Part shown: piece after piece, positions 1 to 46,658 of the stretch
Numbering within the stretch: position 1 is the stretch's first letter
How the letters are laid out: every line of letters starts with the position of its first letter
NCBI GenBank assembly: GCA_963716145.1
Contig: OY970292.1
Location: forward strand, 1,095,404-1,142,061
Direction of reading: 5' to 3'
Length of the DNA: 46,658 bases
Origin: Candidatus Levyibacteriota bacterium
GTDB lineage: Bacteria > Patescibacteriota > Microgenomatia > Levybacterales > UBA12049
Translations under genes and position numbers: made by a program
The notes under the pieces: model-generated
Seen by the model: the letters and a program-made list of their open reading frames with translations, nothing else
Databases searched by the model: none
Told to the model about the DNA's origin: nothing

Positions 1-930
1 GAGCCTGAATTATACCTACATCCCCATGCTAGGAGGGTTATTAGCGATAGATTGGATGATTTTATAGACAATGATAAAAATCAAGTAATAATTACAACTC
101 ATAGCCCAGAATTTATCAGAACTACGGATGATAGTTTAAATATTATCCTACTCAAAAAAAATAATTCTGAAACCACAGGATTTCCTATAAACATAAGAAG
201 CAGTAAATCTTTACTATTAAATAATAACCACAATGAAATATTTTTTGCTGATAAAGTTATAATTTGCGAAGGATTTGATGACTATATATTGAGATGGGTG
301 GCAAAAGAAAAATTCCCAAAGCAACTTGATGAAAAAAACATCTCAATTGTTACAGGTGGAGGGAAAGACAACTTTAAAAGGTTTATTGAATTGACACTAA
401 AGCTACAGATAGACTGCTATTTGTTTTCAGATTTCGATTATTTTTTAAGAGATTCTTCTGAAGCGGCAGAAAAATATAAAGAGGATATTAAGGATAAGAA
501 GACGGGAAAAATTAAAAAAATAAAATCATTCAAACATTTAAGTCTGGCAGATGTCGAAAAAGGATTCTTCAAACAAAAATGTATATTTGGGGATAGCTAC
601 GATAGAGAGATAGAAACTATTAAAAAACTTAGACAAATTATTAAAACCGAAGAGGAAAAAAACTTTTATAAATCCAAAACTGTTGATGAATTACAAAATA
701 GAGACGAAATGAAGCTACACTTAACTCACTTGAGAAAAAATGGTATAGGCATATTAGAGGGAGAAATTGAAAATTTATCTTTAGATTCAAGTTTTCTTTC
801 AAGCGAGAATAAATTGAGCCTGCAAAAGATATTTGAAATTAGTACAATGCTGGTTAGTGGAAAAGAAATATCAACTATAATCGATACTGCCCCAATTGAA
901 GAATTCTTGACACGCGTGTTTCAGGAGTAG
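1..930 (+). CDS. OLD-family ATP-dependent endonuclease (C-terminal part of ABC-type ATPase plus Toprim domain), 5'-truncated by the window edge
   Basis: Frame 1 is open from base 1; the ORF track starts at internal TTG 52. Translation begins EPELYLHPHARRVI (Walker-B/D-loop-like motif of OLD/AAA_15 ATPases), then VIITTHSPEFI (H-loop). A Toprim-like core follows: KVIICEGFDD ... YLFSDFDYF. Confidence 0.6.
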   Translation, partial: EPELYLHPHARRVISDRLDDFIDNDKNQVIITTHSPEFIRTTDDSLNIILLKKNNSETTGFPINIRSSKSLLLNNNHNEIFFADKVIICEGFDDYILRWVAKEKFPKQLDEKNISIVTGGGKDNFKRFIELTLKLQIDCYLFSDFDYFLRDSSEAAEKYKEDIKDKKTGKIKKIKSFKHLSLADVEKGFFKQKCIFGDSYDREIETIKKLRQIIKTEEEKNFYKSKTVDELQNRDEMKLHLTHLRKNGIGILEGEIENLSLDSSFLSSENKLSLQKIFEISTMLVSGKEISTIIDTAPIEEFLTRVFQE

Positions 931-976
931 GAGAAATTAGTAGTTGTGGGCGAAATAACATATTTTCTTTTAAGGC

Positions 977-1006
977 TTGACATGCTAGCGTGGATATGAT
1001 AAAAAT
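977..1006 (+). promoter_or_regulatory. Candidate sigma70-type promoter upstream of rpoB
   Basis: TTGACA at 977-982, a 17-nt spacer, then the A/T-rich hexamer TAAAAA(T) at 1000-1006. TATGAT at 995-1000 is better but only 12 nt from the -35. Motif match only. Confidence 0.3.
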
Positions 1007-1028
1007 AGAGTTACTCTCTTTCAAATAA

Positions 1029-1065
1029 AGATACAAGGGCGTGAGGCCTTTGGTATCTTTTGTTG
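1029..1065 (+). terminator. Hairpin plus U-tract: possible intrinsic terminator of the OLD gene, or an rpoB leader structure
   Basis: AGATACAAGGGC (1029-1040) pairs with GCCTTTGGTATCT (1046-1058), giving about 12 bp with one bulge, one G-U and a 5-nt loop. TTTGTTG follows. Confidence 0.3.
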
Positions 1066-1140
1066 CATGTTTGGAGTTACCGCCTTCGCTTTTAGCCACG
1101 GTGGGGATAGTCTGCCCAACTATATAATATAATACTCACG

Positions 1141-4595
<3,455 letters not shown>

Positions 4596-4608
4596 AAAAA
4601 GTTTAACT

Positions 4609-8433
<3,825 letters not shown>

Positions 8434-8521
8434 TTCAGAGTTTAGAGTTCAGAATTAAGAATTAAGTTTTTAAATAATACTTAAAAATTCTAAATTCATA
8501 ATTATAGATTCTGAATTTAAA
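8434..8521. repeat. Two opposed 7-nt-period arrays in the rpoC-rpsL spacer
   Basis: Array 1 at 8434-8468: TTCAGAG TTTAGAG TTCAGAA TTAAGAA TTAAGTT. Array 2 at 8487-8521: ATTCTAA ATTCATA ATTATAG ATTCTGA ATTTAAA. The second is roughly the reverse complement of the first (about 24/31 by hand). Confidence 0.8.
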
Positions 8522-8523
8522 TA

Positions 8524-8532
8524 TGTTATAAT
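8524..8532 (+). promoter_or_regulatory. Extended -10 promoter element for rpsL-rpsG
   Basis: TGtTATAAT at 8524-8532 matches TGnTATAAT exactly. An AGAGGA Shine-Dalgarno lies at 8544-8549 and the ATG at 8559. Confidence 0.5.
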
Positions 8533-8558
8533 ACAAAAAATTAAGAGGATAATAAACT

Positions 8559-8993
8559 ATGCCGACACTATCACAATTAGCAAAAAGAGGAAGAAGCAAG
8601 AGAGTAAAAAAAACCAAATCAACTGCGCTTAAAACACTTTTTAACGCGAAGGAGAGAAAGTATAAGAGTTTTACATCGCCGCAAAAACGAGGGGTGGTTA
8701 CTCTTGTTAAAACGATGACTCCCAAAAAGCCAAATTCCGCTCTTAGGAAAGTTGCCAGAATCAAGCTCTCCAATAAAATGGAGGTTACAGCTTATATTCA
8801 AGGAGTTGGACACACACTTTCCGAGCACGGAATTGTTTTGGTCCGGGGTGGCCGCGTCCGTGACTTGCCGGGTGTAAAATATCATTTGGTAAGGGGAAAA
8901 TTTGATCTATTGGGAGTTGATAAAAGAAAGACTTCACGAAGTATTTACGGAACAAAATCAGACAAAGGAGGAAGTAAAGCCGCTACTGCGTAG
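8559..8993 (+). CDS. rpsL: 30S ribosomal protein S12
   Basis: [12 protein letters not shown]...[17 protein letters not shown]...[19 protein letters not shown]; canonical S12 sequence and length (144 aa). Confidence 0.97.
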
Positions 8994-8999
8994 CGGAAA

Positions 9000-9047
9000 T
9001 TCAGAGTTTAGAGTTCCGAATTTTAAATTCATAATTATAAATTCTTT
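9000..9047. repeat. 7-nt-period array in the rpsL-rpsG spacer, duplicating both arms of the 8434-8521 element
   Basis: TTCAGAG TTTAGAG TTCCGAA TTTTAAA TTCATAA TTATAAA TTCTTT. 9000-9020 matches 8434-8454 at 20/21. 9024-9043 matches 8491-8510 at 19/20. Confidence 0.85.
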
Positions 9048-9521
9048 ATGAGACACAAAAAAGTTACAAAAAGAATAACAGCACCTGACACTATTTATAA
9101 CGACGTAATGGTTGCGAAGCTTATAAATTACATCATGCGCGATGGTAAAAAAACAGTTGCTCAGACTCAAATTTATAATGCATTTGAGCTACTCGCCAAA
9201 AAAGGAGAAGACCCGATGAAAATTTTTGAGCGGGCAATCGCGCAGGTCGGACCAAAGGTTGAAGTTAAAGCTAGAAGAGTTGGGGGAGCAAATTATCAAG
9301 TTCCGATTGAGGTAAAGGCCGAACGGAGAATGTCGCTAGCACTCAGATGGCTTATTGAAGCCGCATCAAAAAGATCCAACAAGGAGTTTCATACATTTGC
9401 CGAGAAATTGGCTGCTGAGATCTGGGATGCGACACAAAATCTTGGTGAAGCAGTTAAAAAGCGCGAAGTCGCCCTCAAACAAGCAGAGGCAAACAAAGCT
9501 TTCTCAAGTTTCAGGTGGTAA
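9048..9521 (+). CDS. rpsG: 30S ribosomal protein S7
   Basis: DTIYNDVMVAKLINYIMRDGKKTVAQ...RRVGGANYQVPIEV...ALRWLI...; canonical S7, 157 aa. Confidence 0.97.
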   Translation: MRHKKVTKRITAPDTIYNDVMVAKLINYIMRDGKKTVAQTQIYNAFELLAKKGEDPMKIFERAIAQVGPKVEVKARRVGGANYQVPIEVKAERRMSLALRWLIEAASKRSNKEFHTFAEKLAAEIWDATQNLGEAVKKREVALKQAEANKAFSSFRW

Positions 9522-9530
9522 GCCTCAATA

Positions 9531-10214
9531 TTACTTCAAATTCCAAGTTTTAATAATTTTACGTCTCTTAAGAACAGCGTTGCATGTAAGTAGGGTAACT
9601 GAGTCAACGATATAAGGCTCTATTGATATAGATGAGGATAAATCTTCAAGTTTTCGTCTAAACTTATCTGATGGTTTAGAAAAACGTGCAAGAGTCATAT
9701 TACTAAAAAAATATTGTGAGTTACTATATTGTTTATCATCTGGTATGTTGTCTTCATTTAATCTCCCATCTAAATCCATGACTATTTTATCCAATTCCGG
9801 ATCTGTAGTTCCAATTAGCGCAAGGTTATTTGGAAATAGCAATAAACGGTAAAAATAGATTTTAAACTTTTGATGAGTTGGAATAATTTTTGAAAAAATC
9901 TTCTCTGCTTTTGAGACTACATCAGATGTGAAATGAGGAGGGTCATTTATTATCCGTACGCTTTTGATAGTCATGTGCAGAGAATCACTTGGGTAGTAAT
10001 AATAATTAGATTCAATTTCTTTTAACGAGTTAATAATTTCATAAGCCCTAGCGATCAAACTCGCTTTTGGCAAATGAATACTAGTAAGACAAATTCTAGA
10101 ATCATTTTCATAATCCTCAATGGGAGAAACAGTACTAAAATTTAATGAATTGTTATTTACCTGTTTTTCAATCTCATTTATTACTTCAATTTGTTTCTGT
10201 TGATGGTGTGTCAT
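9531..10214 (-). CDS. 2H phosphoesterase superfamily (LigT/ThpR-like) protein with a degenerate second motif
   Basis: The first HxTx motif is SLHMTIKSV. The second position reads FFSNMTLARF, which resembles H-I-T-L-A-R of LigT but has Asn in place of His. Family assignment rests on motifs only. Confidence 0.4.
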   Translation of the reverse strand: MTHHQQKQIEVINEIEKQVNNNSLNFSTVSPIEDYENDSRICLTSIHLPKASLIARAYEIINSLKEIESNYYYYPSDSLHMTIKSVRIINDPPHFTSDVVSKAEKIFSKIIPTHQKFKIYFYRLLLFPNNLALIGTTDPELDKIVMDLDGRLNEDNIPDDKQYSNSQYFFSNMTLARFSKPSDKFRRKLEDLSSSISIEPYIVDSVTLLTCNAVLKRRKIIKTWNLK

Positions 10215-10341
10215 TATCTAAATTATATCATTGTATTATATTTTTGTATCATCATATCCCTGGGGTGGTATAGCTTTATACCTTTTTAATCAATATTATG
10301 ATCAGTATGCAGGTATATTGGTAATACAAATTATTTGTTTC

Positions 10342-10373
10342 TATTCTAATATTCTATAGAATTATAGAATAGA
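10342..10373. repeat. 32-nt near-palindromic repeat, copy 1 (upstream of the Fic gene)
   Basis: TATTCTAATATTCTATAGAATTATAGAATAGA. It contains the perfect palindrome ATTCTATAGAAT. 31/32 identical to 11435-11466. Confidence 0.9.
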
Positions 10374-10390
10374 TAAATTGTGGCTTCGGA

Positions 10391-10430
10391 AATATCTGGT
10401 AATATTAGGCAATATCTGGTAATATCTGGA
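10391..10430 (+). promoter_or_regulatory. Four phased 10-bp direct repeats directly upstream of the Fic start codon (candidate operator or iteron-like site)
   Basis: AATATCTGGT AATATTAGGC AATATCTGGT AATATCTGGA, then tATG (10432). The period is exactly 10 bp. Confidence 0.5.
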
Positions 10431-10431
10431 T

Positions 10432-11418
10432 ATGCTAATTCCACCGAAATATTCATTGACGTCTAGAATATCCCAACTCCTTTCATCAATTGAGGCTTCC
10501 CGCGCAGTTATAGCTAGTATTGAAATTCCAAAAGAGGTGGAGATGAATATCAGACGGGCATCAAGTCTTAAGAGTTCTCTTTTCTCAGCTCGTATTGAGG
10601 GTAATCCGCTGACGCTAGATGATCTATCGGATAGATCTTCAGGAGATATTAAAAAAATTGAAATCTACAATATCTTAAAAGCCATAAACGCACTTTCAAC
10701 AAATGATCGTAAGCTGTTCATAGCTCTTGATATTAAAAATTATCATAAGATAGTTATGAAAGATCTTTCGGATAGTAATAATTTAGGAAATTTTAGAAAA
10801 GAAGTAAGTGCTATATTTAACTCTTCGGGAATTGCTGTCTATATGCCCCCTCCGCCATCGCAAATTCAGTCTCTGGTTGAGTCTTTGCTAGAATATATTA
10901 ACAGCGAAAGGGAGCAGTTTGTTCCCATCCGCGCAAGTCTCGCTCATTATACATTTGAGAAAATTCATCCGTTTCTTGACGGGAATGGTAGAATCGGAAG
11001 GCTATTAATCCAAGCTGTTATGCAAAATGGTGGTTATGAGATGAAGGGGTTGTTATCGATTGAGGAATATTTAGATACTCATCGCACGGGTTATTATCAA
11101 GCTCTGGAGAGTAGCGATAGCGAGGTAACGGATTATCTTGAATTTATGCTTTCAGCAATTGCCCAGACGGCAGATGATGTAAAGCAGCAAATATCTCTAA
11201 AAAAAGAATTTTCACCTGAGGATACTTTACTTCCAAGACGGGCTGAAATTTTAAACATCATAAGAGATCACAAAATAGTTAATTTTGATCAAATCAGAAG
11301 AAGATTTTTGAGAGTGAACGAGAGAATGTTGCGTTACGATCTTAAAAAATTGACTGATGCAGGCTATATTAAAAAGCTGGGATCCACAAAGGGTGTTTAT
11401 TACGAAGCGCGGAACTGA
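10432..11418 (+). CDS. Fic family protein (AMPylase-type, intramolecular inhibitory helix, C-terminal winged-helix domain)
   Basis: Fic motif HPFLDGNGRIGR. N-terminal inhibitory (S/T)xxxE(G/N) motif S-A-R-I-E-G. The C-terminal ...ILNIIRDHKIVNFDQIRRRF...LRYDLKKLTDAGYIKKLGSTKGVYY is wHTH-like. Confidence 0.85.
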   Translation: MLIPPKYSLTSRISQLLSSIEASRAVIASIEIPKEVEMNIRRASSLKSSLFSARIEGNPLTLDDLSDRSSGDIKKIEIYNILKAINALSTNDRKLFIALDIKNYHKIVMKDLSDSNNLGNFRKEVSAIFNSSGIAVYMPPPPSQIQSLVESLLEYINSEREQFVPIRASLAHYTFEKIHPFLDGNGRIGRLLIQAVMQNGGYEMKGLLSIEEYLDTHRTGYYQALESSDSEVTDYLEFMLSAIAQTADDVKQQISLKKEFSPEDTLLPRRAEILNIIRDHKIVNFDQIRRRFLRVNERMLRYDLKKLTDAGYIKKLGSTKGVYYEARN

Positions 11419-11434
11419 TATTCTGTTAAACTAG

Positions 11435-11466
11435 TATTCTAATATTCTGTAGAATTATAGAATAGA
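11435..11466. repeat. 32-nt near-palindromic repeat, copy 2 (downstream of the Fic gene; possible bidirectional terminator)
   Basis: TATTCTAATATTCTGTAGAATTATAGAATAGA, 31/32 identical to 10342-10373. It lies between the convergent Fic and cyclophilin genes. Confidence 0.9.
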
Positions 11467-11474
11467 CGTAGAAT

Positions 11475-12143
11475 TTACTCAGTGATAATCCCGAGGATTT
11501 TGTCTCCTATTTTGATTCTACTCACTACGTCCATTCCGCTGGTGACTATTCCGAAATTGGTGTATTGGCCATTTAACCAATCAGCATCTTTTGTTGTTAT
11601 GAAAAATTGAGAATCATTTGAGATCCGCGCGCCTTGACCTATTTGCATATCACTTGAAGCTGCCATGCCCAATGAGCCTTCAATAAATGGTTTTGAATTC
11701 AATTCTGTTTGGATAGCATTCCCCCCAGTACCTTTTCCAGCTGGATCTCCTCCTTGAACTACCCAGTCTTCAACCCTATGAAATATTAATCCCTTATAAA
11801 AATTACTTTTTGACTTACCTATAAAATTTGCAACTGTTTTTTGTGCCTCTTTGCCAAAAAGAGTAACAGAAATGTCGCCTTTACTTGTTTTTATAACTGC
11901 TGAGACAGATGCATTTATAGGTCCCTGTATTGCTGTTTGAGGAGCTTGCTGCTGCTGTTGAGCTGCTTGGTTGTTTGCCCCAGGTGCTTGAGAAATAAAC
12001 TCTAGCTTATCGCCAGATGCCGGAAGAGACGGGGTTTGGCCAAGTGTGTCAACTTTGGTTATAGAATCTTTCTGCGTAATGTAAACTATCCCTATAAATA
12101 TTGAAATTATAGTTAATAGAATTAAAACGTGAAATTTGTTCAT
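11475..12143 (-). CDS. Cyclophilin-type peptidyl-prolyl cis-trans isomerase with N-terminal membrane anchor
   Basis: N-terminal TM MNKFHVLILLTIISIFIGIVYI. Cyclophilin core ...TVANFIGKSK..FYKGLIFHRVEDWVVQGGDPAGKGTGG...SNDSQFFITT. Confidence 0.85.
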   Translation of the reverse strand: MNKFHVLILLTIISIFIGIVYITQKDSITKVDTLGQTPSLPASGDKLEFISQAPGANNQAAQQQQQAPQTAIQGPINASVSAVIKTSKGDISVTLFGKEAQKTVANFIGKSKSNFYKGLIFHRVEDWVVQGGDPAGKGTGGNAIQTELNSKPFIEGSLGMAASSDMQIGQGARISNDSQFFITTKDADWLNGQYTNFGIVTSGMDVVSRIKIGDKILGIITE

Positions 12144-12196
12144 AAGTTATTTAATTTAAAAAAGTGACTTCATTCTACCACAAAAAATGATAATTT

Positions 12197-12787
12197 TTAT
12201 AGTTTTTTGTAGGCATACTGAATACGTTGGATAACGGTAATAAAAGACAGAAAAATTGATAGAACGAAGATCCATTCAGCGATATTTAATCCGTATACAG
12301 CAATGTTTGGAAAAACCAAATATGCAAATAAGGAAAGAAAGATAAGAACAAGGCGCTCAGGCCTTTCAATCAACCCAATTGCGAAATCTACTTTATTATT
12401 GCTTCTTAGCTCTCCGTGCGCTCTTGTGTAGCTGGTAAGGAAGGATAAGAGTAAAAGCAGAGCAATGATTTCCCATCTGACAATTCCTCCGAATGAGAAA
12501 GCGGTAATTGTCAAAAAATCACCTACGCGGTCCAGGGTGGAATCAAGAAATCCGCCGAAGCTTGTTACTTTGTTGTATTTTCTGGCAATCATTCCGTCAA
12601 TCAGGTCAAAAAAATAACCAAAAAGTGCGACAAAAGCAAGAAGATACCAGTGTTTTATAACAAAGACAAAAAACAAGAGAGGTGGTATACTTCCTATGAG
12701 AGTTAGAACATTTGGATTTGCGCCGGATAAGTATTCCGCCAAGGGCTCAAAATATTTTTCGATTTGCGGTTTTTTATTACTAAGCAT
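12197..12787 (-). CDS. CDP-alcohol phosphatidyltransferase family protein
   Basis: Complete signature D-G-x2-A-R-x8-G-x3-D-x3-D in DLIDGMIARKYNKVTSFGGFLDSTLDRVGD. Polytopic membrane protein of 196 aa. Confidence 0.85.
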   Translation of the reverse strand: MLSNKKPQIEKYFEPLAEYLSGANPNVLTLIGSIPPLLFFVFVIKHWYLLAFVALFGYFFDLIDGMIARKYNKVTSFGGFLDSTLDRVGDFLTITAFSFGGIVRWEIIALLLLLSFLTSYTRAHGELRSNNKVDFAIGLIERPERLVLIFLSLFAYLVFPNIAVYGLNIAEWIFVLSIFLSFITVIQRIQYAYKKL

Positions 12788-12795
12788 ATGCGAAA

Positions 12796-12889
12796 ATTTC
12801 TAATTTCTAATTTCTAATTTCAAAAGATTAAACTTAGCCTTAAAATAATTAGAAATTTGATATTTGAAATTGGTATTTATTTGAAATTT
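12796..12889. repeat. Opposed 7-nt-period arrays in the divergent promoter region
   Basis: (ATTTCTA)x3 plus ATTTCAA at 12796-12823. TTAGAAA TTTGATA TTTGAAA TTGGTAT TTATTTG at 12849-12883 is in the opposite orientation (AATTAGAAATT versus AATTTCTAATT). Confidence 0.8.
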
Positions 12890-13543
12890 ATGTATAAAGT
12901 TGACCTGCATACGCATTCAATCATATCACATGATGGAGGGATTTCGAAGAAACAATACGCCCGCCTTTTGGAAGAAGGTATTATTGATTGTATTGCAATT
13001 ACAGACCATAATGAGACAAGTTTTGCCAGAGCTCTCAACGATACACTCGGCCAAAAAATTATAATAGGAGAGGAGATTAAAACACTAGAGGGAGAAATAA
13101 TCGGATTATATCTTACTAAAACAATTTCTCCGGGATTAAGCGCGCAAGAGACTATAAGTCAAATAAAAAACGATGGGGGATTGGTCTATATTCCGCACCC
13201 TTTTGAGATTGGTAGAGACAGCTTGCAAGAAGAGGATTTAAAAACGATAATTAAAGATGTGGATATTATTGAAGTTTTTAATGGGCGCGGTATTTTGCGG
13301 GGCAAGCCGCAAATTGCTTATAAGTTGGCACTTACTGAAAAAGCCGCTATGGCATCAAGCAGTGACGCGCATTGCAGAATGGGAATTGGGACATCTTTTA
13401 GTGTCACCAAGCAATTTCCCACAAAAGAAACATTGCTGAAATTATTAATGGAGGCAGAACTTCAACAAAAGCACGCCCCAATGATTTCACTATTATGTCC
13501 AGGTATAAATAAGGTAAAAAATAAGCTGGTGTTAGGAGTGTGA
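12890..13543 (+). CDS. PHP-domain metal-dependent phosphoesterase
   Basis: MYKVDLHTHSIISHDG... is typical of the PHP N-terminus. The ATG at 12890 is preferred over the upstream TTG at 12857, which lies inside the repeat array. Confidence 0.75.
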   Translation: MYKVDLHTHSIISHDGGISKKQYARLLEEGIIDCIAITDHNETSFARALNDTLGQKIIIGEEIKTLEGEIIGLYLTKTISPGLSAQETISQIKNDGGLVYIPHPFEIGRDSLQEEDLKTIIKDVDIIEVFNGRGILRGKPQIAYKLALTEKAAMASSSDAHCRMGIGTSFSVTKQFPTKETLLKLLMEAELQQKHAPMISLLCPGINKVKNKLVLGV

Positions 13544-13546
13544 AAT

Positions 13547-14455
13547 ATGTTAAAAGATACATTATTCTTAATTAATCCCAAATCAAAAGGCGGAAGTGCA
13601 ATGAAAATTTGGAAAAATGCCTGCAAGAAATATTCTGAATTGCCAAAGGAGCCTATTGATATCACAAAAGTAGATATATCTTCTCTTATCAAAAAAGAAA
13701 ATCCCAAAGTAGTCGTCATAGCAGGCGGAGACGGAACAATAAATTCTGTATGCACTGCAGTTTCAAGGATGGAGAAGAAACCTATTCTTAGTATTGTGCC
13801 GCTTGGTCTTGGGAACGCTCTATCGTACTGTCTAGGCGTTGAGAGCATGGATAAAGCAGTTGACGTTATTATGAAGCAGGAAAAAAAGATCACTGTTGAT
13901 TTGATGAAGACAAATATTAAAGTTCACGATAGGGGAGTTTTTAGTATCAGTGTCGGGTTTAGCGCAAGAATTGTTTTTCAGAGACAAGCATATAAGTATA
14001 TTGGTTTCGGATCATATATTCTTTCGGGACTTCAAAGTTTTTTTTCTCATCCCGAGAATGAAATTACATTTACAATAGATAAAAGCGTCACGCTAACTGC
14101 AAAAGCATCATCACTTATTGTTGCAAACAGTCCTGTTATCGGCCTGAACTATATTGTCGCGCCAAATGCCAGACTTAATGATGGATTTTTGGATTGCACT
14201 CTCCTATCAACCAAATACGCTGATCTCACTAATATGCGCTTAAGAGGGTTTAAGCACCCATTATATTCTGAATTGGGTAAAGTTCGCTTTAAGGCACGCC
14301 ACATAAGTATAGAAGGTGAACCTTTTGTGCAGATTGACGGTGATCCGGTAAAGCAGAGTGAAAAAATTGAGATAGAAATAATGCCAAAACAGCTTACTTT
14401 TCTTCGCAATATTGATAAGAACATAGATCAGGAATATTTGCCGTTTGTTTCATGA
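13547..14455 (+). CDS. Diacylglycerol-kinase-family lipid kinase (YegS/BmrU-like)
   Basis: DAGK catalytic motif VVVIAGGDGTINSV; 302 aa; starts 4 nt after the PHP gene. Confidence 0.8.
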   Translation: MLKDTLFLINPKSKGGSAMKIWKNACKKYSELPKEPIDITKVDISSLIKKENPKVVVIAGGDGTINSVCTAVSRMEKKPILSIVPLGLGNALSYCLGVESMDKAVDVIMKQEKKITVDLMKTNIKVHDRGVFSISVGFSARIVFQRQAYKYIGFGSYILSGLQSFFSHPENEITFTIDKSVTLTAKASSLIVANSPVIGLNYIVAPNARLNDGFLDCTLLSTKYADLTNMRLRGFKHPLYSELGKVRFKARHISIEGEPFVQIDGDPVKQSEKIEIEIMPKQLTFLRNIDKNIDQEYLPFVS

Positions 14456-15006
14456 TAAAAGAAATATATTTTGTATGGTGGTTTTTTGCTCCGGCCGGAA
14501 TAGCCAACATTGCAGCTTTCTTTTCAGGTAAAATTCCCCTCCTTAAATCCTATTCTTACCCAATTGATTTCAACGTCAAAGTTAGAGGTAGAAGAATTTT
14601 TGGATCCAATAAAACAATGCGCGGATTAATTTTTGGAATAATTTCGGCAATAGCCATTGTTTACTTGCAAGTATTTTTATTCAATCAATTTGCTTTCATT
14701 AAAAAAATTATCCCTTTGGATTACAATTCGATAAACCCAATTCTTCTTGGTGGTCTTGCAGGTTTTGGTGCTCTATTTGGTGATGCGCTTAAAAGTTTTT
14801 TTAAACGCCAAATAGGAGTAGAACCGGGAAGGAGTTGGTTTCCTTTTGATCAGATCGATTATATCCTGGGAGGAATATTATTCACCTCATTCTATATAAA
14901 CTTAAGCAGGGGAGAATATGTTACACTGCTTTGGGTTTGGTTTTTACTTCACCCTCTAACTACATTGCTGGGATATGTCTTCAAACTCAAAGACAGCCCG
15001 CTTTAG
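14452..15006 (+). CDS. CDP-archaeol synthase (CarS, DUF46) family CTP-transferase homologue
   Basis: PAGIANIAA...GSNKTMRGLIFG...GDALKSFFKRQIGVEPGRSWFPFDQIDYILG matches the CarS pattern (G-x-KT-x-RG, GD...SF-KR, DQ-D). It overlaps the lipid kinase stop by 4 nt (ATGA). Confidence 0.7.
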   Translation: MIKEIYFVWWFFAPAGIANIAAFFSGKIPLLKSYSYPIDFNVKVRGRRIFGSNKTMRGLIFGIISAIAIVYLQVFLFNQFAFIKKIIPLDYNSINPILLGGLAGFGALFGDALKSFFKRQIGVEPGRSWFPFDQIDYILGGILFTSFYINLSRGEYVTLLWVWFLLHPLTTLLGYVFKLKDSPL

Positions 15007-15035
15007 TATAAAGTATTAAGAAGTAAGTATAAAGT
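15007..15035. repeat. 7-nt-period array, 5' arm flanking the four-helix-bundle gene
   Basis: TATAAAG TATTAAG AAGTAAG TATAAAGT fills the whole gap between TAG (15004-15006) and ATG (15036). Confidence 0.8.
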
Positions 15036-15410
15036 ATGAACGGATCTAAAATAAAATCTTTTACAGATCTCATTACTTGGCAAAAAGCACATGCATTAGT
15101 GCTTATTATATACAAATTTACAAACGCATTCCCTAGAACAGAGACTTATTCATTAATTGATCAAATGAGAAGATCAGCTATTTCAATAACTAGTAATATT
15201 GCGGAGGGATTTTCTAGAAAAAGTAAAAAAGAAAAAATGCAATTTTATTATATGGCCCTTGGATCTACTACAGAGCTTCATAGCCAATTGATATTGTCAA
15301 AAGACTTGGGATATTTAAAGCAAGCAGAATTTTATGGAGTTATAGAAAAAATAGTTGAAGTAAATAAATTAATAAATAGTTTAATTAAGAGTTCTCAAAG
15401 TTATACTTAA
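15036..15410 (+). CDS. Four-helix-bundle protein (23S rRNA intervening-sequence protein / Avd-like family)
   Basis: FTDLITWQKAHALVLIIYKFTNAFPRTETYSLIDQMRRSAISITSNIAEGFSR...ALGSTTELHSQLILSKDLGYL is the typical family signature; 124 aa. Confidence 0.85.
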   Translation: MNGSKIKSFTDLITWQKAHALVLIIYKFTNAFPRTETYSLIDQMRRSAISITSNIAEGFSRKSKKEKMQFYYMALGSTTELHSQLILSKDLGYLKQAEFYGVIEKIVEVNKLINSLIKSSQSYT

Positions 15411-15440
15411 TACATACTACTTTATACTTAATACTTTATC
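15399..15440. repeat. 7-nt-period array, 3' arm flanking the four-helix-bundle gene
   Basis: TACTTAA TACATAC TACTTTA TACTTAA TACTTTA. ACTTTATACTTAATACTTTAT is the reverse complement of the 5' arm apart from a 7-nt gap. Confidence 0.8.
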
Positions 15441-16383
15441 ATTTGTCCGTTGAGTATTTTAGAGGGAAACGTACATTATTTTCATCCGGACTTTTTGGAT
15501 TGTGGGAAATATTTATCATCAGATCAGCAAGAAATCCCGTAAAGAATATTTGAAGGCCTGTAATGAAGAATAATGCGCCAAAGATAAGTAGCGGTCTATC
15601 ACCAATTGACGAACCTAGGAAGTGTAGATAGCTCAGATAAGCTAAAAGTACAAAGCCCACAAATGCAAATAAGCCTCCTATGAATCCAAAGAAATGTAAT
15701 GGTCTTTTGCCAAATTTTATTAAAAAGATTACAGTGAATAAGTCAGGAAGATTTTTCCATACTTTAGAGAAGCCATACTTGGACTTGCCAAATTTTCTTG
15801 CATCATGCTCTACTACTACCTCATCAACAATAAATCCTTGTTGGTACAGGAGTAGAGGAATAAAACGATAGAGGCCTCCATAAATATGCAGACTTTCTAT
15901 TGCTTCTTTAGTGAACAATTTAAAACCGCAATCAATGTCGTGAATTTTTAGACCAAATAAAATCCTGTTAAGATAATTAAAAAACTTTGATATAATTATC
16001 ATTTTGGATTTATCTTTGCGCACACGTCTCCAACCGACAACAACATCAGCTCCTTCTCTATGTTTTTCAATAAGCTTGCGAAGCTCTGAGGGTTTGTCCT
16101 GTAAATCAGCATCCATCGTTATCAGGACTTCACCCGCAGCAACAGAAAACCCCAGAGCTAGAGCATCAGCCTTGCCGCGGTTTCTTTTAAAAGAATACAC
16201 TGAAGTAAGTTTATCTTTTTGCGCGAAAGATTTGAGAATTTCGAGAGAGCGGTCTGTGGAGCCGTCATCAATAAAAACAATTTCTACTTCTTCTTTAAGC
16301 GAAGATAAAACCTTCTTCAACTCGATATGAAACGCTTTAAGGCTATCTTCCTCATTATAAACAGGGACAACAATACTTAACAT
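15439..16383 (-). CDS. GT2 polyprenol-phosphate glycosyltransferase (DPM1/GtrB-like) with C-terminal TM helices
   Basis: MLSIVVPVYNEEDSL...VFIDDGSTDRS...TMDADLQD, plus two C-terminal TM segments. The start is moved to ATG 16383 because the upstream 24 codons belong to a repeated hairpin element. Confidence 0.8.
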   Translation of the reverse strand: MLSIVVPVYNEEDSLKAFHIELKKVLSSLKEEVEIVFIDDGSTDRSLEILKSFAQKDKLTSVYSFKRNRGKADALALGFSVAAGEVLITMDADLQDKPSELRKLIEKHREGADVVVGWRRVRKDKSKMIIISKFFNYLNRILFGLKIHDIDCGFKLFTKEAIESLHIYGGLYRFIPLLLYQQGFIVDEVVVEHDARKFGKSKYGFSKVWKNLPDLFTVIFLIKFGKRPLHFFGFIGGLFAFVGFVLLAYLSYLHFLGSSIGDRPLLIFGALFFITGLQIFFTGFLADLMINISHNPKSPDENNVRFPLKYSTDK

Positions 16384-16455
16384 ACTTCGATATAACTCAG
16401 TATGACCCTGAGGACATTCGGCTGAGCTCAGTCGAAGCCCTAGTCGAAGGGTCAT
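16384..16455 (-). promoter_or_regulatory. Conserved hairpin leader, copy A (shared with galE)
   Basis: The plus strand reads ACTTCGATATAACTCAGTATGACCCTGAG...GTCGAAGGGTCAT. Arms ATGACCCT (16402-16409) and AGGGTCAT (16448-16455). An inner palindrome CTGAGCTCAG is present. The spacing to the start codon equals that of copy B. Confidence 0.6.
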
Positions 16456-16499
16456 GAGGCTATTATACCATTTTTGATTTTGAAAACCTAAAATCTAAT

Positions 16500-16706
16500 T
16501 TATTTCTTTAACAGAAACAAGACTCCAATAAATAGAAAAGCGTAAGCATACCAGACAAGTCTTTCTGCAGTGAAAAAGATCTGAAATTGGAAAAGAGGTA
16601 TTGATAAAAAAAGACAAAGCAAGCCGGCAAATATAAAATACCCTGGGTTTCTCTTAAAAATAAGAAAAATTAAGATTAATACAAAAAATATATCTTGCGG
16701 TTTCAT
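16500..16706 (-). CDS. Small hydrophobic membrane protein (hypothetical)
   Basis: 68 aa with two predicted TM stretches. It fits exactly between neighbouring minus-strand genes. No homology recognised. Confidence 0.35.
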   Translation of the reverse strand: MKPQDIFFVLILIFLIFKRNPGYFIFAGLLCLFLSIPLFQFQIFFTAERLVWYAYAFLFIGVLFLLKK

Positions 16707-16728
16707 GTTTATTTAATAGAATCAGGAA

Positions 16729-18753
16729 TCATGAATTAGGGATTGTTTTTTTAAATTTTAGATAGATTAATCCCGTGAGTATTATAACTAAAGAAGTTAA
16801 ACTTATTATAACACCAATATCGACCCATTTTTGAGGCGTGTAATAAACTTCAAAGCTGTAATTTCCGGTCTTTGGTAAAATAAAACTATTAAACCCTTCG
16901 TAGTTCTTGGTTCTTGGTTCTTGGTTCTTGGTTCCACGAAGACTCCATCCAGGATCATAACCTTCAGCAAATACTAAAGTGCTATTTTTTTGTGCATTTT
17001 TTAAATTAACAATATATTTTGTTGGATTAATATATTTATAGTCTATTTTCATGTTTGGTTGGGGGCTCCAGAAGTGATCTTTGGGATCAGTAACTTCATA
17101 AACCCCGATCCTACCAAATCCATCAATTCTCTTTAGCCAAGGGATAGAATTTATTTCTTTTAATGTTTCTAGATATGATTTTTCATCGTACTTTCTATCC
17201 GTGAGGAAAATTTCCCCCATGCTGTCGTAAGGAACAATTATATATTTAACAGATGCTTCTTGTAGCACCTTTAAGGTTTCCCCTTTTTTTAATATTGCTA
17301 TATCTTCTTTGGGTGAATTTAATTTGAATAAGTCATTTGCAGGAATTGATGGATGATTATTTGAAAAGAAAGCAAACCTTTGTATTTGCGGGATCCAGAT
17401 CGTTCTATAAAACTTTTTATCTGAGGAAATAAATTTTTCTAATTTTATATATTCATTGGGAATTTGTACAGATTTAAATGTTCCCCCGAGTTCGCCAAGT
17501 AGGGCAGGGGAAGTAAGAAGTAAGAAGTAAGAGGTAAGAAGTAAGATGAAAAGATTTTGAAATTTGAAATTTGAAATTTGAAATTTTTGTTGAACCTTCA
17601 ACCAATTATATATTTGGGAAATGCTGTAGGGAATTAGTATTGAATAAGAAATGGCAATCAACGTATACCATTTTGTTGGATCTCTGAACATTAAGAAGCC
17701 TGGAACATGTTCAAACAGCCATAGATATAAGCCGCCAAATGGCTCCTGAGCTCCTTTTGCTAGAAAAGCACCTATCAGGCCCAAGATGGCAAAATACAAT
17801 AAATTGTTTTTGGTTCTCTGGTCTTTGGTTTTAGTAATAAAAAAAAGACTGCTAAATGCTAGAATTGGTAGAGTTAAAAATTCAGGTTTCATGAAATATG
17901 TTTTACCAAAAATATTCTCAGGCCAGTTGGGATGTAAAAGAGAAATTGTATTTTCGAGCTTTGCAAAACTGAAAAATTTTACAGCATCAATTGAGGAGTA
18001 AGCAGAACCCAGTTTTTTAATAGGATTTTGATTAACTAAAACTGTCGGTAAAATCCAAAAGAAGTTAAGAAGTACTAAGGTAGCTAATGGGGTTAGCAGC
18101 GATAAAATATATTTTAATGGCTTTCTAAATTGCTTGGTTATGAAGAAATAAATTATAAGCGCGGTTATCGTAATGTATAAAAACCGGATATCAAAAATAG
18201 CCTCAATACTTAAAGCTAATCCTAAGGATAATAATTTTTTAAATTCTATTTCGTTAGAGTCAAAAATATCAATAAAAATACTTAGTATCAAAGGAGAAAG
18301 AGCATAAGCCATCGCCACTCCTAATATCTGTCCACCTCCTATAACCATCAGGATATATATGTTAAATGTGTAAATAAAAGCCGCCAAGAGAGAAAAATCG
18401 TTTTTCGGCATTATTTTTTTATAAAGTGTGATTGATGAATAAATAGAAATAATTAGCAGTGGGAATAAATAATATATTCTTTCAATAACGCTCCAATGCA
18501 GGCCCAAGAATTCGCCTAAGAAAGTTATGGGAATACCTATGTTAAAAAATATCCATAACAAGGGAGCTGAAAATGCTCCCATACCCATCCCCAAATTCAT
18601 ATCCCATGCATAAAGAGGAAATGAATAGAGGGGATACATTGATTTATAATAAGGCCAGAAATCACCTCCTGTAATAACTCCAGGCAAAAACCACGGACTA
18701 TATACAACATAGATAATGAGTAAAGAAATAAAGTAATAAATTTTTGTTTTCAT
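16729..18753 (-). CDS. Large polytopic membrane protein, GT-C-like glycosyltransferase candidate, with C-terminal extracytoplasmic domain and terminal TM
   Basis: 674 aa. About 12 or more hydrophobic helices are followed by a soluble ~250-aa domain and a final TM. The N-terminal GGDFWPYY loop resembles the acidic first loop of GT-C enzymes. Architecture-based call. Confidence 0.4.
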   Translation of the reverse strand: MKTKIYYFISLLIIYVVYSPWFLPGVITGGDFWPYYKSMYPLYSFPLYAWDMNLGMGMGAFSAPLLWIFFNIGIPITFLGEFLGLHWSVIERIYYLFPLLIISIYSSITLYKKIMPKNDFSLLAAFIYTFNIYILMVIGGGQILGVAMAYALSPLILSIFIDIFDSNEIEFKKLLSLGLALSIEAIFDIRFLYITITALIIYFFITKQFRKPLKYILSLLTPLATLVLLNFFWILPTVLVNQNPIKKLGSAYSSIDAVKFFSFAKLENTISLLHPNWPENIFGKTYFMKPEFLTLPILAFSSLFFITKTKDQRTKNNLLYFAILGLIGAFLAKGAQEPFGGLYLWLFEHVPGFLMFRDPTKWYTLIAISYSILIPYSISQIYNWLKVQQKFQISNFKFQNLFILLLTSYFLLLTSPALLGELGGTFKSVQIPNEYIKLEKFISSDKKFYRTIWIPQIQRFAFFSNNHPSIPANDLFKLNSPKEDIAILKKGETLKVLQEASVKYIIVPYDSMGEIFLTDRKYDEKSYLETLKEINSIPWLKRIDGFGRIGVYEVTDPKDHFWSPQPNMKIDYKYINPTKYIVNLKNAQKNSTLVFAEGYDPGWSLRGTKNQEPRTKNYEGFNSFILPKTGNYSFEVYYTPQKWVDIGVIISLTSLVIILTGLIYLKFKKTIPNS
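16903..16937. repeat. (GTTCTTG)x4 heptad array inside a CDS
   Basis: GTTCTTG x4 then GTTCCAC. On the coding strand it gives ...NQEPRTKNYEGF. Confidence 0.9.
17511..17584. repeat. (AAGTAAG)x5 and (TTGAAAT)x4 heptad arrays inside a CDS
   Basis: 17511-17545: AAGTAAG x5 (one AGGTAAG). 17557-17584: TTGAAAT x4. They encode ...KFQISNFKFQNLFILLLTSYFLLLTS... in the minus-strand ORF. Confidence 0.9.
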
Positions 18754-18776
18754 TAAAATTAAGTATTATGTATATA

Positions 18777-19778
18777 CTATTTATTTTTTAGCTGTGTTTT
18801 TTTAAAAGCTTGATATTTTGTTATTTTTATAAATAAATAAACTTCATGGATAATACCAACAAGCAATAGTAGATAAACCCAGAGAGAGAGCTTGTTTGTT
18901 AAGAATTGGTCTACATGATTAAGTAGTATAGACGAAATTATAAACATAAGTAAGCCTAGAATTAGGGATAAATTTTTACTTTGTTTATAGGTAAAATCAG
19001 ATATTATTAAAAGTCCTAAAATTCCAAATGCTACTCCACTATAAATTTCTTTTAGGAAGATAATATCTAACAATATAAATAAGAATGATATTATGGTTAG
19101 AGTATAAGTATACGGAAGTGCTCTTTTTAAGAGAGTATGCCAAATTATATAAAAGAAAGCTGGTAAAAAATAGATAAGAGAGTTTAAAACAAAATCAATA
19201 TTAGTAAAAGAACTCAATAATTTTTTAAAAATAAATGTTATTAAGGATTTTTTATTCGTGGAAATGCTCGCTTTGGAAAATTGATATCCTGAAGCAAAGT
19301 TGCTACCGCTATTGTCAACTTCTACAAAATTTTTACTATTTCCATTAAGTGAAATTAATTCAAAGTCATAAATTTTTCCTTTGGAATTGGAAATTGGTAA
19401 TATTCCAAATGGGAAAAGTAAATTATTGTATATTATTCCTTCCTTATATTTATTTTCTGTATACCATTTTTTAGAATTTTTTTCTTTTATCCTAAACAAA
19501 AGATTATCTTCATTATAGTAATCAGATTTTATTATTTTTGTAAATTTAATAAAAATTATGCCTAAATTATTGTCCGTTGCTTTAAATTCTCCCGTCAATT
19601 TATTCCCCTTAAATAATTTATGTGATTCTGTAAATTTGAGATTAGAATTATCTTCTCTGACAACTATTACAGAAAAACTGGAATATGGATTGAAAAAGAG
19701 AGAGCATGCCGCACCCAGACCTATGAGAATTATAGATATTGATAGAATAATGATTTTTCTTTTAAGATCTTTTTTCAT
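18777..19778 (-). CDS. Membrane protein (N-terminal anchor, ~170-aa external domain, C-terminal multi-TM block), hypothetical
   Basis: 333-aa intact ORF in an operon-like array. No recognisable motif. Confidence 0.4.
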   Translation of the reverse strand: MKKDLKRKIIILSISIILIGLGAACSLFFNPYSSFSVIVVREDNSNLKFTESHKLFKGNKLTGEFKATDNNLGIIFIKFTKIIKSDYYNEDNLLFRIKEKNSKKWYTENKYKEGIIYNNLLFPFGILPISNSKGKIYDFELISLNGNSKNFVEVDNSGSNFASGYQFSKASISTNKKSLITFIFKKLLSSFTNIDFVLNSLIYFLPAFFYIIWHTLLKRALPYTYTLTIISFLFILLDIIFLKEIYSGVAFGILGLLIISDFTYKQSKNLSLILGLLMFIISSILLNHVDQFLTNKLSLWVYLLLLVGIIHEVYLFIKITKYQAFKKTQLKNK

Positions 19779-22101
19779 AATATTTATAAGTAACTAAATA
19801 AACAAAGGTAAATATGAAGGTTAGTGCAGTTATTAGTGTCCCAATGTAGAAGTATTGCTGGGGTTTAAAGTACAAAATAATCTGAAAGTTGATGCTTCCA
19901 TCTTTATTTTCACTAAATTTGCCCGGGTAGTTGTTCTTTATATATTTTTCATCCAATAGCCAAACATCCCTTTGATTAGTGGAGAATTTATTAGATGTAT
20001 CAAAAATATTTTTTTGGAGAAATAGTCCAAACTCATCTATATTGAGCAATTTATTGTCACTTGGGCACTCAGTGATATTATTATTGAATACATCTCCTTT
20101 ATTGCATAAATCAGTATTCGTATTATTAAAATACATTTTCCAGCCTGCACTATAAGAGTCTCTGAATGTAAGTTTCTTTTGACCTTTAAAATTATGTATT
20201 GATATCTTATACATAACAGGATTTACCTTCTGGTACTTTATATTGTCCATAGATAAAATAGGAAATTTATTTAATACAGAATATAAGACATAATTTCCAT
20301 TGCTGCTTTTGATAATAGCTTTATTTGTGATTGCTTTTATTAAGTTTTGATCTTGGGAGGCAATGCTTTTTTGGTCGAATAAATATGATTGTTTAATTTC
20401 ATTTGGAATATTGTGCGTAACCATAATATAGTTGATATTGAACTCCTCTAGAAGAGAATTAATTTTTTTATAATCTTTATTTTTAATATAGCTATTTAGT
20501 CTTTCTGCGTCCTTTGAGCGAACCAAAGAGATATCTCCAGTTATGTCATTAATACCTGTAAGAATTTTAAGAGGAGATGTGCCAACGAATGCATTACTTG
20601 AATTGTTCTCTGTTATGATTGAATATGCAGCCTTATTAAAAGGAAAACTTAGTATATTTGTTGTAGGTTGAATTTTATATTTGACTTCATTTATAAAATT
20701 GATATATTCATTTGGGAATAGAACAGTTCCATAGATATTTGTTGTTGTCCATATAGGTCTGTTGATTATATTCCTTATAGGAATTGCGTTCATAAAAATA
20801 ATAAGAATTGCTAGAAAATATATGTATAATTTTATCTTGGGGTAGTTTTTGTTTACTATTATTATTGAAAAAGTAATTGAAGATGAGTATAAGATTACGT
20901 AGCCTAAGGCAAACTTGTCATAAAAATTTCTGAATATAAAAAATCCTGGAATATGACCAAGTAACAAAAAAACATCTTTAAGTGGACCAATGTTTACCGT
21001 AAAGAGAAATAATGAAATTACAAATGATATTAAAATTATAAAATATGCTAATGATTCATTTTTTGTTAGAGTCTTTTGCGCTTTAAATATACCTAGTAAA
21101 ATTAGAATAACTAGTATTATATTTAATAGTAATATTTTGTCATAATATAAATATATGTGTTCTAATCCCCAGCCGAAATCAATAGAAATTTGCTTGTGAT
21201 AAAGATTTAATAATGGGTAGAATATATTCCCAGATGCAGTTGATAAAACCGTTTCCCTAAAACTATTCGCTATGCTACCTGAAAAAATACCTTCACCAAC
21301 ATTATTTTTTCCTACATTTAAATATGCGATAAAAAACGAAAGTAAATAAAAGCTTTGGGATAGAAGTAGTGTTACAGCAAATACCATTGCTCTTCGTATG
21401 TAGATTATTCTTTTATCTAATAAAGGAAAGATTATTATTAATCCAATCATTATAGGTAGCACGAAACCAATTAACCACGGAATTGAGAATAATCCGAGTG
21501 AAAAAATTGTGCACCAGATAATATTGCCAAATAAATAAATTGGGTGTGAGGTTTTAAGATATCTTAAGAAATAAAAACATATTATTGGAATTAATCCAAT
21601 TAGCCATACGGAATTATAGAAACTAGAGAATTGACTCACTATTAAAATTGGTGACAATATATAGAATAGTGATCCTAAATATATTTCTGTCGTGTACTTA
21701 TGGCTGTCATGAATGATTTCCGAAAAAACTTTTTGGAAAAAATAAAATCCGAGAATAAGTGGCAGAGAAAATGAAGAGTAATCCAAAATTATTTTTGAGC
21801 CCAATAGGCTATCTAGTATTGACCAAAAAAACGCAAAAGGAAGTAGGAATTGTGCAGGATTGTTTATTGAAACAATCGAAAAATTAAACCAAGAAAAATA
21901 AGTAATATTTCTTAGGAAAAGATTAGGATAGATATAGATAAGTTTTGAGTCGTCACCTCCTGCAAATAATTTACCGCCAAAAATAAAGTAGGGAAGTATT
22001 AACAATGCGATAGTTGTTAAAAGATTAAAAATAAGGTGGATATTTAATTTATCTGTTATTTTTTTAAAAAAAACCATTAAATTAATTCTTCGTTGCAACA
22101 A
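19762..22101 (-). CDS. Large polytopic membrane protein, GT-C-like (AftD/DUF3367-like N-terminus) glycosyltransferase candidate
   Basis: 779 aa. The N-terminal loop AGGDDSKLIYIYPNLFL resembles the GDTKLDL..DP..FL opening of AftD-type proteins. Many TM helices, a C-terminal soluble domain and a terminal TM follow. Alternative start at ATG 22077. Confidence 0.4.
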   Translation of the reverse strand: MLQRRINLMVFFKKITDKLNIHLIFNLLTTIALLILPYFIFGGKLFAGGDDSKLIYIYPNLFLRNITYFSWFNFSIVSINNPAQFLLPFAFFWSILDSLLGSKIILDYSSFSLPLILGFYFFQKVFSEIIHDSHKYTTEIYLGSLFYILSPILIVSQFSSFYNSVWLIGLIPIICFYFLRYLKTSHPIYLFGNIIWCTIFSLGLFSIPWLIGFVLPIMIGLIIIFPLLDKRIIYIRRAMVFAVTLLLSQSFYLLSFFIAYLNVGKNNVGEGIFSGSIANSFRETVLSTASGNIFYPLLNLYHKQISIDFGWGLEHIYLYYDKILLLNIILVILILLGIFKAQKTLTKNESLAYFIILISFVISLFLFTVNIGPLKDVFLLLGHIPGFFIFRNFYDKFALGYVILYSSSITFSIIIVNKNYPKIKLYIYFLAILIIFMNAIPIRNIINRPIWTTTNIYGTVLFPNEYINFINEVKYKIQPTTNILSFPFNKAAYSIITENNSSNAFVGTSPLKILTGINDITGDISLVRSKDAERLNSYIKNKDYKKINSLLEEFNINYIMVTHNIPNEIKQSYLFDQKSIASQDQNLIKAITNKAIIKSSNGNYVLYSVLNKFPILSMDNIKYQKVNPVMYKISIHNFKGQKKLTFRDSYSAGWKMYFNNTNTDLCNKGDVFNNNITECPSDNKLLNIDEFGLFLQKNIFDTSNKFSTNQRDVWLLDEKYIKNNYPGKFSENKDGSINFQIILYFKPQQYFYIGTLITALTFIFTFVYLVTYKYYEKRS

Positions 22102-22750
22102 TCATTATCGACCGACCAAATTTTTTGTAAAATTTTGGAATTATAGAACTATATAATGTTCCAGAGTTGTTAAAATTTAAGATATCTGATTTAGAAGAGA
22201 TAATTTTAAAATTATGATCTTCTAAAAGTTTATGCATTTCTTTAAATATAAAATATCTAATATGTCCTGCTGTTACACCTTCAATTACTCGATGCTCTAC
22301 TATTGGGTTGATGCCAAAGAGCAGAAGTATTCTCCTCGGAAGACTAGCTAAGTTTGGTGTAGTTATTATTAATTTTCCATCTTTTTTTAACATTTTATTA
22401 ATCTTCTCAATAAAAAGATCGGTATCGAATACATGTTCAATAATCTCTCCGGCAATAATTATGTCGAATTTTTTATTTTTAAAAAAATTCTTATTCATAA
22501 AGTCACCTTGTTCAGTAATTACACCTTTTTTTGCTGCTCTTTTTGCAGATGTGTATGAACTTTCTATGCCATAAATTCTATTTGTACTTTTTTTATATCT
22601 TATTGCGTAAGAACCATCCCAACAACCAATGTCTAGAAGGTCTAATCCCTTGTCAGGGATATTATTTAATATGAATTCAAATCTTACTTTATCTACTCCA
22701 TCTACAGGCATTGGTAAAGCATATCTTTGTTCGTTAAATTTATTGTTCAT
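22082..22750 (-). CDS. Class I SAM-dependent methyltransferase
   Basis: Motif I LLDIGCWDGSY and post-I FDIIIAGEIIEHV; 222 aa. Confidence 0.8.
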   Translation of the reverse strand: MNNKFNEQRYALPMPVDGVDKVRFEFILNNIPDKGLDLLDIGCWDGSYAIRYKKSTNRIYGIESSYTSAKRAAKKGVITEQGDFMNKNFFKNKKFDIIIAGEIIEHVFDTDLFIEKINKMLKKDGKLIITTPNLASLPRRILLLFGINPIVEHRVIEGVTAGHIRYFIFKEMHKLLEDHNFKIISSKSDILNFNNSGTLYSSIIPKFYKKFGRSIMIVATKN

Positions 22751-22754
22751 AGTT

Positions 22755-23915
22755 TTATTTGAATTCCTGTTCAGCTATCCGTTTCCAGTCATACTGTTTA
22801 ATAAATGAAAAAGCCTTTTGAGTAATTTTAGCACGTTTTCTTTCGTCATCTATGTAGTTTAATATTTTTTCTGCAAATTCAGATATATTTCCAGTTTTAA
22901 CCCACTCGACATTATCTTTCCAAATTGGTTTAATCTCCTTTAAATTATATGCAATAACAGGAACTCTTGTAGCCATTGATTCACCTATAACAATAGCCCA
23001 GTTCTCTTCGTGGCTAGGTAAGATAAAAACCTTTGCTGAATTGATAATTCTGAATTTTTCTTCTAGATCGTAAATCACTCCCATAAATGTAATATTTCTT
23101 GTCATATTGTTTTCTTTAATATATTTCTTCATTTTATTAACAGTATCCCTAGGTCCGTCTCCAATTATTGCAAGGGTAGAATTAGGTTTTGATTTAACAA
23201 CTAAATTCCATATTTTTAATAAGTCGAACACCCCTTTTCCGTTATTTAACCTTTTTACATAAATTGCATCATATTTTTTACCTTTTTCATTTTTGTATTT
23301 ATTAGTTATAGAAACAATATGATTGTACTCTACTCCACAATAAACAGATTTTATTTTAGAAGGATTTATTTTTTTGATGTTAATTAATTTTTCTCTTGTT
23401 TGATCAGAAACAGCCAAAATTCTGTTAGCATATAGTTTTATTAAAAATCCAGAAATATACCTATTTAACCAATATAAATACCTTTTTAAGAAAGGAGTTC
23501 CTCCTCTTTTCTCTATCCAGGGATAGTCCTCTACCCAATGATAGACAGCATACCATTCACACTTATTGAAGAATTTTAAGCGAATTGCTGGTAAGACGTC
23601 GTAAATATGCTCACTTGAACTGTACACTAATCCTTTATAAGAATTTAGATCTTTAGGCAATGAAAAAAATGACTTCAACGATACAACTAAATTCGATATT
23701 ATACCTGGATTGTTGTCTGCATCAATTTTGTATTGCTTTCTATTCCTCATTCCAAATTTGTTTAAGAAGTCACCACCGCTTGTTGTTGTCAAGAAATTAA
23801 TATCGTAACCTTTTATGAGTTTTGCGATTTGAATCATCCTGATATCTCCTCCAGATACGCCAACCTTTCCATCGATTTTACATATGCCATTAATTATAAA
23901 TAGAATTTTTTTCAT
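22755..23915 (-). CDS. GT4 family glycosyltransferase
   Basis: C-terminal EX7E region FILPSHEENWAIVIGESMATRVPVIAYN; 386 aa. Confidence 0.8.
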   Translation of the reverse strand: MKKILFIINGICKIDGKVGVSGGDIRMIQIAKLIKGYDINFLTTTSGGDFLNKFGMRNRKQYKIDADNNPGIISNLVVSLKSFFSLPKDLNSYKGLVYSSSEHIYDVLPAIRLKFFNKCEWYAVYHWVEDYPWIEKRGGTPFLKRYLYWLNRYISGFLIKLYANRILAVSDQTREKLINIKKINPSKIKSVYCGVEYNHIVSITNKYKNEKGKKYDAIYVKRLNNGKGVFDLLKIWNLVVKSKPNSTLAIIGDGPRDTVNKMKKYIKENNMTRNITFMGVIYDLEEKFRIINSAKVFILPSHEENWAIVIGESMATRVPVIAYNLKEIKPIWKDNVEWVKTGNISEFAEKILNYIDDERKRAKITQKAFSFIKQYDWKRIAEQEFK

Positions 23916-25003
23916 TTTATCTCCCTTGCAATAATATTAGCGATACGTTTATACGCTTTTCCGTCACCATATGGATTCTTCCAATCAGTTTTTTTGTTTA
24001 ACATATATGTTGTAGATTTTATCACCCTTTTTATATTTGTTCCGGCAAGTACATTGGAGCCAACGTCTAGTGTTTCAGGTCTTTCAGTATTTTCTCTCAA
24101 TGTAACACACGGAACATTTAATATGCATGCTTCTTCTTGGATACCACCACTATCTGTAAAAATTAATTTAGCGTTTTGTTGTAAGCTCAAAAAATCTAAA
24201 TAACCTAATGGGTTGATAATAACTATCTCATTAGGGATATTAAGTTTAAATTTACTAATCATTTTTTTAGTTCTTGGATGAATAGGATAAACAACTGGTA
24301 AATTGATTTTTTTAGCTACGCGCTCAACTGATTCCAGAATATTACGCAAGTTATCAATACTGTCTACGTTCTCTTCCCTGTGAGATGTTAAAAGAAGGTA
24401 TGATTGTTTTGACAATCTTAAACTCGATAATACTTTACTTTTTTCTGCAATTTTTTTATTTTGATATACAGCGTCTACAATTGTATTTCCAGTCACAAAG
24501 ATTCGTTTCTTGTCAATCCCTTCATTTATTAATATCTTAGATGCCTTTTTTGTAGGTGCAAAAAGAAAGTCAGACATATGATCAGTAAGGATTCTATTAA
24601 TTTCCTCAGGCATCTCCCTGAAATATGATCTAAGTCCTGCTTCAATGTGAGCTATCTTAATGTGTAGCTTAGAAGCTACAAGTGCACCCGCAAGAACAGT
24701 ATTTGTATCCCCTTCAACAATAACAAGGTCGGGCTTTTCTTTTAGAAGTACTTTTTCTATGCTTATTAGCATTTTGCCAGTTTGAGAGGCATGTGTTCCA
24801 GAGCCTATATTCAGGTTATATTTAGGCGATGGCAATTTTAGTTCTTGAAAAAAAATTTTATCTAAATTTTCTGAATAGTGCTGTTTTGTATGAATAATAA
24901 AGTAGTTTTCATTTTTTTTGGAAAACTCTCTAATAATAGATGACATTTTTATAATCTCTGGTCTTGTTCCAACGATTATGCAAATTTTAATTTTTTGTTT
25001 CAT
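23912..25003 (-). CDS. wecB: UDP-N-acetylglucosamine 2-epimerase (non-hydrolysing)
   Basis: IIVGTRPEIIKMSSII, HIEAGLRS, TDSGGIQEEA; 363 aa. Confidence 0.9.
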   Translation of the reverse strand: MKQKIKICIIVGTRPEIIKMSSIIREFSKKNENYFIIHTKQHYSENLDKIFFQELKLPSPKYNLNIGSGTHASQTGKMLISIEKVLLKEKPDLVIVEGDTNTVLAGALVASKLHIKIAHIEAGLRSYFREMPEEINRILTDHMSDFLFAPTKKASKILINEGIDKKRIFVTGNTIVDAVYQNKKIAEKSKVLSSLRLSKQSYLLLTSHREENVDSIDNLRNILESVERVAKKINLPVVYPIHPRTKKMISKFKLNIPNEIVIINPLGYLDFLSLQQNAKLIFTDSGGIQEEACILNVPCVTLRENTERPETLDVGSNVLAGTNIKRVIKSTTYMLNKKTDWKNPYGDGKAYKRIANIIAREIK

Positions 25004-25132
25004 ATTGCTTTAGATACTTTATTGATTTAATAGTCCCATATCATTTGTGCTTACAAAAATGCTTCAGGATTTTAGCACACTAGATATAATTAATAAGCAG
25101 CTTAAATCTATAGATGTAATTTAAATTTTAGC

Positions 25133-26221
25133 CTAAAACGAATTAACCTTTTCCGAGATATAATTTATTTCTTCAACACTCAGCTCAGGATAGATAGGTA
25201 TAGAAATAATTCTTTTGGCTATCATTTCCGAAATTGGAAAATCACCTTTCTTATAGCCCAAATATTCATATACTTTTTGTAAATGGATAGGTACTGGGTA
25301 ATGAACTAATGTCTCGATGCCATTTTTGAGTAAATAATTCTGAGCTTTTTCCCGGCTATCTACCTCGATTATAAATAGATGATAGACTGAAGTTCCATTT
25401 TTGGATATTTTCTGTGTTTTATATTCATTTATATTCTTTACATAATTTTTTGCAATATCAGACCTTTTTTTATTCCAGTGGTCTAGATATTTAAGCTTTA
25501 CACGTAGAACCGCTGCTTGAATCTCATCAAGTCTTGAATTTGTTCCGAAATCATCGTGGTAGTATTTTTTAACTTGCCCGTAATTTCTTAATCTTTTTAA
25601 TTTTTCATATAATAGTTTGTCATTGGTAACAACAGCCCCGCTATCTCCATATGCGCCCAAATTTTTCCCTGGATAAAAGCTGAAAACTCCTAAGTCCCCA
25701 AAAGTCCCAACTTTTTTATTGTTTAAAGTTGCTCCATGAGCTTGACATGCGTCTTCAATTAAAAAAAGCCTATATTTTTTTGCGATTTTTTTAAGTTCTC
25801 CAATCTCGCAGGGAGCGCCGTATAGATGGACTGGTAATATCGCTTTTGTTTTCTTATTAATTTTTTCTTCTACCTGTTTTATATCAATCTGGTACGTGTC
25901 AGGATCACAATCTACAAAAACAGGTTTGGCTCCTACCTGAGTTATCGCCAATGTTGTAGCAATAAAGCTATTAGCAGGGGTTATGACCTCATCTCCTGTG
26001 CCAATCCTCAACGATAGAAGAGCAAGAACTAGTCCATCTGTTCCGGAGTTAACGCCAATTGCATATTTTATTCCAAGATATGATGAAAACTCTTTTTCAA
26101 AAGATTCAAGTTCTTTACCCAAAACAAAATTTTGGCTATCAACAACTCTTCTAATAGCTATATCAATTTCGGGCTTTATTGATTTATATTGTTCTTTTAA
26201 ATTCAAAAAAGGTACATTCAT
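25133..26221 (-). CDS. DegT/DnrJ/EryC1/StrS-family PLP-dependent sugar aminotransferase (FdtB/QdtB-like)
   Basis: NSGTDGLVLAL, FSFYPGKNLGAYGDSGAVVTND (PLP Lys), SIPIYPELS. It sits downstream of the isomerase and acetyltransferase genes. Confidence 0.85.
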   Translation of the reverse strand: MNVPFLNLKEQYKSIKPEIDIAIRRVVDSQNFVLGKELESFEKEFSSYLGIKYAIGVNSGTDGLVLALLSLRIGTGDEVITPANSFIATTLAITQVGAKPVFVDCDPDTYQIDIKQVEEKINKKTKAILPVHLYGAPCEIGELKKIAKKYRLFLIEDACQAHGATLNNKKVGTFGDLGVFSFYPGKNLGAYGDSGAVVTNDKLLYEKLKRLRNYGQVKKYYHDDFGTNSRLDEIQAAVLRVKLKYLDHWNKKRSDIAKNYVKNINEYKTQKISKNGTSVYHLFIIEVDSREKAQNYLLKNGIETLVHYPVPIHLQKVYEYLGYKKGDFPISEMIAKRIISIPIYPELSVEEINYISEKVNSF

Positions 26222-26787
26222 ATACTTTTTACAAGGGTAACTTTTTCATCTACGATTTTATATCTCCTATCACACGAACACGTATATGTATTGTCGGAAA
26301 ATTCCATCCTTTTAGTACAGGTACATATATATCCTTTAACCTCTCCAGGATTTCCATATACTAATGCAAAATCTGGAACATCTTTCACTATTACAGAGCC
26401 TGCACCAATCAACGCGTATTCACCAACTGTTATGCCACCCAAAATTGTTGCGTTTGCTCCAATTGATGAACCTGTTTTTAATAGAGTTTTTTGCTGAATA
26501 TATTTTGTATTTTTACTTCGGGGGAATAAGTCATTTGTAAATACTGCCGCTGGTCCGATAAATACATTGTCTTTAATTTTAATTCCATCCCAAAGATATA
26601 CACCGCATTTTACTGTGACATTATTACCAATCGTAACATCATTTTCTATAAAGCAGTGGTCACATATATTAGCATTTTCACCGATTTTGGCTTCTCCCAA
26701 AATATGTACAAAAGCCCAAATTTTGGAGTCTTTTCCAATATTTTCTGTTTCAACAAGTGCATTTTTGTGTATAAAGTAATCTTTCAT
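26218..26787 (-). CDS. Left-handed beta-helix sugar N-acetyltransferase (FdtC/QdtC/WxcM-C-like)
   Basis: Hexapeptide repeats (IGENANICDHCFIENDVTIGNNVTVKCGVYL...). Cys-rich tail CTCTKR...CSCD. Overlaps the aminotransferase start by 4 nt. Confidence 0.75.
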   Translation of the reverse strand: MKDYFIHKNALVETENIGKDSKIWAFVHILGEAKIGENANICDHCFIENDVTIGNNVTVKCGVYLWDGIKIKDNVFIGPAAVFTNDLFPRSKNTKYIQQKTLLKTGSSIGANATILGGITVGEYALIGAGSVIVKDVPDFALVYGNPGEVKGYICTCTKRMEFSDNTYTCSCDRRYKIVDEKVTLVKSI

Positions 26788-26789
26788 AG

Positions 26790-27194
26790 TTATTTCAAAA
26801 GTTGCAAAGGGAAGACATCATCTGATGACCACTCCTGATCTGTATAGTTAACAACGGATGCTTTTGCCGTCAAGCTCTTGAAAGCATGGGCAACATTTGG
26901 GCCTATTTCAAGCCGTATATATTTATCTGATTTTGCATCAAGTATCAATCTCTTTTTTTCTTCAGTTTTAATATCTTTCAAAATCACACTCACTTTTCCA
27001 TTAACTACACCAAACCATTCTCTAATTCTTTTATGATAATGATTTGCTCTGACAACTCCTTTTTTGCTAAAAGTTACAAAATAAATTTGTCCAAATTCTT
27101 TATAATTTTTATTTAAATTGGAGGCTTTAAGGAAAACAATTAAATCTCCACGATTGTCAATAAATTTATCAAAATTTTCTATTTTATAATCCAT
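26790..27194 (-). CDS. Cupin-type sugar 3,4-ketoisomerase (FdtA/QdtA/WxcM-N-like)
   Basis: 134 aa. FIDNRGDLIVF...VRANHYHKRIREWFGVVNGKV is typical of TDP-4-oxo-6-deoxy-hexose 3,4-isomerases. Confidence 0.7.
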   Translation of the reverse strand: MDYKIENFDKFIDNRGDLIVFLKASNLNKNYKEFGQIYFVTFSKKGVVRANHYHKRIREWFGVVNGKVSVILKDIKTEEKKRLILDAKSDKYIRLEIGPNVAHAFKSLTAKASVVNYTDQEWSSDDVFPLQLLK

Positions 27195-27196
27195 AA

Positions 27197-28192
27197 TTAT
27201 TTTTGCCTAGAAACAATTTCTTTACTAGTAGTATTATAAACAATAATCTCTAAAATACTAGCATACGCAGACAGGAAGCAAATGAATGGATGGAATAACC
27301 ATATTTTCTCTCTGTCCGTAACAGCTCCATATATGCCGACAGTAAGAGGTATAAAAAAGCTAAATGCATAAAAAGGCCACAGTTTCATCTTCATTTTTTG
27401 TGATCCTGAGAGCCTATTTGTTCTAGATGCGATTCCATATTTTTTTCTTTCCAGCGCATTTCTTGTCGCCCAGCGTTGTTTGCGGATAAAGTGATCCATG
27501 CTATGAACAGTACGGTGATAGAGAGGGACTGAATAGACATAAGCAAGTTTCTTTTTTTTGTCCACCAGATCGAGTATTGGATTTATATCGTCAAATTGAT
27601 CTTCTTTTTTTCTTCTAAATCCTTGTCTTACGGCAAATCCTTGAGCAAGCGCGATCATTGGTCTTGTGTCATTTGATGAATAATCATAAACATCATAGGT
27701 ATCAGTATGGTCAAGAGTTTTATATATTTTGTGAAACGTTCTCGAATTAGCAGCATAACCATAAACAAAATGATTGTAAGGATCAGTAAAAGTATTGGTG
27801 TATTTTGTATAAAGGGTGTCGTTTTTGGTACTTGCATGCTTTGGGAATGCAGCATATATATCTTTGTCTTCAAAAACATTTGCGAAGATTTTAAGACTCT
27901 TCTTATTATTCAGGAAATTATCAACAGCAAGAATCATCATCAAATCACCTTTGGCAATGGACATCCCAATTGTGATTGCCGGTTCGGCAAGACGTTCGGG
28001 GTTATTTACAATTTTAACTTTAAATGTTTTCGCAATCTCAAGTGTTTTATCACTTGATCCTCCATCGATAATTAATATCTCAATTAATTCTTTGGGGTAT
28101 TTCTGTTTATCTAATTTTTCCAAGAATTCTCTAATCATTTCTTGATTGTTGTAAGTTGGAGTAAGTATGGAAATTTTCTGGAGAGATTTCAT
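27197..28192 (-). CDS. GT2 family glycosyltransferase with C-terminal TM helices
   Basis: ISILTPTYNNQEMI...IIDGGSSDKT...AVDNF; 331 aa. Confidence 0.8.
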   Translation of the reverse strand: MKSLQKISILTPTYNNQEMIREFLEKLDKQKYPKELIEILIIDGGSSDKTLEIAKTFKVKIVNNPERLAEPAITIGMSIAKGDLMMILAVDNFLNNKKSLKIFANVFEDKDIYAAFPKHASTKNDTLYTKYTNTFTDPYNHFVYGYAANSRTFHKIYKTLDHTDTYDVYDYSSNDTRPMIALAQGFAVRQGFRRKKEDQFDDINPILDLVDKKKKLAYVYSVPLYHRTVHSMDHFIRKQRWATRNALERKKYGIASRTNRLSGSQKMKMKLWPFYAFSFFIPLTVGIYGAVTDREKIWLFHPFICFLSAYASILEIIVYNTTSKEIVSRQK

Positions 28193-28587
28193 ATTGAATT
28201 TATTATTTTTAGGCTTTTATCTACAGAATCAGCCCAATTTAATTTTTTGGCTGCAGCTACACAACCCGTCTGTAGATGTTTATATTCCTTTTTATTCTCA
28301 ATTAATTCTATTGCTGATTTCGCTAGATCTTTTGGTATTGGTTTGGTGAGAATTCCGGTTCTTCCATTCTCCACAGAGTCGCGAAGGCCCGGGATATCAT
28401 ATCCAATGACCGGAGTTCCCTGTGACGCGCTCTCAACAGCTGTAAGCCCCCATCCTTCGTGAACGGAAGGAATAAGCAATATATGCGCTTTTGCCAGTAG
28501 CTCATATTTCTTTTCCTCACTTACAAACCCAAAAAACTGGATATCTTTTCCTAAAACATGTCCCCTGATCAACGTTTTTAACTTCAT
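28189..28587 (-). CDS. GT4 glycosyltransferase fragment (C-terminal Rossmann domain only), paralogue of the 3' half of 29806-31026
   Basis: 132 aa. FFGFVSEEKKYELLAKAHILLIPSVHEGWGLTAVESASQGTPVIGYDIPGLRDSV has no N-terminal acceptor domain. The 49-nt run 28448-28496 is identical to 30080-30128. Confidence 0.7.
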   Translation of the reverse strand: MKLKTLIRGHVLGKDIQFFGFVSEEKKYELLAKAHILLIPSVHEGWGLTAVESASQGTPVIGYDIPGLRDSVENGRTGILTKPIPKDLAKSAIELIENKKEYKHLQTGCVAAAKKLNWADSVDKSLKIINSI

Positions 28588-29768
28588 AGGGACAAGTCGT
28601 TAAGTAATATATCAAATATTGTATCTCTAGTAATTACCTCAACCGGAATATTGTAAATATTTGAAAAACTTTTAATTGAGGACGTTTTATTCTGTTTGGT
28701 CCATTTTATCTCATATGCCTTAAAAACATTTGTACCTTTTACGACCAAGTCAACCTCTGATCCATCTCTTTTACGCCAAAAGTAAATGTTATTTTTATTT
28801 CCTGTTAGAAGATTTTGCTTAGCGAATTCTGAAATTACGCAGTTTTCAAAAAGTGAGCCTATATCAGATCTTGTAGGGGAGAATGAAAATTCTTTCAAAA
28901 GAGCATTTCGTACACCAGTGTCCCAGAAAAATATCTTTGAATTTTTGGCGATTTCCTTTCGTTGGTTTGTGCTAAAAGCCGGAACTCGAAATAAAACATA
29001 GGATCTTTCCAGTAGGTCAATATATTTTTCGACAGTAAGCCTCGAAATTTGTAAATTGGATGCTAATTCGTTTATCGAAACTTCTGATCCGGTCTGAAAA
29101 GCCAGAAGAGTCAATAGTCTTTTTACTGTATTAGGTGATTTAATTAGTCCGCTTTGTAAGATATCCCGTAATAGATAATCAGATGCAAGATTTAGAAGGT
29201 ATTTTTCCTTGTCATGAGTTGTGATCGTTTCAGGATAGCTCCCATATACAATTTGACTTAAAAGAAGAGAGCTGAGTTGTTTGGTAAATTTTTCGTTTTG
29301 CTGACTAGGTTTTATTTGAGGTAAATACCAATCTTGATTTGTAACTATTTCTTCAAAGAGAAGAGGGGGCAGAAATATTTTTTCATTGCGCCCTGTTAAA
29401 GGTTCTGCCGTTTTATCAAGCAGGTCAAGACTTGATGAGCCAAGAAGGATAATCTTTGTTTTGATTTTGGCATCATACCACCCCTTCACAATTCTTCCGA
29501 TTTCAGGTAGATTTTGCGCCTCGTCGATTGCCAGTAGTTTTGGTTCTCCAAGCGCAATGAGCGCTTCTGTTGGTGAAAGAGAGCTTATGGCCATTAATTT
29601 GGCTTTATCTACATCAATATCGCAGTTGAGAAGCAAGCCATTTTTTTCTTTAACAATAGGCTCAATAAGGGTAGTTTTACCAACCTGTCGTGCGCCCAGG
29701 AGGATAATAATTTTCTTATCATTGAGCAATGCTTTTATTGATTTTTCAGCGAATCTTTTGATATACAT
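28584..29768 (-). CDS. AAA_14 ATPase with wHTH and DUF4143 (PD-(D/E)xK-like) C-terminal domain
   Basis: Walker A LLGARQVGKTTL, Walker B LLAIDEAQ, then ...SINELASNLQISRLTVEKYIDLLE (HTH). The C-terminal GSEVDLVV...AYEIKWTK is nuclease-like. Confidence 0.8.
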   Translation of the reverse strand: MYIKRFAEKSIKALLNDKKIIILLGARQVGKTTLIEPIVKEKNGLLLNCDIDVDKAKLMAISSLSPTEALIALGEPKLLAIDEAQNLPEIGRIVKGWYDAKIKTKIILLGSSSLDLLDKTAEPLTGRNEKIFLPPLLFEEIVTNQDWYLPQIKPSQQNEKFTKQLSSLLLSQIVYGSYPETITTHDKEKYLLNLASDYLLRDILQSGLIKSPNTVKRLLTLLAFQTGSEVSINELASNLQISRLTVEKYIDLLERSYVLFRVPAFSTNQRKEIAKNSKIFFWDTGVRNALLKEFSFSPTRSDIGSLFENCVISEFAKQNLLTGNKNNIYFWRKRDGSEVDLVVKGTNVFKAYEIKWTKQNKTSSIKSFSNIYNIPVEVITRDTIFDILLNDLSL

Positions 29769-29805
29769 AACTCTATATTACAAAATATATAGACAATTTG
29801 TCAAG

Positions 29806-31026
29806 TCAATGTTGCAATATAACCTTTTTTATGAGCCTAATGCTTTCTTTTACCGAATTTTCCCAAGTAGCAGTCTTTACTGCTTTCAATCCGTTTTCCT
29901 GAAGGTTTTTATACTTGGATTTATCATTTATGAGTTTTACCGCCTCAGAATACAAACTTTGTGGAGTATTCTTATCAAGAATAATGCCCGTCACATTGTC
30001 TTGAACAGTATCGCGCAGTCCTGGAACATTATACACAATTGACGGAGTCTTTTGGGAGGCTGCTTCATGAACTGTTAATCCCCATCCTTCGTGAACGGAA
30101 GGAATAAGCAATATATGCGCTTTTGCCAATAATTCATATTTTCTTTCCTGATTTACAAACCCAAAAAACTTAACTGAAGAAGACAGATTGTATTTTTGTA
30201 TTTTTGATTTAACAGATCCAATAATTTCGTCATCTCCCGATCCCACAATCCACAGGACGGGTTCTTGGTTCTTGGTTCTTGGTTCTTTGGTCTTGGTTCT
30301 TGGCTCTTTGGAGCTACCAGGATCTAAGACCTTTGAGCTAAGATCTTTCTTAATCAAGGAGAATGCTTCAATGGCATCATAGATTCCTTTTTGTTTATTA
30401 AGTCTTGCAAGATAGATAAAAGTAGGATTTTTTTCTTTAGGATATTTTTTAAGACTTTTTGGAATATTTATTCCCATTTTTAATACAGTTATTTGGCTCG
30501 GATTTATCCCTTCTTTAATTAAATCTTTTTTGGTTGACTCAGAAATAGTCATTGTCGGCACGTTTCTGTAAATACGCAAATATATTTTTTCAATTGCTCT
30601 AAAAATAAGTGCAACCGGATAGGGGAACAATCTGAAAAATAATTTGCTTGCAGTCTCACAGATCAGAGCGATAGTCTTTTTGCGGGCATAAATTGCGCTG
30701 AAAAATGGAAACCAGTGCACCTCATCGATGATGATGTCTATATTTTTTTTGTTTTTTAAATAATAAAAAAAAGCCAAAAAATGAACATTCCACCAATCTC
30801 CTCGTCTTATAAACTGAACACTGTCAATAGTCTCCTTTTTTTTTGCTCCCGAGAACATTGAACTAAAAACCAAGACCTCGTACCCTGCATTGGTCCATCC
30901 CTTAGCTAATTCATGAGTAAGAATTTCAGCACCTCCTCCTGCCGGATTTTTTATATCCCGCCAGTTCAATATTAAAATCCGAACGATTTTAGTATTGAAG
31001 TTCTTGGTTCTTGGTTCATGGTTCAT
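29806..31026 (-). CDS. GT4 family glycosyltransferase carrying heptad-array-derived N-terminus and interdomain insert
   Basis: Core ILILNWRDIKNPAGGGAE...SVHEGWGLTVHEAASQKTPSIVYNVPGLRD. The N-terminus MNHEPRTKN and the linker SSKEPRTKTKEPRTKNQEP are encoded by GTTCTTG-type arrays. Confidence 0.85.
   Translation of the reverse strand: MNHEPRTKNFNTKIVRILILNWRDIKNPAGGGAEILTHELAKGWTNAGYEVLVFSSMFSGAKKKETIDSVQFIRRGDWWNVHFLAFFYYLKNKKNIDIIIDEVHWFPFFSAIYARKKTIALICETASKLFFRLFPYPVALIFRAIEKIYLRIYRNVPTMTISESTKKDLIKEGINPSQITVLKMGINIPKSLKKYPKEKNPTFIYLARLNKQKGIYDAIEAFSLIKKDLSSKVLDPGSSKEPRTKTKEPRTKNQEPVLWIVGSGDDEIIGSVKSKIQKYNLSSSVKFFGFVNQERKYELLAKAHILLIPSVHEGWGLTVHEAASQKTPSIVYNVPGLRDTVQDNVTGIILDKNTPQSLYSEAVKLINDKSKYKNLQENGLKAVKTATWENSVKESIRLIKKVILQH
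30261..30311. repeat. Seven-copy GTTCTTG-type heptad array inside the GT4 interdomain linker
   Basis: GTTCTTG x3, GTTCTTT, GGTCTTG, GTTCTTG, GCTCTTT. Confidence 0.9.
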
Positions 31027-31072
31027 AATTGCTTGAGCGTATTCCTAAGACCCAAGATCAAAGATCTACGAC
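31000..31072. repeat. Opposed heptad arrays with only a 17-nt centre (empty version of the four-helix-bundle cassette site)
   Basis: 31000-31027: GTTCTTG GTTCTTG GTTCATG GTTCATA, which contains the GT4 start codon. 31045-31072: CTAAGAC CCAAGAT CAAAGAT CTACGAC, which contains the GT2 stop codon. The second arm uses the same four words as 33517-33544. Confidence 0.8.
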
Positions 31073-31842
31073 CTTTTTTGTTTATTATAATATCTTAGGA
31101 TTTTTAATCTGTAGAATACCGCTCCCGTATCCCAAAGCATCAGAAAAATAACTTTCCACATAGCATTTCTATTGATTGTATTTGTTTTGAATTTTAAACG
31201 GATAGGGGCTTCATAAATTTTTTTATAGCCGAGAAGATAGGACACAGCCAATATCTCAATATCAAAAGCGTAAGCTTTCACCAATAATCTCGGAAGAACA
31301 TCTCTGACAACTTTTCTTTTGAAAAATTTAAGTCCTACCTGTGTGTCTCTTACTTTAAAACCAAATAATGCTTTGGTTACCTGCCGATACCCCCAAGATA
31401 AAATTTTTCTATACAAAGGATAATTAACTTTGGATACCGGGTGCAGTTTGGAGCCTACAATTATATCCGCGTCGTACCACTCCATATGGTTAAGAAGCAT
31501 ATTAAAACCGGCCGGATGAATATCCATCCCTGCATCCATAAATCCTATTATGTCGCCTTTTGCTTTTAACATACCAATCCGTACCGCATGCCCTTTTCCT
31601 TGATTTTCTTCATAAGAAATAATCTTTACATTTTTTCCGGCCCTAAGCTTTTTGATGCCGGTTAATTTCTTAAGTGTGTCATCAACCAACCCGTCAATCA
31701 CTACGATTATTTCATATTTGTAGTTCAGGGTATCTAGTGAGCTTGTGATATTTTTAATATCTTGGATAATTGTCTTTTCTTGCTTATATGATGGTACAAC
31801 TACTGAGAGAAGGCGTATTTTAGAGCTTTTCCTTGCTGCCAT
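31066..31842 (-). CDS. GT2 family glycosyltransferase
   Basis: MAARKSSKIRLLSVVVPSYKQEKTI...VVIDGLVDDT...GFMDAGMD. The start is chosen at the second ATG (31842). Confidence 0.8.
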   Translation of the reverse strand: MAARKSSKIRLLSVVVPSYKQEKTIIQDIKNITSSLDTLNYKYEIIVVIDGLVDDTLKKLTGIKKLRAGKNVKIISYEENQGKGHAVRIGMLKAKGDIIGFMDAGMDIHPAGFNMLLNHMEWYDADIIVGSKLHPVSKVNYPLYRKILSWGYRQVTKALFGFKVRDTQVGLKFFKRKVVRDVLPRLLVKAYAFDIEILAVSYLLGYKKIYEAPIRLKFKTNTINRNAMWKVIFLMLWDTGAVFYRLKILRYYNKQKRS

Positions 31843-33088
31843 ACAGGTAGTATAACAAAAGACTGAGCACAAGTAAAAATGTAATAGCGCAAGAGATAAG
31901 GATAATCTGCATAAATGTTTGATGGTAAAAAGTAATAAGAATTATTTGTAAAATAGCACCCAAAAGAATCGGAATATAAACATTAGTTTTTTTAATAGAA
32001 AGATAGAAATTGGAAATCATAAAAAGTAAACAGTAAATAGATATAAATAGTGCAAAAAAACCTAGAATTGGAGCAACAGACAAATACTCTGTTTTTTTGA
32101 GAAAAAATAATATAGAAAACGCGGGAAAAAGATAATAAAAAATTGTTACGATTATACAAGGGCACAAAACAAGGAGTAGGGAGAGTTTAAAGGTGTTATT
32201 AAAATTTTCGTTCCTGCTGTGTTTTTGAACAATCACCGGAAACATGACTCCGATGATTGGTACTGTTATAAAAAATATAACTCTGCCCATAAGCGATAAT
32301 CCTGCATAGATTCCAGCAGACTTGGGATCAAAAAAATGCTTTACTAAGATCACATCTGTTGAGATAAATGAAGTTAAACCAAGCAAGGTCAGAGCTGATG
32401 GAATACCGTAGTTAAAAAGTTCTCTTGTATTTATGCTGGACTGCGCAATCAACTTTTTATTAAAAATAAATCTAATTGGCAGGAAACTTAAAATATACAA
32501 AATTAATGAGCCAATTATTATTGCTGAGATAGCTCCTGTCACTGAAAAACCCATAAATACAAATGCTACGCCAAGTGTTAGTTTTGCCAGAGCTCCAATA
32601 AAATTTAGAAAAACCTGGTAACCAAATGCTAACTTTGCCTGAAGCAATGCCAAATTTATTATTTGGACAAATGACAAAAATATCACAAAATTCGCCAGTA
32701 ACAGGATGATTTTATTTTCAATATGAAAAAAGCTTGCTAAATTGGGAGTAAAATAGAGAAAAAGTAGAAATATAAATAGTCCTGATGAGGCGAAGAATTT
32801 AAATATTTTTATATAAAATCCTCTTATTTCGGCAAGTTTTCCTTTTGCAAAATATTCTCCCGAAAAACTTACAACCAAAGGAGTTAATGCGCTTAATATC
32901 AGAGAAGGAAATCCAATTAAAGAAGTAATACTTGCCAAAGTACCATAGTCAGCAACTGTCAAATTACGGCTCATAAATAAGTTAAAGAGGAAATTGAAAA
33001 AATTGGCTATCAATCCACCAATTACCACGATACTTGATCCGTAGATAAGAGGGTGCCGGGCTTGAGTTTTTAAAGTTGTAAAGTTCAT
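31820..33088 (-). CDS. Wzx/MOP-superfamily oligosaccharide flippase
   Basis: 422 aa, about 12 TM helices, with the typical polysaccharide-biosynthesis-protein N-terminus (...GSSIVVIGGLIANFFNFLFNLFMSRNLTVADYG). Confidence 0.7.
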   Translation of the reverse strand: MNFTTLKTQARHPLIYGSSIVVIGGLIANFFNFLFNLFMSRNLTVADYGTLASITSLIGFPSLILSALTPLVVSFSGEYFAKGKLAEIRGFYIKIFKFFASSGLFIFLLFLYFTPNLASFFHIENKIILLLANFVIFLSFVQIINLALLQAKLAFGYQVFLNFIGALAKLTLGVAFVFMGFSVTGAISAIIIGSLILYILSFLPIRFIFNKKLIAQSSINTRELFNYGIPSALTLLGLTSFISTDVILVKHFFDPKSAGIYAGLSLMGRVIFFITVPIIGVMFPVIVQKHSRNENFNNTFKLSLLLVLCPCIIVTIFYYLFPAFSILFFLKKTEYLSVAPILGFFALFISIYCLLFMISNFYLSIKKTNVYIPILLGAILQIILITFYHQTFMQIILISCAITFLLVLSLLLYYLYGSKEKL

Positions 33089-33091
33089 AGA

Positions 33092-33493
33092 TTAGGTCTT
33101 GGTTTCTAGGTCTTGGTTTCTAGGTCTTTGGTCTATTGTATTTTTTTTAAGATAAGTAATTAGTCCATTTATTAGTCTGCCTGTTTTATTTGCTTGTTCC
33201 ATTAGTTCTTGATATTTTTGTTCGTCAATAAAATCTAAGTCTCTAGCCAATAATAAATGATATTTAGTTTCCTCCAAGGATCCTCTAGCTTGATAGCAAT
33301 ACTGAACATATTCTTTTCTATAAGCTCTCGCACTTCCTTCAACTAGGTTGGCTGCTACAGAACTTACAGAGCGGCATACTTGATCAATTAATCTAAATTT
33401 TTCATCATTTGGAAATATATTTACAATTTTGTATATCATCAACACTAGCTTATGCGCCTCTTTCCATGCTTCCAGCTTTTCAAAATTATTCAT
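33092..33493 (-). CDS. Four-helix-bundle protein (23S rRNA intervening-sequence protein / Avd-like family), second copy
   Basis: MNNFEKLEAWKEAHKLVLMIYKIVNIFPNDEKFRLIDQVCRSVSSVAANLVEGSAR...ARGSLEETKYHLLLARDLDFI. The C-terminal tail DQRPRNQDLETKT is encoded by the heptad array. The ORF track starts at upstream TTG 33511. Confidence 0.85.
   Translation of the reverse strand: MNNFEKLEAWKEAHKLVLMIYKIVNIFPNDEKFRLIDQVCRSVSSVAANLVEGSARAYRKEYVQYCYQARGSLEETKYHLLLARDLDFIDEQKYQELMEQANKTGRLINGLITYLKKNTIDQRPRNQDLETKT
33095..33136. repeat. Heptad array (14-nt unit GGTCTTG GTTTCTA x2.5), 3' arm of the second four-helix-bundle cassette
   Basis: GGTCTTG GTTTCTA GGTCTTG GTTTCTA GGTCTTT GGTCTAT. Confidence 0.85.
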
Positions 33494-33516
33494 TATTTTG
33501 TAATTATTCAAAAAAA

Positions 33517-33547
33517 CAAAGAACTAAGATCTACAATCCAAGAACTC
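33517..33547. repeat. Heptad array in opposite orientation, 5' arm of the second four-helix-bundle cassette
   Basis: CAAAGAA CTAAGAT CTACAAT CCAAGAA. Its reverse complement matches 33095-33120 at about 19/26. It contains the stop codon of the upstream GT4 gene. Confidence 0.8.
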
Positions 33548-34616
33548 GCTGATACGTTTTTATCGTATCAGCGGCTGTTTTCTTCCACGTAAATTTTTGA
33601 GCTTGTTCGAGTCCTTTTTCCGAGAGCCGCGTTCGCAGTTTGGAATCTTCAAAAACTTCAGCAATACCATCAGCAATGCTTTTTATATCGTACGCGTCTA
33701 TGTAGAATGCTGCATCTCCAGCTACTTCGCGAATAGATCCTTCTTTGGAAGTTACAACCGGGCAGCCGGATTGCATTGCTTCAAGAATTGGCAAACCAAA
33801 GCCTTCATACAGGCTTGGCATTGCAAAGACAGTTGCAAGATTATAAAGAGTAATTAAATCCTCAGTGGGAACAAAACCCAATGCGCGCGTATTGGTATTT
33901 TCTGAAATTAGTTTTTGCGCTTCTACCAAATCCTGATTCCAGGGATTTTTCTTATCAAAATTGGTCTCGGTTAAAGTTTTTCCAACCATCACTAAGGGAG
34001 CATTTATTTCATTTGCCGCTCGGATAAGTCTTGGAAGGTTTTTGTTCCAAGTTGCGTCACCAACGTACAGGACAAATTTGGGGGGAAGTTTGTATTTGGT
34101 TTTTAGTTCTTGGATCTTAGTTTTTGGGCGACCGTTCTCCGAAGATCTATGATCTAAAACCTGGAATTCTTTTCCTGCTGCAAGATATACTACATCAATT
34201 TTATCGGCATTGATCTTTGCGTATTTGCTAATGTCTTTTTTTGATGATTCCGAATCAGTCAGAATCCGGTCAGATCCTGAAAGATTGAGCTTTTGAATCT
34301 GCCACTTAATTTTGCCTTTAAAGCCCGATGGGAAATGGTCTGGAAATACCAGAGGAGTTAGGTCGTGTACCGTAACAACTTTTTTATATTTTTCAAAAAA
34401 GGGGAGTGTCAAAAAAAACGGTTCAAAATAGGGATAGTGAATTAATTCAACTGATTTATCAAGTTGCCCCCCACTCGAAAAGAAAATATACTCATTCTCA
34501 GGAAAAAATTCTAAAAGCGCATTCTTGAGATTTTGCAGATAAAAGCCTGTTCCGCGCACTCTGTGACTTAAGATTCTATTATCGTTAAGCGGTGATACAT
34601 CTATAGCTATTTTCAT
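33531..34616 (-). CDS. GT4 family glycosyltransferase
   Basis: FAMPSLYEGFGLPILEAMQSGCPVVTS (EX7E region); 361 aa. A degenerate heptad-like stretch at about 34088-34135 encodes SENGRPKTKIQELKTK. Confidence 0.85.
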   Translation of the reverse strand: MKIAIDVSPLNDNRILSHRVRGTGFYLQNLKNALLEFFPENEYIFFSSGGQLDKSVELIHYPYFEPFFLTLPFFEKYKKVVTVHDLTPLVFPDHFPSGFKGKIKWQIQKLNLSGSDRILTDSESSKKDISKYAKINADKIDVVYLAAGKEFQVLDHRSSENGRPKTKIQELKTKYKLPPKFVLYVGDATWNKNLPRLIRAANEINAPLVMVGKTLTETNFDKKNPWNQDLVEAQKLISENTNTRALGFVPTEDLITLYNLATVFAMPSLYEGFGLPILEAMQSGCPVVTSKEGSIREVAGDAAFYIDAYDIKSIADGIAEVFEDSKLRTRLSEKGLEQAQKFTWKKTAADTIKTYQRVLGL

Positions 34617-34673
34617 AAAAACTTAAATTATAAATGTAAAACTTATAAAGATCAACCATATGTTTTTTAAGTT

Positions 34674-35663
34674 TTATAATTTATTTTTTAAATCGCTTTG
34701 CGATTTATGCCAATTCCAGGCGGTTTTGACTATAGTTTCAAGATCTGAATACTTTGGGGCAAAACCTAACTCCTTGGTTATCTTTGACTGATCAGCAACG
34801 AGAATGTCCGCATCTCCGGGTCTTCGACCTGACATACTGACCGGAAAATCGATCCCTGAAACTTTTTTCACCATCTCTACTACTTCTTTGTTGGAGTATC
34901 CTTTTCCGGTTCCGACATTATAATAAAAACCGCCTGTTGCCTCATGCAGTTTCTTTAATGCCAATACATGCGCTTCTACCAAGTCAAACACATGAATATA
35001 GTCCCGTACACATGTACCATCGGGAGTTTTATAATCAGACCCAAATAATTTAAAAGTTTCGTTTTTCAGAGCAGCATTTATAGCATTCGGAATTATATGA
35101 GTCTCAGGGTTATGGCTTTCACCCAGGAGTCCGTCAAGGGACGCGCCGCAGGCATTGAAGTAGCGAAGGGCTACAAAGTTTAGCCCATGTATCTTTTGAA
35201 ACCAGGAAAGTATTCTTTCAACCTGTAATTTACTCTCACCATATGGATTTTCAGGGTTTTTTGGATGTGATTCAGGAATAGGAGAGCTTACAGGATTTCC
35301 ATAGATCCCGGCAGTTGAGGAAAAAATAATTCTTTTTACATTATTTAAATTTGCGTACTTGAGGAGGTTTAAAGATGCAACAAAATTGTTGTCAAAATAA
35401 AGCTCGGGTTTTTCCATGGATTCGCCCATGGATATGTAGCCTGCAAAGTGAATTATGCCATCAAATTCATGATCTAGAAAAATTTCTTTCAAGTAGTTCT
35501 CATCCAGTAAATTGCCTACAATTAATTTTGCCCGGTTATCAATATTTTCTTTATGCCCACGCTCCAGACTATCAGCCACAACTACTTCGTATTTTTCTTC
35601 AAGAAGTCTTTTTACCATAAAACTACCTATGTACCCAGCCCCCCCAGTCAAAAGTATTTTCAT
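34674..35663 (-). CDS. galE: UDP-glucose 4-epimerase
   Basis: MKILLTGGAGYIGS (NAD fold), YGESKL (YxxxK), 329 aa, typical GalE C-terminus. Confidence 0.9.
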   Translation of the reverse strand: MKILLTGGAGYIGSFMVKRLLEEKYEVVVADSLERGHKENIDNRAKLIVGNLLDENYLKEIFLDHEFDGIIHFAGYISMGESMEKPELYFDNNFVASLNLLKYANLNNVKRIIFSSTAGIYGNPVSSPIPESHPKNPENPYGESKLQVERILSWFQKIHGLNFVALRYFNACGASLDGLLGESHNPETHIIPNAINAALKNETFKLFGSDYKTPDGTCVRDYIHVFDLVEAHVLALKKLHEATGGFYYNVGTGKGYSNKEVVEMVKKVSGIDFPVSMSGRRPGDADILVADQSKITKELGFAPKYSDLETIVKTAWNWHKSQSDLKNKL

Positions 35664-35710
35664 AATTCGATATAACTCATTATGACCCTGAGCAAAGTCG
35701 TAGGGTCATA
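35664..35710 (-). promoter_or_regulatory. Conserved hairpin leader, copy B (shared with the GT2 gene at 16383)
   Basis: The plus strand reads AATTCGATATAACTCATTATGACCCTGAGCAAAGTCGTAGGGTCATA. Arms TATGACCCT (35681-35689) and AGGGTCATA (35702-35710). The first 29 nt differ from copy A at 2 positions. Confidence 0.6.
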
Positions 35711-35769
35711 TTTCTATTGTAGCAAAAAACATTAGCTATGTTTAAGGCAATATATGAGTCGATTAATGC

Positions 35770-35798
35770 TTGACACGCCCACAATTCTTATATACGAT
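35770..35798 (+). promoter_or_regulatory. Candidate promoter producing a leaderless or near-leaderless mRNA for the surface protein gene
   Basis: TTGACA (35770-35775), a 17-nt spacer, TACGAT (35793-35798). The ATG lies only 7 nt downstream (35805) with no Shine-Dalgarno. Confidence 0.35.
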
Positions 35799-35804
35799 TA
35801 AAAT

Positions 35805-36976
35805 ATGCACAGATTAGGTGGTAGAAGAATTTTTCTGTTCGGATTTATCGCGGTACTGCTTATCGGTATACCGGTTACTATATATCTGGTACAGAGACAG
35901 CAGGAGACAAGGTCACATGCGGAAAAATCAACCAATGTTTCTTTCTCTCCTGATTCATCAGCTACTGCTCCTATCCAAAAAAGCGTTGGGGATTCAATAC
36001 CGCTTGATATAACCGTAGATCCCGGTAAAAATCTTGTTTCTTTTGTAAAACTTGAAATTCAATACGATCCTGAAAAATTGGCCACTGCCTCAGCAAACGC
36101 TTTTGCGCCAAATACTGCAATCTTCCCCTCCGTTAGCGCTGAAGAATGTTGTTTGGAGGGCCTGTTTATACTCCTGGGAAAATTGCTGTAACTCTTTCGG
36201 TTGGGCCTGATCCCACAAAATCGATTCAGACAAAGGTAAAAGCGGCGACAGTTACTTTTAAGGCCATTAATAACACTCCTCCAGGTACTCCGACTCTTGT
36301 TTCTTATGGAGCAACTACGCAAATTCTTTCAATTGGCTCAAACGATCAGGCTAGCGAAAATGTTTTGTCTTCATCAACACCGGCTACTATTATAATAGGC
36401 GGAGCAGTAGTTACGCCGTCAGTTCCCGTTCCTTCAGTAGAACCTTCTCCCACAGTGCCTGTAACAACATCTCCAACAGTTATTCCATCATTAATTCCGT
36501 CTCCAAGCTCTACGCCATCCGGAAATATATCGCCTGTTTGTAGCAATCTAGCCGTTGACAGGACTCCATCAGGGGATGCGCCGCTATCTCTGACATTTAC
36601 TGCCAATGGGACTGATGCAGATGGTACAGTAAGCAAGGTAACTTTTAATTTTGGAGATGGACAAGTAACCGATGTGGCAGATTCTGGTGGAACCGGGACT
36701 GCCTCAGTTAGTGCACAGAGCTCCCATACTTATAGTAATGCCGGTACATTTACAGCCTTAGCAATATTGACCGACAATGGAGCAGGAGTAAGCGATTCGG
36801 GCAGCTGTCAACAAACAGTGACAGTAACAGCAAGTGGAGGTGCTACTATAATTCCAGTAGCCCCAACCGCAGTTCCGACTCTCGTGCCAACCGGGTCAGC
36901 TAGTTTGGCAATCGGAATAGGTGCTGCCATAGTAGCCTTTATTGTGGCTGGTGGTTTCCTATTTTTCCTCCTATAA
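35805..36976 (+). CDS. Cell-surface protein: signal anchor, cohesin-like domain, Pro/Ser/Thr linker, PKD domain, C-terminal TM. One frameshift near 36135-36150 as assembled
   Basis: ORFs 35805-36191 and 36146-36976 join into one domain (...FAPNTAIFPSV // GPVYTPGKIAVTLSVG...). PKD signature FNFGDGQ...HTYSNAGTFTALAILTDNGAGVS. C-terminal LVPTGSAS plus a hydrophobic helix. Confidence 0.65.
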
Positions 36977-36991
36977 AGATTAAGTAGCGGT

Positions 36992-37801
36992 TTAGGGATT
37001 AGGGAAGATTGTTTTTAATTTTAGCGCAAGCCATGGTTTTCGTCCCCAGACAAGAATTTTACCTTTGAGCAAAGGTTTCCATAAACTTACCACACCAGTT
37101 GATACAAGAAAAAAGGTTATTGGATCAACTGAAATATGACAGTCAACAGATTTTGGAATTTCATTTTCAATCTTAACTTTTCCCTGTCTGCAGATTATTG
37201 CAAATCTTGATACCCCTTTTACATTTATATCAACCCGTGCATTTAATGTGCTTACCGCCTTTTTATCGTATCTTTCTGACATTCCTTTTTTGAAAAAGGG
37301 GAGAATCAGGCTTACACAGGTCGGGTTTACAGGAACTGGCTTATATAAAGCTCTAGCGATGTCACTCCCATGCATCAAGAGGTGACACAAGCAATAACGC
37401 ATACCGTCTACTAACTCCATTCTGCCAAAGTGGGTGTCTAATAAATACGAGTCAGGCAGGAGATTTACTTCTTTAATAAAAAAGTTAGTTTCTTTGATAA
37501 TTAATGCCGCAAGCTTTAATCCGTCACGCTCTTTAAATTCTTTTAAAAACTTATCATTTACCTCAGCAAAAGCGTCGAACCTGCCATCGCCATAAGGACT
37601 TTTTTTGCCAAGCAGCACATTTTTAAATAAGCGCTGACTAATAACCAGGTGTGCGGCTGAGTCTCCGACAGTCCATTTTGAATTGTGAATAAGTGTAGAT
37701 GTTTTAGCACCGGGATTAATGTTTGCGCTTATTTGTTTTGCAGCAGCTAGAATAGCTGTTTCAAGCTCTTCTCTTATTTTATTTTTTTTAACTACACTCA
37801 T
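36992..37801 (-). CDS. DinB/MDMPI-like N-terminal domain plus SCP2-like C-terminal domain protein (hypothetical)
   Basis: WTVGDSAAHLV resembles the DinB/MDMPI_N helix. The C-terminal ...GKILVWGRKPWLALKLKTIF resembles an SCP2 tail. Weak, motif-level only. Confidence 0.3.
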   Translation of the reverse strand: MSVVKKNKIREELETAILAAAKQISANINPGAKTSTLIHNSKWTVGDSAAHLVISQRLFKNVLLGKKSPYGDGRFDAFAEVNDKFLKEFKERDGLKLAALIIKETNFFIKEVNLLPDSYLLDTHFGRMELVDGMRYCLCHLLMHGSDIARALYKPVPVNPTCVSLILPFFKKGMSERYDKKAVSTLNARVDINVKGVSRFAIICRQGKVKIENEIPKSVDCHISVDPITFFLVSTGVVSLWKPLLKGKILVWGRKPWLALKLKTIFPNP

Positions 37802-37818
37802 CCGATAGGTAAATGGTA

Positions 37819-39559
37819 CTAGCTCTCCGTTATCATTGAGAATAAGGCGTCTTGCGATAGTTGGATTTTTCCGGTGGTGACCATTTTCTTTTTACCCTTT
37901 TTTTGTTTATCAAGCAGTTTGTTTTTGCGGGTTACATCTCCTCCTGACATTTTTGCCAGCACATCTTTTCTGTAGGGAGGTATTTCTTCACGCGCCACAA
38001 TATCGTTATTTATAGTTGCCTGAATGATTTGACGAAATTGGGCGCGGTCGAGTGACTCCTTTAACTTTGATGTCTTCGCCCGTGCTACATATACAGCCTC
38101 ATCTTTATAGACAAGCTCTGACAAAACATCAATCGGATTACCATTAATCAGGATATCCAGTTTTACAAGATCGGCTGTTTTGTATTCGCTTAATTCATAG
38201 TCAATACTTCCAAATCCTGATGTGCCCGATTTTATCTCAGCACTTAGCCCTCGTATAAACATAGAGTAAGGCATTTCATAAGTAAGCACAGCGTATGCAT
38301 CATGATACTGCATGTCCAAAAGATTACCTTTTTTCTTTTGCGAAATGCTCATCACGTTTCCTACGTATTCGGAAGGAGTATAGATAACCAAACTCATATA
38401 TGGTTCAAATATCTCACCAGTTTCTTTTTTATCATAAAGAACCTGAGGCATAGTTAGGAGTAAATCAAGGCCAAATTCCTGCTTCAATCGCTCCTTAACA
38501 ATATCAGCATGCAAAAGCCCCAAGAACCCAACCCTGTAGCCTGATCCTAAATAAGCGGAATACTCCTCTGTGTATGTAAGTGCAGTATCATTGAGTGTCA
38601 ATTTTCCGAGTGAGTCGCGAAGCATTACAAAATCATTGGTGTCTTTGGGGTAAAGTCCGAAAAAAACCATGGGTTGGGGAGTTGTATAGCCGGGGAGAGG
38701 CTCAGAATTTGACCCTACTTCAATAATAGTGTCTCCTACCCTGCATTGTCTGATATCCTTTATACCGCCAACTATATATCCGATCTCACCTGTTTCAAGC
38801 GTTTCAGTTTCCTTGAGAAACGGAGTAAATATGCCAACCTCAGTTATCTCAGTCCCCAGTTTATTTTGATAAAATTTAATCTTATCTCCCTTTCTGCTCT
38901 TCCCGTCAATTACTCTTACATATGCGATTGCACCTCTGTATTCATCATAAACTGCGTCAAAAATAAGAGCTCGGAGCGGACGCCTCAGCATTTCCACCTG
39001 GCGGTGGGATTTTTTCTATGACTTTATCAAGCATCTCTTTTACATTTTCGCCTGTTTTTGCAGATATGCAAAGAATTTCATTTTTATCAAAACCGAAATC
39101 TACCAATTCTTTTATTACAACTTCTGTCTGGGCATTGGGTAGATCTATTTTGTTAAGAACAGGTATCATGACCAGACCCAATTTTTTGGCAACCTGGTAA
39201 TGGGCGACAGTTTGCGCCTGAATTCCCTGTGTCGCATCCACCAGAAGCACTGCTCCCTCGCAAGCGGCCAGCGTGCGGGAGACTTCATAGGAAAAATCAA
39301 CATGGCCTGGCGTGTCAATCAGATTCAATTCATAATTTGTATTGTTTAGTTCATATTTCATGCGGACCGGCGCGAGTTTGATCGTAATACCCCGCTTGCG
39401 GCTTATCACATTCTGGTCAAGAAATTGTTCCTGAAGTTTGTCTTTGGCAATAGTATGTGTTATTTCCAAAAGTCTGTCAGACAACGTGGATTTCCCATGA
39501 TCCACATGGGCGATTATAGCGAAATTACGTATCAAATCCTGCTTCTTCATGGCTCTCAT
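37819..39559 (-). CDS. lepA: Elongation factor 4 (LepA), one frameshift near 38975-38990 as assembled
   Basis: NFAIIAHVDHGKSTLSDRLL, DTPGHVDF, NKIDL, then KIPPPGGNAE // RPLRALIFDAVYDEYRG continues in another frame (ORFs 38957-39559 and 37819-38997). LepA-specific C-terminus ...REEIPPYRKDVLAKMSGGDVTRKNKLL. Confidence 0.9.
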
Positions 39560-39602
39560 TGTAGCTTATTTGAGGCACCTTAGCAAAAGAATAATAATGG
39601 GG

Positions 39603-40385
39603 TTAGGAGTTCTCACCGGTCAGCACGTCTGTTGATTTATCAATCAAAGCCACCCTCTTTTTCCATTCCGGCAATGATTCAAATTCCTGAAGCCACGCAA
39701 GATACCCCTCTTTTCTGATACTATCCTGAAATTGATCAGGGGTCTCCCATTCTAATCCCTCAACTTCTATAGTTGAGATAAGAAATTTATTTTTTATGGC
39801 AATTCTCAGAAAATTCGCATATATACCAAAGTCTTTGTGTTGAGCCTCCTGCAAGATTTTTTGCGCTAGCTTATTCTCAAAACCAAATGATCCTGACATT
39901 ATGTCGACATCTATTCCGGCTGCTTCAGAAGCAATTGCGTTTACGACACTTTCTGTTGCGCGCTGGACTTGCGGATGAGTTTCAAATGAGCGGCTGGTTC
40001 TGACGAAAGAAGTTAGGCCGTTATGTGTATGGAGAATCTCCACTATATCCCGCAATTCTCTCGGGAAACGCTTGACCCAATGCAGTGCCCGGTCAAAATC
40101 AACCTGATGTACTGTTTGCGCGTTATTATATAAGGCGGTCTTGATTGCATGGAGATAATTATTGCCGATCAAAGAACTTGTCTTTTCCGATTGCATATTA
40201 ACTATAAATCTCTGAGATTTAAGTATTGAGATAATGCCGGGAGACGTTGTGGGAGAGACACTTACAACTGCGTTGCCAGCATAAATACGTAATAATTTGG
40301 GACCATACTCTTTCAGCATTTCAGTTAATCTACCCTCAGGATCATGAAGCGGACTGGCAAAAAAGACTGATGAGGGTTGGTCCAT
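39603..40385 (-). CDS. Hypothetical protein
   Basis: 260-aa intact ORF, visibly more GC-rich than the glycan cluster. No motif recognised (N-terminus FFASPLHDPEGRL). Confidence 0.4.
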   Translation of the reverse strand: MDQPSSVFFASPLHDPEGRLTEMLKEYGPKLLRIYAGNAVVSVSPTTSPGIISILKSQRFIVNMQSEKTSSLIGNNYLHAIKTALYNNAQTVHQVDFDRALHWVKRFPRELRDIVEILHTHNGLTSFVRTSRSFETHPQVQRATESVVNAIASEAAGIDVDIMSGSFGFENKLAQKILQEAQHKDFGIYANFLRIAIKNKFLISTIEVEGLEWETPDQFQDSIRKEGYLAWLQEFESLPEWKKRVALIDKSTDVLTGENS

Positions 40386-40413
40386 ACGCTTAGAATATAC
40401 AAAAGCAGACTGT

Positions 40414-40442
40414 TTGTAAATGGGATACAGATAATATAGAAT
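40414..40442 (+). promoter_or_regulatory. Candidate sigma70-type promoter for the metallophosphoesterase gene
   Basis: TTGTAA (40414-40419), a 17-nt spacer, TAGAAT (40437-40442). ATG at 40449. Confidence 0.35.
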
Positions 40443-40448
40443 TTACGT

Positions 40449-41987
40449 ATGGCTGAAGGAGAGGGACCCAGTAAATTTGAAGGATTTTATACACCTCCTG
40501 AAACCGGTAAAATTACCGGGCTTCAAGAGGCACTTGCAGCTCTCCCCAGGGAAATAGTTAATAGAGATGGTAGAGCAGAAGTTTTCTTAGGTCACGTCGG
40601 TGATCTGAGAAAAGATGGTGGACCACCCCCTAATCCAAGCATTCGCCCGTCCGTTGTGGCTAGGTTTTTATCCGATACTGCTGCTTCCAATAATGTATCC
40701 CGTGGTGAAGTTGTAAAACAAATCAGGCTCTTGGGGATTGAAGATCCAGATAAGGTTAAGGAAGTTAACAAAAAGTATACGGAGACAATAGGTTATGCAG
40801 GTGATGTTCATGGAGATTCTGAAGGGGAACTTCTTGCTAAATTGGAAATGATGCTTGATACGCCACCTGAGTATTTGATTTTTAACGGAGATATTGTTGG
40901 GAACGAACAGTTTACGGTACTTCAAAGACCATTTTATAACGATTTAAATAATCATTCCAAGCCATTACTTAATGAGCAGCCTGAAATTACAGATGATGCG
41001 CTACTTAGTAAAGTAGTAGATACTACGCCTCAAGGAGATATTACTCTTAAAGATGGTTTTATTAAATTAAGACACGCTGAACTAACAATAGGCGGAATGT
41101 CCGAAACAGAAGCTGATCAAACAGTCGGTGCATTAACACCAGAGACTATTGCCGCTGAAATACGAAGATATGCTGAATATGTTCACTATGGGCATTATGC
41201 TTCCAATCTGCCTGAAACTATACAGTCAAAACTATTAGAAGGTCTGAAAGAAAACGCTCAAAGATATGCAGACATAATGAATAAATTTGTTGAAAAAGGA
41301 ACTGCTGTTCATGTCTTGCAGGGCAATTGGGATGCGCGAATTCCTCTTGACTTTGTGCGGGGAGTACCCGATGCCGTTCCTCTTGAAGAGAGCTTGTTTG
41401 ACATAGGTAAATATTTTGACAATACAGAAATTAAATTTTACGATGACATAGGATATGTTGATACAAAAACTTCTCTACAAGTGATATTGCCCTTTGATTC
41501 TATAACAGATTTTCCACAGAGGGATGAGGCAGCTAGGGCGGAAATCAAACAAAGAGTAGAAGCGGCCCGCGCGACGCATAAAACAGTCGTGCTTGTAGCA
41601 CACGGGGAACCTGACTTCCGAGTGCATAATTTAAGTAATCCAAAATTGGAAGCTAAAGGAGAGCATAGATTGTTGCTAGATGGATTTCAAGAAATTCTTC
41701 CCATAGTAGAACCCGACGAGATTGTTCACGGACATATGCACCTTCCCTTGACAGACGAGCAGGGTCAAGAGGTTGGCCTCAATGCTAAATATGTTGTTAC
41801 TACTGATAGTGAGGGAAAATTAAAACTAGTAGAAAATTTCCAAGACGATCCTGACGGAGAAAAGAGAACTGTTGTTTCTTATACACCTTTACTAACAGTT
41901 GCAGAATTATCAGTAAATAAGCGTTTAGAAGACAAAAGAATTAGAGGTTTTGGGGGAGAGAGATCTCCTGTCAAAGTTGTTGGGTAA
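40449..41987 (+). CDS. Calcineurin-like metallophosphoesterase with long N-terminal extension and insert; atypical motif III
   Basis: Motif I GDVHGD, motif II NGDIVGN, motif III LQGNWD (Trp where GNH(D/E) has His), then VAHGEP and VHGHMH (GHxH). Confidence 0.6.
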   Translation: MAEGEGPSKFEGFYTPPETGKITGLQEALAALPREIVNRDGRAEVFLGHVGDLRKDGGPPPNPSIRPSVVARFLSDTAASNNVSRGEVVKQIRLLGIEDPDKVKEVNKKYTETIGYAGDVHGDSEGELLAKLEMMLDTPPEYLIFNGDIVGNEQFTVLQRPFYNDLNNHSKPLLNEQPEITDDALLSKVVDTTPQGDITLKDGFIKLRHAELTIGGMSETEADQTVGALTPETIAAEIRRYAEYVHYGHYASNLPETIQSKLLEGLKENAQRYADIMNKFVEKGTAVHVLQGNWDARIPLDFVRGVPDAVPLEESLFDIGKYFDNTEIKFYDDIGYVDTKTSLQVILPFDSITDFPQRDEAARAEIKQRVEAARATHKTVVLVAHGEPDFRVHNLSNPKLEAKGEHRLLLDGFQEILPIVEPDEIVHGHMHLPLTDEQGQEVGLNAKYVVTTDSEGKLKLVENFQDDPDGEKRTVVSYTPLLTVAELSVNKRLEDKRIRGFGGERSPVKVVG

Positions 41988-41988
41988 T

Positions 41989-42426
41989 TTATCGGGTTTT
42001 TATCTCTCTTTTGTTGTCTCCCAGATATTCAAAATATAAATTTATTCTTTTTTTTGGTAGGATTTTCTCAATCTTTTCCGGCCATTCTATGGCTACTATG
42101 TTTGATTTATCATTTAAAATTTCTTTAAGTCCCAATCCCTCAACGTCTTTTTCGCTCTCTATTCTATAAAGATCTATATGGTAAAAATTCTTGATTCTTG
42201 ATTCTTGCTTCTTAATTCTTATGTCATATTTCCGGACAATTATAAAAGTAGGTGAAATAATTTTGCTTTTGATTCCCAAACCCTTTGCAAATCCTTGAAC
42301 GAATGTTGTTTTACCGGATCCCAAATTTCCATATAGAGCAAGAGTCGATCCACTTTTTAGATTTTTTCCTAAATTAAATCCCAATTCCTGAGTCTCTGAA
42401 AATTTATTAGTTTTGTGGATTTGCAT
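41989..42426 (-). CDS. tsaE: tRNA threonylcarbamoyladenosine biosynthesis ATPase TsaE, with a heptad-array insert
   Basis: [24 protein letters not shown]...[10 protein letters not shown]...YHIDLYRI. The start is taken at MQIHKTNKF (42426). Confidence 0.85.
42187..42221. repeat. ATTCTTG-type heptad array inside tsaE
   Basis: ATTCTTG x3, CTTCTTA, ATTCTTA. It encodes [12 protein letters not shown] between the SPTF and HxDLYR motifs. Confidence 0.9.
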
Positions 42427-43246
42427 TATTATTTCTTCTAATTTTCCAGTAAACAAGTATACCACAAGACAGGATCAGAATTGAGCCTAATATTATGGCA
42501 ATAGGAACAAGGTTATTCTGCATAGAGCTTTTTATAAGTAATTTTTTACTTTTGCTTGGAGTGGGCGATAATCTTTTGGCAGCAGATGTAGTTCCAAGAA
42601 TCGAAGCGGATTTAGAGCTCAGATTAGCCGATTTTGTAGCAGCTTTTGTTGGGGACTTGGTGATTTTTGGCGTGGGGGAAGGGGTTGGAGTTTTTATCGC
42701 AGTTGGAGTAGGTATTTTGGTCGGAGTAGGTTCTTTTGTGGGAATGAGAGTAGGAGAGGGAGTTGGGGTTGGAGTAGGAGCAGGTCCGCTGTTGCTATTG
42801 CCCTTAGTTCCTTCAGCAAGTGCTTGAATTGTCCCCGTCCCATTAGGAGTTCTACCTATTGCAATATCTTCTCCGGGGTCATTGGTATATTCATATTGAT
42901 CCAAGATATTACCACTATTATCAAAAAGAACAACATGATCTCCCTCATTGTTAAGCATGGAACTTAATTCAATATATGGGTGTTGCGGATTTGTTTTTAT
43001 AAGGGTTGAAAGAATTTTTTTAGAGCTAGTACCACTATCATTGATAAAATCATTATCGTCGTCGATCCAATAATTTGAGATATCAATACTGTCCGGATTA
43101 TAAAATTCAACCCACTCTTTATTACCACTGCTTGGATGAACTATGAATTCATTTATAAGTATTTTATTTTCCGCGAAAGCAGGTTCGGGGAGCGCCAAAA
43201 AAACTAACACAGTAATTAAACTAATTTTCAGAGACTTCCTCATCAA
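42407..43246 (-). CDS. Lamin-tail-domain surface protein with Pro/Thr-rich stalk and C-terminal TM anchor
   Basis: Signal peptide, then [36 protein letters not shown] (LTD signature). PT-rich linker [28 protein letters not shown]... and a terminal TM. Confidence 0.75.
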
Positions 43247-43310
43247 TTAATAATAAGATATAAATGTCCGGATTTACAATAGAGTGTTTTGGGAGCAAAT
43301 CCCCAACGAG

Positions 43311-44507
43311 TTAGTGAGCGTAGTTAACGTGAAGATAAAAAGTATCTAAGCCATCTTCCGTATGATGCACTCTCACGTATTGAAGTCTGCAGCCGCCATT
43401 TCCGGTGTAGCTTCCTTGAAATAAGGTTCCCGCCTTAACGGCTCTTACTAAAGAAGATGGACCGCTAATATCCAGCCCATTATGGAAGGAGTAAAACGAA
43501 GCACCCGATGACGCAAAACTTGTATTGCCGTATCCCTGATTAAATTGTATGGGAGCGCTAATGGGCCAATCCCAGCTACCACTTGGATTCCAGGGATCAC
43601 CTGATTGATTACTGTGATCAATATCTTTTAATTTACTGAATGGATTCAAAGTACTGCCCCCGCTACTTACAGTAAAATGAAGATGGGTACCACTTGAATT
43701 GCAAGAGGCTCCTTGTTTAATCGTTGCAATCATATCGCCCTGATTTACAGATCCGACTTCTCCCTCATTTCCTCGGCCTGAAACAATTCCCTGTATAGCC
43801 TCAAATTCTGCTTTTGTTTCAGCCAAAAGAGTTTGGTAATTTGCCTCACTTCCTTTTGTTTCCTGCAGCAAGTTTTGCTTTTTCTGTTTATCCAGATCAA
43901 GCTGCTTTGTGTAACTTTCCAGTTGAGTTTTGAGCGCCTCAATCTTTTGCTTTTTATCCTCAAATATATTTTTTTGATTTGCGTAGTCATTTCTTGCTTG
44001 TTGCGCATTATACATTAGGCGTTTATCATGCTCTTGAACTATTTTGAGATAGTTGGCCCGCTTAATAAGATTTGATATATCGCTTGATGATGCAAGAACG
44101 TGGATAGGTTCAATACCTCCAACTTCATAGGTTGTAATAATTCTGTTAATTAGAACTTTACTGACACTACTGAGGGAGCTTTCAAGATTTTCCACTCTTT
44201 TGGTTGCGGAATCAATATCAAGCGTAAGATCATTAATTTGCTGTTTATTGAAGTCTATGCGGGCTTCAGTAAGCTTGATCTGGTTGTCCATCACGCCTAT
44301 TTGAGAGGAAAGTGAATTTTCCTGCGATTTAAGATCTGAAATTTTGGACTCCAGTTCTGCTATCTTTTTACTTAAATCACTTACTTTCTGAGATTTATCG
44401 GGAGCAGAGGTTGGTGTCGGGGTTGTTGTTTGTCCATATACGAATGGGATTGCAAAAAACCACAAGAAAGCTAAAGCGACGAGTAATTTAGGAAATCTCT
44501 TTTTCAT
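43311..44507 (-). CDS. Coiled-coil plus M23/LytM-family metallopeptidase (EnvC/FtsEX-partner-like); catalytic motifs in permuted order
   Basis: Signal peptide MKKRFPKLLVALAFLWFF, about 230 aa of coiled coil, then GTHLHFTV (HxH) before FHNGLDISG (HxxxD). The start is taken at ATG 44507 to avoid overlap with ftsX. Confidence 0.75.
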   Translation of the reverse strand: MKKRFPKLLVALAFLWFFAIPFVYGQTTTPTPTSAPDKSQKVSDLSKKIAELESKISDLKSQENSLSSQIGVMDNQIKLTEARIDFNKQQINDLTLDIDSATKRVENLESSLSSVSKVLINRIITTYEVGGIEPIHVLASSSDISNLIKRANYLKIVQEHDKRLMYNAQQARNDYANQKNIFEDKKQKIEALKTQLESYTKQLDLDKQKKQNLLQETKGSEANYQTLLAETKAEFEAIQGIVSGRGNEGEVGSVNQGDMIATIKQGASCNSSGTHLHFTVSSGGSTLNPFSKLKDIDHSNQSGDPWNPSGSWDWPISAPIQFNQGYGNTSFASSGASFYSFHNGLDISGPSSLVRAVKAGTLFQGSYTGNGGCRLQYVRVHHTEDGLDTFYLHVNYAH

Positions 44508-44529
44508 ATTGAACACAGACTCTTTTATT

Positions 44530-45396
44530 TTACTTAAGATACCGGAGAACCGCAAGGAAGCTTGCCAGAACACCCAAACCAATTGCGATAGAAAGTTCGG
44601 CTAAAAGAAGACCAACTAAAAATAGGGGAGATACCGGAAGAATTGGAATTCCTTTTAGAAAAGATTCAAGATACGGTGATGCGTATAGCAAGCCCGCGGA
44701 TGCAATAAGCCAGCCCATGAGTGTCCCGACTGCTCCATAAAAGATTCCTTCAAACATAAACGGTGTGCGTATATACCAGTTAGTTGCGGACAAAAGTTTC
44801 ATAATTTCTATCTCATCTCTTTTAAGGGATACCTTAAATCCGATTACCATCATCATAATAAATATGGAGACAAGGGCCAAAACAACAATTATAGAAGTAC
44901 CGATTATCCTAACAGCATTAGTCCACTTACTCAGAGTTGACACGATATCTTTCTGATAGATTACTTCTGAAACAATAGGGGAGCCTTTAAGCGCATCGGA
45001 AACTGATGCCAAATCATCTATGCGCAGGGTGGAGATTTCCAGGGATGAAGGCAATATATCAGCAGTTACAAGATCCAAAAGCAAAGGATCGTTTTTATTT
45101 TGCTCTTTGTAGATCTGAAGGGCTTCTTTTTTGGAAACAAAACGGACAGATGATATTTTACCGGTACGTTTTAAATTATTTTCCAGCAGCGTTATTTCTT
45201 CCGGTTTTGCTTCATCTTTGAAAAAAGCAGTAACTTGGGGCTTTGACTCAAAATATCTAATTACAACGGAGAAGCCGAAAACAATAAATGAGAATACGGA
45301 TATTGAAAGAAAAGTAAGCATCATTATGAAAACAGCAGTTAAGGCTTGATATGGGGTCCTTCTGATTTGCTTCCAGGTGGTTTTAATTATTTTCAT
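44530..45396 (-). CDS. ftsX: Cell division ABC transporter permease FtsX
   Basis: 288 aa. N-terminal TM, a periplasmic loop of about 100 aa, and three C-terminal TMs. It overlaps the ftsE stop by 4 nt. Confidence 0.85.
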   Translation of the reverse strand: MKIIKTTWKQIRRTPYQALTAVFIMMLTFLSISVFSFIVFGFSVVIRYFESKPQVTAFFKDEAKPEEITLLENNLKRTGKISSVRFVSKKEALQIYKEQNKNDPLLLDLVTADILPSSLEISTLRIDDLASVSDALKGSPIVSEVIYQKDIVSTLSKWTNAVRIIGTSIIVVLALVSIFIMMMVIGFKVSLKRDEIEIMKLLSATNWYIRTPFMFEGIFYGAVGTLMGWLIASAGLLYASPYLESFLKGIPILPVSPLFLVGLLLAELSIAIGLGVLASFLAVLRYLK

Positions 45397-46076
45397 TTTT
45401 CTTGCTTTTCTTCTCTTTTTTTATCGTCAACAATCTTTCCTTTTTCAAGGACGATTACTCGCTTTAAGAGACTATTCACAATATCAGTATTATGCGTAGC
45501 CATGATTACTGTAGTGCCGCTTTTATTAATGTCTTGAAGTAATTTAACAATTTCCCATGAAGTTGTTGTATCCAAATTTCCCGTTGGTTCATCAGCCAAA
45601 ATTATTTCCGGAGAGAAAGCGAGAGCCCTGGCAATAGCAGCTCTCTGAAGCTCGCCTCCCGAGAGTTGTATCGGAAATTTATCTTTGTGATCAAGTATTC
45701 CTACTTGTTCAAGTATTTCCTCAATTCTTTTTTTGGCTTTTTCCTCATCAGCATGACCAACTTCCAGAGGCAGAAGAATATTTTCAAAGATCGTTCTATC
45801 TCTTAATAATTTCAAATCTTGGAAAATTACACCTATACTTTTTCTCAGATGCGGAATATGCTTTTTGGCGAGATTTACAATATCCCATTCCCCGATATGT
45901 ATACTTCCGCTTGTTGGCGTCATCTCACGAGTTATCAGACGGAATAACGTTGTTTTACCCGAACCTGAAGGGCCAACGACAAAGACAAATTCTCCTTTAT
46001 CGATAGAAAATGTAATGTCATCTAAAGCAGTACTTCCGGTTGGGAATGATTTTGTGATATTTTGAAGCTTTATCAT
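45393..46076 (-). CDS. ftsE: Cell division ATP-binding protein FtsE
   Basis: Walker A GPSGSGKTT, signature LSGGELQR, Walker B ILADEPTGNLD, H-loop ATHN; 227 aa. Confidence 0.9.
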   Translation of the reverse strand: MIKLQNITKSFPTGSTALDDITFSIDKGEFVFVVGPSGSGKTTLFRLITREMTPTSGSIHIGEWDIVNLAKKHIPHLRKSIGVIFQDLKLLRDRTIFENILLPLEVGHADEEKAKKRIEEILEQVGILDHKDKFPIQLSGGELQRAAIARALAFSPEIILADEPTGNLDTTTSWEIVKLLQDINKSGTTVIMATHNTDIVNSLLKRVIVLEKGKIVDDKKREEKQEK

Positions 46077-46088
46077 GTTTCAAAAAAC

Positions 46089-46197
46089 AATTTTTAATTT
46101 TCAGTTCTCAATTTTCATTGAATTTTCAATGACTAAATGTTTAAAAATTAAAACATTGTGATTTGATTGAAAATTGTAAATTTCAAATTGAAAATTA
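46089..46197. repeat. Opposed 7-nt-period arrays upstream of ftsE
   Basis: 46096-46130: AATTTTC AGTTCTC AATTTTC ATTGAAT TTTCAAT. 46160-46197: GATTTGA TTGAAAA TTGTAAA TTTCAAA TTGAAAA, in roughly reverse-complement orientation. Confidence 0.75.
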
Positions 46198-46198
46198 C

Positions 46199-46582
46199 TT
46201 AGAGTACTTCTACTCTGCCTACATCCATGAGCCATCCTGCTGTCTGAGCTGTTTGTGTCTGGCCCCAGACTTTTATCTTTTTACCTATAAATTGGGATAA
46301 ATCAACAGTAGATGATGTCATGTAGACATTTTGGCTGTCTCCTCCGGGACGGACTAAGTGAAATTGTCCTTCTCCTTCAACCCCGCCTTCTTCCACTTTT
46401 CCTTCCGCAGTGTCTTTAAAGGTTTTTGTGTCATCTGAGCCGTAAGTTTTACCACTTACAGCAGAATTCTTTGTTGGCAGTAGGGGAACGTTGTTGCCTG
46501 TTTTGGCTGAGTATTTTGCTAGAGCAAAACCTGTTCCAACTCCCAGAGCGGCAATTATTATGAATAATACAATATTTTTCAT
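46199..46582 (-). CDS. Membrane-anchored or secreted hypothetical protein
   Basis: MKNIVLFIIIAALGVGTGFALA signal/anchor followed by a ~100-aa soluble domain. The ORF track begins 12 codons upstream (46618). Confidence 0.45.
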   Translation of the reverse strand: MKNIVLFIIIAALGVGTGFALAKYSAKTGNNVPLLPTKNSAVSGKTYGSDDTKTFKDTAEGKVEEGGVEGEGQFHLVRPGGDSQNVYMTSSTVDLSQFIGKKIKVWGQTQTAQTAGWLMDVGRVEVL

Positions 46583-46658
46583 GGGTGAAGAAGACTTGCT
46601 CTCTTTAAAGCTATGCATAACCGGAGTATCTGGGCCTTTTGTATTTGTCTCTTTTTTT

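Follow-up and report, generated by a model that had tools for sequence, protein, structure and literature searches.

Heptamer arrays in the window

The window analysed here, a 46,658-nt stretch of contig OY970292.1 (Candidatus Levyibacteriota), carries rpoC, rpsL, rpsG, tsaE, genes of the GT2, GT4 and GT4b types and two PF05635/TIGR02436 genes (IVP, Avd-like), among which lie tandem arrays of 7-nt units. Do these arrays exceed chance? A self-match scan returned from 8 (strict) to 17 (relaxed) period-7 arrays, as opposed to fewer than one in dinucleotide shuffles and 0–7 at other non-multiple periods. At a cut-off of at least 18/21, period 7 gave 8 arrays and period 14 gave 7, with none at the remaining periods of 4–15 and none in the shuffles (n = 40); at least 16/21 gave 13 (shuffle mean 0.25; other non-multiple periods 0–2), and at least 15/21 gave 17 (shuffles 0.88; other non-multiple periods 0–7). 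Tandem Repeats Finder (TRF) made period-7 calls at nearly all loci listed in a preliminary description of this DNA:

TRF, period 7: 8432–8466, 8485–8522, 12795–12821, 12847–12871, 15005–15037, 15403–15436, 16903–16934
TRF, period 7: 17510–17546, 17556–17586, 30260–30308, 31000–31024, 42187–42220, 46166–46196
TRF, reported as period 14: 33093–33128

Both methods thus bear out the tandem heptamers described there, and the signal stands well clear of the shuffles, the comparison on which that description had said it could fall. Two arrays, 16717–16746 and 34089–34122, come on top of the earlier list. Four others (8487–8521, 31045–72, 33517–47 and 46096–130) show weak self-match (0.57–0.71) and are the complementary partners of stronger arrays. 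The majority of arrays in the window form inverted pairs, and arm-to-arm duplexes are stronger than in shuffles, with z-scores of −5.8 (8.4 kb), −3.1 (12.8 kb), −5.3 (15.0/15.4 kb), −3.3 (33.1/33.5 kb) and −5.2 (46.1 kb); the pair at 31.0 kb (z −1.8) is the sole weak one among the opposed pairs that had been taken for potential hairpins. Array words within the window are related beyond composition, 30 word pairs lying within one mismatch of each other against 8.9 ± 2.9 for letter-shuffled words, which agrees with the recurrent word families noted before, and the placement at gene borders, in divergent spacers and in frame within genes is as claimed.

Arrays of this kind might also arise as artefacts of sequencing or of long-read metagenome assembly. 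Indeed, rpoB, rpoC and lepA are frameshifted in the window, whose rpoC region differs from contig L001 of Logan, an independent short-read assembly, by 15 single-base indels and about 100 mismatches. Yet over positions ~8300–16930 L001 is identical to the window, the arrays from 8.4 to 16.9 kb matching base for base; unrelated assemblies and finished cyanobacterial plasmids together contain hundreds of equivalent arrays; and reading frames are preserved across in-gene arrays. The identity with L001 and the arrays in unrelated assemblies and finished plasmids refute this reading, whose chance of being right we put close to nil.

Two array pairs bracket IVP genes

Two array pairs, 15007–15440 and 33092–33547, exactly bracket the IVP genes:

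15007..15035, + strand: 5′ arm of IVP cassette 1 (TATAAAG/TATTAAG/AAGTAAG units)
15036..15410, + strand: IVP gene 1 (124 aa, PF05635/TIGR02436, four-helix bundle, Avd-like)
15399..15440, + strand: 3′ arm of IVP cassette 1 (CTTAATA/CTTTATA units)
33092..33136, − strand: 3′ arm of IVP cassette 2 (GGTCTTG/GTTTCTA on the + strand)
33092..33511, − strand: IVP gene 2 (133–139 aa, PF05635/TIGR02436)
33517..33547, − strand: 5′ arm of IVP cassette 2

At both genes the arrays fill the intergenic gaps exactly, and we show that the arms are complementary to each other; the terminal stem appears in the MFE as well as the centroid fold of either cassette. The 5′ arm of cassette 1 spans the entire gap from the upstream stop codon to the IVP ATG, while its 3′ arm overlaps the IVP stop codon and adjoins the stop of the convergent GT2 gene. 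IVP gene 1 matches PF05635 with 126.9 bits (cutoff 33.8) and TIGR02436 with 121 bits, the closest solved structure being 2GSC (XCC0516). In cassette 2, the 3′ arm encodes the IVP stop together with a 14-aa C-terminal tail that is missing in the paralog, and ends 3 nt upstream of the following gene's ATG; the 5′ arm supplies the upstream GT4b gene with its last codons and stop. The two IVPs are just 39% identical and have different arm words, giving no sign of recent copying, and no transposase, reverse transcriptase or integrase was found near the cassettes.

Array pairs without an ORF

The remaining pairs enclose no ORF or, in one case, a host gene:

8434..8468, + strand: left arm of ORF-less hairpin, directly 3′ of the rpoC stop codon (TTCAGAG/TTAAGAA units)
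8487..8521, + strand: right arm of the same hairpin (ATTCTAA/ATTCTGA units)
9000..9047, + strand: array in the rpsL–rpsG spacer, a direct copy of the 8434 words, inverted relative to 8487–8521
12796..12883, divergent intergenic spacer: ORF-less inverted pair, (ATTTCTA)n at 12796–12823 and (TTTGAAA)n at 12849–12883
31000..31072, − strand: ORF-less inverted pair spanning the GT2 stop and GT4 start (arms 31000–31027 and 31045–31072)
46096..46197, upstream of ftsE: ORF-less inverted pair, AATTTTC units at 46096–46130 and ATTGAAA units at 46160–46197

The hairpin at 8430–8525, which separates the rpoC stop from a TATAAT-like box 5′ of rpsL, has a fold of −23.2 kcal/mol (z −4.9). Its right arm is complementary to 9000–9047 too, so that rpsL is itself bracketed by inverted arms (z −4.4). 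In relatives, the rpoC–rpsL spacer holds a heptamer hairpin in some and none in others. Fold z-scores are about −2 on both strands for the pair at 12.8 kb and −2.5 for that at 46.1 kb, within which the short-read contig L170 ends. In the closest relative, L181, the GT2/GT4 junction carries a full IVP cassette, with whose arms those of the window pair share homology; the hairpin is also present in L167, and L169 has overlapping genes without an array.

Arrays inside genes

Single arrays also lie within coding sequences:

16717..16746, − strand: degenerate array at the 3′ end of a gene for a 674-aa membrane protein
16903..16937, − strand: in-frame (GTTCTTG)4.6 array, coding strand CAAGAAC, encoding NQEPRTKN
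17511..17584, − strand: two adjacent in-frame arrays, (AAGTAAG)5 at 17511–17545 and (TTGAAAT)4 at 17557–17584
30261..30311, − strand: in-frame (GTTCTTG)7 array in the interdomain linker of the GT4 glycosyltransferase, encoding KEPRTKTKEPRTKNQEP
34089..34122, − strand: degenerate in-frame array in GT4b, encoding PKTKIQELKTK
42187..42221, − strand: in-frame (ATTCTTG)5 array in tsaE

In-gene arrays add exact steps of 7 residues (21 nt). The membrane protein with the adjacent arrays, which have no mutual complementarity and no fold, is exactly 7 residues longer than its ortholog in L168, and TsaE exceeds both B. subtilis TsaE and the L169 ortholog by exactly 7. The GT4 segment is missing in most homologs and exactly 7 aa shorter in the closest one, P0002; GT4b is 7–8 residues longer than its orthologs, the surplus falling within the array segment. 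The array at 16903..16937, inside which the short-read contig L001 ends, is stop-free in every frame.

Arrays across the candidate phyla radiation

How general is the layout? We surveyed 79 candidate-phyla-radiation (CPR) loci chosen by IVP gene and 80 metagenome relatives selected by rpsL. Period 7 accounted for 240 arrays in the former (any other non-multiple period, at most 27) and for 37 in the latter (at most 12). Since arrays also occur outside the window, the restriction to it that had been named as grounds for giving up the preliminary description does not hold. In the CPR loci, a heptamer array lay within about 100 nt of the IVP gene in 72/79 and on both sides in 50/79, and array density was 7.6–8.0/kb within 100 nt of the gene as opposed to 0.13–0.52/kb beyond; 110 of 113 periodic IVP flanks had period 7. 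Median arm duplex energy was −32 kcal/mol, against −18 for shuffled arms (z < −3 in 55/79). Stems were found in 69/79 loci, with a median of 28 bp and 86% Watson–Crick pairing, and polarity was conserved, the upstream arm being purine-rich in 51/59. Gaps between adjacent inverted pairs were bimodal, with 18 at 0–60 nt (ORF-less hairpins) and 39 at 340–460 nt (the size of an IVP ORF); in one locus (L021) a truncated IVP remnant lay between the arms. On the sense strand of the 69 stems, G:U mismatches were exactly as frequent as A:C mismatches (55 each). These stems hence bear no RNA-specific signature, and their complementarity could be maintained at the DNA level. Most arrays have no adjoining IVP gene (216/344 in the IVP-selected loci, 62/62 in the rpsL-selected loci, where no IVP gene was found); IVP cassettes are therefore the densest context of the arrays, not the sole one.

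This last point is what one would expect if the arrays were ordinary long simple sequence repeats (SSRs), produced by polymerase slippage favouring 7-nt units, functionless and tolerated mainly in spacers, with IVP genes merely inserting by preference into arrays or the loops of hairpins. An excess of heptamer SSRs in many bacteria has been published, with slippage as its explanation. Copy number changing by whole units, word turnover at orthologous sites and the symmetric mismatches, which fit DNA-level processes, likewise speak for slippage, as does the ORF-less hairpin being the GT2|GT4 state common to the window and L167. Slippage alone, however, leaves unexplained the complementary pairing (79 inverted versus 30 direct pairs), the words shared between distant loci and between genomes (AAGTATT 21 times, AAGAATC 16 times), the conserved purine-rich-upstream polarity and the ~30-fold enrichment, in six phyla, exactly at the two ends of genes of a single family. 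We consider it unlikely as the whole explanation.

Elements at variable positions between relatives

A synteny comparison of eight genomes (the window beside L167, L168, L169, L181, L182, L183 and L184) found three sites for the cassette: GT4b|flippase (the window), GT2|GT4 (L181) and epimerase|GT4b (L168, L182, L184). L167, L169 and L183 lack it. IVP gene 2 does not occur at the orthologous GT4b–flippase junction in L167, L168, L169, L182, L183 or L184. L169 has overlapping ATGA junctions at the cassette sites, and L167 has a single AGTATTA array whose first nucleotide coincides with that of the 5′ arm of cassette 2. The comparison shows that the elements have been inserted where genes otherwise adjoin closely or overlap, and that relatives differ in where they carry them. 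As for the GT2|GT4 junction, where the arms of the ORF-less hairpin match those of the L181 cassette, it fits either course of events: entry of an ORF into a hairpin already in place, or loss of the ORF from a cassette. Units are 9 nt long in L182 and L184 and 8 nt in Gemmatirosa, so the strict 7-nt period asserted earlier holds for the window genome but not for every genome.

Alternatively, the arrays might be host cis-regulatory RNA hairpins or protein-binding repeats (for termination, insulation, 3′-end stability or translation tuning), with IVP as a regulated or regulating client. Array positions coincide exactly with stop and start codons, a hairpin recurs at the rpoC–rpsL site of the 8.4-kb element in several relatives, inverted arms bracket rpsL, and purine-rich upstream arms resemble Shine–Dalgarno sequences; for the TAACTGA repeats published for Beggiatoaceae, cyanobacteria and Bacteroidetes, translational regulation and binding of the 7-nt unit by cold-shock proteins have been proposed. 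In many close relatives, however, these junctions carry no element and the genes overlap, so operon function does not depend on the elements. Moreover, words differ freely at orthologous sites, arrays also lie within coding regions without a regulatory hairpin, the stems show no RNA-strand asymmetry and the arrays match no Rfam family. A host cis-regulatory role appears quite improbable to us.

A probable dispersed family of IVS-like hairpins

What, then, are the arrays? Probably, they are hairpin elements resembling intervening sequences (IVSs), with or without an ORF, plus remnants of these: heptamer arrays would be the building blocks of a dispersed hairpin family, kin in kind to the ORF-carrying IVSs of rRNA. 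A complete element would comprise a 5′ arm of about 4–8 tandem heptamers, purine-rich on the sense strand and abutting the start codon, a ~120-aa ORF of the PF05635/TIGR02436 family (IVP, S23p, Avd-like four-helix bundle) and a 3′ arm of reverse-complement heptamers overlapping the stop codon. The window would hold two of these (15007–15440 and 33092–33547), along with arm pairs reduced to short hairpins at 8.4, 12.8, 31.0 and 46.1 kb and, as another context, arms around the host gene rpsL; single in-gene arrays would persist solely as stop-free words, in 21-nt (7-codon) steps. Upon transcription, the arms may pair into a ~28-bp stem, which RNase III, as demonstrated in other phyla for 23S IVSs including that of Coxiella, would cut, freeing the insert from the host transcript. 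Slippage of units and arm-to-arm correction could let arrays grow, shrink and change their word. Function and spread mechanism, given as unknown in the preliminary description, can thus be narrowed, because many arrays are arms of IVS-like cassettes.

Comparison with known systems

Heptamer hairpins bracket the IVP family, that of the “23S rRNA intervening-sequence” four-helix-bundle protein, in the window genome and in at least five other bacterial phyla, among them cyanobacteria rich in short tandemly repeated repetitive (STRR) sequences. The layout recurred, with unrelated words, in 6/6 loci of a first plasmid batch (Nostoc punctiforme, Trichormus, PCC 7120 gamma, Calothrix, Pseudanabaena and Riemerella), with direct rather than inverted arms in Pseudanabaena (L085), and in a second batch also in Azospirillum, Aulosira, Calothrix brevissima, Geminocystis and Anabaena 90. 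The likeness to cyanobacterial STRR is therefore closer than had been claimed. Like the window arrays, STRRs are tandem 7-nt units in ~4–8 copies at many dispersed loci, mainly intergenic, near gene ends and often in inverted pairs; words of STRRs and heptamer SSRs vary with lineage, and ORFs tolerate arrays in stop-free orientation. STRR-type arrays on cyanobacterial plasmids bracket IVP genes as well, an association with PF05635 not described in the literature searched. Heptamers are indeed known from heterocystous cyanobacteria, as stated earlier, yet are not unique to cyanobacteria, GGGAATC repeats having been published for Xanthomonas. Unlike STRRs, the window arrays reside in a CPR/Patescibacteria genome of about 1.14 Mb, and their words are AT-rich (AAGWATN, CAAGAAC) and are none of STRR1–3.

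Diversity-generating retroelements (DGRs) offer a second comparison: PF05635 is the commonest Pfam adjoining their reverse transcriptases, and IVP is homologous to Avd, a DGR accessory protein, with sub-threshold matches to NF033474 and PF22296. Its scores, however, lie far above threshold for TIGR02436 and PF05635 and below it for Avd, and neither among the window ORFs nor beside the cassettes was a reverse transcriptase gene seen. REP/REPIN elements and their RAYTs resemble the window elements in being short, dispersed intergenic hairpins made from inverted repeat pairs, with a gene itself flanked by inverted repeats and many ORF-less copies per genome. In contrast to RAYT, IVP, a ~120-aa four-helix bundle, shows no HUH/Y1 transposase features; tandem heptamers make up the arms in place of a conserved 20–40-nt palindrome; and where each REP family has one RAYT, here several divergent IVP copies carry different arm words.

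The S23p IVSs of Leptospira and Coxiella share the gene family PF05635. In Coxiella, the 23S IVS contains an S23p ORF with 2–3 GACAGAT heptamers directly upstream of its ATG, their number depending on the strain, and a 28-bp terminal stem cut by RNase III at the first repeat (PMC4990558); tandem heptamers upstream of the ATG are a further likeness to the window elements. IVP ORFs have also been reported in CPR 16S and 23S insertions. Unlike 23S IVSs, which sit in rRNA helices, the window elements are found in the spaces separating protein-coding operon genes or at the ends of such genes; both of their arms are multi-copy heptamer arrays, and derivatives without an ORF or inside genes are scattered across the genome. 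The association of hairpin arrays with IVP links two long-unexplained features.

Period-7 arrays in the window

The window had been described beforehand as carrying dispersed tandem heptamer arrays at gene borders and in frame inside genes. Tandem Repeats Finder calls period 7 at nearly all of the loci proposed, and a self-match scan, controlled by dinucleotide shuffles of the window, finds 8–17 arrays as against fewer than one in these composition-matched sequences.

Arrays found by the self-match scan, by threshold
At least 18/21: period 7, 8; period 14, 7; all others from 4 to 15, 0; shuffles, 0
At least 16/21: period 7, 13; other periods, 0–2; shuffles, mean 0.25
At least 15/21: period 7, 17; non-multiple periods, 0–7; shuffles, mean 0.88

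In total, the 46.7-kb window holds about 19 arrays, including two degenerate ones (16717–16746 and 34089–34122) that the preliminary description had missed. The proposed placement holds: 12 sit in spacers or extend over gene ends and 7 are in frame within genes. Their words are akin beyond composition, with 30 pairs at one mismatch or less, compared with 8.9 ± 2.9 for letter-shuffled words.

Could the arrays be assembly artefacts? They are not, because an independent short-read contig (L001; Logan, ERR11593400), which matches window positions 5784–16930, is identical to the window from ~8300 on, arrays included. This contig terminates within the array at 16903–16937 (window 16930), and a second overlapping short-read contig, L170, within that at 46096–46130 (window 46117). 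Since both end inside heptamer arrays, short-read assemblies from the candidate phyla radiation (CPR) break at such repeats.

Several further features of the window deserve mention. Each of the genes rpoB, rpoC and lepA is spread over several frames (1141–8433, 37819–39559), and over 5784–8300 the window's rpoC differs from L001 by 15 single-base indels and ~100 mismatches, followed by identity up to 16930. These splits do not have the look of pseudogenes; a local error in consensus or polishing, or else a strain chimera, seems likelier, restricted to highly conserved genes of the long assembly. Two non-heptamer arrays, of period 13 (10222–10249, 2.2 copies) and period 10 (10391–10429, AATATCTGGT, 3.9 copies), occupy the divergent spacer that immediately precedes a Fic-domain gene (10432–11418) and could be operator- or iteron-like repeats. 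The left edge (52–930) codes for the C-terminal portion of a nuclease-like protein of the OLD family (TOPRIM), a possible defence gene.

Two IVP cassettes in the window

Two genes of the window encode the small 23S rRNA intervening-sequence protein (IVP), a four-helix-bundle protein of PF05635/TIGR02436:

15036–15410, + strand, IVP gene 1: PF05635 126.9 bits (cutoff 33.8), TIGR02436 121 bits
33092–33511, − strand, IVP gene 2: PF05635 118.1 bits (cutoff 33.8), TIGR02436 111 bits

The nearest solved structure is XCC0516 (PDB 2GSC). Complementary heptamer arrays bracket each gene, exactly filling the gaps to the neighbouring genes and thereby forming a cassette with a 5′ and a 3′ arm. In cassette 2, the 5′ arm encodes the final codons and stop of the upstream gene, and the 3′ arm the IVP's own 14-residue tail and stop, the next gene beginning 3 nt on. 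The arm-to-arm duplexes reach z-scores of −5.3 and −3.3, and a terminal stem enclosing the ORF is found in MFE and centroid folds of both whole cassettes. Fold z-scores of the whole cassettes (−0.14 and +0.62) say nothing useful, being dominated by the ~370-nt interior; the information lies in the terminal stems alone. There are no recent copies of the IVP element and no transposase among the 10 window proteins scanned against Pfam, and Rfam and tRNA scans of the window returned no rRNA or other Rfam match and no tRNA.

Hairpins without an ORF and arrays inside genes

Opposed pairs had also been proposed as potential hairpins, and four ORF-less pairs with short spacers bear this out, one of them weakly:

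8430–8525, ORF-less hairpin: fold −23.2 kcal/mol, z −4.9
12.8 kb, ORF-less pair: z about −2 to −3
31.0 kb, weak ORF-less pair: fold z −1.3, arm duplex z −1.8
46.1 kb, ORF-less pair: fold z −2.5, arm duplex z −5.2

The array at 9000–9047 shares its words with that at 8434–8468 and is complementary to that at 8487–8521; therefore, inverted arms bracket rpsL (z −4.4).

Arrays inside genes are single, without a fold, and keep the reading frame. The perfect ones (CAAGAAC, CTTACTT, ATTTCAA) are stop-free in every coding-strand frame, the more degenerate ones at 31000, 34089 and 42187 open only in the reading frame. At its array, TsaE is longer by exactly 7 residues than TsaE of B. subtilis and likewise than its ortholog in L169, a related contig; a 674-aa membrane protein carries 7 additional residues at its TTGAAAT array relative to the ortholog in another, L168. 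The GT4 glycosyltransferase measures 406 aa, compared with ~365 aa in most of 120 homologs; it is extended at the N terminus and bears an insert in the linker, and in its closest homolog (P0002, 71%) this insert is exactly 7 residues shorter. In-gene arrays are insertions in 21-nt (7-codon) steps. A phase-variable contingency locus, where a change in unit number alters the reading frame or promoter spacing of a surface or variable gene, was considered and rejected: the arrays differ from orthologs by whole, frame-keeping 21-nt (7-aa) steps, and their hosts include tsaE and rpsL.

Within 28189–29768, a 132-aa ORF repeats the C-terminal end of the neighbouring GT4 (FGFV..KYELLAKAHILLIPSVHEGWGLT) and adjoins a gene for an AAA/DUF4143 ATPase. 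A member of this ATPase family also lies beside the GT4 ortholog of L181, the closest relative (1987–3273), and the ORF may reflect a gene split or partial duplication tied to insertion of the ATPase gene.

Arrays accompany IVP genes across the CPR

A genome-contig search with both window IVPs yielded 79 loci (1.09 Mb in total), most with titles naming Patescibacteria/CPR groups, the remainder with another or no taxon label. Arrays are not confined to the window: these loci hold 240 at period 7 as against at most 27 at any other non-multiple period, and 0.8 Mb of relatives selected by rpsL hold 37 as against at most 12, at a lower density (0 to 0.34/kb). An array lies within ~100 nt of one IVP end at 72 of the 79 loci and of both ends at 50, density being 7.6–8.0/kb within 100 nt of the gene and 0.13–0.52/kb farther off. 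Where IVP flanks are periodic, the period is 7 in 110 of 113 cases; any periodicity at all occurs in 10 of 396 control segments. Most arrays are not adjacent to an IVP gene.

The arms are complementary here as well. Their median duplex energy is −32.1 kcal/mol, compared with −18.4 for shuffled sequence and −18.7 for a direct-repeat control, with z below −3 at 55/79 loci; a stem is detectable at 69/79 (median 28 bp, 86% Watson-Crick). The 69 stems give no signal of selection at the RNA level, G:U and A:C mismatches being equally frequent (55 vs 55). Arrays adjoin the ATG and overlap the stop codon of the IVP gene, and their polarity is marked: the sense strand is purine-rich in 51 of 59 upstream arms, yet in only 16 of 62 downstream arms. 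Stops occur in all three frames in 28/59 upstream and 31/62 downstream arms. Because 7 is coprime to 3, a stop-containing heptamer unit puts stops in every frame; the idea that arms serve as three-frame stops was nonetheless set aside as speculation, AT-rich sequence giving much of this by chance.

Some words recur across genomes (AAGTATT 21 times, AAGAATC and AAGAATT 16 times each), and the window words ATTCTTG, TTAAGAA and TATTAAG fall into such recurrent classes. Neighbouring related arrays are inverted in 79 cases and direct in 30, and gaps within inverted pairs are bimodal, with 18 at 0–60 nt and 39 at 340–460 nt, the latter matching the size of the IVP ORF. In one contig (L021, 11597–11876), inverted TAGTATC/ACTAAAT arrays enclose the remnant of a truncated IVP, and an intact copy lies 1.1 kb away; the two have the first ~10 residues in common (MEPVKITSF.K), followed by unrelated sequence. 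This remnant may stand midway between full cassettes and hairpins without an ORF. No IVP relative was confirmed in viral contigs, and there is thus no evidence for phage carriage.

The elements occupy different junctions in related genomes

Does the position of the elements vary? We compared the operon epimerase, GT4b, flippase, GT2, GT4 (GT denoting glycosyltransferase genes), which is syntenic across eight genomes.

Elements at the junctions of the glycosyltransferase operon
Window: IVP cassette at GT4b/flippase; ORF-less hairpin at GT2/GT4
L181 (closest relative): IVP cassette at GT2/GT4
L168, L182, L184: IVP cassette at epimerase/GT4b
L167: no cassette; the window's ORF-less hairpin at GT2/GT4; solo AGTATTA array at GT4b/flippase
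L169: no cassette; overlapping ATGA junctions
L183: no cassette

The window's GT2/GT4 arms (GGTCGTAGATCTTTGATCTTGGGTCTTAGG ... ATGAACCATGAACCAAGAACCAAGAAC) are homologous to the cassette arms of L181, and the solo array of L167 has the same starting nucleotide as the 5′ arm in the window. Two relatives bear 9-nt-unit hairpins (AAGTTTATA / TATAAACTT) at every operon junction (L182, 4290–8040; L184, 4080–8040); each genome uses one word at all junctions, which suggests within-genome homogenisation or the spread of a single element family. The rpoC-rpsL spacer of relatives contains heptamer hairpins with other words, or nothing.

As a separate observation, the cassette 3′ arm of L168 (2622–2662) consists of units that contain ACTGA. 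Among them is TAACTGA, the heptamer that MacGregor 2015 studied in Beggiatoaceae, cyanobacteria and Bacteroidetes.

The same layout on plasmids of other phyla

A tblastn search of 72,556 plasmids with the window IVP matched only 34 records, mostly from heterocystous cyanobacteria (Nostoc 13, Calothrix 4, Trichormus 2, and one each in Scytonema, Aulosira, Anabaena and Fischerella); Riemerella, Azospirillum and Gemmatirosa are among the others. Of 16 loci inspected for array layout, ten have the IVP ORF between inverted heptamer arrays of unrelated words.

Plasmid loci with an IVP ORF between inverted heptamer arrays
N. punctiforme: GGAGTCA
T. variabilis: TCAGAAT
PCC 7120 gamma: AGGCAGA, ISL3 element between one arm and the ORF
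Calothrix 7716: GCTTTTA/TAAAAGC
Riemerella: GGTTTAA
Azospirillum: ACAGAGG
Anabaena 90: GACAGGT, about 39 copies
Aulosira, C. brevissima, Geminocystis: bracketed likewise

Pseudanabaena has arrays on either side as well, GCTAAAA upstream and GCCAAAA downstream, and these are direct rather than inverted. Exceptions also occur: Gemmatirosa kalamazoonensis plasmid 1 (L172, ~601–1050) has an 8-nt array, (CTCCTGCC)4, after the IVP homolog and similar units upstream; the arms of Picosynechococcus and Leptolyngbya are irregular purine/pyrimidine; and in Stanieria and PCC 7120 alpha the only array is downstream. With 3-kb flanks included, the two arms are the only arrays present in 4 of 6 loci.

Individual plasmids show further peculiarities. 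On pCC7120gamma (L083, 907–3418), an ISL3 transposase gene parts the 5′ AGGCAGA arm from the IVP ORF, leaving the arms 2.4 kb apart. On pANA02 of Anabaena sp. 90 (L174, 240–513), the ~39 GACAGGT units lie between cas6 and the IVP gene, with a complementary ACCTGTC array downstream. IVP ORFs between cas genes have already been reported (PMC3936711) and are found here in L174, in L085 (cas6/cas4, type I-D) and in L173 (cmr2/cmr3).

What are the arrays?

The arrays are real, their arms are complementary, and the elements are inserted, at positions that differ between relatives. Across phyla, arrays are tightly and directionally associated with IVP: in six phyla, period and polarity are conserved and sequence is not, although the 7-nt unit is not universal, 8- and 9-nt variants existing as well. 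On the best reading, the arrays are the arms and derivatives of hairpin elements resembling intervening sequences (IVSs). On the other side weigh the equal G:U and A:C counts, the majority of arrays away from IVP genes, and the absence of recent copies and of a transposase. By analogy with experiments on Coxiella and other rRNA IVSs, the arms would pair into a stem in RNA that RNase III would process.

A much bolder reading, which we entertain only tentatively and consider rather doubtful, is that arrays of the STRR type (the short tandemly repeated repetitive sequences of cyanobacteria) in CPR, cyanobacteria, Bacteroidota and Proteobacteria might all go back to a single ancient class of mobile hairpin element, as its arms, derivatives and footprints. 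Its sole gene would be that of the Avd-like four-helix-bundle protein, which might recognise, generate or mobilise nucleic acid with a 7-nt period, perhaps with host RNase III or a reverse transcriptase (RT) acting in trans. If true, IVP would be the factor long sought behind STRRs as well as behind rRNA intervening sequences that carry an ORF.

Two puzzles of ~35 years' standing, the nature and spread of cyanobacterial STRR heptamers and the role of the ORF that large intervening sequences of 23S rRNA carry, are tied together by one small gene family between inverted heptamer arrays in six phyla, and both can be tested in tractable organisms (Nostoc PCC 7120, N. punctiforme, Xanthomonas).

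For CPR genomics, the elements account for a class of intergenic filler, for 7-residue insertions in conserved proteins (TsaE, glycosyltransferases, a membrane protein) and for short-read contig breaks at array sites. They also offer an annotation rule: an IVP gene with paired arrays is an inserted cassette.

Comparison with known systems

Three systems differ from the elements in their defining parts. CRISPR arrays need 23–50-nt repeats with spacers, and the window units are 7 nt, contiguous and spacerless; integron attC sites failed on defining features. REP/REPIN-RAYT systems have an HUH/Y1 (IS200/IS605-like) transposase gene, whereas the gene flanked here encodes a four-helix-bundle protein, and no transposase family was found among 10 window proteins scanned against Pfam. 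A diversity-generating retroelement (DGR), which combines an RT and template/variable repeats with Avd, seems a less likely identity: scores on the DGR Avd models are 34.9 and 42.5, below the cutoff of 80, and no RT-like ORF stood out in the window ORF translations (the Pfam scan covered 10 window proteins).

STRRs, or heptanucleotide long SSRs, come closer. The window has head-to-tail 7-nt units above chance at many dispersed loci, mainly intergenic or at gene ends. The canonical words, reportedly STRR1 CCCCAGT, STRR2 TTGGTCA and STRR3 CAACAGT as described by Mazel et al. in 1990, differ from those of the window (GTTCTTG, AAGTAAG, TTCAGAG, ATTTCTA etc.), and instead of a heterocystous cyanobacterium the nearest relatives are Microgenomates/Levybacteria-type CPR.

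The S23p-type IVS is the other close likeness. Both window cassettes have the PF05635/TIGR02436 ORF and terminal inverted repeats that could form an ORF-enclosing stem, but they lie between protein-coding genes and not in a 23S/16S rRNA helix, and RNase III excision, which experiments show for Coxiella and other rRNA IVSs, is a prediction for the window elements. In the Coxiella 23S IVS, the S23p ORF follows 2–3 tandem GACAGAT heptamers, their number differing by strain, and RNase III cuts a 28-bp terminal stem where the first repeat begins (PMC4990558). IVP ORFs are present in CPR rRNA insertions (PMC11270868). Publications on heptamers cover their over-representation in many bacteria, TAACTGA repeats and the G-rich ones of Xanthomonas and Nostoc, none tied to IVP (PMC4679880, PMC4692102). 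Coxiella is the sole case in the openly searchable literature in which we found PF05635/four-helix-bundle genes linked to heptamer arrays, and a general STRR-IVP link appears new to that literature. The elements described here are thus both STRR-like and S23p-IVS-like but fall outside either strict definition, because their words and host differ from those of the former and they do not reside in rRNA like the latter.

Follow-up and report, generated by a model that had tools for sequence, protein, structure and literature searches.

The stretch of DNA analysed here (46,658 nucleotides, called the window below) comes from a Levybacteria-like member of the candidate phyla radiation (CPR), whose genome is available as a single contig of 1.14 Mb. 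Between positions 12197 and 15006 of the window lie four genes and one intergenic region, as follows:

12197–12787, minus strand: CDP-alcohol phosphatidyltransferase of the inositol-phosphate (PIP/AIP synthase) type; 196 aa; PF01066, 69 bits
12788–12889, no strand: intergenic (promoter) region from which the transferase gene and the PHP operon diverge; direct reading of the sequence
12890–13543, plus strand: PHP-family metal-dependent phosphoesterase, candidate lipid head-group phosphate (PIP) phosphatase; 217 aa; fold and metal ligands
13547–14455, plus strand: soluble DgkB/YegS/BmrU-family lipid kinase, candidate diacylglycerol (or acylglycerol) kinase; 302 aa; DAGK_cat and YegS_C
14452–15006, plus strand: CarS-like CTP:lipid-phosphate cytidylyltransferase, presumed CDP-diacylglycerol synthase; 184 aa; PF01864

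All four genes are intact at these coordinates and match the families first named for them, so that the cluster described in an earlier note on this DNA stands, as does its observation that the CDP-alcohol transferase gene (12197–12787, minus strand) diverges from the remainder. The three plus-strand genes do form a translationally coupled operon, spanning 12890–15006, but their order is PHP, kinase, CarS rather than the kinase, CarS, PHP given previously; similarly, the 4-nt overlap claimed in the note is real, being the ATGA common to the kinase and CarS-like genes, whereas the claimed 4-nt gap is one of 3 nt, between PHP and the kinase (TGA AAT ATG). Translation of PHP could begin at ATG 12890 or at TTG 12857, of which the former is the likely start because its product opens MYKVDLHTHS, which places an HxH motif right at the N-terminus. 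The intergenic region (12788–12889) is AT-rich and contains a TAATTTC heptad three times in tandem; a promoter scan returned one promoter-like site (12819–12846, plus strand), which was not above the expectation from shuffled sequence, and the same was true of a terminator scan.

The CarS-like protein matches PF01864 at 78.2 bits (cut-off 22), covering positions 2–173 of 175, and it aligns with the A. pernix enzyme ApCarS (5GUF; E 5.7e-10), including the GD..SF.KR and DQ.D motifs; residues K54, D111, S115, K118, R119, D133 and D136 are invariant across 19 CPR homologues. On NF003114, a model that denotes functional equivalence to archaeal CarS, it scores 116.8 bits, below the equivalog cut-off of 148. 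The term “archaeal-type”, when applied to this protein, names a family in which there are large bacterial branches, and the 80 closest homologues are nearly all from Patescibacteria. Its match to PF01148 (CTP_transf_1) is only partial (positions 169–230 of 264, i.e. 62 positions, at 30 bits, where true CdsA genes of the phylum score 82–180 bits), and this is the sole match to PF01148 in the genome, making the CarS-like gene the only member of the CTP-transferase superfamily present. The proposal that CarS is used in place of the bacterial CdsA is to that extent borne out, and the protein is presumed to be a functional substitute for the absent CdsA. The archaeal CarS that has been characterised prefers DGGGP to phosphatidic acid and failed to complement a cdsA mutant of E. 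coli (PMC9385802); for the present protein, activity on phosphatidic acid is presumed by extrapolation. A search of the literature found no paper linking CarS with the CPR or Patescibacteria or describing the module, while Coleman et al. (2019) mention neither CarS nor the CPR.

As for the rest of the genome, the earlier note had supposed that organisms of this type lack de novo lipid synthesis, and had suggested looking for cdsA, plsX/Y/C and fab genes. The supposition holds, in that searches of the genome revealed no CdsA, PlsX, PlsY or ketoacyl synthase, but there is one PlsC-type acyltransferase, part of an 831-aa fusion (acyl-AMP ligase / carrier / PlsC) whose gene adjoins that of an alpha/beta hydrolase; given these fusion partners, acyl remodelling is possible. 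Genome surveys of CPR bacteria report no more than that their lipid pathways are incomplete (PMC7242380). A search for GpsA gave only weak Rossmann-type matches (24.5 bits). Neither a GGGP synthase (PcrB) nor a polyprenyl synthase (polyprenyl_synt) was found in the genome, on which grounds de novo synthesis of archaeal ether lipids was rejected, and the one UbiA homologue has a GT4 (MraY/WecA-like) gene as its neighbour.

The arrangement of genes around CarS is shared with many other genomes. Related loci were sought using a 6-sequence CarS alignment, and the closest 80 of those from species genomes were compared: the transferase lies beside CarS in 64 of them, a PHP orthologue (directly before CarS or adjoining the transferase) in 61 and the kinase in 16, with all four genes together in 12. 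Because the same neighbours of CarS recur in dozens of species-level genomes, the arrangement is not due to chance. A phylum sample of 201 genomes includes 37 with a CarS-like gene and six with a full-length CdsA, none of these six having a separate CarS gene, and a CDP-alcohol transferase is present in 34 of the 37 CarS genomes as against 40 of the 164 without CarS. In CPR family f10, CarS is followed by PgpA (confirmed in genomes G105 and G182), and in G182 a true PgsA comes before it (124.9 bits on TIGR00560, where the cut-off is 109.1); judged by its genes, the f10 cluster is the classical PG route, having CarS in the position of CdsA, and PgpA in the slot that PHP occupies in the window. 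The four-step logic put forward in the earlier note (kinase, CTP-transferase, CDP-alcohol transferase, phosphatase) thus fits both the phylum-wide gene linkage and these parallel CarS-PgsA-PgpA clusters, the activities themselves being predicted. Separately, one cluster in the ESM Atlas, about 325 aa long, combines CarS-like and PgpA domains, and is recorded here as a lead only; a 306-aa CarS ORF at another locus (L042) was considered as a possible CarS-PgpA fusion and rejected, its N-terminal part having no Pfam match.

The kinase contains DAGK_cat (PF00781, 63.1 bits) and YegS_C (PF19279, 43.5 bits) domains, in the PDB it is matched by bacterial DAG kinases, YegS and DgkB, and alignment to 4WRR shows the GGDGT nucleotide motif; on TIGR00147 it scores 98.8 bits, below the subfamily cut-off of 118.65. 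It is a candidate for making phosphatidic acid from diacylglycerol (or acylglycerol). In all 16 of the loci where it accompanies CarS, which are without exception Levybacteria-type, it sits between PHP and CarS. The DAGK family is widespread (112 of the 201 genomes) and shows no enrichment with CarS, so the kinase is not specific to the CarS module. Since a DAG-kinase-type gene is built into this operon, entry from scavenged diacylglycerol is implied, rather than from phosphatidic acid made de novo.

The nature of the head group depends on the transferase, the genome's sole CDP-alcohol transferase (a genome-wide search gave a single match). It clears the PF01066 cut-off of 22 bits easily, and the signature D-x2-DG-x2-AR...G-x3-D-x3-D is intact, starting from residue 61. 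All of its best PDB matches are PIP synthases; it scores 153.4 bits on NF040950 (archaetidylinositol-phosphate synthase, AIPS) and 96.1 bits on NF045883 (PIP synthase), both of which are below the respective equivalog cut-offs of 180 and 170. Alignment with MtPIPS, for which the roles of the residues in the inositol-phosphate pocket have been described (PMC4634129, PMC6506517), shows R94, S132, Y133, K135 (as R), P153, R155 and R195 to be conserved. Within the well-supported clade (100/98) to which the window's CarS belongs, the gene for inositol-3-phosphate synthase (MIPS) abuts that of the transferase in seven of 14 Levybacteria-type loci and is 1.4 kb away in two more; these MIPS-linked transferases have acceptor-site residues identical to those found here, and their scores on the AIPS and PIPS models are the same or lower. 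Given a transferase of PIP/AIP-synthase type that has MIPS next to it in sister Levybacteria, the head group is most likely to be inositol phosphate.

In the present genome, no MIPS was found using PF01658 or PF07994, and the best tblastn match had an E value of only 0.07; nor was one found in any of four congeners (five genomes of the genus in all), and just one of the 37 CarS genomes of the phylum sample has one. PF01658 was adopted as the probe because the PF07994 control missed Corynebacterium, while that for PF01658 was complete. It follows that inositol phosphate is scavenged, or that it is made by an unrecognised enzyme, or that there is some other acceptor. Two PfkB-family kinases were considered as inositol kinases and rejected, both scoring below every equivalog cut-off; given these scores, and given that one gene lies beside a class I fructose-bisphosphate aldolase and the other beside metK/ahcY, they are not assignable. 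Retention of the module without MIPS across the whole genus suggests reliance on host inositol phosphate.

Alternatively, the architecture might be the same but the transferase of this MIPS-less genus might use glycerol phosphate, in which case PHP would be a PGP phosphatase and the product would be PG rather than PI. The absence of MIPS from genome and genus is what one would expect if this were so, but the transferase is a close orthologue of the MIPS-linked enzymes, with the same family scores and identical acceptor residues. It is true that what those residues chiefly contact is the acceptor's phosphate, a group that glycerol phosphate also carries, but the transferase reaches only 37 bits on the pgsA model as against 153 on that for AIPS. 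Similarly, although PG is the more general bacterial lipid, and a genome with a single CDP-alcohol transferase might be expected to make it, those CPR genomes that make PG via CarS use a true PgsA together with PgpA, and no convincing GpsA was found here. Taken together, this makes a glycerol-phosphate acceptor unlikely, and inositol phosphate is retained below as the preferred head group.

For the PHP protein, the score on PF02811 (22.7 bits) is below the cut-off of 26.4, but the AlphaFold model (pLDDT 96) is a PHP (beta/alpha)7 barrel, matched by Foldseek to PHP structures with probability 1.0, and H7, H9, D15, H40, E62, H103, D159 and H161 are invariant across 30 orthologues; since fold and metal ligands both confirm it, the family assignment is upheld. 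A PDB sequence search gave no matches, and the nearest folds found by Foldseek are uncharacterised PHPs and RNase AM (TM about 0.69). We know of no PHP enzyme that acts on lipids. Since CarS is accompanied by a true PgsA and by PgpA in other CPR lineages, PHP would appear to fill the head-group phosphatase slot, just as CarS replaces CdsA, which makes it a candidate lipid head-group (PIP) phosphatase. Its fold is unrelated to that of PgpA, for which a search of the genome with PF04608 gave no match. PIP synthases take inositol phosphate and need a separate phosphatase (PMC6506517, PMC9246714); the Bacteroides PIP phosphatase is a PgpA-family enzyme (PMC9246714), while for mycobacteria no enzyme has been assigned (PMC6506517).

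It could instead be that PHP does not act on the head group at all, but hydrolyses the pyrophosphate produced by CarS, thereby pulling that reaction, or else makes inositol phosphate from a scavenged precursor where there is no MIPS. PHP is indeed most tightly coupled to CarS, lying immediately upstream and often overlapping it, but the parallel clusters of PG type have PgpA in this position, and the PgpA family is one of genuine lipid head-group phosphatases. Most PHP-bearing modules are found in genomes without MIPS, and one MIPS-linked locus, of Saccharibacteria type (L094 in genome G151), has no PHP; against this, eight of the 11 MIPS-linked loci keep it. Lastly, nucleotides or RNA are the substrates of the closest relatives by structure, yet the product of a PIP-synthase-type enzyme needs a phosphatase and the cluster offers no other candidate. 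We regard such alternative roles as quite improbable, and continue to treat PHP as a candidate PIP phosphatase.

Least probable of all, and in our view very doubtful, is an archaeal-lipid route acting on host archaeol (kinase, CarS to CDP-archaeol, an AIP-synthase-like step to archaetidylinositol phosphate, dephosphorylation by PHP), for although CarS and the transferase score best on the archaeal models NF003114 and NF040950, the characterised CarS prefers isoprenoid substrates (PMC9385802), and CarS adjoins a PHP gene in one DPANN-labelled MAG (locus L110), the genome has no detectable GGGP or polyprenyl synthase, its single UbiA homologue has the GT4 neighbour noted above, it encodes a fatty-acid-activating acyltransferase fusion, and in relatives this CarS family has the bacterial PgsA and PgpA as its partners, its 80 closest members being almost all from Patescibacteria.

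The reading that we prefer, and consider moderately probable, is that the five elements constitute a glycerolipid salvage and head-group module in an organism without de novo fatty acids or phosphatidic acid, proceeding from diacylglycerol (DAG) via phosphatidic acid (PA), CDP-DAG and phosphatidylinositol phosphate (PIP) to phosphatidylinositol (PI). Here every enzymatic activity in the cluster is one that we infer from sequence. The DgkB/YegS-type kinase would convert scavenged diacylglycerol (or acylglycerol) to phosphatidic acid, which the CarS-like membrane enzyme would combine with CTP to give CDP-diacylglycerol; the transferase would then add an alcohol phosphate, most probably myo-inositol-3-phosphate, to yield phosphatidylinositol phosphate, and PHP would strip off the head-group phosphate to leave phosphatidylinositol. 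The inositol phosphate itself would be obtained from outside or made by an enzyme that has escaped recognition.

Seen against characterised systems, the cluster is most likely a known pathway with changed parts, CarS standing for CdsA and PHP being the candidate phosphatase. The closest parallels are the two-step phosphatidylinositol pathways of Mycobacterium (Ino1 / CdsA / PgsA1) and Bacteroides (BT_1526 MIPS / BT_1523 PIPS / BT_1525 PIP phosphatase), with which it shares a PIP-synthase-type transferase conserving the catalytic motif and inositol-phosphate-binding residues, a product that needs a separate phosphatase and, in sister genomes, clustering of MIPS with the transferase. It differs in having a CarS-like rather than a CdsA supplier of CDP-DAG, a PHP rather than a PgpA-family candidate phosphatase and a DAG-kinase-type gene in the operon, and in lacking MIPS in both genome and genus. 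Archaeal CarS and AIPS (A. pernix 5GUF, A. fulgidus CarS, M. thermautotrophicus AIPS) belong to the same two families, provide the best profile matches and share the order of reactions (CTP activation, inositol-phosphate transfer, dephosphorylation), but the scores here fall short of the equivalog cut-offs, there is no GGGPS, DGGGPS or polyprenyl synthase context, and the setting is a bacterial genome with fatty-acid-handling genes, in a phylum whose homologues are linked to PgsA and PgpA. In the Firmicutes DgkB-CdsA-PgsA recycling system (B. subtilis / S. aureus DgkB, PDB 2QV7), a soluble kinase of the same DAGK_cat/YegS fold returns DAG to CDP-DAG-dependent synthesis; here, however, the DAG presumably has a foreign origin, instead of arising as a by-product when lipoteichoic acid is synthesised, and the downstream enzymes are CarS-like and PIPS-like. 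Finally, the Patescibacteria clusters of G105 and G182 likewise have a CarS-like gene as sole CTP-transferase, grouped with genes for a CDP-alcohol transferase and for a head-group phosphatase, but these are true PgsA and PgpA (PG flavour), whereas the window has PIPS-like and PHP proteins (inositol flavour) and, in addition, the kinase.

These findings bear on how bacteria of the candidate phyla radiation acquire and modify their membrane lipids, a process for which the module supplies concrete candidate enzymes, including an entry kinase for scavenged DAG. More tentatively, and with rather less confidence than attaches to the salvage route itself, one may suggest that the CarS family is the general CDP-diacylglycerol synthase of Patescibacteria, that PHP is a new, non-homologous PIP phosphatase, and that the kinase-bearing, MIPS-less module of this genus runs entirely on host diacylglycerol and host inositol phosphate. 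Were this true, PHP would cover the PIP phosphatase step that lacks an assignment in mycobacteria and archaea, for the mycobacterial type of which it is in any case a candidate (PMC6506517), and the Levybacteria genus would carry out a true head-group exchange on stolen lipids. At the CDP-lipid step, moreover, the apparent presence of CarS in the role of CdsA bears on how strict the “lipid divide” between archaea and bacteria may be.

The ORF listing and profile searches confirmed the five elements of the cluster, and the gene list of the earlier note with them (coordinates are window positions):

12197-12787, minus strand: CDP-alcohol phosphatidyltransferase gene
102 bp: AT-rich spacer between the transferase gene and the plus-strand genes
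12890-13543, plus strand: PHP phosphoesterase
13547-14455, plus strand: DAGK_cat/YegS_C lipid kinase
14452-15006, plus strand: CarS-like protein

On the plus strand PHP comes first, then the kinase, then CarS, not kinase, CarS, PHP as first proposed, and the gap given there as 4 nt is in fact 3 nt, from the stop codon of PHP to the ATG of the kinase, with GGAG just 5'; the kinase stop and the CarS ATG overlap as ATGA. The most plausible PHP start is the ATG at 12890 rather than the TTG at 12857 that opens the longest ORF, and all four cluster proteins are full length relative to their homologues. Three tandem TAATTTC heptads (12788-12830), in the divergent promoter region that separates the PHP operon from the transferase gene, may form a regulator site. 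Directly 3' of CarS (15007-15440) there is a 124-aa ORF of S23p type (23S-rRNA-intervening-sequence type, four-helix-bundle; 15036-15410), between short inverted heptad-like repeats (GTATAAAGT... on the 5' side, ACTTTATAC... on the 3' side). The lipid cluster adjoins a surface-glycan envelope locus, a long gene region (GT2, GT4, UDP-GlcNAc 2-epimerase, DegT aminotransferase, acetyltransferase, FdtA) headed by three large minus-strand ORFs of 674, 333 and 779 aa at 16729-22101, which have no Pfam match and lie in a stretch of GC 0.28.

The genome is one contig of 1.14 Mb, an estimated 93% complete, and the window makes up its final 46.7 kb. Since the closest CarS homologues (identity at most 71%) are found in MAGs named Candidatus Levyibacteriota, the organism is Levybacteria-like and belongs to the Patescibacteria. 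Family searches over the whole genome found no CdsA, the sole CTP_transf_1 match being the CarS gene itself, and no PlsY, PlsX or ketoacyl synthase, so that known routes to fatty acids or phosphatidic acid (PA) de novo are missing; this check, which the earlier note had asked for, favours that note, which had supposed such organisms generally to lack de novo lipid synthesis. The only CDP-alcohol transferase in the genome is that of the cluster, and the only PlsC-type acyltransferase domain (the sole PF01553 match) forms the C-terminal part of an 831-aa fusion with an acyl-AMP ligase and a phosphopantetheine carrier domain (G000:C1:560139-562634, in the window's own genome; L045:2140-4635, plus strand). 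The fusion adjoins an alpha/beta hydrolase (lipase/LCAT-like; L045:1122-1820) and is a candidate self-contained system for fatty-acid activation and lysolipid re-acylation.

Of 201 genomes drawn evenly from the phylum, 37 carry a CarS-like gene and only 6 a full-length CdsA, and a separate CarS gene is missing from all six; a CDP-alcohol transferase is present in 34 of the 37 CarS genomes, as against 40 of the 164 others. Among the closest 80 of more than 526 CarS relatives, taken from species-representative genomes and with neighbours counted up to 4 kb away, 64 loci have the transferase near CarS, 61 a PHP orthologue and 16 the kinase; 55 contain the transferase-PHP-CarS triad and 12 the complete set of four genes. 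The triad is co-directional in Saccharibacteria; in Levybacteria-type genomes the transferase is divergent and the kinase often stands between PHP and CarS, a Levybacteria-type trait, and the window's layout is identical to this. PHP orthologues of at least 40% identity always adjoin the transferase or CarS, which more distant PHP paralogues do not (the 42-genome tally takes in one unpublished genome, G154, on which no claim rests). Clusters of Levybacteria or Saccharibacteria type also occur in records titled Gammaproteobacteria, Limnocylindria/Limnocylindrales or Sulfotelmatobacter (L060, L065, L066, L067, L070, L076, L078, L101, L133, L135), which are probably mislabelled CPR MAGs. A DPANN-labelled MAG (L110, titled Candidatus Nanoarchaeia archaeon) has a PHP gene next to a CarS that shares 45% identity with that of the window and, in the CarS tree, forms a pair (support 100/100) with a sequence labelled Peribacteria (Peregrinibacteria); this could mean that ultrasmall bacteria and archaea share genes, or else that the MAG was wrongly binned or labelled.

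In another set of CPR lineages CarS sits in the ribosomal operon. Of 20 loci, 8 have CarS directly 5' of rplK, and 7 of these 8 have the transferase between rplK and rplA; nusG is directly 5' of CarS in 7 loci. In L024 (where gyrB carries an intein), L025, L026, L029, L030, L031, L033 and L040 the secE-nusG-rplK-rplA operon has two insertions, CarS following nusG and a CDP-alcohol transferase following rplK, with no phosphatase gene next to them. Such a placement identifies the two as housekeeping genes in those lineages.

PIP-synthase-type enzymes give a phosphorylated lipid, and a phosphatase is then required. In Bacteroides this is a PgpA-family enzyme (PMC9246714), while in mycobacteria the enzyme has yet to be identified (PMC6506517). 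PgpA was found in only two of the 201 genomes, G105 and G182, both of CPR family f10, and in both its gene is directly 3' of CarS (gene clusters at L034:4961-6039 and L043:4503-7287, respectively). With 124.9 bits on the pgsA model against an equivalog cut-off of 109.1, the transferase 5' of CarS in G182 is a true PgsA, and these clusters are a phosphatidylglycerol-type version of the module. As a lead only, an ESM Atlas cluster contains proteins of about 325 aa in which a CarS-like and a PgpA domain occur together. The phylum thus has at least two forms of the module, one pairing PgsA with PgpA and another a PIPS-like transferase with PHP. Two conclusions are drawn from this: the CarS-like enzyme would serve enzymes of bacterial type that depend on CDP-diacylglycerol, and so act as a CdsA substitute, and PHP sits in the slot of the head-group phosphatase. 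The role of PHP rests on this gene context: a PDB sequence search gave no matches, no characterised close relative was found, and the nearest folds (TM about 0.69) are uncharacterised PHPs, RNase AM and a nucleoside-bisphosphate phosphatase. The protein itself is an intact PHP enzyme, its predicted model being a canonical barrel (pLDDT 96) and its metal ligands (H7, H9, D15, H40, E62, H103, D159, H161) being invariant in 30 orthologues.

Activity of the CarS-like enzyme on PA is an extrapolation, because characterised archaeal CarS discriminates against PA (PMC9385802). That the route acts on scavenged archaeal ether lipids is disfavoured by the fatty-acid-handling genes of the genome and by the wiring of CarS to PgsA and PgpA in relatives; whole-genome searches found no GGGP synthase or trans-polyprenyl synthase, and the one UbiA homologue adjoins a GT4 (MraY/WecA-like) gene. 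The kinase is of the soluble DgkB/YegS/BmrU family with its GGDGT motif present, a family found in 112 of the 201 genomes and unspecific to those with CarS. On the simplest reading it would phosphorylate scavenged diacylglycerol, or monoacylglycerol as a step before the acyltransferase fusion, to supply the CarS substrate.

As to the head group, the transferase scores 153 bits with the NCBIfam archaetidylinositol-phosphate synthase (AIPS) model (cut-off 180), 96 with that for PIP synthase (PIPS; 170) and 37 with pgsA (109.1), and its PDB sequence matches are without exception PIP synthases. In alignment with M. tuberculosis PgsA1 the catalytic motif is kept, as are R94, S132, Y133, K135 (R in the window's transferase), P153, R155 and R195, which mutagenesis has shown to bind inositol phosphate. 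Transferases linked to MIPS (inositol-3-phosphate synthase) score similarly (AIPS 138-143 bits, PIPS 95-98 bits) and have identical acceptor-site residues, so the window's transferase is the orthologue of enzymes genomically wired to inositol-phosphate synthesis. Glycerol phosphate as acceptor, with PG as product, is disfavoured, since this orthology and the profile scores point elsewhere and no convincing GpsA was found in the genome.

The main gap in the PI reading is the source of inositol phosphate. With a probe chosen for complete controls, MIPS was not found in the window's genome (by profile, or by tblastn with CPR MIPS proteins, best E 0.07) or in any of the genus's five genomes, four of which keep CarS. 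In sister Levybacteria it abuts the transferase gene convergently (L059, L064, L066, L068, L069, L076) or lies 1.4 kb away (L061, L062). In the CarS tree the window belongs to a clade of 14 rows (support 100/98) in which MIPS is beside the transferase in 7 loci and 1.4 kb off in 2, 3 of the remainder being contig fragments; MIPS has been lost in the window's lineage, and in the window and its two closest relatives a cyclophilin gene occupies the slot. Across the phylum sample MIPS is present in 4 of 201 genomes, and in 1 of the 37 with CarS. One member of the window genome's family (G219, 88% complete) has MIPS and no detected CarS-like gene; the two genes are spread patchily, and partly independently, across the family. 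Two PfkB-family kinases are conceivable candidates for the phosphorylation of scavenged inositol.

Literature searches found no paper connecting CarS with CPR/Patescibacteria, and the CPR lipid surveys among the literature searched do not mention CDP-lipid synthesis. Compared with the known two-step PI pathway, the module is of the same type but has non-orthologous replacements and a salvage entry. The window contributes a four-gene Levybacteria variant with a kinase, a module kept genus-wide without MIPS, and the parallel with PgsA and PgpA; its genome plausibly enables the organism to re-acylate and re-head-group foreign lipids.

Follow-up and report, generated by a model that had tools for sequence, protein, structure and literature searches.

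Why does a gene for a four-helix-bundle protein of the 23S rRNA intervening sequence (IVS) family lie between two protein-coding genes, filling base for base the loop of an inverted pair of heptanucleotide arrays? The locus is part of a 46,658-nt stretch of a Candidatus Levyibacteriota bacterium contig (hereafter, the window). An earlier note, made from the letters of this DNA, likened its geometry to that of rRNA IVSs and proposed an autonomous IVS-like insertion cassette. Following up that proposal computationally, we favor the reading that this locus, cassette 1, is an IVS-type cassette in an mRNA rather than an rRNA context, wedged between the carS stop codon and the end of the GT2 gene and subject to processing; we give this reading a probability of roughly 0.6.

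A PF05635 gene between carS and a glycosyltransferase gene

Cassette 1 and its host genes comprise the following features.

14452..15006, + strand: upstream host gene, CarS-like CDP-archaeol synthase family (Pfam PF01864, E 1e-21)
15005..15037, + strand: 5′ arm, purine-rich heptad array, AGTATAA-type, 4.7 units (TRF period 7; inverted-repeat pair I1)
15036..15410, + strand: four-helix-bundle gene, PF05635 / TIGR02436 (23S rRNA IVS protein / S23p), 124 aa, pI 9.6
15401..15441, + strand: 3′ arm, pyrimidine-rich heptad array in inverted orientation, ATACTTA-type, about 5 units
15439..16455, − strand: downstream host gene, family-2 glycosyltransferase (GT2), convergent with the cassette ORF (Pfam PF00535, E 1.3e-35)

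The ORF that fills the space between the arrays was assigned by Pfam to PF05635 (23S_rRNA_IVP; E 4.5e-37, 126.9 bits against a cut-off of 33.8), and the match is near full length, with residues 11–115 aligned to profile positions 2–106 of 106. Profile A1 retrieved two solved four-helix-bundle members from the PDB, 2GSC (XCC0516; E 1e-24) and 2RLD (E 1e-08), each with five chains in the entry. XCC0516 forms a homopentameric toroid (PMC4990558), and we infer the same assembly for the cassette 1 protein. No catalytic motif is recognizable in the four-helix bundle. The protein is under purifying selection: dN/dS against orthologs is 0.06–0.12, and values of 0.05–0.14 were obtained for all pairs with measurable dS, the sole exception being one near-identical pair (0.51).

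The genes neighboring cassette 1 encode DAGK, CarS, GT2, and a membrane protein, and carS, whose TAG stop codon occupies 15004–15006, shares its strand with the cassette ORF. The earlier note had placed the gene in a protein-coding intergenic context, and this was borne out not only by the carS and GT2 flanks but also by an Rfam search of the whole window and a permissive local search, which returned no family and no rRNA. Promoter and terminator scans of 14300–15700 gave counts at chance level. A test for Shine-Dalgarno sequences was uninformative, with SD-like motifs preceding 10% of four-helix-bundle genes and 11% of other ORFs in these genomes.

Avd is a pentameric, highly positive barrel that works on RNA with a partner enzyme (PMC6182149). 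It has a fold homologous to that of PF05635 proteins, and the two are homologous pentamers, the oligomer of the cassette 1 protein being inferred. Cassette 1 could accordingly be viewed as the remnant of a diversity-generating retroelement (DGR) that kept its Avd accessory gene when reverse transcriptase and template repeat were lost, and its protein does match the bAvd-like model PF22296 weakly (E 2.1e-07). That score of 31.8, however, falls under the cut-off of 40 and far below the 126.9 obtained with PF05635. The reverse transcriptase, template repeat, and variable repeat of a DGR are absent here, with no reverse transcriptase among the neighbor genes examined, the window ORFs scanned, or the orthologous loci. 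Moreover, the heptad bracket and the wedging into operons are features in common with rRNA IVS genes. With no reverse transcriptase and a bAvd score under threshold, we rejected the remnant reading, to which we assign next to no probability.

The two arms are complementary beyond chance

The edges of the arrays coincide with those of the surrounding genes, as the earlier note had claimed. The left array (TATAAAG TATTAAG AAGTAAG TATAAAG T, 15007–15035) runs from the base directly after the carS stop codon to the base before the ATG. The 3′ arm sets in within the final codons of the ORF, takes in its stop codon (TAA, 15408–15410), and reaches its end at the GT2 stop codon (15439–15441); the right array as delimited by TRF spans 15403–15436, with period 7 and 4.9 copies. 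The start codon of cassette 1 falls within the last heptad of the 5′ arm (15005–15037) and the stop codon within the 3′ arm.

The right arm had also been described as the reverse complement of the left apart from a heptad-sized gap, and the sequences agree: ACTTTATACTTAATACTTTAT (15419–15439) is the reverse complement of 15008–15035 less one heptad, CTTCTTA. When aligned without gaps, the arms (15005–15037 and 15403–15435) are 85% complementary over 33 nt and stand 365 nt apart. No other site in the 46.6 kb of the window matches the reverse complement of the left arm as well as the right arm does (28/33); outside cassette 1, the runner-up reaches 23/33. When the local 1.5 kb was dinucleotide-shuffled 500 times, the best match scored 19.0 on average (sd 1.0) and 23 at most. 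The complementarity of the cassette 1 arms is not due to chance.

Folding of 14990–15460, which the earlier note had suggested, placed the long-range stem in the minimum free energy (MFE) structure. As a whole, neither this region nor that of a second cassette in the window (cassette 2, below) is more stable than its shuffles (z 0.18 and −0.33, respectively), the energy being dominated by the long coding loop of 365 nt; we therefore relied on arm-versus-arm duplex energies instead. Cassette 1 shares with IVSs the terminal inverted repeats and a stem of ∼20–30 bp enclosing an ORF (arms of 33 nt), and departs from them in location, its flanks being carS and GT2 rather than 23S or 16S rRNA.

The heptad bracket recurs across the gene family

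The earlier note held that the bracket should recur around other four-helix-bundle genes, and it does so within the window itself, in cassette 2.

33510..33546, − strand: cassette 2 5′ arm, GTTCTTG / GATCTTA-type heptads, the first of them inside the end of the GT4 gene upstream
33092..33511, − strand: cassette 2 four-helix-bundle gene, 139 aa if started at TTG, 133 aa if started at the ATG at 33493
33094..33144, − strand: cassette 2 3′ arm, CCAAGAC/CTAGAAA array encoding the C-terminal tail (TRF)

The cassette 2 protein is related to that of cassette 1 (phmmer E 6.6e-26), and its heptad sequence differs. The inverted pair measures 37 nt, is 73% complementary, and encloses 365 nt between arms; the stem appears in the MFE fold but not in the centroid. 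TRF reports the 3′ arm as a period-14 array at 33093–33128 (100%), and the arm stops 3 nt short of the ATG of a flippase gene (33088). Orthologs of cassette 2 occupy the same GT4|flippase junction in two related contigs, L155 and L156. Both of the inverted pairs in the window that have loops longer than 300 nt enclose four-helix-bundle genes.

Beyond the window, we analyzed 79 related cassettes, almost all of them on metagenome contigs of candidate phyla (CPR), and found both arrays in 67. In 72 non-redundant homolog loci, the mean best period-7 score was 9.15 upstream of the gene and 11.14 at its stop codon, compared with 2.3–2.9 for other periods and with 2.99 and 3.76 for the flanks of 101 control ORFs from the same loci. 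A score reached by 36–74% of four-helix-bundle flanks was reached by only 2–6% of control gene flanks. Arm length peaks at 4–5 units, and the left array meets or overlaps the ATG (gap of 0 or less) in 41 of 69 cases. These comparisons establish the heptad bracket as a property of the gene family.

The arms of a given cassette are also matched to one another. Cognate arms have a mean duplex energy of −21.7 kcal/mol, versus −12.35 for non-cognate and −9.05 for shuffled arms, and Watson-Crick pairs make up 85% of stem positions. Mismatches in 66 stems comprise 50 G.U and 40 A.C, with no RNA-specific wobble signal; since the two counts are similar, they do not distinguish constraint at the RNA level from constraint at the DNA level. 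The arms further exhibit a consistent polarity relative to the ORF, the 5′ arm being G/purine-rich and the 3′ arm C/pyrimidine-rich, both in the CPR set and in 13 of 13 non-CPR loci with both arms. The upstream neighbor is co-oriented with the cassette gene in 55 of 59 loci (93%), and median gaps are 29 and 27 nt. A contiguous 4-nt core with a 3-nt spacer was detected in 17 of 45 arrays (38%) against 20% by chance (p 0.004), a moderate trend; a strict 4-nt core plus 3-nt spacer model, which thereby received partial support, was not retained.

The same architecture in rRNA, in other phyla, and beside catalogued repeats

The proposed likeness to IVSs gains substance from IVSs themselves. In those with an S23p ORF (Coxiella burnetii helix-45, Leptospira, Brucella, and Azospirillum), the PF05635 gene lies in the loop of a stem of terminal inverted repeats and, as in cassette 1, is co-oriented with the host transcript. 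On Azospirillum lipoferum plasmid AZO_p2, we found a PF05635 ORF inside 23S rRNA whose stem arms are inverted heptads, purine-rich at the 5′ side and pyrimidine-rich at the 3′ side as in cassette 1. The Coxiella IVS contains two to three tandem heptamers directly before the S23p ATG, in strain-variable number as in the array just upstream of the cassette 1 ATG, and has a 28-bp stem in which the RNase III cut falls where the first repeat begins (PMC4990558). The host differs, being rRNA in these cases and the protein-coding carS|GT2 junction here. Coxiella S23p, moreover, is decaying and apparently not translated (PMC4990558), in contrast to the cassette 1 protein with its signature of purifying selection, and RNase III cleavage, described for the Coxiella IVS, is a prediction for cassette 1.

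Outside rRNA, the architecture is repeated in cyanobacteria, Bacteroidota, and Xanthomonadaceae. Cyanobacteria and Riemerella carry cassettes, with insertions that include the cas6-cas4 and cas10-cmr3 junctions, and a cassette of Xanthomonadaceae lies between accB and accC, in agreement with the Xanthomonas repeat table in the literature, whose row 15 is the array abutting XCC0516. Polarity and exact abutment of start and stop codons recur in CPR bacteria, cyanobacteria, Bacteroidota, and Proteobacteria despite unrelated heptads. Some non-CPR cassettes deviate, with a period of 8, one detectable arm, or direct arrays (Pseudanabaena).

Arrays of this kind have been catalogued without their gene. 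They include (GGGAATC)n of Xanthomonas and the STRR and GGGGATT arrays of Nostoc and Calothrix, as well as TAACTGA of Beggiatoaceae, cyanobacteria, and Bacteroidetes and GGGACCG and MTYCTGA of Geobacter. Like the cassette arms, these have 7-nt units, typically four (Xanthomonas, Geobacter) or five (Geobacter), often form convergent inverted pairs, lie near gene ends or start codons, and vary quickly in length (PMC4692102, PMC4679880, PMC2700814). The cassette arrays resemble STRRs in being tandem 7-nt units, mostly intergenic, and of strain-polymorphic copy number. They differ from the published arrays in being AT-rich, so that no G4 is possible, and in forming a matched inverted pair tied to a gene. 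The published arrays have been read as G-quadruplex, regulatory, or translational elements, with no connection made to PF05635. In the openly accessible literature, we found no earlier description of a general rule linking array and gene, only the Coxiella heptamers and repeat catalogues without a protein link.

Heptad arrays also occur without the gene

Period-7 arrays are found across the window (seven strict arrays, versus none for periods 5, 6, and 8–11) and are therefore not exclusive to the cassette 1 gene. Outside cassettes, the window and related loci together contain 64 period-7 arrays in 187 kb, some of them inside ORFs. Several form hairpins that enclose no gene.

8434..8522: heptad hairpin, no gene, separating rpsL from the end of rpoC
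12795..12871: gene-less heptad hairpin between divergent genes, (AATTTCT)4, 22-nt loop, inverted array
31000..31080: heptad hairpin, no gene, in the junction GT2|GT4
46089..46196: heptad hairpin, no gene, 48-nt loop, AATTTTC / GAAAATT type

Loop lengths are bimodal, at 0–90 nt for clearly gene-less pairs and mostly 340–460 nt for loaded pairs. In two relatives, L005 and L090, a 1-nt spacer takes the place of the hairpin at 12795..12871. At the GT2|GT4 junction, the window and L155 contain a solo hairpin where L156 contains a loaded four-helix-bundle cassette. This position would fit a solo hairpin that is a cassette minus its ORF, but the core of the L156 cassette differs from that of the solo hairpins at the junction, and simple loss was left unsupported. 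Dispersed arrays resemble the core of the nearest cassette weakly (mean of 1.89 mismatches, versus 2.38 for other loci). In this sample, we saw no other gene family in the long loops of inverted heptad pairs, and the remaining long-range pairs, judged by eye, look like cross-pairs between neighboring elements. Heptad arrays constitute a wider class, and the four-helix-bundle gene fills only some of their loops.

The abundance of arrays without the gene invites the explanation that the link is a side effect, in which slippage-prone repeats and hairpins fill short spacers where small genes happen to land or survive. Heptameric repeats are indeed over-represented in many bacteria (PMC4692102), and the copy number of the present arrays changes fast. 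Control flanks, however, attain the relevant score in only 2–6% of cases against 36–74% for four-helix-bundle flanks, and the explanation leaves aside that arms match within a cassette and not between cassettes, that polarity and exact codon abutment recur across phyla with unrelated heptads, and that in this sample the long inverted-heptad loops enclosed this one family. The control-flank and cognate-arm comparisons already largely refute this explanation, and we consider it very improbable.

The cassette persists and is portable as a unit

An orthologous cassette, complete with repeats, occupies the same carS|GT2 junction in the related contigs L001–L009. The earlier note had called for a comparison of this junction among relatives, and in addition to these loaded sites, it yielded an empty one: in L090, carS and GT2 are 24 nt apart. 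L090 is placed inside the cassette-bearing clade (bootstrap 1.0 for the clade and 0.83 for L090 with the window). Should this nesting be correct, L090 would have shed the cassette in a clean deletion, with a single TTAATAC unit remaining. The left array comprises 6, 8, or 13 units among orthologous contigs that encode the identical protein. The arms of L001 are very unequal, with 13 units on the left and 3–4 on the right, an imbalance that pairing alone leaves unaccounted for. Elsewhere, protein pairs at 83%–91% identity occur without similarity of their flanks, homology extending from the left array to just past the right array. These comparisons show the cassette to be a discrete, portable unit that is mostly vertical for long periods and at times lost or relocated, with array copy number quick to change.

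Such behavior bears on whether the arms could serve simply as an autoregulatory operator, that is, as binding sites and a structure that sequesters start and stop codons, with neither excision nor mobility. The location of the start codon in the last 5′ heptad and the stop codon inside the 3′ arm is what this explanation would predict, and it sits well with a basic protein (pI 9.6) homologous to pentameric rings and with the peak in arm length at 4–5 units. It leaves unexplained, however, the empty site, the portability, and the gene-less hairpins, together with the identical architecture of the RNase III-cleaved rRNA IVS stem, and we regard it as improbable.

Mobility could alternatively be the primary property. 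A DNA-level element of the REPIN/RAYT type would have the arrays as terminal repeats, the hairpins as non-autonomous forms, and the protein as a trans-acting factor, with RNA pairing incidental. In a REPIN-RAYT system, a single-copy-type gene stands between inverted copies of a short repeat whose gene-less hairpins are scattered over the genome, and inheritance is mostly vertical with occasional loss, as for cassette 1; the 46 kb of the genome analyzed here likewise contain gene-less heptad hairpins, which resemble the local cassette weakly. Close cassettes in unrelated contexts whose homology ends at the outer array edges, presence/absence variation of both cassettes and solo hairpins among relatives, the bimodal loops, and the solo and loaded states of the GT2|GT4 junction all accord with this account, as do the lack of a G.U excess over A.C mismatches and the situation in Xanthomonas, where 186 arrays include 70 in inverted pairs and at least one that abuts a PF05635 gene. 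RAYTs, however, are Y1 transposases that act with one conserved REP sequence, whereas the present system has a four-helix bundle (PF05635), in which we found no nuclease or recombinase motif, and cassette-specific tandem heptad arrays. No target-site duplication is visible at cassette 1 or in alignment A3, where fuzzy array edges could hide short ones. The dispersed arrays match the local cassette core weakly, and the L156 cassette core is unlike the solo hairpins at GT2|GT4. In addition, the purine/pyrimidine bias of the arms with respect to the ORF, together with the 93% co-orientation of the upstream gene, points toward a strand-specific role, suggesting function at the level of the transcript. 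We consider a DNA-level element unlikely, though not negligibly so.

A proposed mechanism for IVS-type cassettes in mRNA

Our favored reading, an IVS-type cassette processed from mRNA, can be set out as a sequence of putative steps. The cassette has no room for a promoter of its own, and its transcript would therefore arise by read-through from carS. In this read-through transcript, the two arms may pair into a duplex of ∼30 bp, with the ORF looped out, and RNase III would cleave the duplex by analogy with rRNA IVSs. Cleavage would free the ORF RNA and leave the ends of the host cistrons unaltered, and for that reason cassettes could be tolerated both in rRNA and in tight operons. Several points weigh against this reading: translation of the ORF would open up the 3′ arm, whose heptads extend into the last codons; the arms can be very unequal; the region folds are no more stable than shuffles; stem mismatches carry no wobble signal; and the Coxiella protein is apparently not made.

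More speculatively, the basic ring, predicted by homology to be homopentameric, may read the array with each protomer contacting one heptad. This correspondence is suggested by the strict 7-nt register, by a core that is partly conserved beside a variable spacer, and by the modal 4–5 heptads. A precedent for such reading is the Omega repressor/ParB of plasmid pSM19035, which recognizes contiguous 7-bp heptads, direct or inverted, with one unit per binding module. Omega is a ribbon-helix-helix dimer whose fold is unrelated to PF05635, and it acts on a DNA operator and centromere with no gene cassette. Also speculatively, binding by the PF05635 protein could control the processing or translation of its own RNA and could extend to gene-less hairpins.

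Implications for IVSs, PF05635, and heptameric repeats

Three separate puzzles are joined at this locus. The nature and origin of rRNA IVSs have been at issue since 1990. The role of PF05635 is a second puzzle: the family numbers thousands of members, and genomes of cyanobacteria, Bacteroidota, and CPR bacteria carry many copies apiece. The third is the excess of 7-nt tandem repeats, typically of four or five units and often in inverted pairs, which was noted in 2007 and ascribed to "unidentified regulators." In the window and our comparisons, rRNA IVSs, PF05635, and heptad repeats occur together as one architecture, and all three puzzles thereby become directly testable. A tractable organism is at hand in Xanthomonas campestris, in which the essential accBC operon contains a cassette of this kind, encoding XCC0516, a protein of solved structure, and the catalogue of arrays stands at 186. 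There are also consequences for genome annotation, since cassettes split operons without breaking them and their arrays encode the termini of neighboring proteins; the arrays likewise cause assembly and copy-number variation.

We tentatively advance a broader possibility, which we hold with well under even confidence: PF05635 pentamers may be the missing partner of bacterial heptanucleotide arrays, with one heptad per protomer and an arm of about five heptads corresponding to one ring. There would then be one widespread system in three forms, namely rRNA IVSs, operon cassettes such as those at carS|GT2, Xanthomonadaceae accB|accC, and the cyanobacterial cas junctions, and gene-less hairpins as non-autonomous derivatives. 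If true, this would account both for the origin of IVSs and for why heptameric repeats are over-represented in bacterial genomes, as has long been noted.

A four-helix-bundle gene enclosed by inverted heptad arrays

Cassette 1 consists of a four-helix-bundle ORF and its flanking heptad arrays, lodged between a CarS-like gene and a convergent family-2 glycosyltransferase (GT2) gene:

14452-15006, CarS-like upstream gene, stop codon TAG at 15004-15006
15005-15037, left array, period 7, 4.7 copies (TRF)
15036-15410, plus strand, cassette 1 ORF, 124 aa, whole-length match to PF05635 (23S_rRNA_IVP; E 4.5e-37)
15403-15436/39, right array, period 7, 4.9 copies (TRF)
15439-16455, GT2 gene, downstream and convergent

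The 29 nt from the carS stop to the ATG read TATAAAG TATTAAG AAGTAAG TATAAAG T, and the right array begins in the last codons of the ORF, spans its TAA stop (15408-15410) and finishes on the GT2 stop codon (15439-15441). Complementarity between the arms (15005-15037 and 15403-15435) is 85% across 33 nt. Nothing else in the whole window matches the left arm's reverse complement as well as the right arm does (28/33); the runner-up, outside the cassette, reaches 23/33, a value never exceeded in 500 dinucleotide shuffles. The earlier note's description of the ORF, arrays and neighbors is thus confirmed by Pfam, TRF, arm complementarity and the shuffle test, and the 21-mer it quoted as the right arm is the left arm's reverse complement minus one heptad. 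The stem of the two arms is present in the minimum-free-energy fold of the region, for which the z-score over the whole region is not significant.

Heptad arrays elsewhere in the window

Period-7 arrays are spread across the whole window, with seven strict arrays compared to none at periods 5, 6 or 8-11. They include a second cassette and gene-less hairpins:

8434-8522, gene-less short heptad hairpin
12795-12871, gene-less short heptad hairpin
31000-31080, gene-less short heptad hairpin
33092-33511, minus strand, second PF05635 gene (cassette 2; phmmer E 6.6e-26)
46089-46196, gene-less short heptad hairpin

Cassette 2 has a GT4 glycosyltransferase gene on one side and a flippase gene on the other, all on one strand. 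Its arms are inverted heptad arrays of the GTTCTTG type, unlike those of cassette 1, 37 nt long and 73% complementary; they are 365 nt apart, as in cassette 1, and the 3' array ends 3 nt ahead of the flippase ATG. Only two inverted heptad pairs in the window have loops longer than 300 nt, and each encloses a four-helix-bundle gene. Both genes of this kind in the window therefore have the bracket.

Some period-7 arrays lie inside ORFs. The gene for a 674-aa membrane protein (16729-18753, minus strand) contains three perfect or near-perfect arrays (16897-16934, 17510-17546 and 17556-17586) encoding 7-aa peptide repeats (EPRTKNQ..., LLLTSYF... and FKFQISN...), and its orthologue in the relative L090 has (TAAGAAG)4 within the ORF (L090 6626-6655). 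Conserved enzymes, too, contain arrays like those of cassette 2 (GGTTCTT, ATTCTTG): a GT4 gene (29806-31026, minus strand) has one inserted within its Glycos_transf_1 domain (30260-30308) and one at its start codon (31000-31026), and a TsaE gene (41989-42465, minus strand) has one at 42187-42232.

Two further features of the window concern other genes. rpoB and rpoC (1111-8433, plus strand) fall apart into nine or more short ORFs whose frames differ, with Rpb2 domains 1, 2, 3, 45, 6 and 7 and Rpb1 domains 1, 2 and 5 (Pfam) in separate ORFs. The fragmentation of genes that are essential and present in single copy points to frameshift errors in this part of the assembly, or else to something out of the ordinary; the remaining long genes of the window, unlike these, are intact. 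Positions 1-927 (plus strand) encode the C-terminal part of an OLD-like TOPRIM/AAA_15 protein, a defense-type nuclease-ATPase truncated by the window start.

The heptad bracket across the PF05635 family

A metagenome scan yielded 80 loci with homologues at 53-69% identity, in almost all of which one heptad array runs up to the ATG and an inverted one lies at the stop. For 72 non-redundant loci, best period-7 scores averaged 9.15 on the upstream side and 11.14 at the stop, compared to 2.3-2.9 at other periods and to 2.99 and 3.76 in the flanks of 101 control ORFs from the same loci. Both arrays were present in 67 of 79 cassettes, in which the modal arm length was 4-5 units, and the left array abuts or enters the ATG (gap 0 or less) in 41/69. 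Heptad cores vary among cassettes (GTAT, GAAT, GTAG, GGAAT, CGAAT), and the arms within a cassette match: duplex energy is -21.7 kcal/mol for cognate arms, -12.35 for non-cognate and -9.05 for shuffled ones, with Watson-Crick pairs at 85% of stem positions. A chance association of arrays and gene is largely excluded by the scores of control flanks and the cognate versus non-cognate energies, as is a DGR remnant by the Pfam results. The ORF shares the strand of its upstream neighbor in 55/59 loci, and the median gaps beside it, 29 and 27 nt, leave no room for a promoter. On the sense strand the arms differ in composition, rich in G on the 5' side and in C on the 3' side.

Persistence, loss and portability

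The window belongs to a Levybacterium (Candidatus Levyibacteriota), a member of the CPR. Long metagenome contigs encode, at the same carS-GT2 junction, proteins 73-75% identical to that of cassette 1, with an AGTATTA-type array on each flank. Among contigs whose protein is identical, the left array counts 6, 8 or 13 units; array copy number therefore changes fast. Cassette 2 is likewise conserved at the GT4-flippase junction in relatives.

The empty-site allele that the earlier note sought exists in one species representative, L090, whose carS-GT2 gap is only 24 nt, lacks the four-helix-bundle gene and retains a single TTAATAC-like unit. In a neighbor-joining tree of DAGK and CarS, L090 falls within the clade of cassette carriers (bootstrap 1.0), grouped with the window at 0.83, and cassette loss is therefore the simpler reading. 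Solo hairpins, too, are gained or lost, as the one at 12795-12871 is absent from comparison loci L005 and L090. At the GT2-GT4 junction, the window and L155 each have a solo hairpin, and L156 a loaded cassette (one with a gene in its loop) with a different heptad.

In L156, positions 5906-6135, 3' of a second four-helix-bundle gene, contain a long array in which a 28-nt unit (TAATGCTTATTGTTTATTGTATTTTGAG), made up of TTGTTTA-type heptads, is repeated about seven times. The relative L001 has, at the start of the GT2 gene, a solo hairpin (5334-5394) with a loop of zero length, in which (TATGACT)4.4 is directly followed by an inverted TAAGTCC-type array; this hairpin has no counterpart among the arrays listed for the window.

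The cassette also behaves as a portable unit. In locus pairs whose proteins are 83-91% identical (L044/L060, L038/L072, L044/L072 and others), 900 nt of either flank show no similarity, and in the alignment similarity sets in at the left array and ends directly past the right. dN/dS is 0.05-0.14 in every pair with measurable dS, bar one near-identical pair (0.51); the protein is therefore functional in these lineages. Inverted heptad pairs form two classes, gene-less with loops of 0-90 nt and loaded with loops mostly of 340-460 nt; other longer-range pairs, with or without a gene between, look like cross-pairs of neighboring elements.

Cassettes in plasmids, operons and rRNA

A tblastn search of plasmids placed PF05635 genes mostly on cyanobacterial ones, and most of the 16 loci examined have inverted short-period arrays, with units such as:

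Trichormus, TCAGAAT
Nostoc punctiforme, TCAGGAG
N. edaphicum, GGGAACA
Geminocystis, AAAAGGG
Calothrix brevissima, AGGGTGT
Riemerella, GGTTTAA

A few of the 16 deviate, with period 8, a single arm or direct arrays; the period is 8 nt, not 7, in Leptolyngbya (L143), Gemmatirosa (L144), Picosynechococcus (L139) and Legionella (L145). Four-helix-bundle genes also lie within cas operons, at cas6-cas4 in two cyanobacteria and cas10-cmr3 in a third (Pseudanabaena pPg_01, L135; Anabaena sp. 90 pANA02, L142; Picosynechococcus, L139). In Pseudanabaena the gene is preceded by (AAAAGCT)14 and followed by (AAAAGCC)9, the two arrays being direct rather than inverted, and there is a separate hairpin upstream.

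In Xanthomonadaceae, a PF05635 gene sits between accB and accC of the essential acetyl-CoA carboxylase operon, where (GGGAATC)4 begins past the accB stop and an inverted array finishes at the accC ATG. This cassette is conserved across genera (Xanthomonas campestris, L148; X. sacchari, L151; Stenotrophomonas, L153, with the start codon inside the array). Among solved structures the nearest is that of XCC0516 (2GSC, E 1e-24), to which the Xanthomonas gene corresponds; the left array of this gene is row 15 in a published Xanthomonas repeat catalogue that drew no link between repeats and protein (PMC4692102). Purine-5'/pyrimidine-3' polarity is preserved in each of the 13 non-CPR loci that have both arms.

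In CPR bacteria, insertions in rRNA are known to include PF05635 ORFs (PMC11270868). The Azospirillum lipoferum locus is a genuine 23S rRNA intervening sequence (IVS), with a PF05635 ORF within 23S rRNA (Rfam LSU, 906.7 bits) and stem arms of inverted heptads (CAGAGGA CGGATGA ... TCCGTCC TCTGTCT); it shares the ORF between inverted heptad arms with cassette 1 and differs in its host, 23S rRNA rather than the carS-GT2 junction. The Coxiella IVS has two to three tandem GACAGAT heptamers plus one degenerate copy ahead of the S23p ATG, strain-variable in number; its stem spans 28 bp, and RNase III cleaves where the first repeat starts (PMC4990558). Tandem heptamers before the ATG and their variable number are common to it and cassette 1. 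Bacterial heptameric repeats are over-represented, typically with four or five units and often in inverted pairs, and those of Xanthomonas, Nostoc, Beggiatoaceae and Geobacter have been attributed to unknown regulators (PMC4692102, PMC4679880, PMC2700814). Our search of the freely accessible literature found no statement of a general rule linking the bracket to PF05635. The whole family seems to be marked by the heptad bracket, a hallmark not stated before.

A probable IVS-type cassette in mRNA operons

The earlier note's interpretation of cassette 1 as an insertion cassette with IVS-like geometry is supported by the bracket in relatives, the empty site and the Azospirillum IVS. The architecture, generality, arm co-variation, polarity, wedging into operons, persistence, loss, portability and selection of these elements are established by observation. 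A serious rival is a DNA-level element resembling REPIN/RAYT. Counting against an RNA-level reading, stem mismatches show no excess of wobble pairs (50 versus 40), arms are sometimes unequal (13 versus 3-4 units), and whole-region folds of the cassettes are not significant.

We conclude that cassette 1 is probably a cassette of the IVS type that resides in mRNA operons. The XCC0516 protein forms a homopentameric toroid (PMC4990558) and Avd a highly positive pentameric barrel (PMC6182149); we speculate that a pentamer might read the heptads, one per protomer. By analogy with IVSs, the cassette would be transcribed by read-through, its arms would pair in the transcript, and RNase III cleavage would free the ORF RNA while leaving the ends of the host cistrons intact, which would account for how rRNA and essential operons can tolerate the element.

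Follow-up and report, generated by a model that had tools for sequence, protein, structure and literature searches.

Between two glycosyltransferase genes of a polysaccharide operon in a Levybacteria (CPR) genome lies a hairpin of 73 bases built from heptanucleotide repeats, which raises the question of what kind of sequence this is and what it has done to the genes on either side. We analysed it within a window of 46,658 nucleotides, part of a 1.14-Mb contig. On the + strand, a four-unit heptad array (GTTCTTG GTTCTTG GTTCATG GTTCAT(A), 31000-31027) is followed by a 17-nt spacer, AATTGCTTGAGCGTATT (31028-31044), and by an inverted four-unit array (CTAAGAC CCAAGAT CAAAGAT CTACGAC, 31045-31072), and direct reading of 31000-31073 bears out the original prediction that a GTTCTTG-type arm faces this second array at a distance of 17 nt. 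Both genes, GT2 and GT4b, are on the - strand, and in gene sense the hairpin comprises; 1) a C-poor 5′ arm of TAG/TTG type (31045..31073; GGTCGTAG ATCTTTG ATCTTGG GTCTTAGG), the end of which forms an AGGA Shine-Dalgarno-like relic; 2) a 17-nt loop, AATACGCTCAAGCAATT (31028..31044); and, 3) a G-poor 3′ arm (31000..31026; ATGAACC ATGAACC AAGAACC AAGAAC), which is translated as MNHEPRTKN.

We propose that the hairpin probably represents a palindromic cassette of the intervening-sequence type that lacks an ORF, and that the cassette carries a four-helix-bundle gene in its full form. The full form would consist of a C-poor heptad array, a gene of the IVP/S23p family (PF05635, TIGR02436; IVP below) and a G-poor array that is approximately the reverse complement of the first. 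We read this as a selfish cassette of the intervening sequence (IVS) type that lives in operons and not in rRNA.

Period 7 is the sole enriched tandem period in the window. At a threshold of at least 18 of 21 matches there are eight arrays at lag 7 and none at any of the other lags between 4 and 12, and at 16 of 21 matches there are 12 arrays at lag 7 against at most one at the other lags. The arm-to-arm complementarity of the hairpin is in the top 0.28% among 9314 windows of the same geometry, with 21 of 30 aligned arm positions complementary and only about two heptads per arm pairing well. This rank and the lag-7 enrichment exclude a chance palindrome in AT-rich DNA. It is scarcely more credible that the hairpin is a host regulatory element, such as an attenuator, terminator or processing site made from local repeats, an idea with which its position between two cistrons and its modest predicted stability would agree. 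Indeed, the predicted RNA fold of the free-standing hairpin is only modest (-21.8 kcal/mol on the + strand, z -2.0) and on the gene (mRNA) strand weak (-16.5 kcal/mol, z -1.4), with the array ATG unsequestered; the arm folds of the two larger cassettes described below are predicted at -24 to -28 kcal/mol. However, no terminator-like site was found in 30800-31300, promoter-like matches in the hairpin region are at chance level, and no Rfam family, rRNA included, matches in the window, so that the scans support none of these identities; moreover, the arms share their dialect and word set with one of those cassettes and with a hairpin inside coding sequence, and orthologous arms flank an IVP gene in a relative. 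Neither is there a sign of selection for an RNA stem, since arm mismatches are mostly of transversion type and G.U pairs show no excess on the IVP-sense strand (52 vs 76; per-locus sign test of wobble asymmetry, p 0.47). Fold energy by strand is inconsistent among hairpins, hairpin A favouring the sense strand, hairpin G the antisense strand and the others neither.

It had been claimed that the arrays shape the ends of both adjoining genes, and this is what we find, with the GT2 stop in one arm and the only standard GT4 start in the other. The GT2 gene (31066..31872, - strand; PF00535, E 2.7e-21; likely true start ATG at 31842) has its last codons and stop encoded by the 5′ arm, and its TAG (31066..31068, in + strand coordinates) falls, as proposed, inside CTACGAC, which is the first heptad of that arm in gene sense. 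The GT4b gene (29806..31026, - strand; PF00534) encodes 406 aa, compared with approximately 365 aa in most homologues, and has an N-terminal extension of 14 aa, the start of which is in the 3′ arm, together with an internal insert of approximately 27 aa. Its ATG (31024..31026, - strand) is inside GTTCATG, the heptad with which the 3′ arm opens in gene sense; another ATG lies 7 nt further downstream, in a different frame. Among 24 GT4 homologues, 20 begin with M[KRN]ILILNWRD at the position equivalent to V15 of the window protein, where the codon is GTT, and the other four are extended upstream. Because the window has GTT where the ancestral ATG stood, the array ATG, judged from this comparison, has taken over as the start of GT4b. 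A search for ATG, GTG and TTG between the array ATG and L20 found none, which speaks against the alternative that GT4b starts downstream of the array, and the ORF and the homologue starts together favour the earlier suggestion that GTTCATG GTTCAT supplies the ATG and the residues MNHEPRTKN. The ancestral ATG is also absent in three relatives, two of which have extensions readable as translated heptads, while the third has its start upstream of a relic hairpin. The extension of GT4b corresponds to the translated array plus the former GT2 tail, and a start in the array predicts the N-terminal peptide (M)NHEPRTKNFNTK. A Shine-Dalgarno-like motif is missing before the array ATG, which is uninformative because only 7 of 50 window genes have one upstream.

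The same junction in relatives provides the occupied allele that the proposal calls for. In the closest relative, L001, whose GT4 is 71% identical to window GT4b, the arm GTTCATAGATCCTAGATCTTGGTTCTTTGTTCTTAGG is followed by a 127-aa PF05635 gene, in the position of the window's loop, and then by the arm ATGATCCAAGATCCAAAATCCAAGATCCAAGATCCAAC, the ATG of which is the GT4 start. The window 5′ arm is orthologous to those of L001 and L002, with the first word G(T/G)TC(G/A)TAG and the last word TCTTAGG in common, and the GT2 stop is inside the arm in 3/3 genomes with the hairpin, in a heptad and frame that differ among them. A hairpin without an IVP gene is present at this junction in L002/L003, L069 and L161. 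Distant Levybacteria have hairpin-free alleles; in seven genomes (L004, L005, L011, L013, L017, L160 and L162) the junction is free of heptads, with the GT2 stop overlapping or abutting the GT4 ATG, and in four (L007, L010, L014 and L016) there are no heptads but a short ordinary spacer. Going by sequence, naive, hairpin-only and occupied states of the junction are all represented among the genomes compared. The hairpin had been described as resembling an empty site, and this is right insofar as it lacks the four-helix-bundle gene seen in L001, but a site that is really empty lacks the hairpin as well; since naive junctions carry none, the window hairpin would be an ORF-less cassette and not an unoccupied target. 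Exact look-up of GT4b and the flippase returned no record. A single public sequencing run, from biocrust, contains any of this sequence; it has 5% of the window's words, all in repeat tracts and 231 nt of the IVP gene, and does not reach the junction.

One possibility is that the hairpin was there before any IVP gene and has stayed unoccupied throughout this lineage, that IVP genes enter the loops of existing hairpins, and that the gene in L001 is a later gain. Consistent with this, the 17-nt loop holds no recognisable IVP remnant, as the loops of the window and of L002, aligned locally against the interiors of the L001 cassette and window cassette 2, gave similarity no better than shuffles; the lone weak match, L002 loop against the cassette 2 interior (94/2000 shuffles), was rejected as evidence, and we have dropped the idea that the loop is what remains of a deleted gene. 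In a single-protein neighbour-joining (NJ) tree of GT4, the nearest hairpin-bearing outgroups, L071, L002 and L069, are also without IVP at this junction, and known IVSs occupy hairpin loops, namely rRNA helices 25 and 45 (PMC4990558). We nevertheless regard this order of events as unlikely. The naive junctions are hairpin-free, which argues that the arms themselves were inserted, and IVP genes in unrelated phyla and settings also come with heptad arms, which argues that the arms are part of the element. Furthermore, the fully naive L160 falls inside the hairpin-bearing clade, which makes the tree unreliable and led us to abandon the counting of gains and losses on it, and between the window and L001 alone a single loss of the IVP gene is as parsimonious as a single gain.

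That the hairpin is a cassette without its gene is also suggested by the cassettes that carry one. Cassette 2, on the - strand, has a 5′ arm (33514..33550; GAGTTCTTGG ATTGTAG ATCTTAG TTCTTTG) that contains the GT4a TAG stop (33531-33533), an IVP gene (33092..33493) encoding a four-helix-bundle protein, and a 3′ arm (33089..33135; (CCAAGACCTAGAAA)n) that encodes the C-terminal tail and stop of the IVP and abuts the flippase ATG (33086-33088). The claim that the 31045-31072 arm and the cassette 2 arm at 33517-33544 (CAAAGAA CTAAGAT CTACAAT CCAAGAA) use the same four words in a different order survives at the level of 6-mers (CAAAGA, CTAAGA, CTAC[G/A]A and CCAAGA), but the 7-mers are not identical. 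The CTAC word, GTAG on the gene strand, holds the TAG stop of the upstream gene in both arms alike. Cassette 1 (15002..15440, + strand) has a 5′ arm of (AGTATAA)n (15002-15040), an IVP gene (15036..15410) and a 3′ arm of (TATACTT)n (15401-15440); its dialect differs from that of the hairpin and cassette 2, its arms hold three stop codons as well as the IVP start, and both of its strands have a predicted fold of -26 kcal/mol. The CAAGAAC dialect is used at no fewer than five sites of the 46.7-kb window, which are alike only at the heptad level. A second hairpin in the dialect of the GT2-GT4b hairpin (30254..30350, - strand; DLSSKVLDPGSSKEPRTKTKEPRTKNQEP) is in frame in the inter-domain loop of GT4b, and it is common to L001, where the copy is exactly 7 aa (3 heptads) shorter. 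Heptad inserts occur in frame within the coding sequences of GT4b, GT4a, TsaE and a membrane protein, and arrays also adjoin housekeeping genes, for example at rpoC-rpsL and at TsaE.

Within this one operon, relatives have the IVP gene at three different junctions: epimerase-GT4a in L069, L070 and L071 (and upstream of GT4a in L161), GT4a-flippase in the window and GT2-GT4b in L001. Cassettes recur at the same junctions in genome-specific heptad dialects, and this argues for an active copying process that prefers gene junctions. Cassette neighbours are glycosyltransferases, the flippase and lipid enzymes.

The cargo proteins exceed the curated cut-offs of their family profiles, scoring 118-127 bits against PF05635 (cut-off 33.8) and 111-121 bits against TIGR02436 (cut-off 24), and the product of cassette 2 matches the structure of XCC0516 (PDB 2GSC, five chains) at E 8e-15. 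Arms typically have approximately 5-6 units, and the solved IVP homologue is a pentamer. Metagenomes were scanned with three seed sequences, a five-sequence IVP alignment being too divergent. Lag-7 arrays are present at 48 of the 69 metagenomic IVP loci (38 upstream flanks and 41 downstream), while at lags 4-6 and 9-12 the same loci have 0-1 arrays. Duplexes of a locus's own arms have a median of -47 kcal/mol, compared with -34 kcal/mol for arms paired across loci. Among 44 distinct heptad-flanked loci, 29 lie squeezed between ORFs that run in the same direction; the array contains or abuts the upstream stop in 18 of 36 cases and the downstream ATG in 12 of 34. Further cassettes, 13 of the 69, are directly upstream of a GT4 gene of the window's GT4b family. 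On plasmids, seven of the eight IVP genes checked have period-7 arrays and the eighth has a period of 8; the array-flanked genes are from Trichormus, Nostoc and Calothrix (Nostoc-group cyanobacteria), Pseudanabaena, Riemerella and Azospirillum. Inverted heptad arrays frame genes of the IVP family across CPR bacteria, cyanobacteria, Bacteroidota and Proteobacteria. Besides the Coxiella IVS study (PMC4990558), we found no paper in the library searched that links heptamer repeats to S23p or four-helix-bundle genes, and the link between arrays and IVP genes is an observation of the present analysis and not a published definition.

In a different explanation, the 5′ end of GT4b would be a contingency locus, a slippage-prone heptad repeat where the gain or loss of one unit switches GT4b off, or moves its start to the second ATG, and so varies the phase of a surface polysaccharide. 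A unit length that is not a multiple of 3, the two ATGs 7 nt apart in different frames and array copy numbers that vary between relatives would all suit this, and heptanucleotide phase variation is known in Haemophilus (PMC8262952, PMC12721329). We consider it very unlikely here, as phase-variable repeats have a long tract of identical units and only two identical units are adjacent at this start codon, the rest being variants, so slippage should be poor. Moreover, the sole length difference seen inside GT4b is three heptads and keeps the frame, and the arrays are inverted pairs that flank IVP genes across phyla and adjoin genes such as rpoC-rpsL and TsaE.

Returning to the cassette, the comparison indicates how the junction was remodelled. 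GT2 and GT4b overlapped before insertion, stop on start, as they do in naive relatives. A cassette probably entered this junction in an ancestor of the lineage, after which GT2 came to end at the TAG in the 5′ arm, and GT4b lost its ancestral ATG and, judged from the homologues, came to start in the 3′ arm. L001 has kept, or has gained, the IVP gene between orthologous arms, and the window has the 17-nt loop only. Deletion of the hairpin would now take the GT4b start with it, which accounts for its retention. On the polycistronic mRNA, a ribosome stopping at the 5′-arm TAG could open the imperfect pairing and expose the surroundings of the ATG, and opening of this kind would preserve the translational coupling formerly given by the gene overlap. 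By analogy with rRNA IVSs, the stem may be a substrate of RNase III.

More speculatively, we hypothesise that IVP/S23p genes and inverted heptad arrays constitute one cross-phylum class of selfish cassette, in which a pentameric IVP recognises its own dialect and drives the copying or retention of arms, whether at gene junctions, in hairpin loops or in rRNA helices, a proposal that we hold only tentatively and think rather less likely to be right than wrong. If true, a single mechanism would account for rRNA IVSs, for cyanobacterial STRR heptamers and the heptameric excess, and for scattered "cas-associated" and "EPS-associated" four-helix-bundle genes, and cassettes would routinely rewrite the stop codons, start codons and surface loops of their hosts. 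Labels given to four-helix-bundle genes through guilt by association, "cas-associated" among them, may merely mirror where cassettes are tolerated. We know of no function assigned to IVP/S23p proteins since 1993, and of no known origin for rRNA IVSs. The locus links these two puzzles to a third, the unexplained surplus of heptameric simple sequence repeats that is general in the intergenic DNA of bacteria (PMC4692102). It places the IVP family between operon genes, and not only in rRNA, with ORF-less hairpins left behind. In it, a selfish element appears quite plainly to have rewritten the ends of host genes, with a stop donated, the ancestral start lost and replaced by that of the repeat, and repeats translated as extensions of the N terminus and of loops. 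At junctions of this kind, gene callers will place starts and stops wrongly. IVP-heptad binding, RNase III cleavage of the stem and translational coupling across the hairpin could all be studied here.

Several known systems resemble the element in part. The accessory protein Avd of diversity-generating retroelements (DGR) is of a related fold family to IVP, being a nucleic-acid-binding four-helix bundle that forms a pentamer and belongs to a retroelement. Unlike Avd, IVP scores under the Avd cut-offs of 40 and 80 bits (PF22296 bAvd-like, E 5e-8; NF033474, 35-43 bits against 80) and no reverse transcriptase or TR/VR pair adjoins any cassette examined, so DGR membership was rejected. REP/BIME, Correia/NEMIS and MITE-like palindromes are likewise small, imperfect and found at gene 3′ ends and operon junctions, can alter mRNA processing or give expression signals, and have non-autonomous copies that outnumber the protein-coding partner. 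They differ in having defined terminal inverted repeats and target-site duplications (TA for Correia) or a RAYT/transposase partner, whereas no direct repeats flank the arms in the junction and cassette sequences read, no transposase-like or reverse-transcriptase gene was found among the part of the window ORFs that was scanned, and no transposase-like ORF adjoins any cassette examined; the arms are arrays with genome-specific units and the candidate partner is a four-helix-bundle protein. In these respects the element is unlike a derivative of the MITE or REP kind. Rickettsia palindromic elements, reportedly described by Ogata and colleagues in 2000, are also short selfish palindromes, translated in frame in coding genes at surface loops. 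They are, however, unique-sequence palindromes of approximately 100-150 bp that are not known to have heptad periodicity or an ORF-bearing form, and bear no taxonomic or sequence relation to the window element. The cyanobacterial STRR heptanucleotide repeats, said to have been described by Mazel and colleagues in 1990, are, like the cassette arms, intergenic tandem heptanucleotides near gene ends that vary in length and sequence between close relatives. STRRs have been described without a linked gene or an inverted-pair architecture, in which they differ, and STRR-like arrays flank the four-helix-bundle genes on the Nostoc, Trichormus, Calothrix and Pseudanabaena plasmids.

The remaining comparison is with the rRNA IVSs themselves, which are located at helix 25 or 45 of 23S rRNA, or at 16S/23S sites in CPR. 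In contrast, the window hairpin is between two coding genes, with sister copies inside coding sequence, and each cassette arm is wholly a heptad array with approximately one mismatch per unit, where the rRNA IVS has a near-perfect 28-bp stem. The cassette arms are also translated, giving one gene its stop codon and the next its start codon, and putative excision of the hairpin by RNase III would cut an mRNA. The likenesses are in the cargo, as the 23S rRNA IVSs of Leptospira and Coxiella burnetii carry PF05635/TIGR02436 genes, like cassettes 1 and 2 and the L001 copy to which the hairpin is related, and in the architecture, as complementary termini form a stem around the ORF, as they bracket the inserts of the hairpin and of cassettes 1 and 2, and forms with and without the ORF both exist. 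In the Coxiella 23S IVS, the S23p ORF is enclosed by a terminal inverted-repeat stem that is cut by RNase III. Two to three copies of GACAGAT, variable between strains, separate the stem from the S23p ATG, and it is at the first of them that RNase III cleaves (PMC4990558).

The 73-base heptad hairpin at 31000-31072, between the GT2 and GT4b genes, is the ORF-less form of an intervening-sequence (IVS) type cassette, which has invaded an overlapped gene junction. In plus-strand coordinates it runs from GTTCTTG GTTCTTG GTTCATG GTTCAT(A) (31000-31027) through the 17-nt spacer AATTGCTTGAGCGTATT (31028-31044) to CTAAGAC CCAAGAT CAAAGAT CTACGAC (31045-31072), and every gene at the locus is encoded on the minus strand. 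As originally noted, the second array faces a GTTCTTG-type arm across 17 nt and reuses, in a different order, four words of the cassette-2 arm at 33517-33544 (CAAAGAA CTAAGAT CTACAAT CCAAGAA), the words being matched at the 6-mer level; in both arms the CTAC word carries the TAG of the upstream gene. The GT2 stop codon is thus now repeat-encoded, as had been claimed, with the TAG of GT2 (31066..31872, minus; PF00535) at 31066-31068 within CTACGAC. The ATG of GT4b (29806..31026, minus; PF00534; N-terminus MNHEPRTKNFNTKIVRILILNWRD) is placed at 31024-31026, within GTTCATG.

The heptad and hairpin signal exceeds chance. A strict count of tandem periods across the window gave 8 arrays at lag 7 and none at each other lag from 4 to 12, a looser threshold gave 12 against at most one, and period 7 is the sole enriched tandem period; the complementarity of the hairpin arms is in the top 0.28% among 9314 windows of the same geometry. 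As an isolated RNA the hairpin does fold, but only modestly: the gene strand gives -16.5 kcal/mol (z -1.4), the opposite one -21.8 kcal/mol (z -2.0). We saw nothing to indicate that RNA pairing is under selection, and the hairpin gave no terminator, promoter or Rfam signal; its 17-nt loop contains no remnant of an IVP gene (the four-helix-bundle gene of the 23S rRNA intervening-sequence family). The missing Shine-Dalgarno motif before the array ATG is uninformative, since such motifs are rare in this genome (7/50 genes).

The idea that this is a cassette site without its IVP gene could be addressed by comparing the junction across relatives. The closest relative (L001, GT4b 71% identical) is occupied, with the GT2 tail followed by the arm GTTCATAGATCCTAGATCTTGGTTCTTTGTTCTTAGG, a 127-aa IVP gene that takes its Shine-Dalgarno AGGAG from the last bases of that arm, and a 3' arm, ATGATCCAAGATCCAAAATCCAAGATCCAAGATCCAAC, that supplies the start ATG of GT4b; the first and last words of its 5' arm and the ATGA(A/T)CC start of its 3' arm match the window. 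Two further relatives with a syntenic operon (L002 and L003) have a hairpin with a loop of ~35 nt and lack the IVP gene. In more distant Levybacteria the junction is free of heptads: the GT2 stop overlaps or abuts the GT4b ATG (ATGA, TGATG, TAGATG) in seven (L004, L005, L011, L013, L017, L160 and L162), and four (L007, L010, L014 and L016) have a short ordinary spacer. These data therefore define three states, namely naive, hairpin, and hairpin with IVP gene, and the earlier reading holds in that an occupied allele with matching arms exists, but a truly empty site, as in L004 and L160, has no hairpin at all. In every hairpin-bearing genome the GT2 stop lies within the arm, in a heptad and frame that differ between genomes.

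The homologues of GT4b, which come from CPR bacteria and chiefly from Levybacteria, bear on its start. In 20 of 24 aligned sequences the protein is ~365 aa long and begins M[KRN]ILILNWRD at window residue V15, where the window has GTT; the other four have no ATG at this point and begin further upstream, and in three of them the added stretch reads as translated heptads (MNHEPRTKN, MIQDPKSKIQDP and MNQKQRSMNQEPRTK). The ancestral start is gone, and the repeat is translated together with the old GT2 tail (AAAATC...). The GT4b start codon, predicted to come from the GTTCATG array, thus appears to be repeat-encoded too, an assignment that draws on the alignment. Dependence of GT4b on the hairpin is probably why the hairpin has persisted. 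With the GT2 stop inside the 5' arm, terminating ribosomes would melt the stem, so that GT2 and GT4b would stay translationally coupled, and RNase III may cut the stem.

The window holds two IVP genes (PF05635/TIGR02436; match to PDB 2GSC, E 8e-15), each bracketed by inverted heptad arrays with ~1 mismatch per unit and -24 to -28 kcal/mol. Cassette 2 (33089-33550) shares the CAAGAAC/GTTCTTG dialect of the hairpin, and cassette 1 (15002-15440) uses AGTATAA. A biocrust metagenome run gave a 231-nt contig that matches positions 33126-33356 of the cassette-2 IVP gene at 100% identity, the surrounding operon being uncovered. That arrays shape gene ends, as had been proposed, is seen in 11 of the 18 window arrays, which hold a neighbouring stop or start codon or lie within 3 nt of one; the remaining 7 are in frame within coding sequence. 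Among the latter is another hairpin in the dialect of the junction hairpin (30254-30350, minus), which adds ~27 aa in frame to the inter-domain loop of GT4b itself, with an antisense RNA fold far stronger than the sense one (-50.8 vs -27.9 kcal/mol); this insert is common only to the window and L001, where it is exactly 7 aa, or three heptads, shorter. Arrays of other dialects occupy the same loop position in L069 and L002.

Other coding sequences carry arrays as well. GT4a (33531..34616, minus) contains an in-frame heptad hairpin (GGTTTTAGATCATAGATCTTCGG ... CCCAAAAACTAAGATCCAAGAACTAAAAACC, ~34095-34165), ~8 aa extra relative to GT4a of L160, L002, L069 and L071, and its C-terminal codons include a palindrome (GCTGATACG...CGTATCAGC, 33548-33575, minus) that closely precedes the 5' arm of cassette 2 and is found also in L002 and L069 but not in naive L160. 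In TsaE, a tRNA-modification protein (41989..42465, minus), a (CAAGAAT)n array at 42185-42221 is translated as 11 residues in a loop, and TsaE of L002 has an array in the corresponding loop. Three in-frame arrays (16717-16746, 16893-16941 and 17502-17593) occur in a membrane protein of 674 aa without a Pfam match (16729..18753, minus); one peptide they yield, TKNQEPRTKN, is that of the GT4b N-terminus, and the stop codon of this gene falls within a fourth array. A hairpin on the plus strand between the 3' end of rpoC and rpsL (8429-8525, -23 kcal/mol on that strand), with the rpoC stop codon at its first heptad, means that the elements also occupy core housekeeping operons. Between divergent genes, a hairpin at 12788-12882 has its G-free arm first and C-free arm second, the reverse of the polarity that the window's other hairpins and the composition bias across the metagenomic loci show.

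Within the operon (epimerase, GT4a, flippase, GT2, GT4b) the IVP gene changes place: it lies between GT4a and flippase in the window, between GT2 and GT4b in L001, between epimerase and GT4a in L069, L070 and L071, and upstream of GT4a in L161, and ORF-less hairpins occupy other junctions in those genomes. Each genome has its own dialect, common to its cassette and solo hairpins: CAAGAAC in the window, CAAGATC in L001, CAGTxxT in L071 and a 9-nt CTTTAxAAA unit in L069 (4310-4790, 5836-5910 and 7929-8001) and L161 (3094-3691, where the entire 5' arm is tandemly amplified). The unit is not always 7 nt, as the CTTTAxAAA unit is sometimes 8 nt and a Picosynechococcus plasmid also has 8. Because IVP positions vary, dialects are genome-specific and the fully naive operon L160 nests inside this clade in a GT4 neighbour-joining tree, the comparison favours recurrent insertion into, or overwriting of, the same junctions, in events that are not countable as gains versus losses. 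The window's own epimerase-GT4a junction, the IVP site of L069 and L071, has a degenerate AAAACTT/AAGTTTT hairpin (34617-34673) resembling the L069/L161 dialect, and the N-terminus of the window flippase, ATGAACTTTACAACTTTAAAAACTC, likewise resembles a remnant of it.

The arrangement extends well beyond this locus. A metagenomic scan gave 80 IVP loci (45-67% identity, GC 29-62%), 69 with both flanks, and among these lag-7 arrays occur in 38 upstream and 41 downstream flanks (either in 48, both in 31), against 0-1 at lags 4-6 and 9-12 and 6-7 at lag 8. The 5' arms are C-poor (6% C) and the 3' arms G-poor (8% G), with median lengths of 5.6 and 5.9 units, and arms pair better with their own partner (median -47 kcal/mol) than with those of other loci (-34). 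Among distinct heptad-flanked loci 29/44 are wedged between co-directional ORFs, and the array contains or abuts the upstream stop in 18/36 and the downstream ATG in 12/34; 13 of the 69 loci have a GT4 gene of the GT4b family as their immediate downstream neighbour. Four-helix-bundle genes with the same flanks are found on plasmids of Trichormus variabilis, Nostoc punctiforme, Nostoc PCC 7120, Calothrix, Pseudanabaena, Riemerella and Azospirillum. In Pseudanabaena the gene sits between cas6 and cas4 with a flank of AAAGCTA x14, and the period-8 version in Picosynechococcus lies between cmr2 and cmr3. The occurrence of IVP ORFs in cas loci has been described as a possible function (PMC3936711); this published association may stem from where cassettes insert and not from what the protein does.

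In Coxiella the 23S rRNA IVS encodes S23p, of the IVP family; its terminal inverted repeats form a stem that RNase III cuts, and 2-3 strain-variable tandem heptamers stand directly ahead of the ATG of S23p. What this IVS does and where it comes from are termed unclear, with a mobile-element hypothesis dating from 1993 (PMC4990558). CPR rRNA insertions also contain IVP ORFs (bioRxiv 10.1101/2024.02.27.582315), and the intergenic DNA of both Xanthomonas and Nostoc has an unexplained excess of heptameric repeats (PMC4692102). Our literature search for heptamer arrays together with the S23p/four-helix-bundle family found no link outside Coxiella. The window element behaves like RPE and REP elements but is without their defining features. 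It is best filed under the IVS kind, with whose rRNA members it shares both the cargo family and the stem-plus-heptamer anatomy, as a variant that occupies operons and coding sequences and not rRNA.

Follow-up and report, generated by a model that had tools for sequence, protein, structure and literature searches.

Layout of the junction and of its small gene

The window, meaning the whole stretch of 46,658 nucleotides that was analysed, carries a minus-strand string of genes in the order epimerase, GT4, four-helix-bundle ORF, Wzx-type flippase, GT2 and GT4b. The features of the GT4|flippase junction, termed cassette 2, are collected in Table 1 along with the two other elements of the window with which it is compared. 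The initial annotation had placed a member of a four-helix-bundle family here, bracketed by opposed arrays of 7-nt units, and both the gene and its bracket were recovered. The product matches Pfam PF05635 with E=2.5e-34 and 118 bits (curated cutoff 33.8) over profile positions 1-106 of 106, and NCBIfam TIGR02436 with E=3.7e-32 and 110.8 bits (cutoff 24). By these matches it is a full-length member of the family called "23S rRNA-intervening sequence protein" or "four helix bundle protein". Sequence matches in the PDB are 2GSC (E=8e-15), which is a pentameric four-helix-bundle structure, and 2RLD (E=3.8e-5). The start codon at 33493 agrees with the N-termini of 182 homologues. Structures have been solved for the very large PF05635/TIGR02436 family, for which, to our knowledge, no function is known.

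Table 1. Positions and strands of the features discussed (window coordinates)
Feature	Position	Strand	Description or support
Four-helix-bundle gene (S23p / 23S rRNA IVS protein family)	33092-33493	minus	133 aa; profile and homologue matches
5′ arm on the transcript	33510-33546	minus	degenerate heptad array; sense strand AGTTCTTGGATTGTAGATCTTAGTTCTTTG...; repeat I1
Leader, 5′ arm to ATG	33494-33509	minus	A/T-rich; from sequence
3′ arm	33093-33144	minus	14-nt (2x7) array TAGGTCTTGGTTTC x2.6 and decayed units
GT4 glycosyltransferase, upstream operon gene	33531-34616	minus	Pfam Glycos_transf_1, E=1.7e-32
Wzx-type polysaccharide flippase, downstream operon gene	31820-33088	minus	Pfam Polysacc_synt_3 / Polysacc_synt; synteny
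Cassette 1, paralogous	15002-15452	plus	ORF 15036-15410; phmmer E=7.5e-26
Gene-less hairpin, GT2|GT4b junction	30994-31075	minus	opposed heptad arrays GGTCGTAGATCTTTGATCTTGGGTCTTAGG, 17-nt loop, ATGAACCATGAACCAAGAACCAAGAAC

The protein was compared with its counterparts at two syntenic loci, L001 and L005, to which it is 75% and 63% identical, respectively. The five neighbouring proteins reach 36-67% in the former comparison and 33-59% in the latter. It is therefore the best-conserved protein of the operon in these comparisons, which argues that the gene is maintained by selection; judged from these identities, the protein is under purifying selection. That it binds nucleic acid, as its relative Avd does, would be a guess by analogy.

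The downstream array is a perfect 14-nt tandem repeat at 33093-33128 (TRF, 100% match), composed of GGTCTTG/GTTTCTA heptads that decay toward 33136-33144. The last 13 codons and the stop codon of the four-helix-bundle ORF come from this array, the reverse complement of which encodes the tail IDQRPRNQDLETKT followed by the stop; the earlier observation that the GGTCTTG GTTTCTA units double as the C-terminal tail thus holds, the tail DQRPRNQDLETKT deriving from 33093-33128. The four-helix-bundle ORF extends 27-40 nt into its own 3′ arm. The overlap takes in the tail and the stop codon, and from the end of the arm it is 3 nt to the flippase ATG. The upstream array at 33517-33547 reads, as first described, CAAAGAA CTAAGAT CTACAAT CCAAGAA CTC, and it does contain the stop codon of GT4, where CTA at 33531-33533 is TAG on the minus strand. 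The 5′ arm also encodes the C-terminus of GT4, ending in VLGL, and closes its reading frame. The tight wedging of the ORF was found as proposed, with 3 nt (33089-33091) before the flippase ATG (33086-33088) and 37 nt (33494-33530) between its own ATG and the GT4 gene. No Shine-Dalgarno-like motif was present in the leader, and the region displayed no excess of signals for a promoter or terminator of the cassette's own.

Complementarity of the arms, put at about 19/26 when aligned by hand, was returned by a repeat finder as 27/37 (73%) between 33108-33144 and 33510-33546, with 365 nt between the arms. An equally good register exists, shifted by 14 nt (repeats I1/I2). When the cassette transcript was folded, the two arms paired with each other in the MFE and the centroid structures alike. 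The whole-transcript energy was no better than that of shuffles (z=+0.4), and the whole-cassette energy was not significant against shuffles in either cassette of the window. In these folds only the terminal stem is informative, not the energy of the whole cassette.

Arm complementarity and stop triplets across the family

The complementarity of the arms was compared with that expected between any two heptad arrays, the comparison by which the initial annotation was to be judged. For cassette 2 taken alone the outcome is borderline (p~0.06-0.08). The best ungapped inverted score was 12.5 (p=0.004 when compared with 1500 positions of the same geometry in related loci), and the arm duplex had a dG of -23.6 kcal/mol (p=0.016 against shuffles). 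Among the 190 array pairs of the window, the arms of cassette 1 rank 2nd and those of cassette 2 rank 15th (8%), the upstream arm of the latter pairing equally well with three other GTTCTTG arrays. Against the arms of unrelated cassettes p was 0.063, and the own partner of the 5′ arm ranks 6th of 75. Identity was 0.80 in register and 0.76 after a shift of 7 or 14 nt, so that the match lies at the level of the repeat word and not of the exact position. The evidence for a match beyond chance comes from the family survey and not from cassette 2 alone.

For the survey, a pattern scan with one genome per species gave 80 loci encoding relatives with 41-75% identity, from Patescibacteria, Clostridia/Bacillota, Chloroflexota, Nitrospirota, Omnitrophota, Bipolaricaulota, Elusimicrobiota, Planctomycetota and others. 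Usable cassettes numbered 75, namely 73 of the loci and the two of the window. It can be observed by eye that nearly all of the 80 loci have heptad arrays just before the start codon and complementary arrays over or after the stop, with locus-specific repeat words (TAGATCG/CGATCTA, GGGTAAG/CTTACCC, GCTATTA/..., AGTATAA/...). The median inverted-arm score of the 75 cassettes was 15.5 against 7.0 for same-geometry controls, and 71% of them lay above the 99th percentile of the positional controls. When the 3′ arms were permuted among loci, the mean score fell from 15.3 within loci to 8.0±0.3 (z=24; 0/5000 permutations as high as the within-locus mean). The own partner was the best of 75 in 23 cassettes and among the best four in 50. 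Median identity was 0.83 in register, 0.69 at the best shift of 7 or 14 nt and 0.27 out of phase; clear register specificity of the inverted repeats was seen in half of the cassettes. The argument of the initial annotation for a structural rule beyond chance is thereby sustained, since the arms score far above permuted pairings despite their differing words, and the inverted-array bracket is very probably a real trait of the family. One departure is L005, where the four-helix-bundle gene is retained and the 3′ arm is gone. No 23S motifs turned up at any of the 80 loci in a crude string search.

Among the mismatches of the arms, read on the sense strand, there was no excess of G:U over A:C (53 vs 61), although selection on an RNA stem would normally produce one. 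The constraint may be strand-symmetric (DNA level), or the arms may turn over by whole units. Within the TAGATCG group (L010-L035), the change between TGTTAGA/TCTAACA and TGATAGA/TCTATCA has the look of a compensatory one.

The units of the 5′ arm have the form TA[AG][GA][T]NN on the sense strand, and of 169 spacings between consecutive TA[AG] triplets, 111 measure 7 nt. Since this period is not divisible by 3, all three reading frames are closed by three such units. All three frames were closed in 61% of 5′ arms read in sense and 51% of 3′ arms read in antisense, compared with 28% of 5′ arms in antisense, 19% of 3′ arms in sense and 5% of random 45-mers. The stops are thus oriented toward ribosomes coming from outside, on either strand. 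In the loci with a GC content of at least 50% (n=8), the inward-facing strands held 22 and 24 stop triplets against 5.9 expected (~4x), and the excess is therefore no artefact of AT-richness. Tentatively, the three-frame stops may have been selected because they allow the element to sit on gene ends without fusion proteins and with translational coupling kept.

Insertion states of the operon and other arrays of the window

The relation between bracket and neighbouring genes recurs across the family. Of 56 cassettes, 48 follow a co-oriented ORF (at least 100 codons) whose end is no more than 110 nt upstream; the stop of that ORF falls within the 5′ arm in 26 of the 48 and beyond the arm in none. 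Co-oriented downstream ORFs mostly begin 1-30 nt past the 3′ arm, so that the frames of the neighbours close no later than the 5′ arm and open again shortly past the 3′ arm. A co-oriented homologue of GT4, GT2, flippase or epimerase is found within 300 nt at 25 of the 80 loci, in many phyla. In Clostridial loci, 3-4 copies occupy successive junctions, in the order FlgG|...|FabZ|...|Wzz/Wzy (flagellar-rod, fabZ and Wzz/Wzy genes).

Relatives have kept the operon epimerase-GT4a-flippase-GT2-GT4b, the junctions of which occur in three states: naked, with a gene-less array hairpin, and with a hairpin that holds the gene. At the GT4a|flippase junction the window, L001 and L005 carry cassettes with a common 5′ arm, GTTCTTGGnTnnTAG. 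The same junction is empty and without any array in the eight orthologous operons L081-L087 and L089, where the stop of GT4a overlaps the flippase ATG (ATGA-type) or abuts it. The GT2|GT4b junction holds a gene-less hairpin in the window and in L001, a four-helix-bundle cassette in L002, L006 and L015, and neither in L081-L085 and L005. At the epimerase|GT4a junction, L037 and L040 carry a cassette and the window does not. It is the eight orthologous operons in which GT4 and flippase abut without an insert that justify the term cassette; comparison of the operons shows it to be an insertion relative to them. It also seems reasonably likely that the cassette comes and goes, or once came and went, as a single unit. 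No target-site duplication is visible, and since even the closest empty sites share no more than 55-59% identity at the protein level, the boundaries of the element cannot be fixed to the base.

Cassette 1 lies elsewhere in the window, tightly enclosed by two convergent genes whose stop codons face it. Its arms, 15005-15037 and 15403-15435 (AGTATAA / TTATACT), are 33 nt long and 85% complementary, and they close around the ORF in both the MFE and the centroid structures. They are 365 nt apart, as in cassette 2; in our view the spacing is equal because the length of the ORF is conserved. The initial annotation had regarded the two cassettes as independent instances of one layout with unlike repeat words. 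The common layout and the unlike words stand; the independence does not, the two proteins being 38% identical paralogues. The conserved ends that were sought by aligning both cassettes and the syntenic ones did not emerge; alignment was confined to the ORF and to that part of the 5′ arm which codes for GT4. The two cassettes share just the 7-nt period and TAR cores, and no common terminal sequence.

Arrays are also found in the window without the gene. In the hairpin of the GT2|GT4b junction, the first arm holds the GT2 stop and the second the ATG and an N-terminal extension of GT4b. Another solo hairpin, at 12788-12879, is flanked by divergent genes, so that a single transcript there is unlikely. 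In total the window contains 13 period-7 arrays, at a threshold at which periods 4-13 give 0-2. No Rfam family reaches threshold across the window, and the defence-system models of PADLOC gave no match.

Candidate origins and roles of the bracket

[quoted passage not shown] Immediately ahead of the ATG stand 2-3 tandem GACAGAT heptamers, the first of which is the place of 5′ cleavage; their copy number varies between strains, and the ORF appears to be untranslated and decaying (PMC4990558). In our reading of the published Coxiella sequence, repeated GACAGAT gives a TGA every 7 nt.

The points of likeness to the cassettes are these: the same protein family in the loop, stem-forming terminal inverted repeats around the ORF, tandem heptamers upstream of the ATG, a similar size (about 430-455 nt in the window) and a patchy distribution. 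There are also differences. Cassette 2 lies between the GT4 and flippase genes of a polysaccharide operon and not in a helix of 23S rRNA, and its arms, unlike those of the rRNA IVS, serve as stop, tail and start regions of the neighbours. Its stem (37-nt arms, 73%) is weaker than the near-perfect 28-bp stem of Coxiella, and the cassette ORF is well conserved whereas that of the Coxiella IVS is decaying. The bracket is probably homologous in kind to IVSs. As the best explanation of the junction, an IVS-type insertion cassette in a messenger-RNA operon, with the S23p/PF05635 gene set between inverted 7-nt arrays, is accepted here with moderate confidence.

Under the IVS-type explanation the following process is conceivable. 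The operon would be transcribed as one RNA, in which the arms would form a stem with mismatches (about 25-37 bp, about -24 kcal/mol) and loop out the ORF. RNase III would then cut the stem, as it does in the Coxiella and Leptospira IVSs; by this analogy the stem could well be an RNase III site of the operon transcript, which is put forward with some reserve. Cleavage would separate the upstream and downstream messages and free that of the four-helix-bundle protein. The three-frame stops would let the element rest on gene ends without fusion proteins or broken translational coupling. Several observations speak against parts of this scheme. The arms of cassette 2 are weak and not register-specific, and L005 lacks the 3′ arm. 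Counting against a purely RNA-level constraint are also the missing G:U excess, the hairpin between divergent genes and the extension of the ORF into the 3′ arm, as a result of which the stem would be partly melted by ribosomes translating the ORF.

The main rival is a palindromic element acting at the DNA level. The arrays would be the hairpin ends of a non-autonomous element (MITE/REPIN/RPE-like) that is moved or made in trans, RNA pairing would be a by-product, and the four-helix-bundle gene would be either cargo of the loop or a factor that makes or maintains the arrays. Such an element would account for presence, absence and solo-hairpin states at the same junctions, with GT4a|flippase sites filled in 3 operons and empty in 8 and other junctions filled elsewhere, and for arm mismatches free of G:U bias. 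It would also fit the solo hairpins outside operons, the arrays inserted in frame into GT4b (24 aa) and GT4a (7 aa), which are absent from orthologues, and the co-occurrence of arrays with the gene (0 period-7 arrays in 36.7 kb of empty-site relatives, 2.9 per 10 kb at four-helix-bundle loci, where 160 of 269 arrays are located away from any such gene). Against it, the two cassettes of one genome share no terminal sequence, there is no visible target-site duplication and no transposase or recombinase among the proteins scanned, and viral contigs gave just one weak match (34% identity). An identical protein, P0039, was present on 22 contigs in one context throughout, which gives no indication of recent mobility, and the syntenic cassettes are old, their flanking genes being 33-67% identical. 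The DNA-level element is considered clearly less likely than the IVS-type cassette. Palindromic insertion elements (Rickettsia palindromic elements, REPINs, MITEs) resemble the cassettes in their hairpin arms, their presence or absence at orthologous sites, their in-frame copies inside ORFs and their scattered gene-less copies. The cassettes differ from them in that the arms are tandem 7-nt arrays with copy-specific words and no family consensus, no RAYT or transposase is seen, and some copies hold a conserved gene within the loop. One paper behind this comparison is PMC3116915.

A domesticated regulatory module is a less probable alternative still, in which the protein would bind its own heptad stem, as RNA or DNA, and tune the processing, stability or translational coupling of long gene strings, meaning surface-polysaccharide and other same-strand strings. 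Its relative Avd is a pentamer that binds nucleic acid and protein (PMC10053308), no protein of the operon is better conserved than the four-helix-bundle protein, and both the 25 of 80 loci next to sugar-polymer or flippase genes of many phyla and the 3-4 Clostridial copies at successive junctions are in keeping with such a role. Yet orthologous operons function without the gene, the Coxiella ORF appears untranslated and decaying (PMC4990558), and the paralogous cassettes of one genome differ in their repeat words, so that any recognition would have to be structural. Phase variation, with slippage-prone arrays switching the frames of glycosyltransferase and flippase and with the small gene incidental, is very improbable. 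Heptanucleotide repeats do drive phase variation elsewhere, at neuO and HMW1A, and the window resembles these contingency loci in having 7-nt tandem units at the ends and starts of surface-glycan genes, a unit length that shifts the reading frame. Strains of Coxiella, moreover, differ by one heptamer (PMC4990558). But the arrays here are mostly degenerate, unlike those of neuO and HMW1A, and form stop-containing inverted pairs tied to one gene family across phyla. The reading is disfavoured because the arrays were identical, without length polymorphism, in 11 population samples of the species carrying P0039, and because 5′ arms with stops in all frames cannot be read through. Coincidence, in which two arrays of the commonest words of a heptad-rich genome happen to flank a small gene, would suit cassette 2 seen by itself, given its rank of 15th of 190, its 5′ arm that matches three other arrays and its cross-cassette p of 0.063. 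It is scarcely credible beside the second-ranked pair of cassette 1 and the 5′ arm shared by L001 and L005, and it is already refuted at the level of the family by the same bracket, in locus-specific words, in 71% of 75 cassettes.

Two further candidates were rejected. Avd of diversity-generating retroelements has a homologous four-helix-bundle fold, and the protein gave weak matches to bAvd (Pfam) and DivGenRetAVD (NCBIfam), below the curated cutoffs (42.5 bits against 80 for the latter). Avd systems have a reverse transcriptase and a pair of template and variable repeats; cassette 2 has neither nearby, with no long direct repeats within 900 nt and with GT4 and flippase as neighbours. An integron gene cassette does not agree with repeats on both sides of the ORF and with neighbours that are operon genes in conserved synteny. 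Cyanobacterial STRRs, reportedly described by Mazel et al. in 1990 and Elhai et al. in 2008, are said to be dispersed, often intergenic tandem heptamers. They are similar to the arrays of the window in being common in intergenic regions; the present arrays come from a Patescibacterium.

The protein family and the rRNA IVS are already known. In the full-text literature, as far as its incomplete coverage extends, no description was found of heptad-array brackets around four-helix-bundle genes outside rRNA, nor of the polarity of one stop per heptad or of the series from naked junction through solo hairpin to filled cassette. Within the same coverage, heptamers are mentioned by the paper on the Coxiella IVS alone. 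We know of no account of the origin of rRNA intervening sequences in more than 30 years. A broader proposal, doubtful at present, would make the classical rRNA IVS the rRNA-resident tip of a widespread inverted-heptad-hairpin element that sits on junctions of same-strand operons, often those for surface polysaccharides, in a dozen or more phyla, with arms that insulate translation and a protein that makes, maintains or reads the arrays. Such a tie of the protein to the arrays would explain both the solo heptad hairpins, some of them in-frame in proteins, that litter gene-bearing genomes and the absence of such hairpins from relatives without the gene at this operon. If so, rRNA IVSs and PF05635/TIGR02436 genes may be faces of one element with a common origin. 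Its grammar can be checked: inverted 7-nt arrays, one stop per unit and a gene in the loop. For annotation, the analysis points to array read-through, and not to enzyme biology, as the source of the odd C-terminal tails, N-terminal extensions and in-frame low-complexity inserts (EPRTKN-like) of neighbouring proteins.

Array density and solo hairpins

Loci that carry the four-helix-bundle gene (S23p family) contain approximately 2.9 period-7 arrays per 10 kb, and no such array was found in the orthologous operons that lack the cassette, that is, the gene with its two enclosing inverted arrays (L081-L087 and L089; whole loci, 36.7 kb). It should be noted that 160 of the 269 arrays have no four-helix-bundle gene adjoining them. 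Within the window, opposed arrays that enclose no gene, termed solo hairpins, are present at several sites, as listed in the table. The hairpin at the GT2|GT4b junction provides the stop codon of GT2 and encodes the start of GT4b together with an N-terminal extension (MNHEPRTKNFNTK). At exactly the same position, the relatives L002, L006, and L015 carry a four-helix-bundle cassette and L001 a solo hairpin similar to that of the window, while the junction is naked in other relatives. The three further hairpins, each with an RNA fold z-score of about -2, occupy the gap between the rpoC end and rpsL, a gap between divergent genes, and a gap between two minus-strand genes (one each).

Arrays, hairpins, and palindrome in the window
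Feature	Window position	Location
Heptad array within coding sequence	30254-30312	GT4b
Heptad array within coding sequence	34089-34122	GT4a
Heptad arrays within ORFs	16717-16746, 16893-16941, 17502-17593, 42180-42232	674-aa protein and TsaE
Solo hairpin	30994-31075	GT2|GT4b junction
Solo hairpins, three further cases	8429-8503, 12788-12879, 46088-46198	
Perfect 10-bp palindrome, CGCTGATACG-7 nt-CGTATCAGCG	33547-33573	last GT4a codons

Arrays within coding sequence

Intragenic heptad arrays account for 24 additional residues in GT4b, inserted in frame (…SSKEPRTKTKEPRTKNQEP…), and for 7 in GT4a (NGRPKTK). Six orthologues were compared for each protein, and none has the corresponding insert. The situation resembles that of palindromic elements which enter genes without shifting the reading frame. 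The array-bearing 674-aa protein has no Pfam match. At 17502-17593, arrays of GAAGTAA (x5) and TTTGAAA (x4) lie side by side and are mutually non-complementary.

Cassette architecture and its variants

The palindrome directly adjoins the 5' arm of cassette 2, the copy between GT4a and the flippase gene, and has a terminator-like score on the antisense strand; only partial versions are observed in the syntenic loci L001 and L005. The best-scoring arms are separated by exactly 365 nt in both window cassettes (15005-15435 and 33108-33546), an identity that is probably a by-product of the conserved length of the ORF and not a spacing that is itself measured out.

Elsewhere, several co-oriented four-helix-bundle genes (3 or 4 in a stretch of 5 kb) occupy consecutive gene junctions (L025 352-5345, L016 2590-5345, L031 1189-4263). 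In L025 and L016, both from Clostridia, the copies are located amid flagellar rod genes, fabZ, and Wzz/Wzy-like genes. In two Bacillota loci, L049 (about 2200-2720) and L061 (about 4930-5450), a complete local hairpin, consisting of an array and its complement, flanks the gene on both sides, and local and long-range pairing would therefore compete. In L001 (5378-5460), the 3' array of the cassette encodes the flippase N-terminus (MIQEPTSKIQ…), and the flippase start codon shares bases with the stop of the four-helix-bundle ORF (ATGA), so that a stop-start overlap is kept across the insertion.
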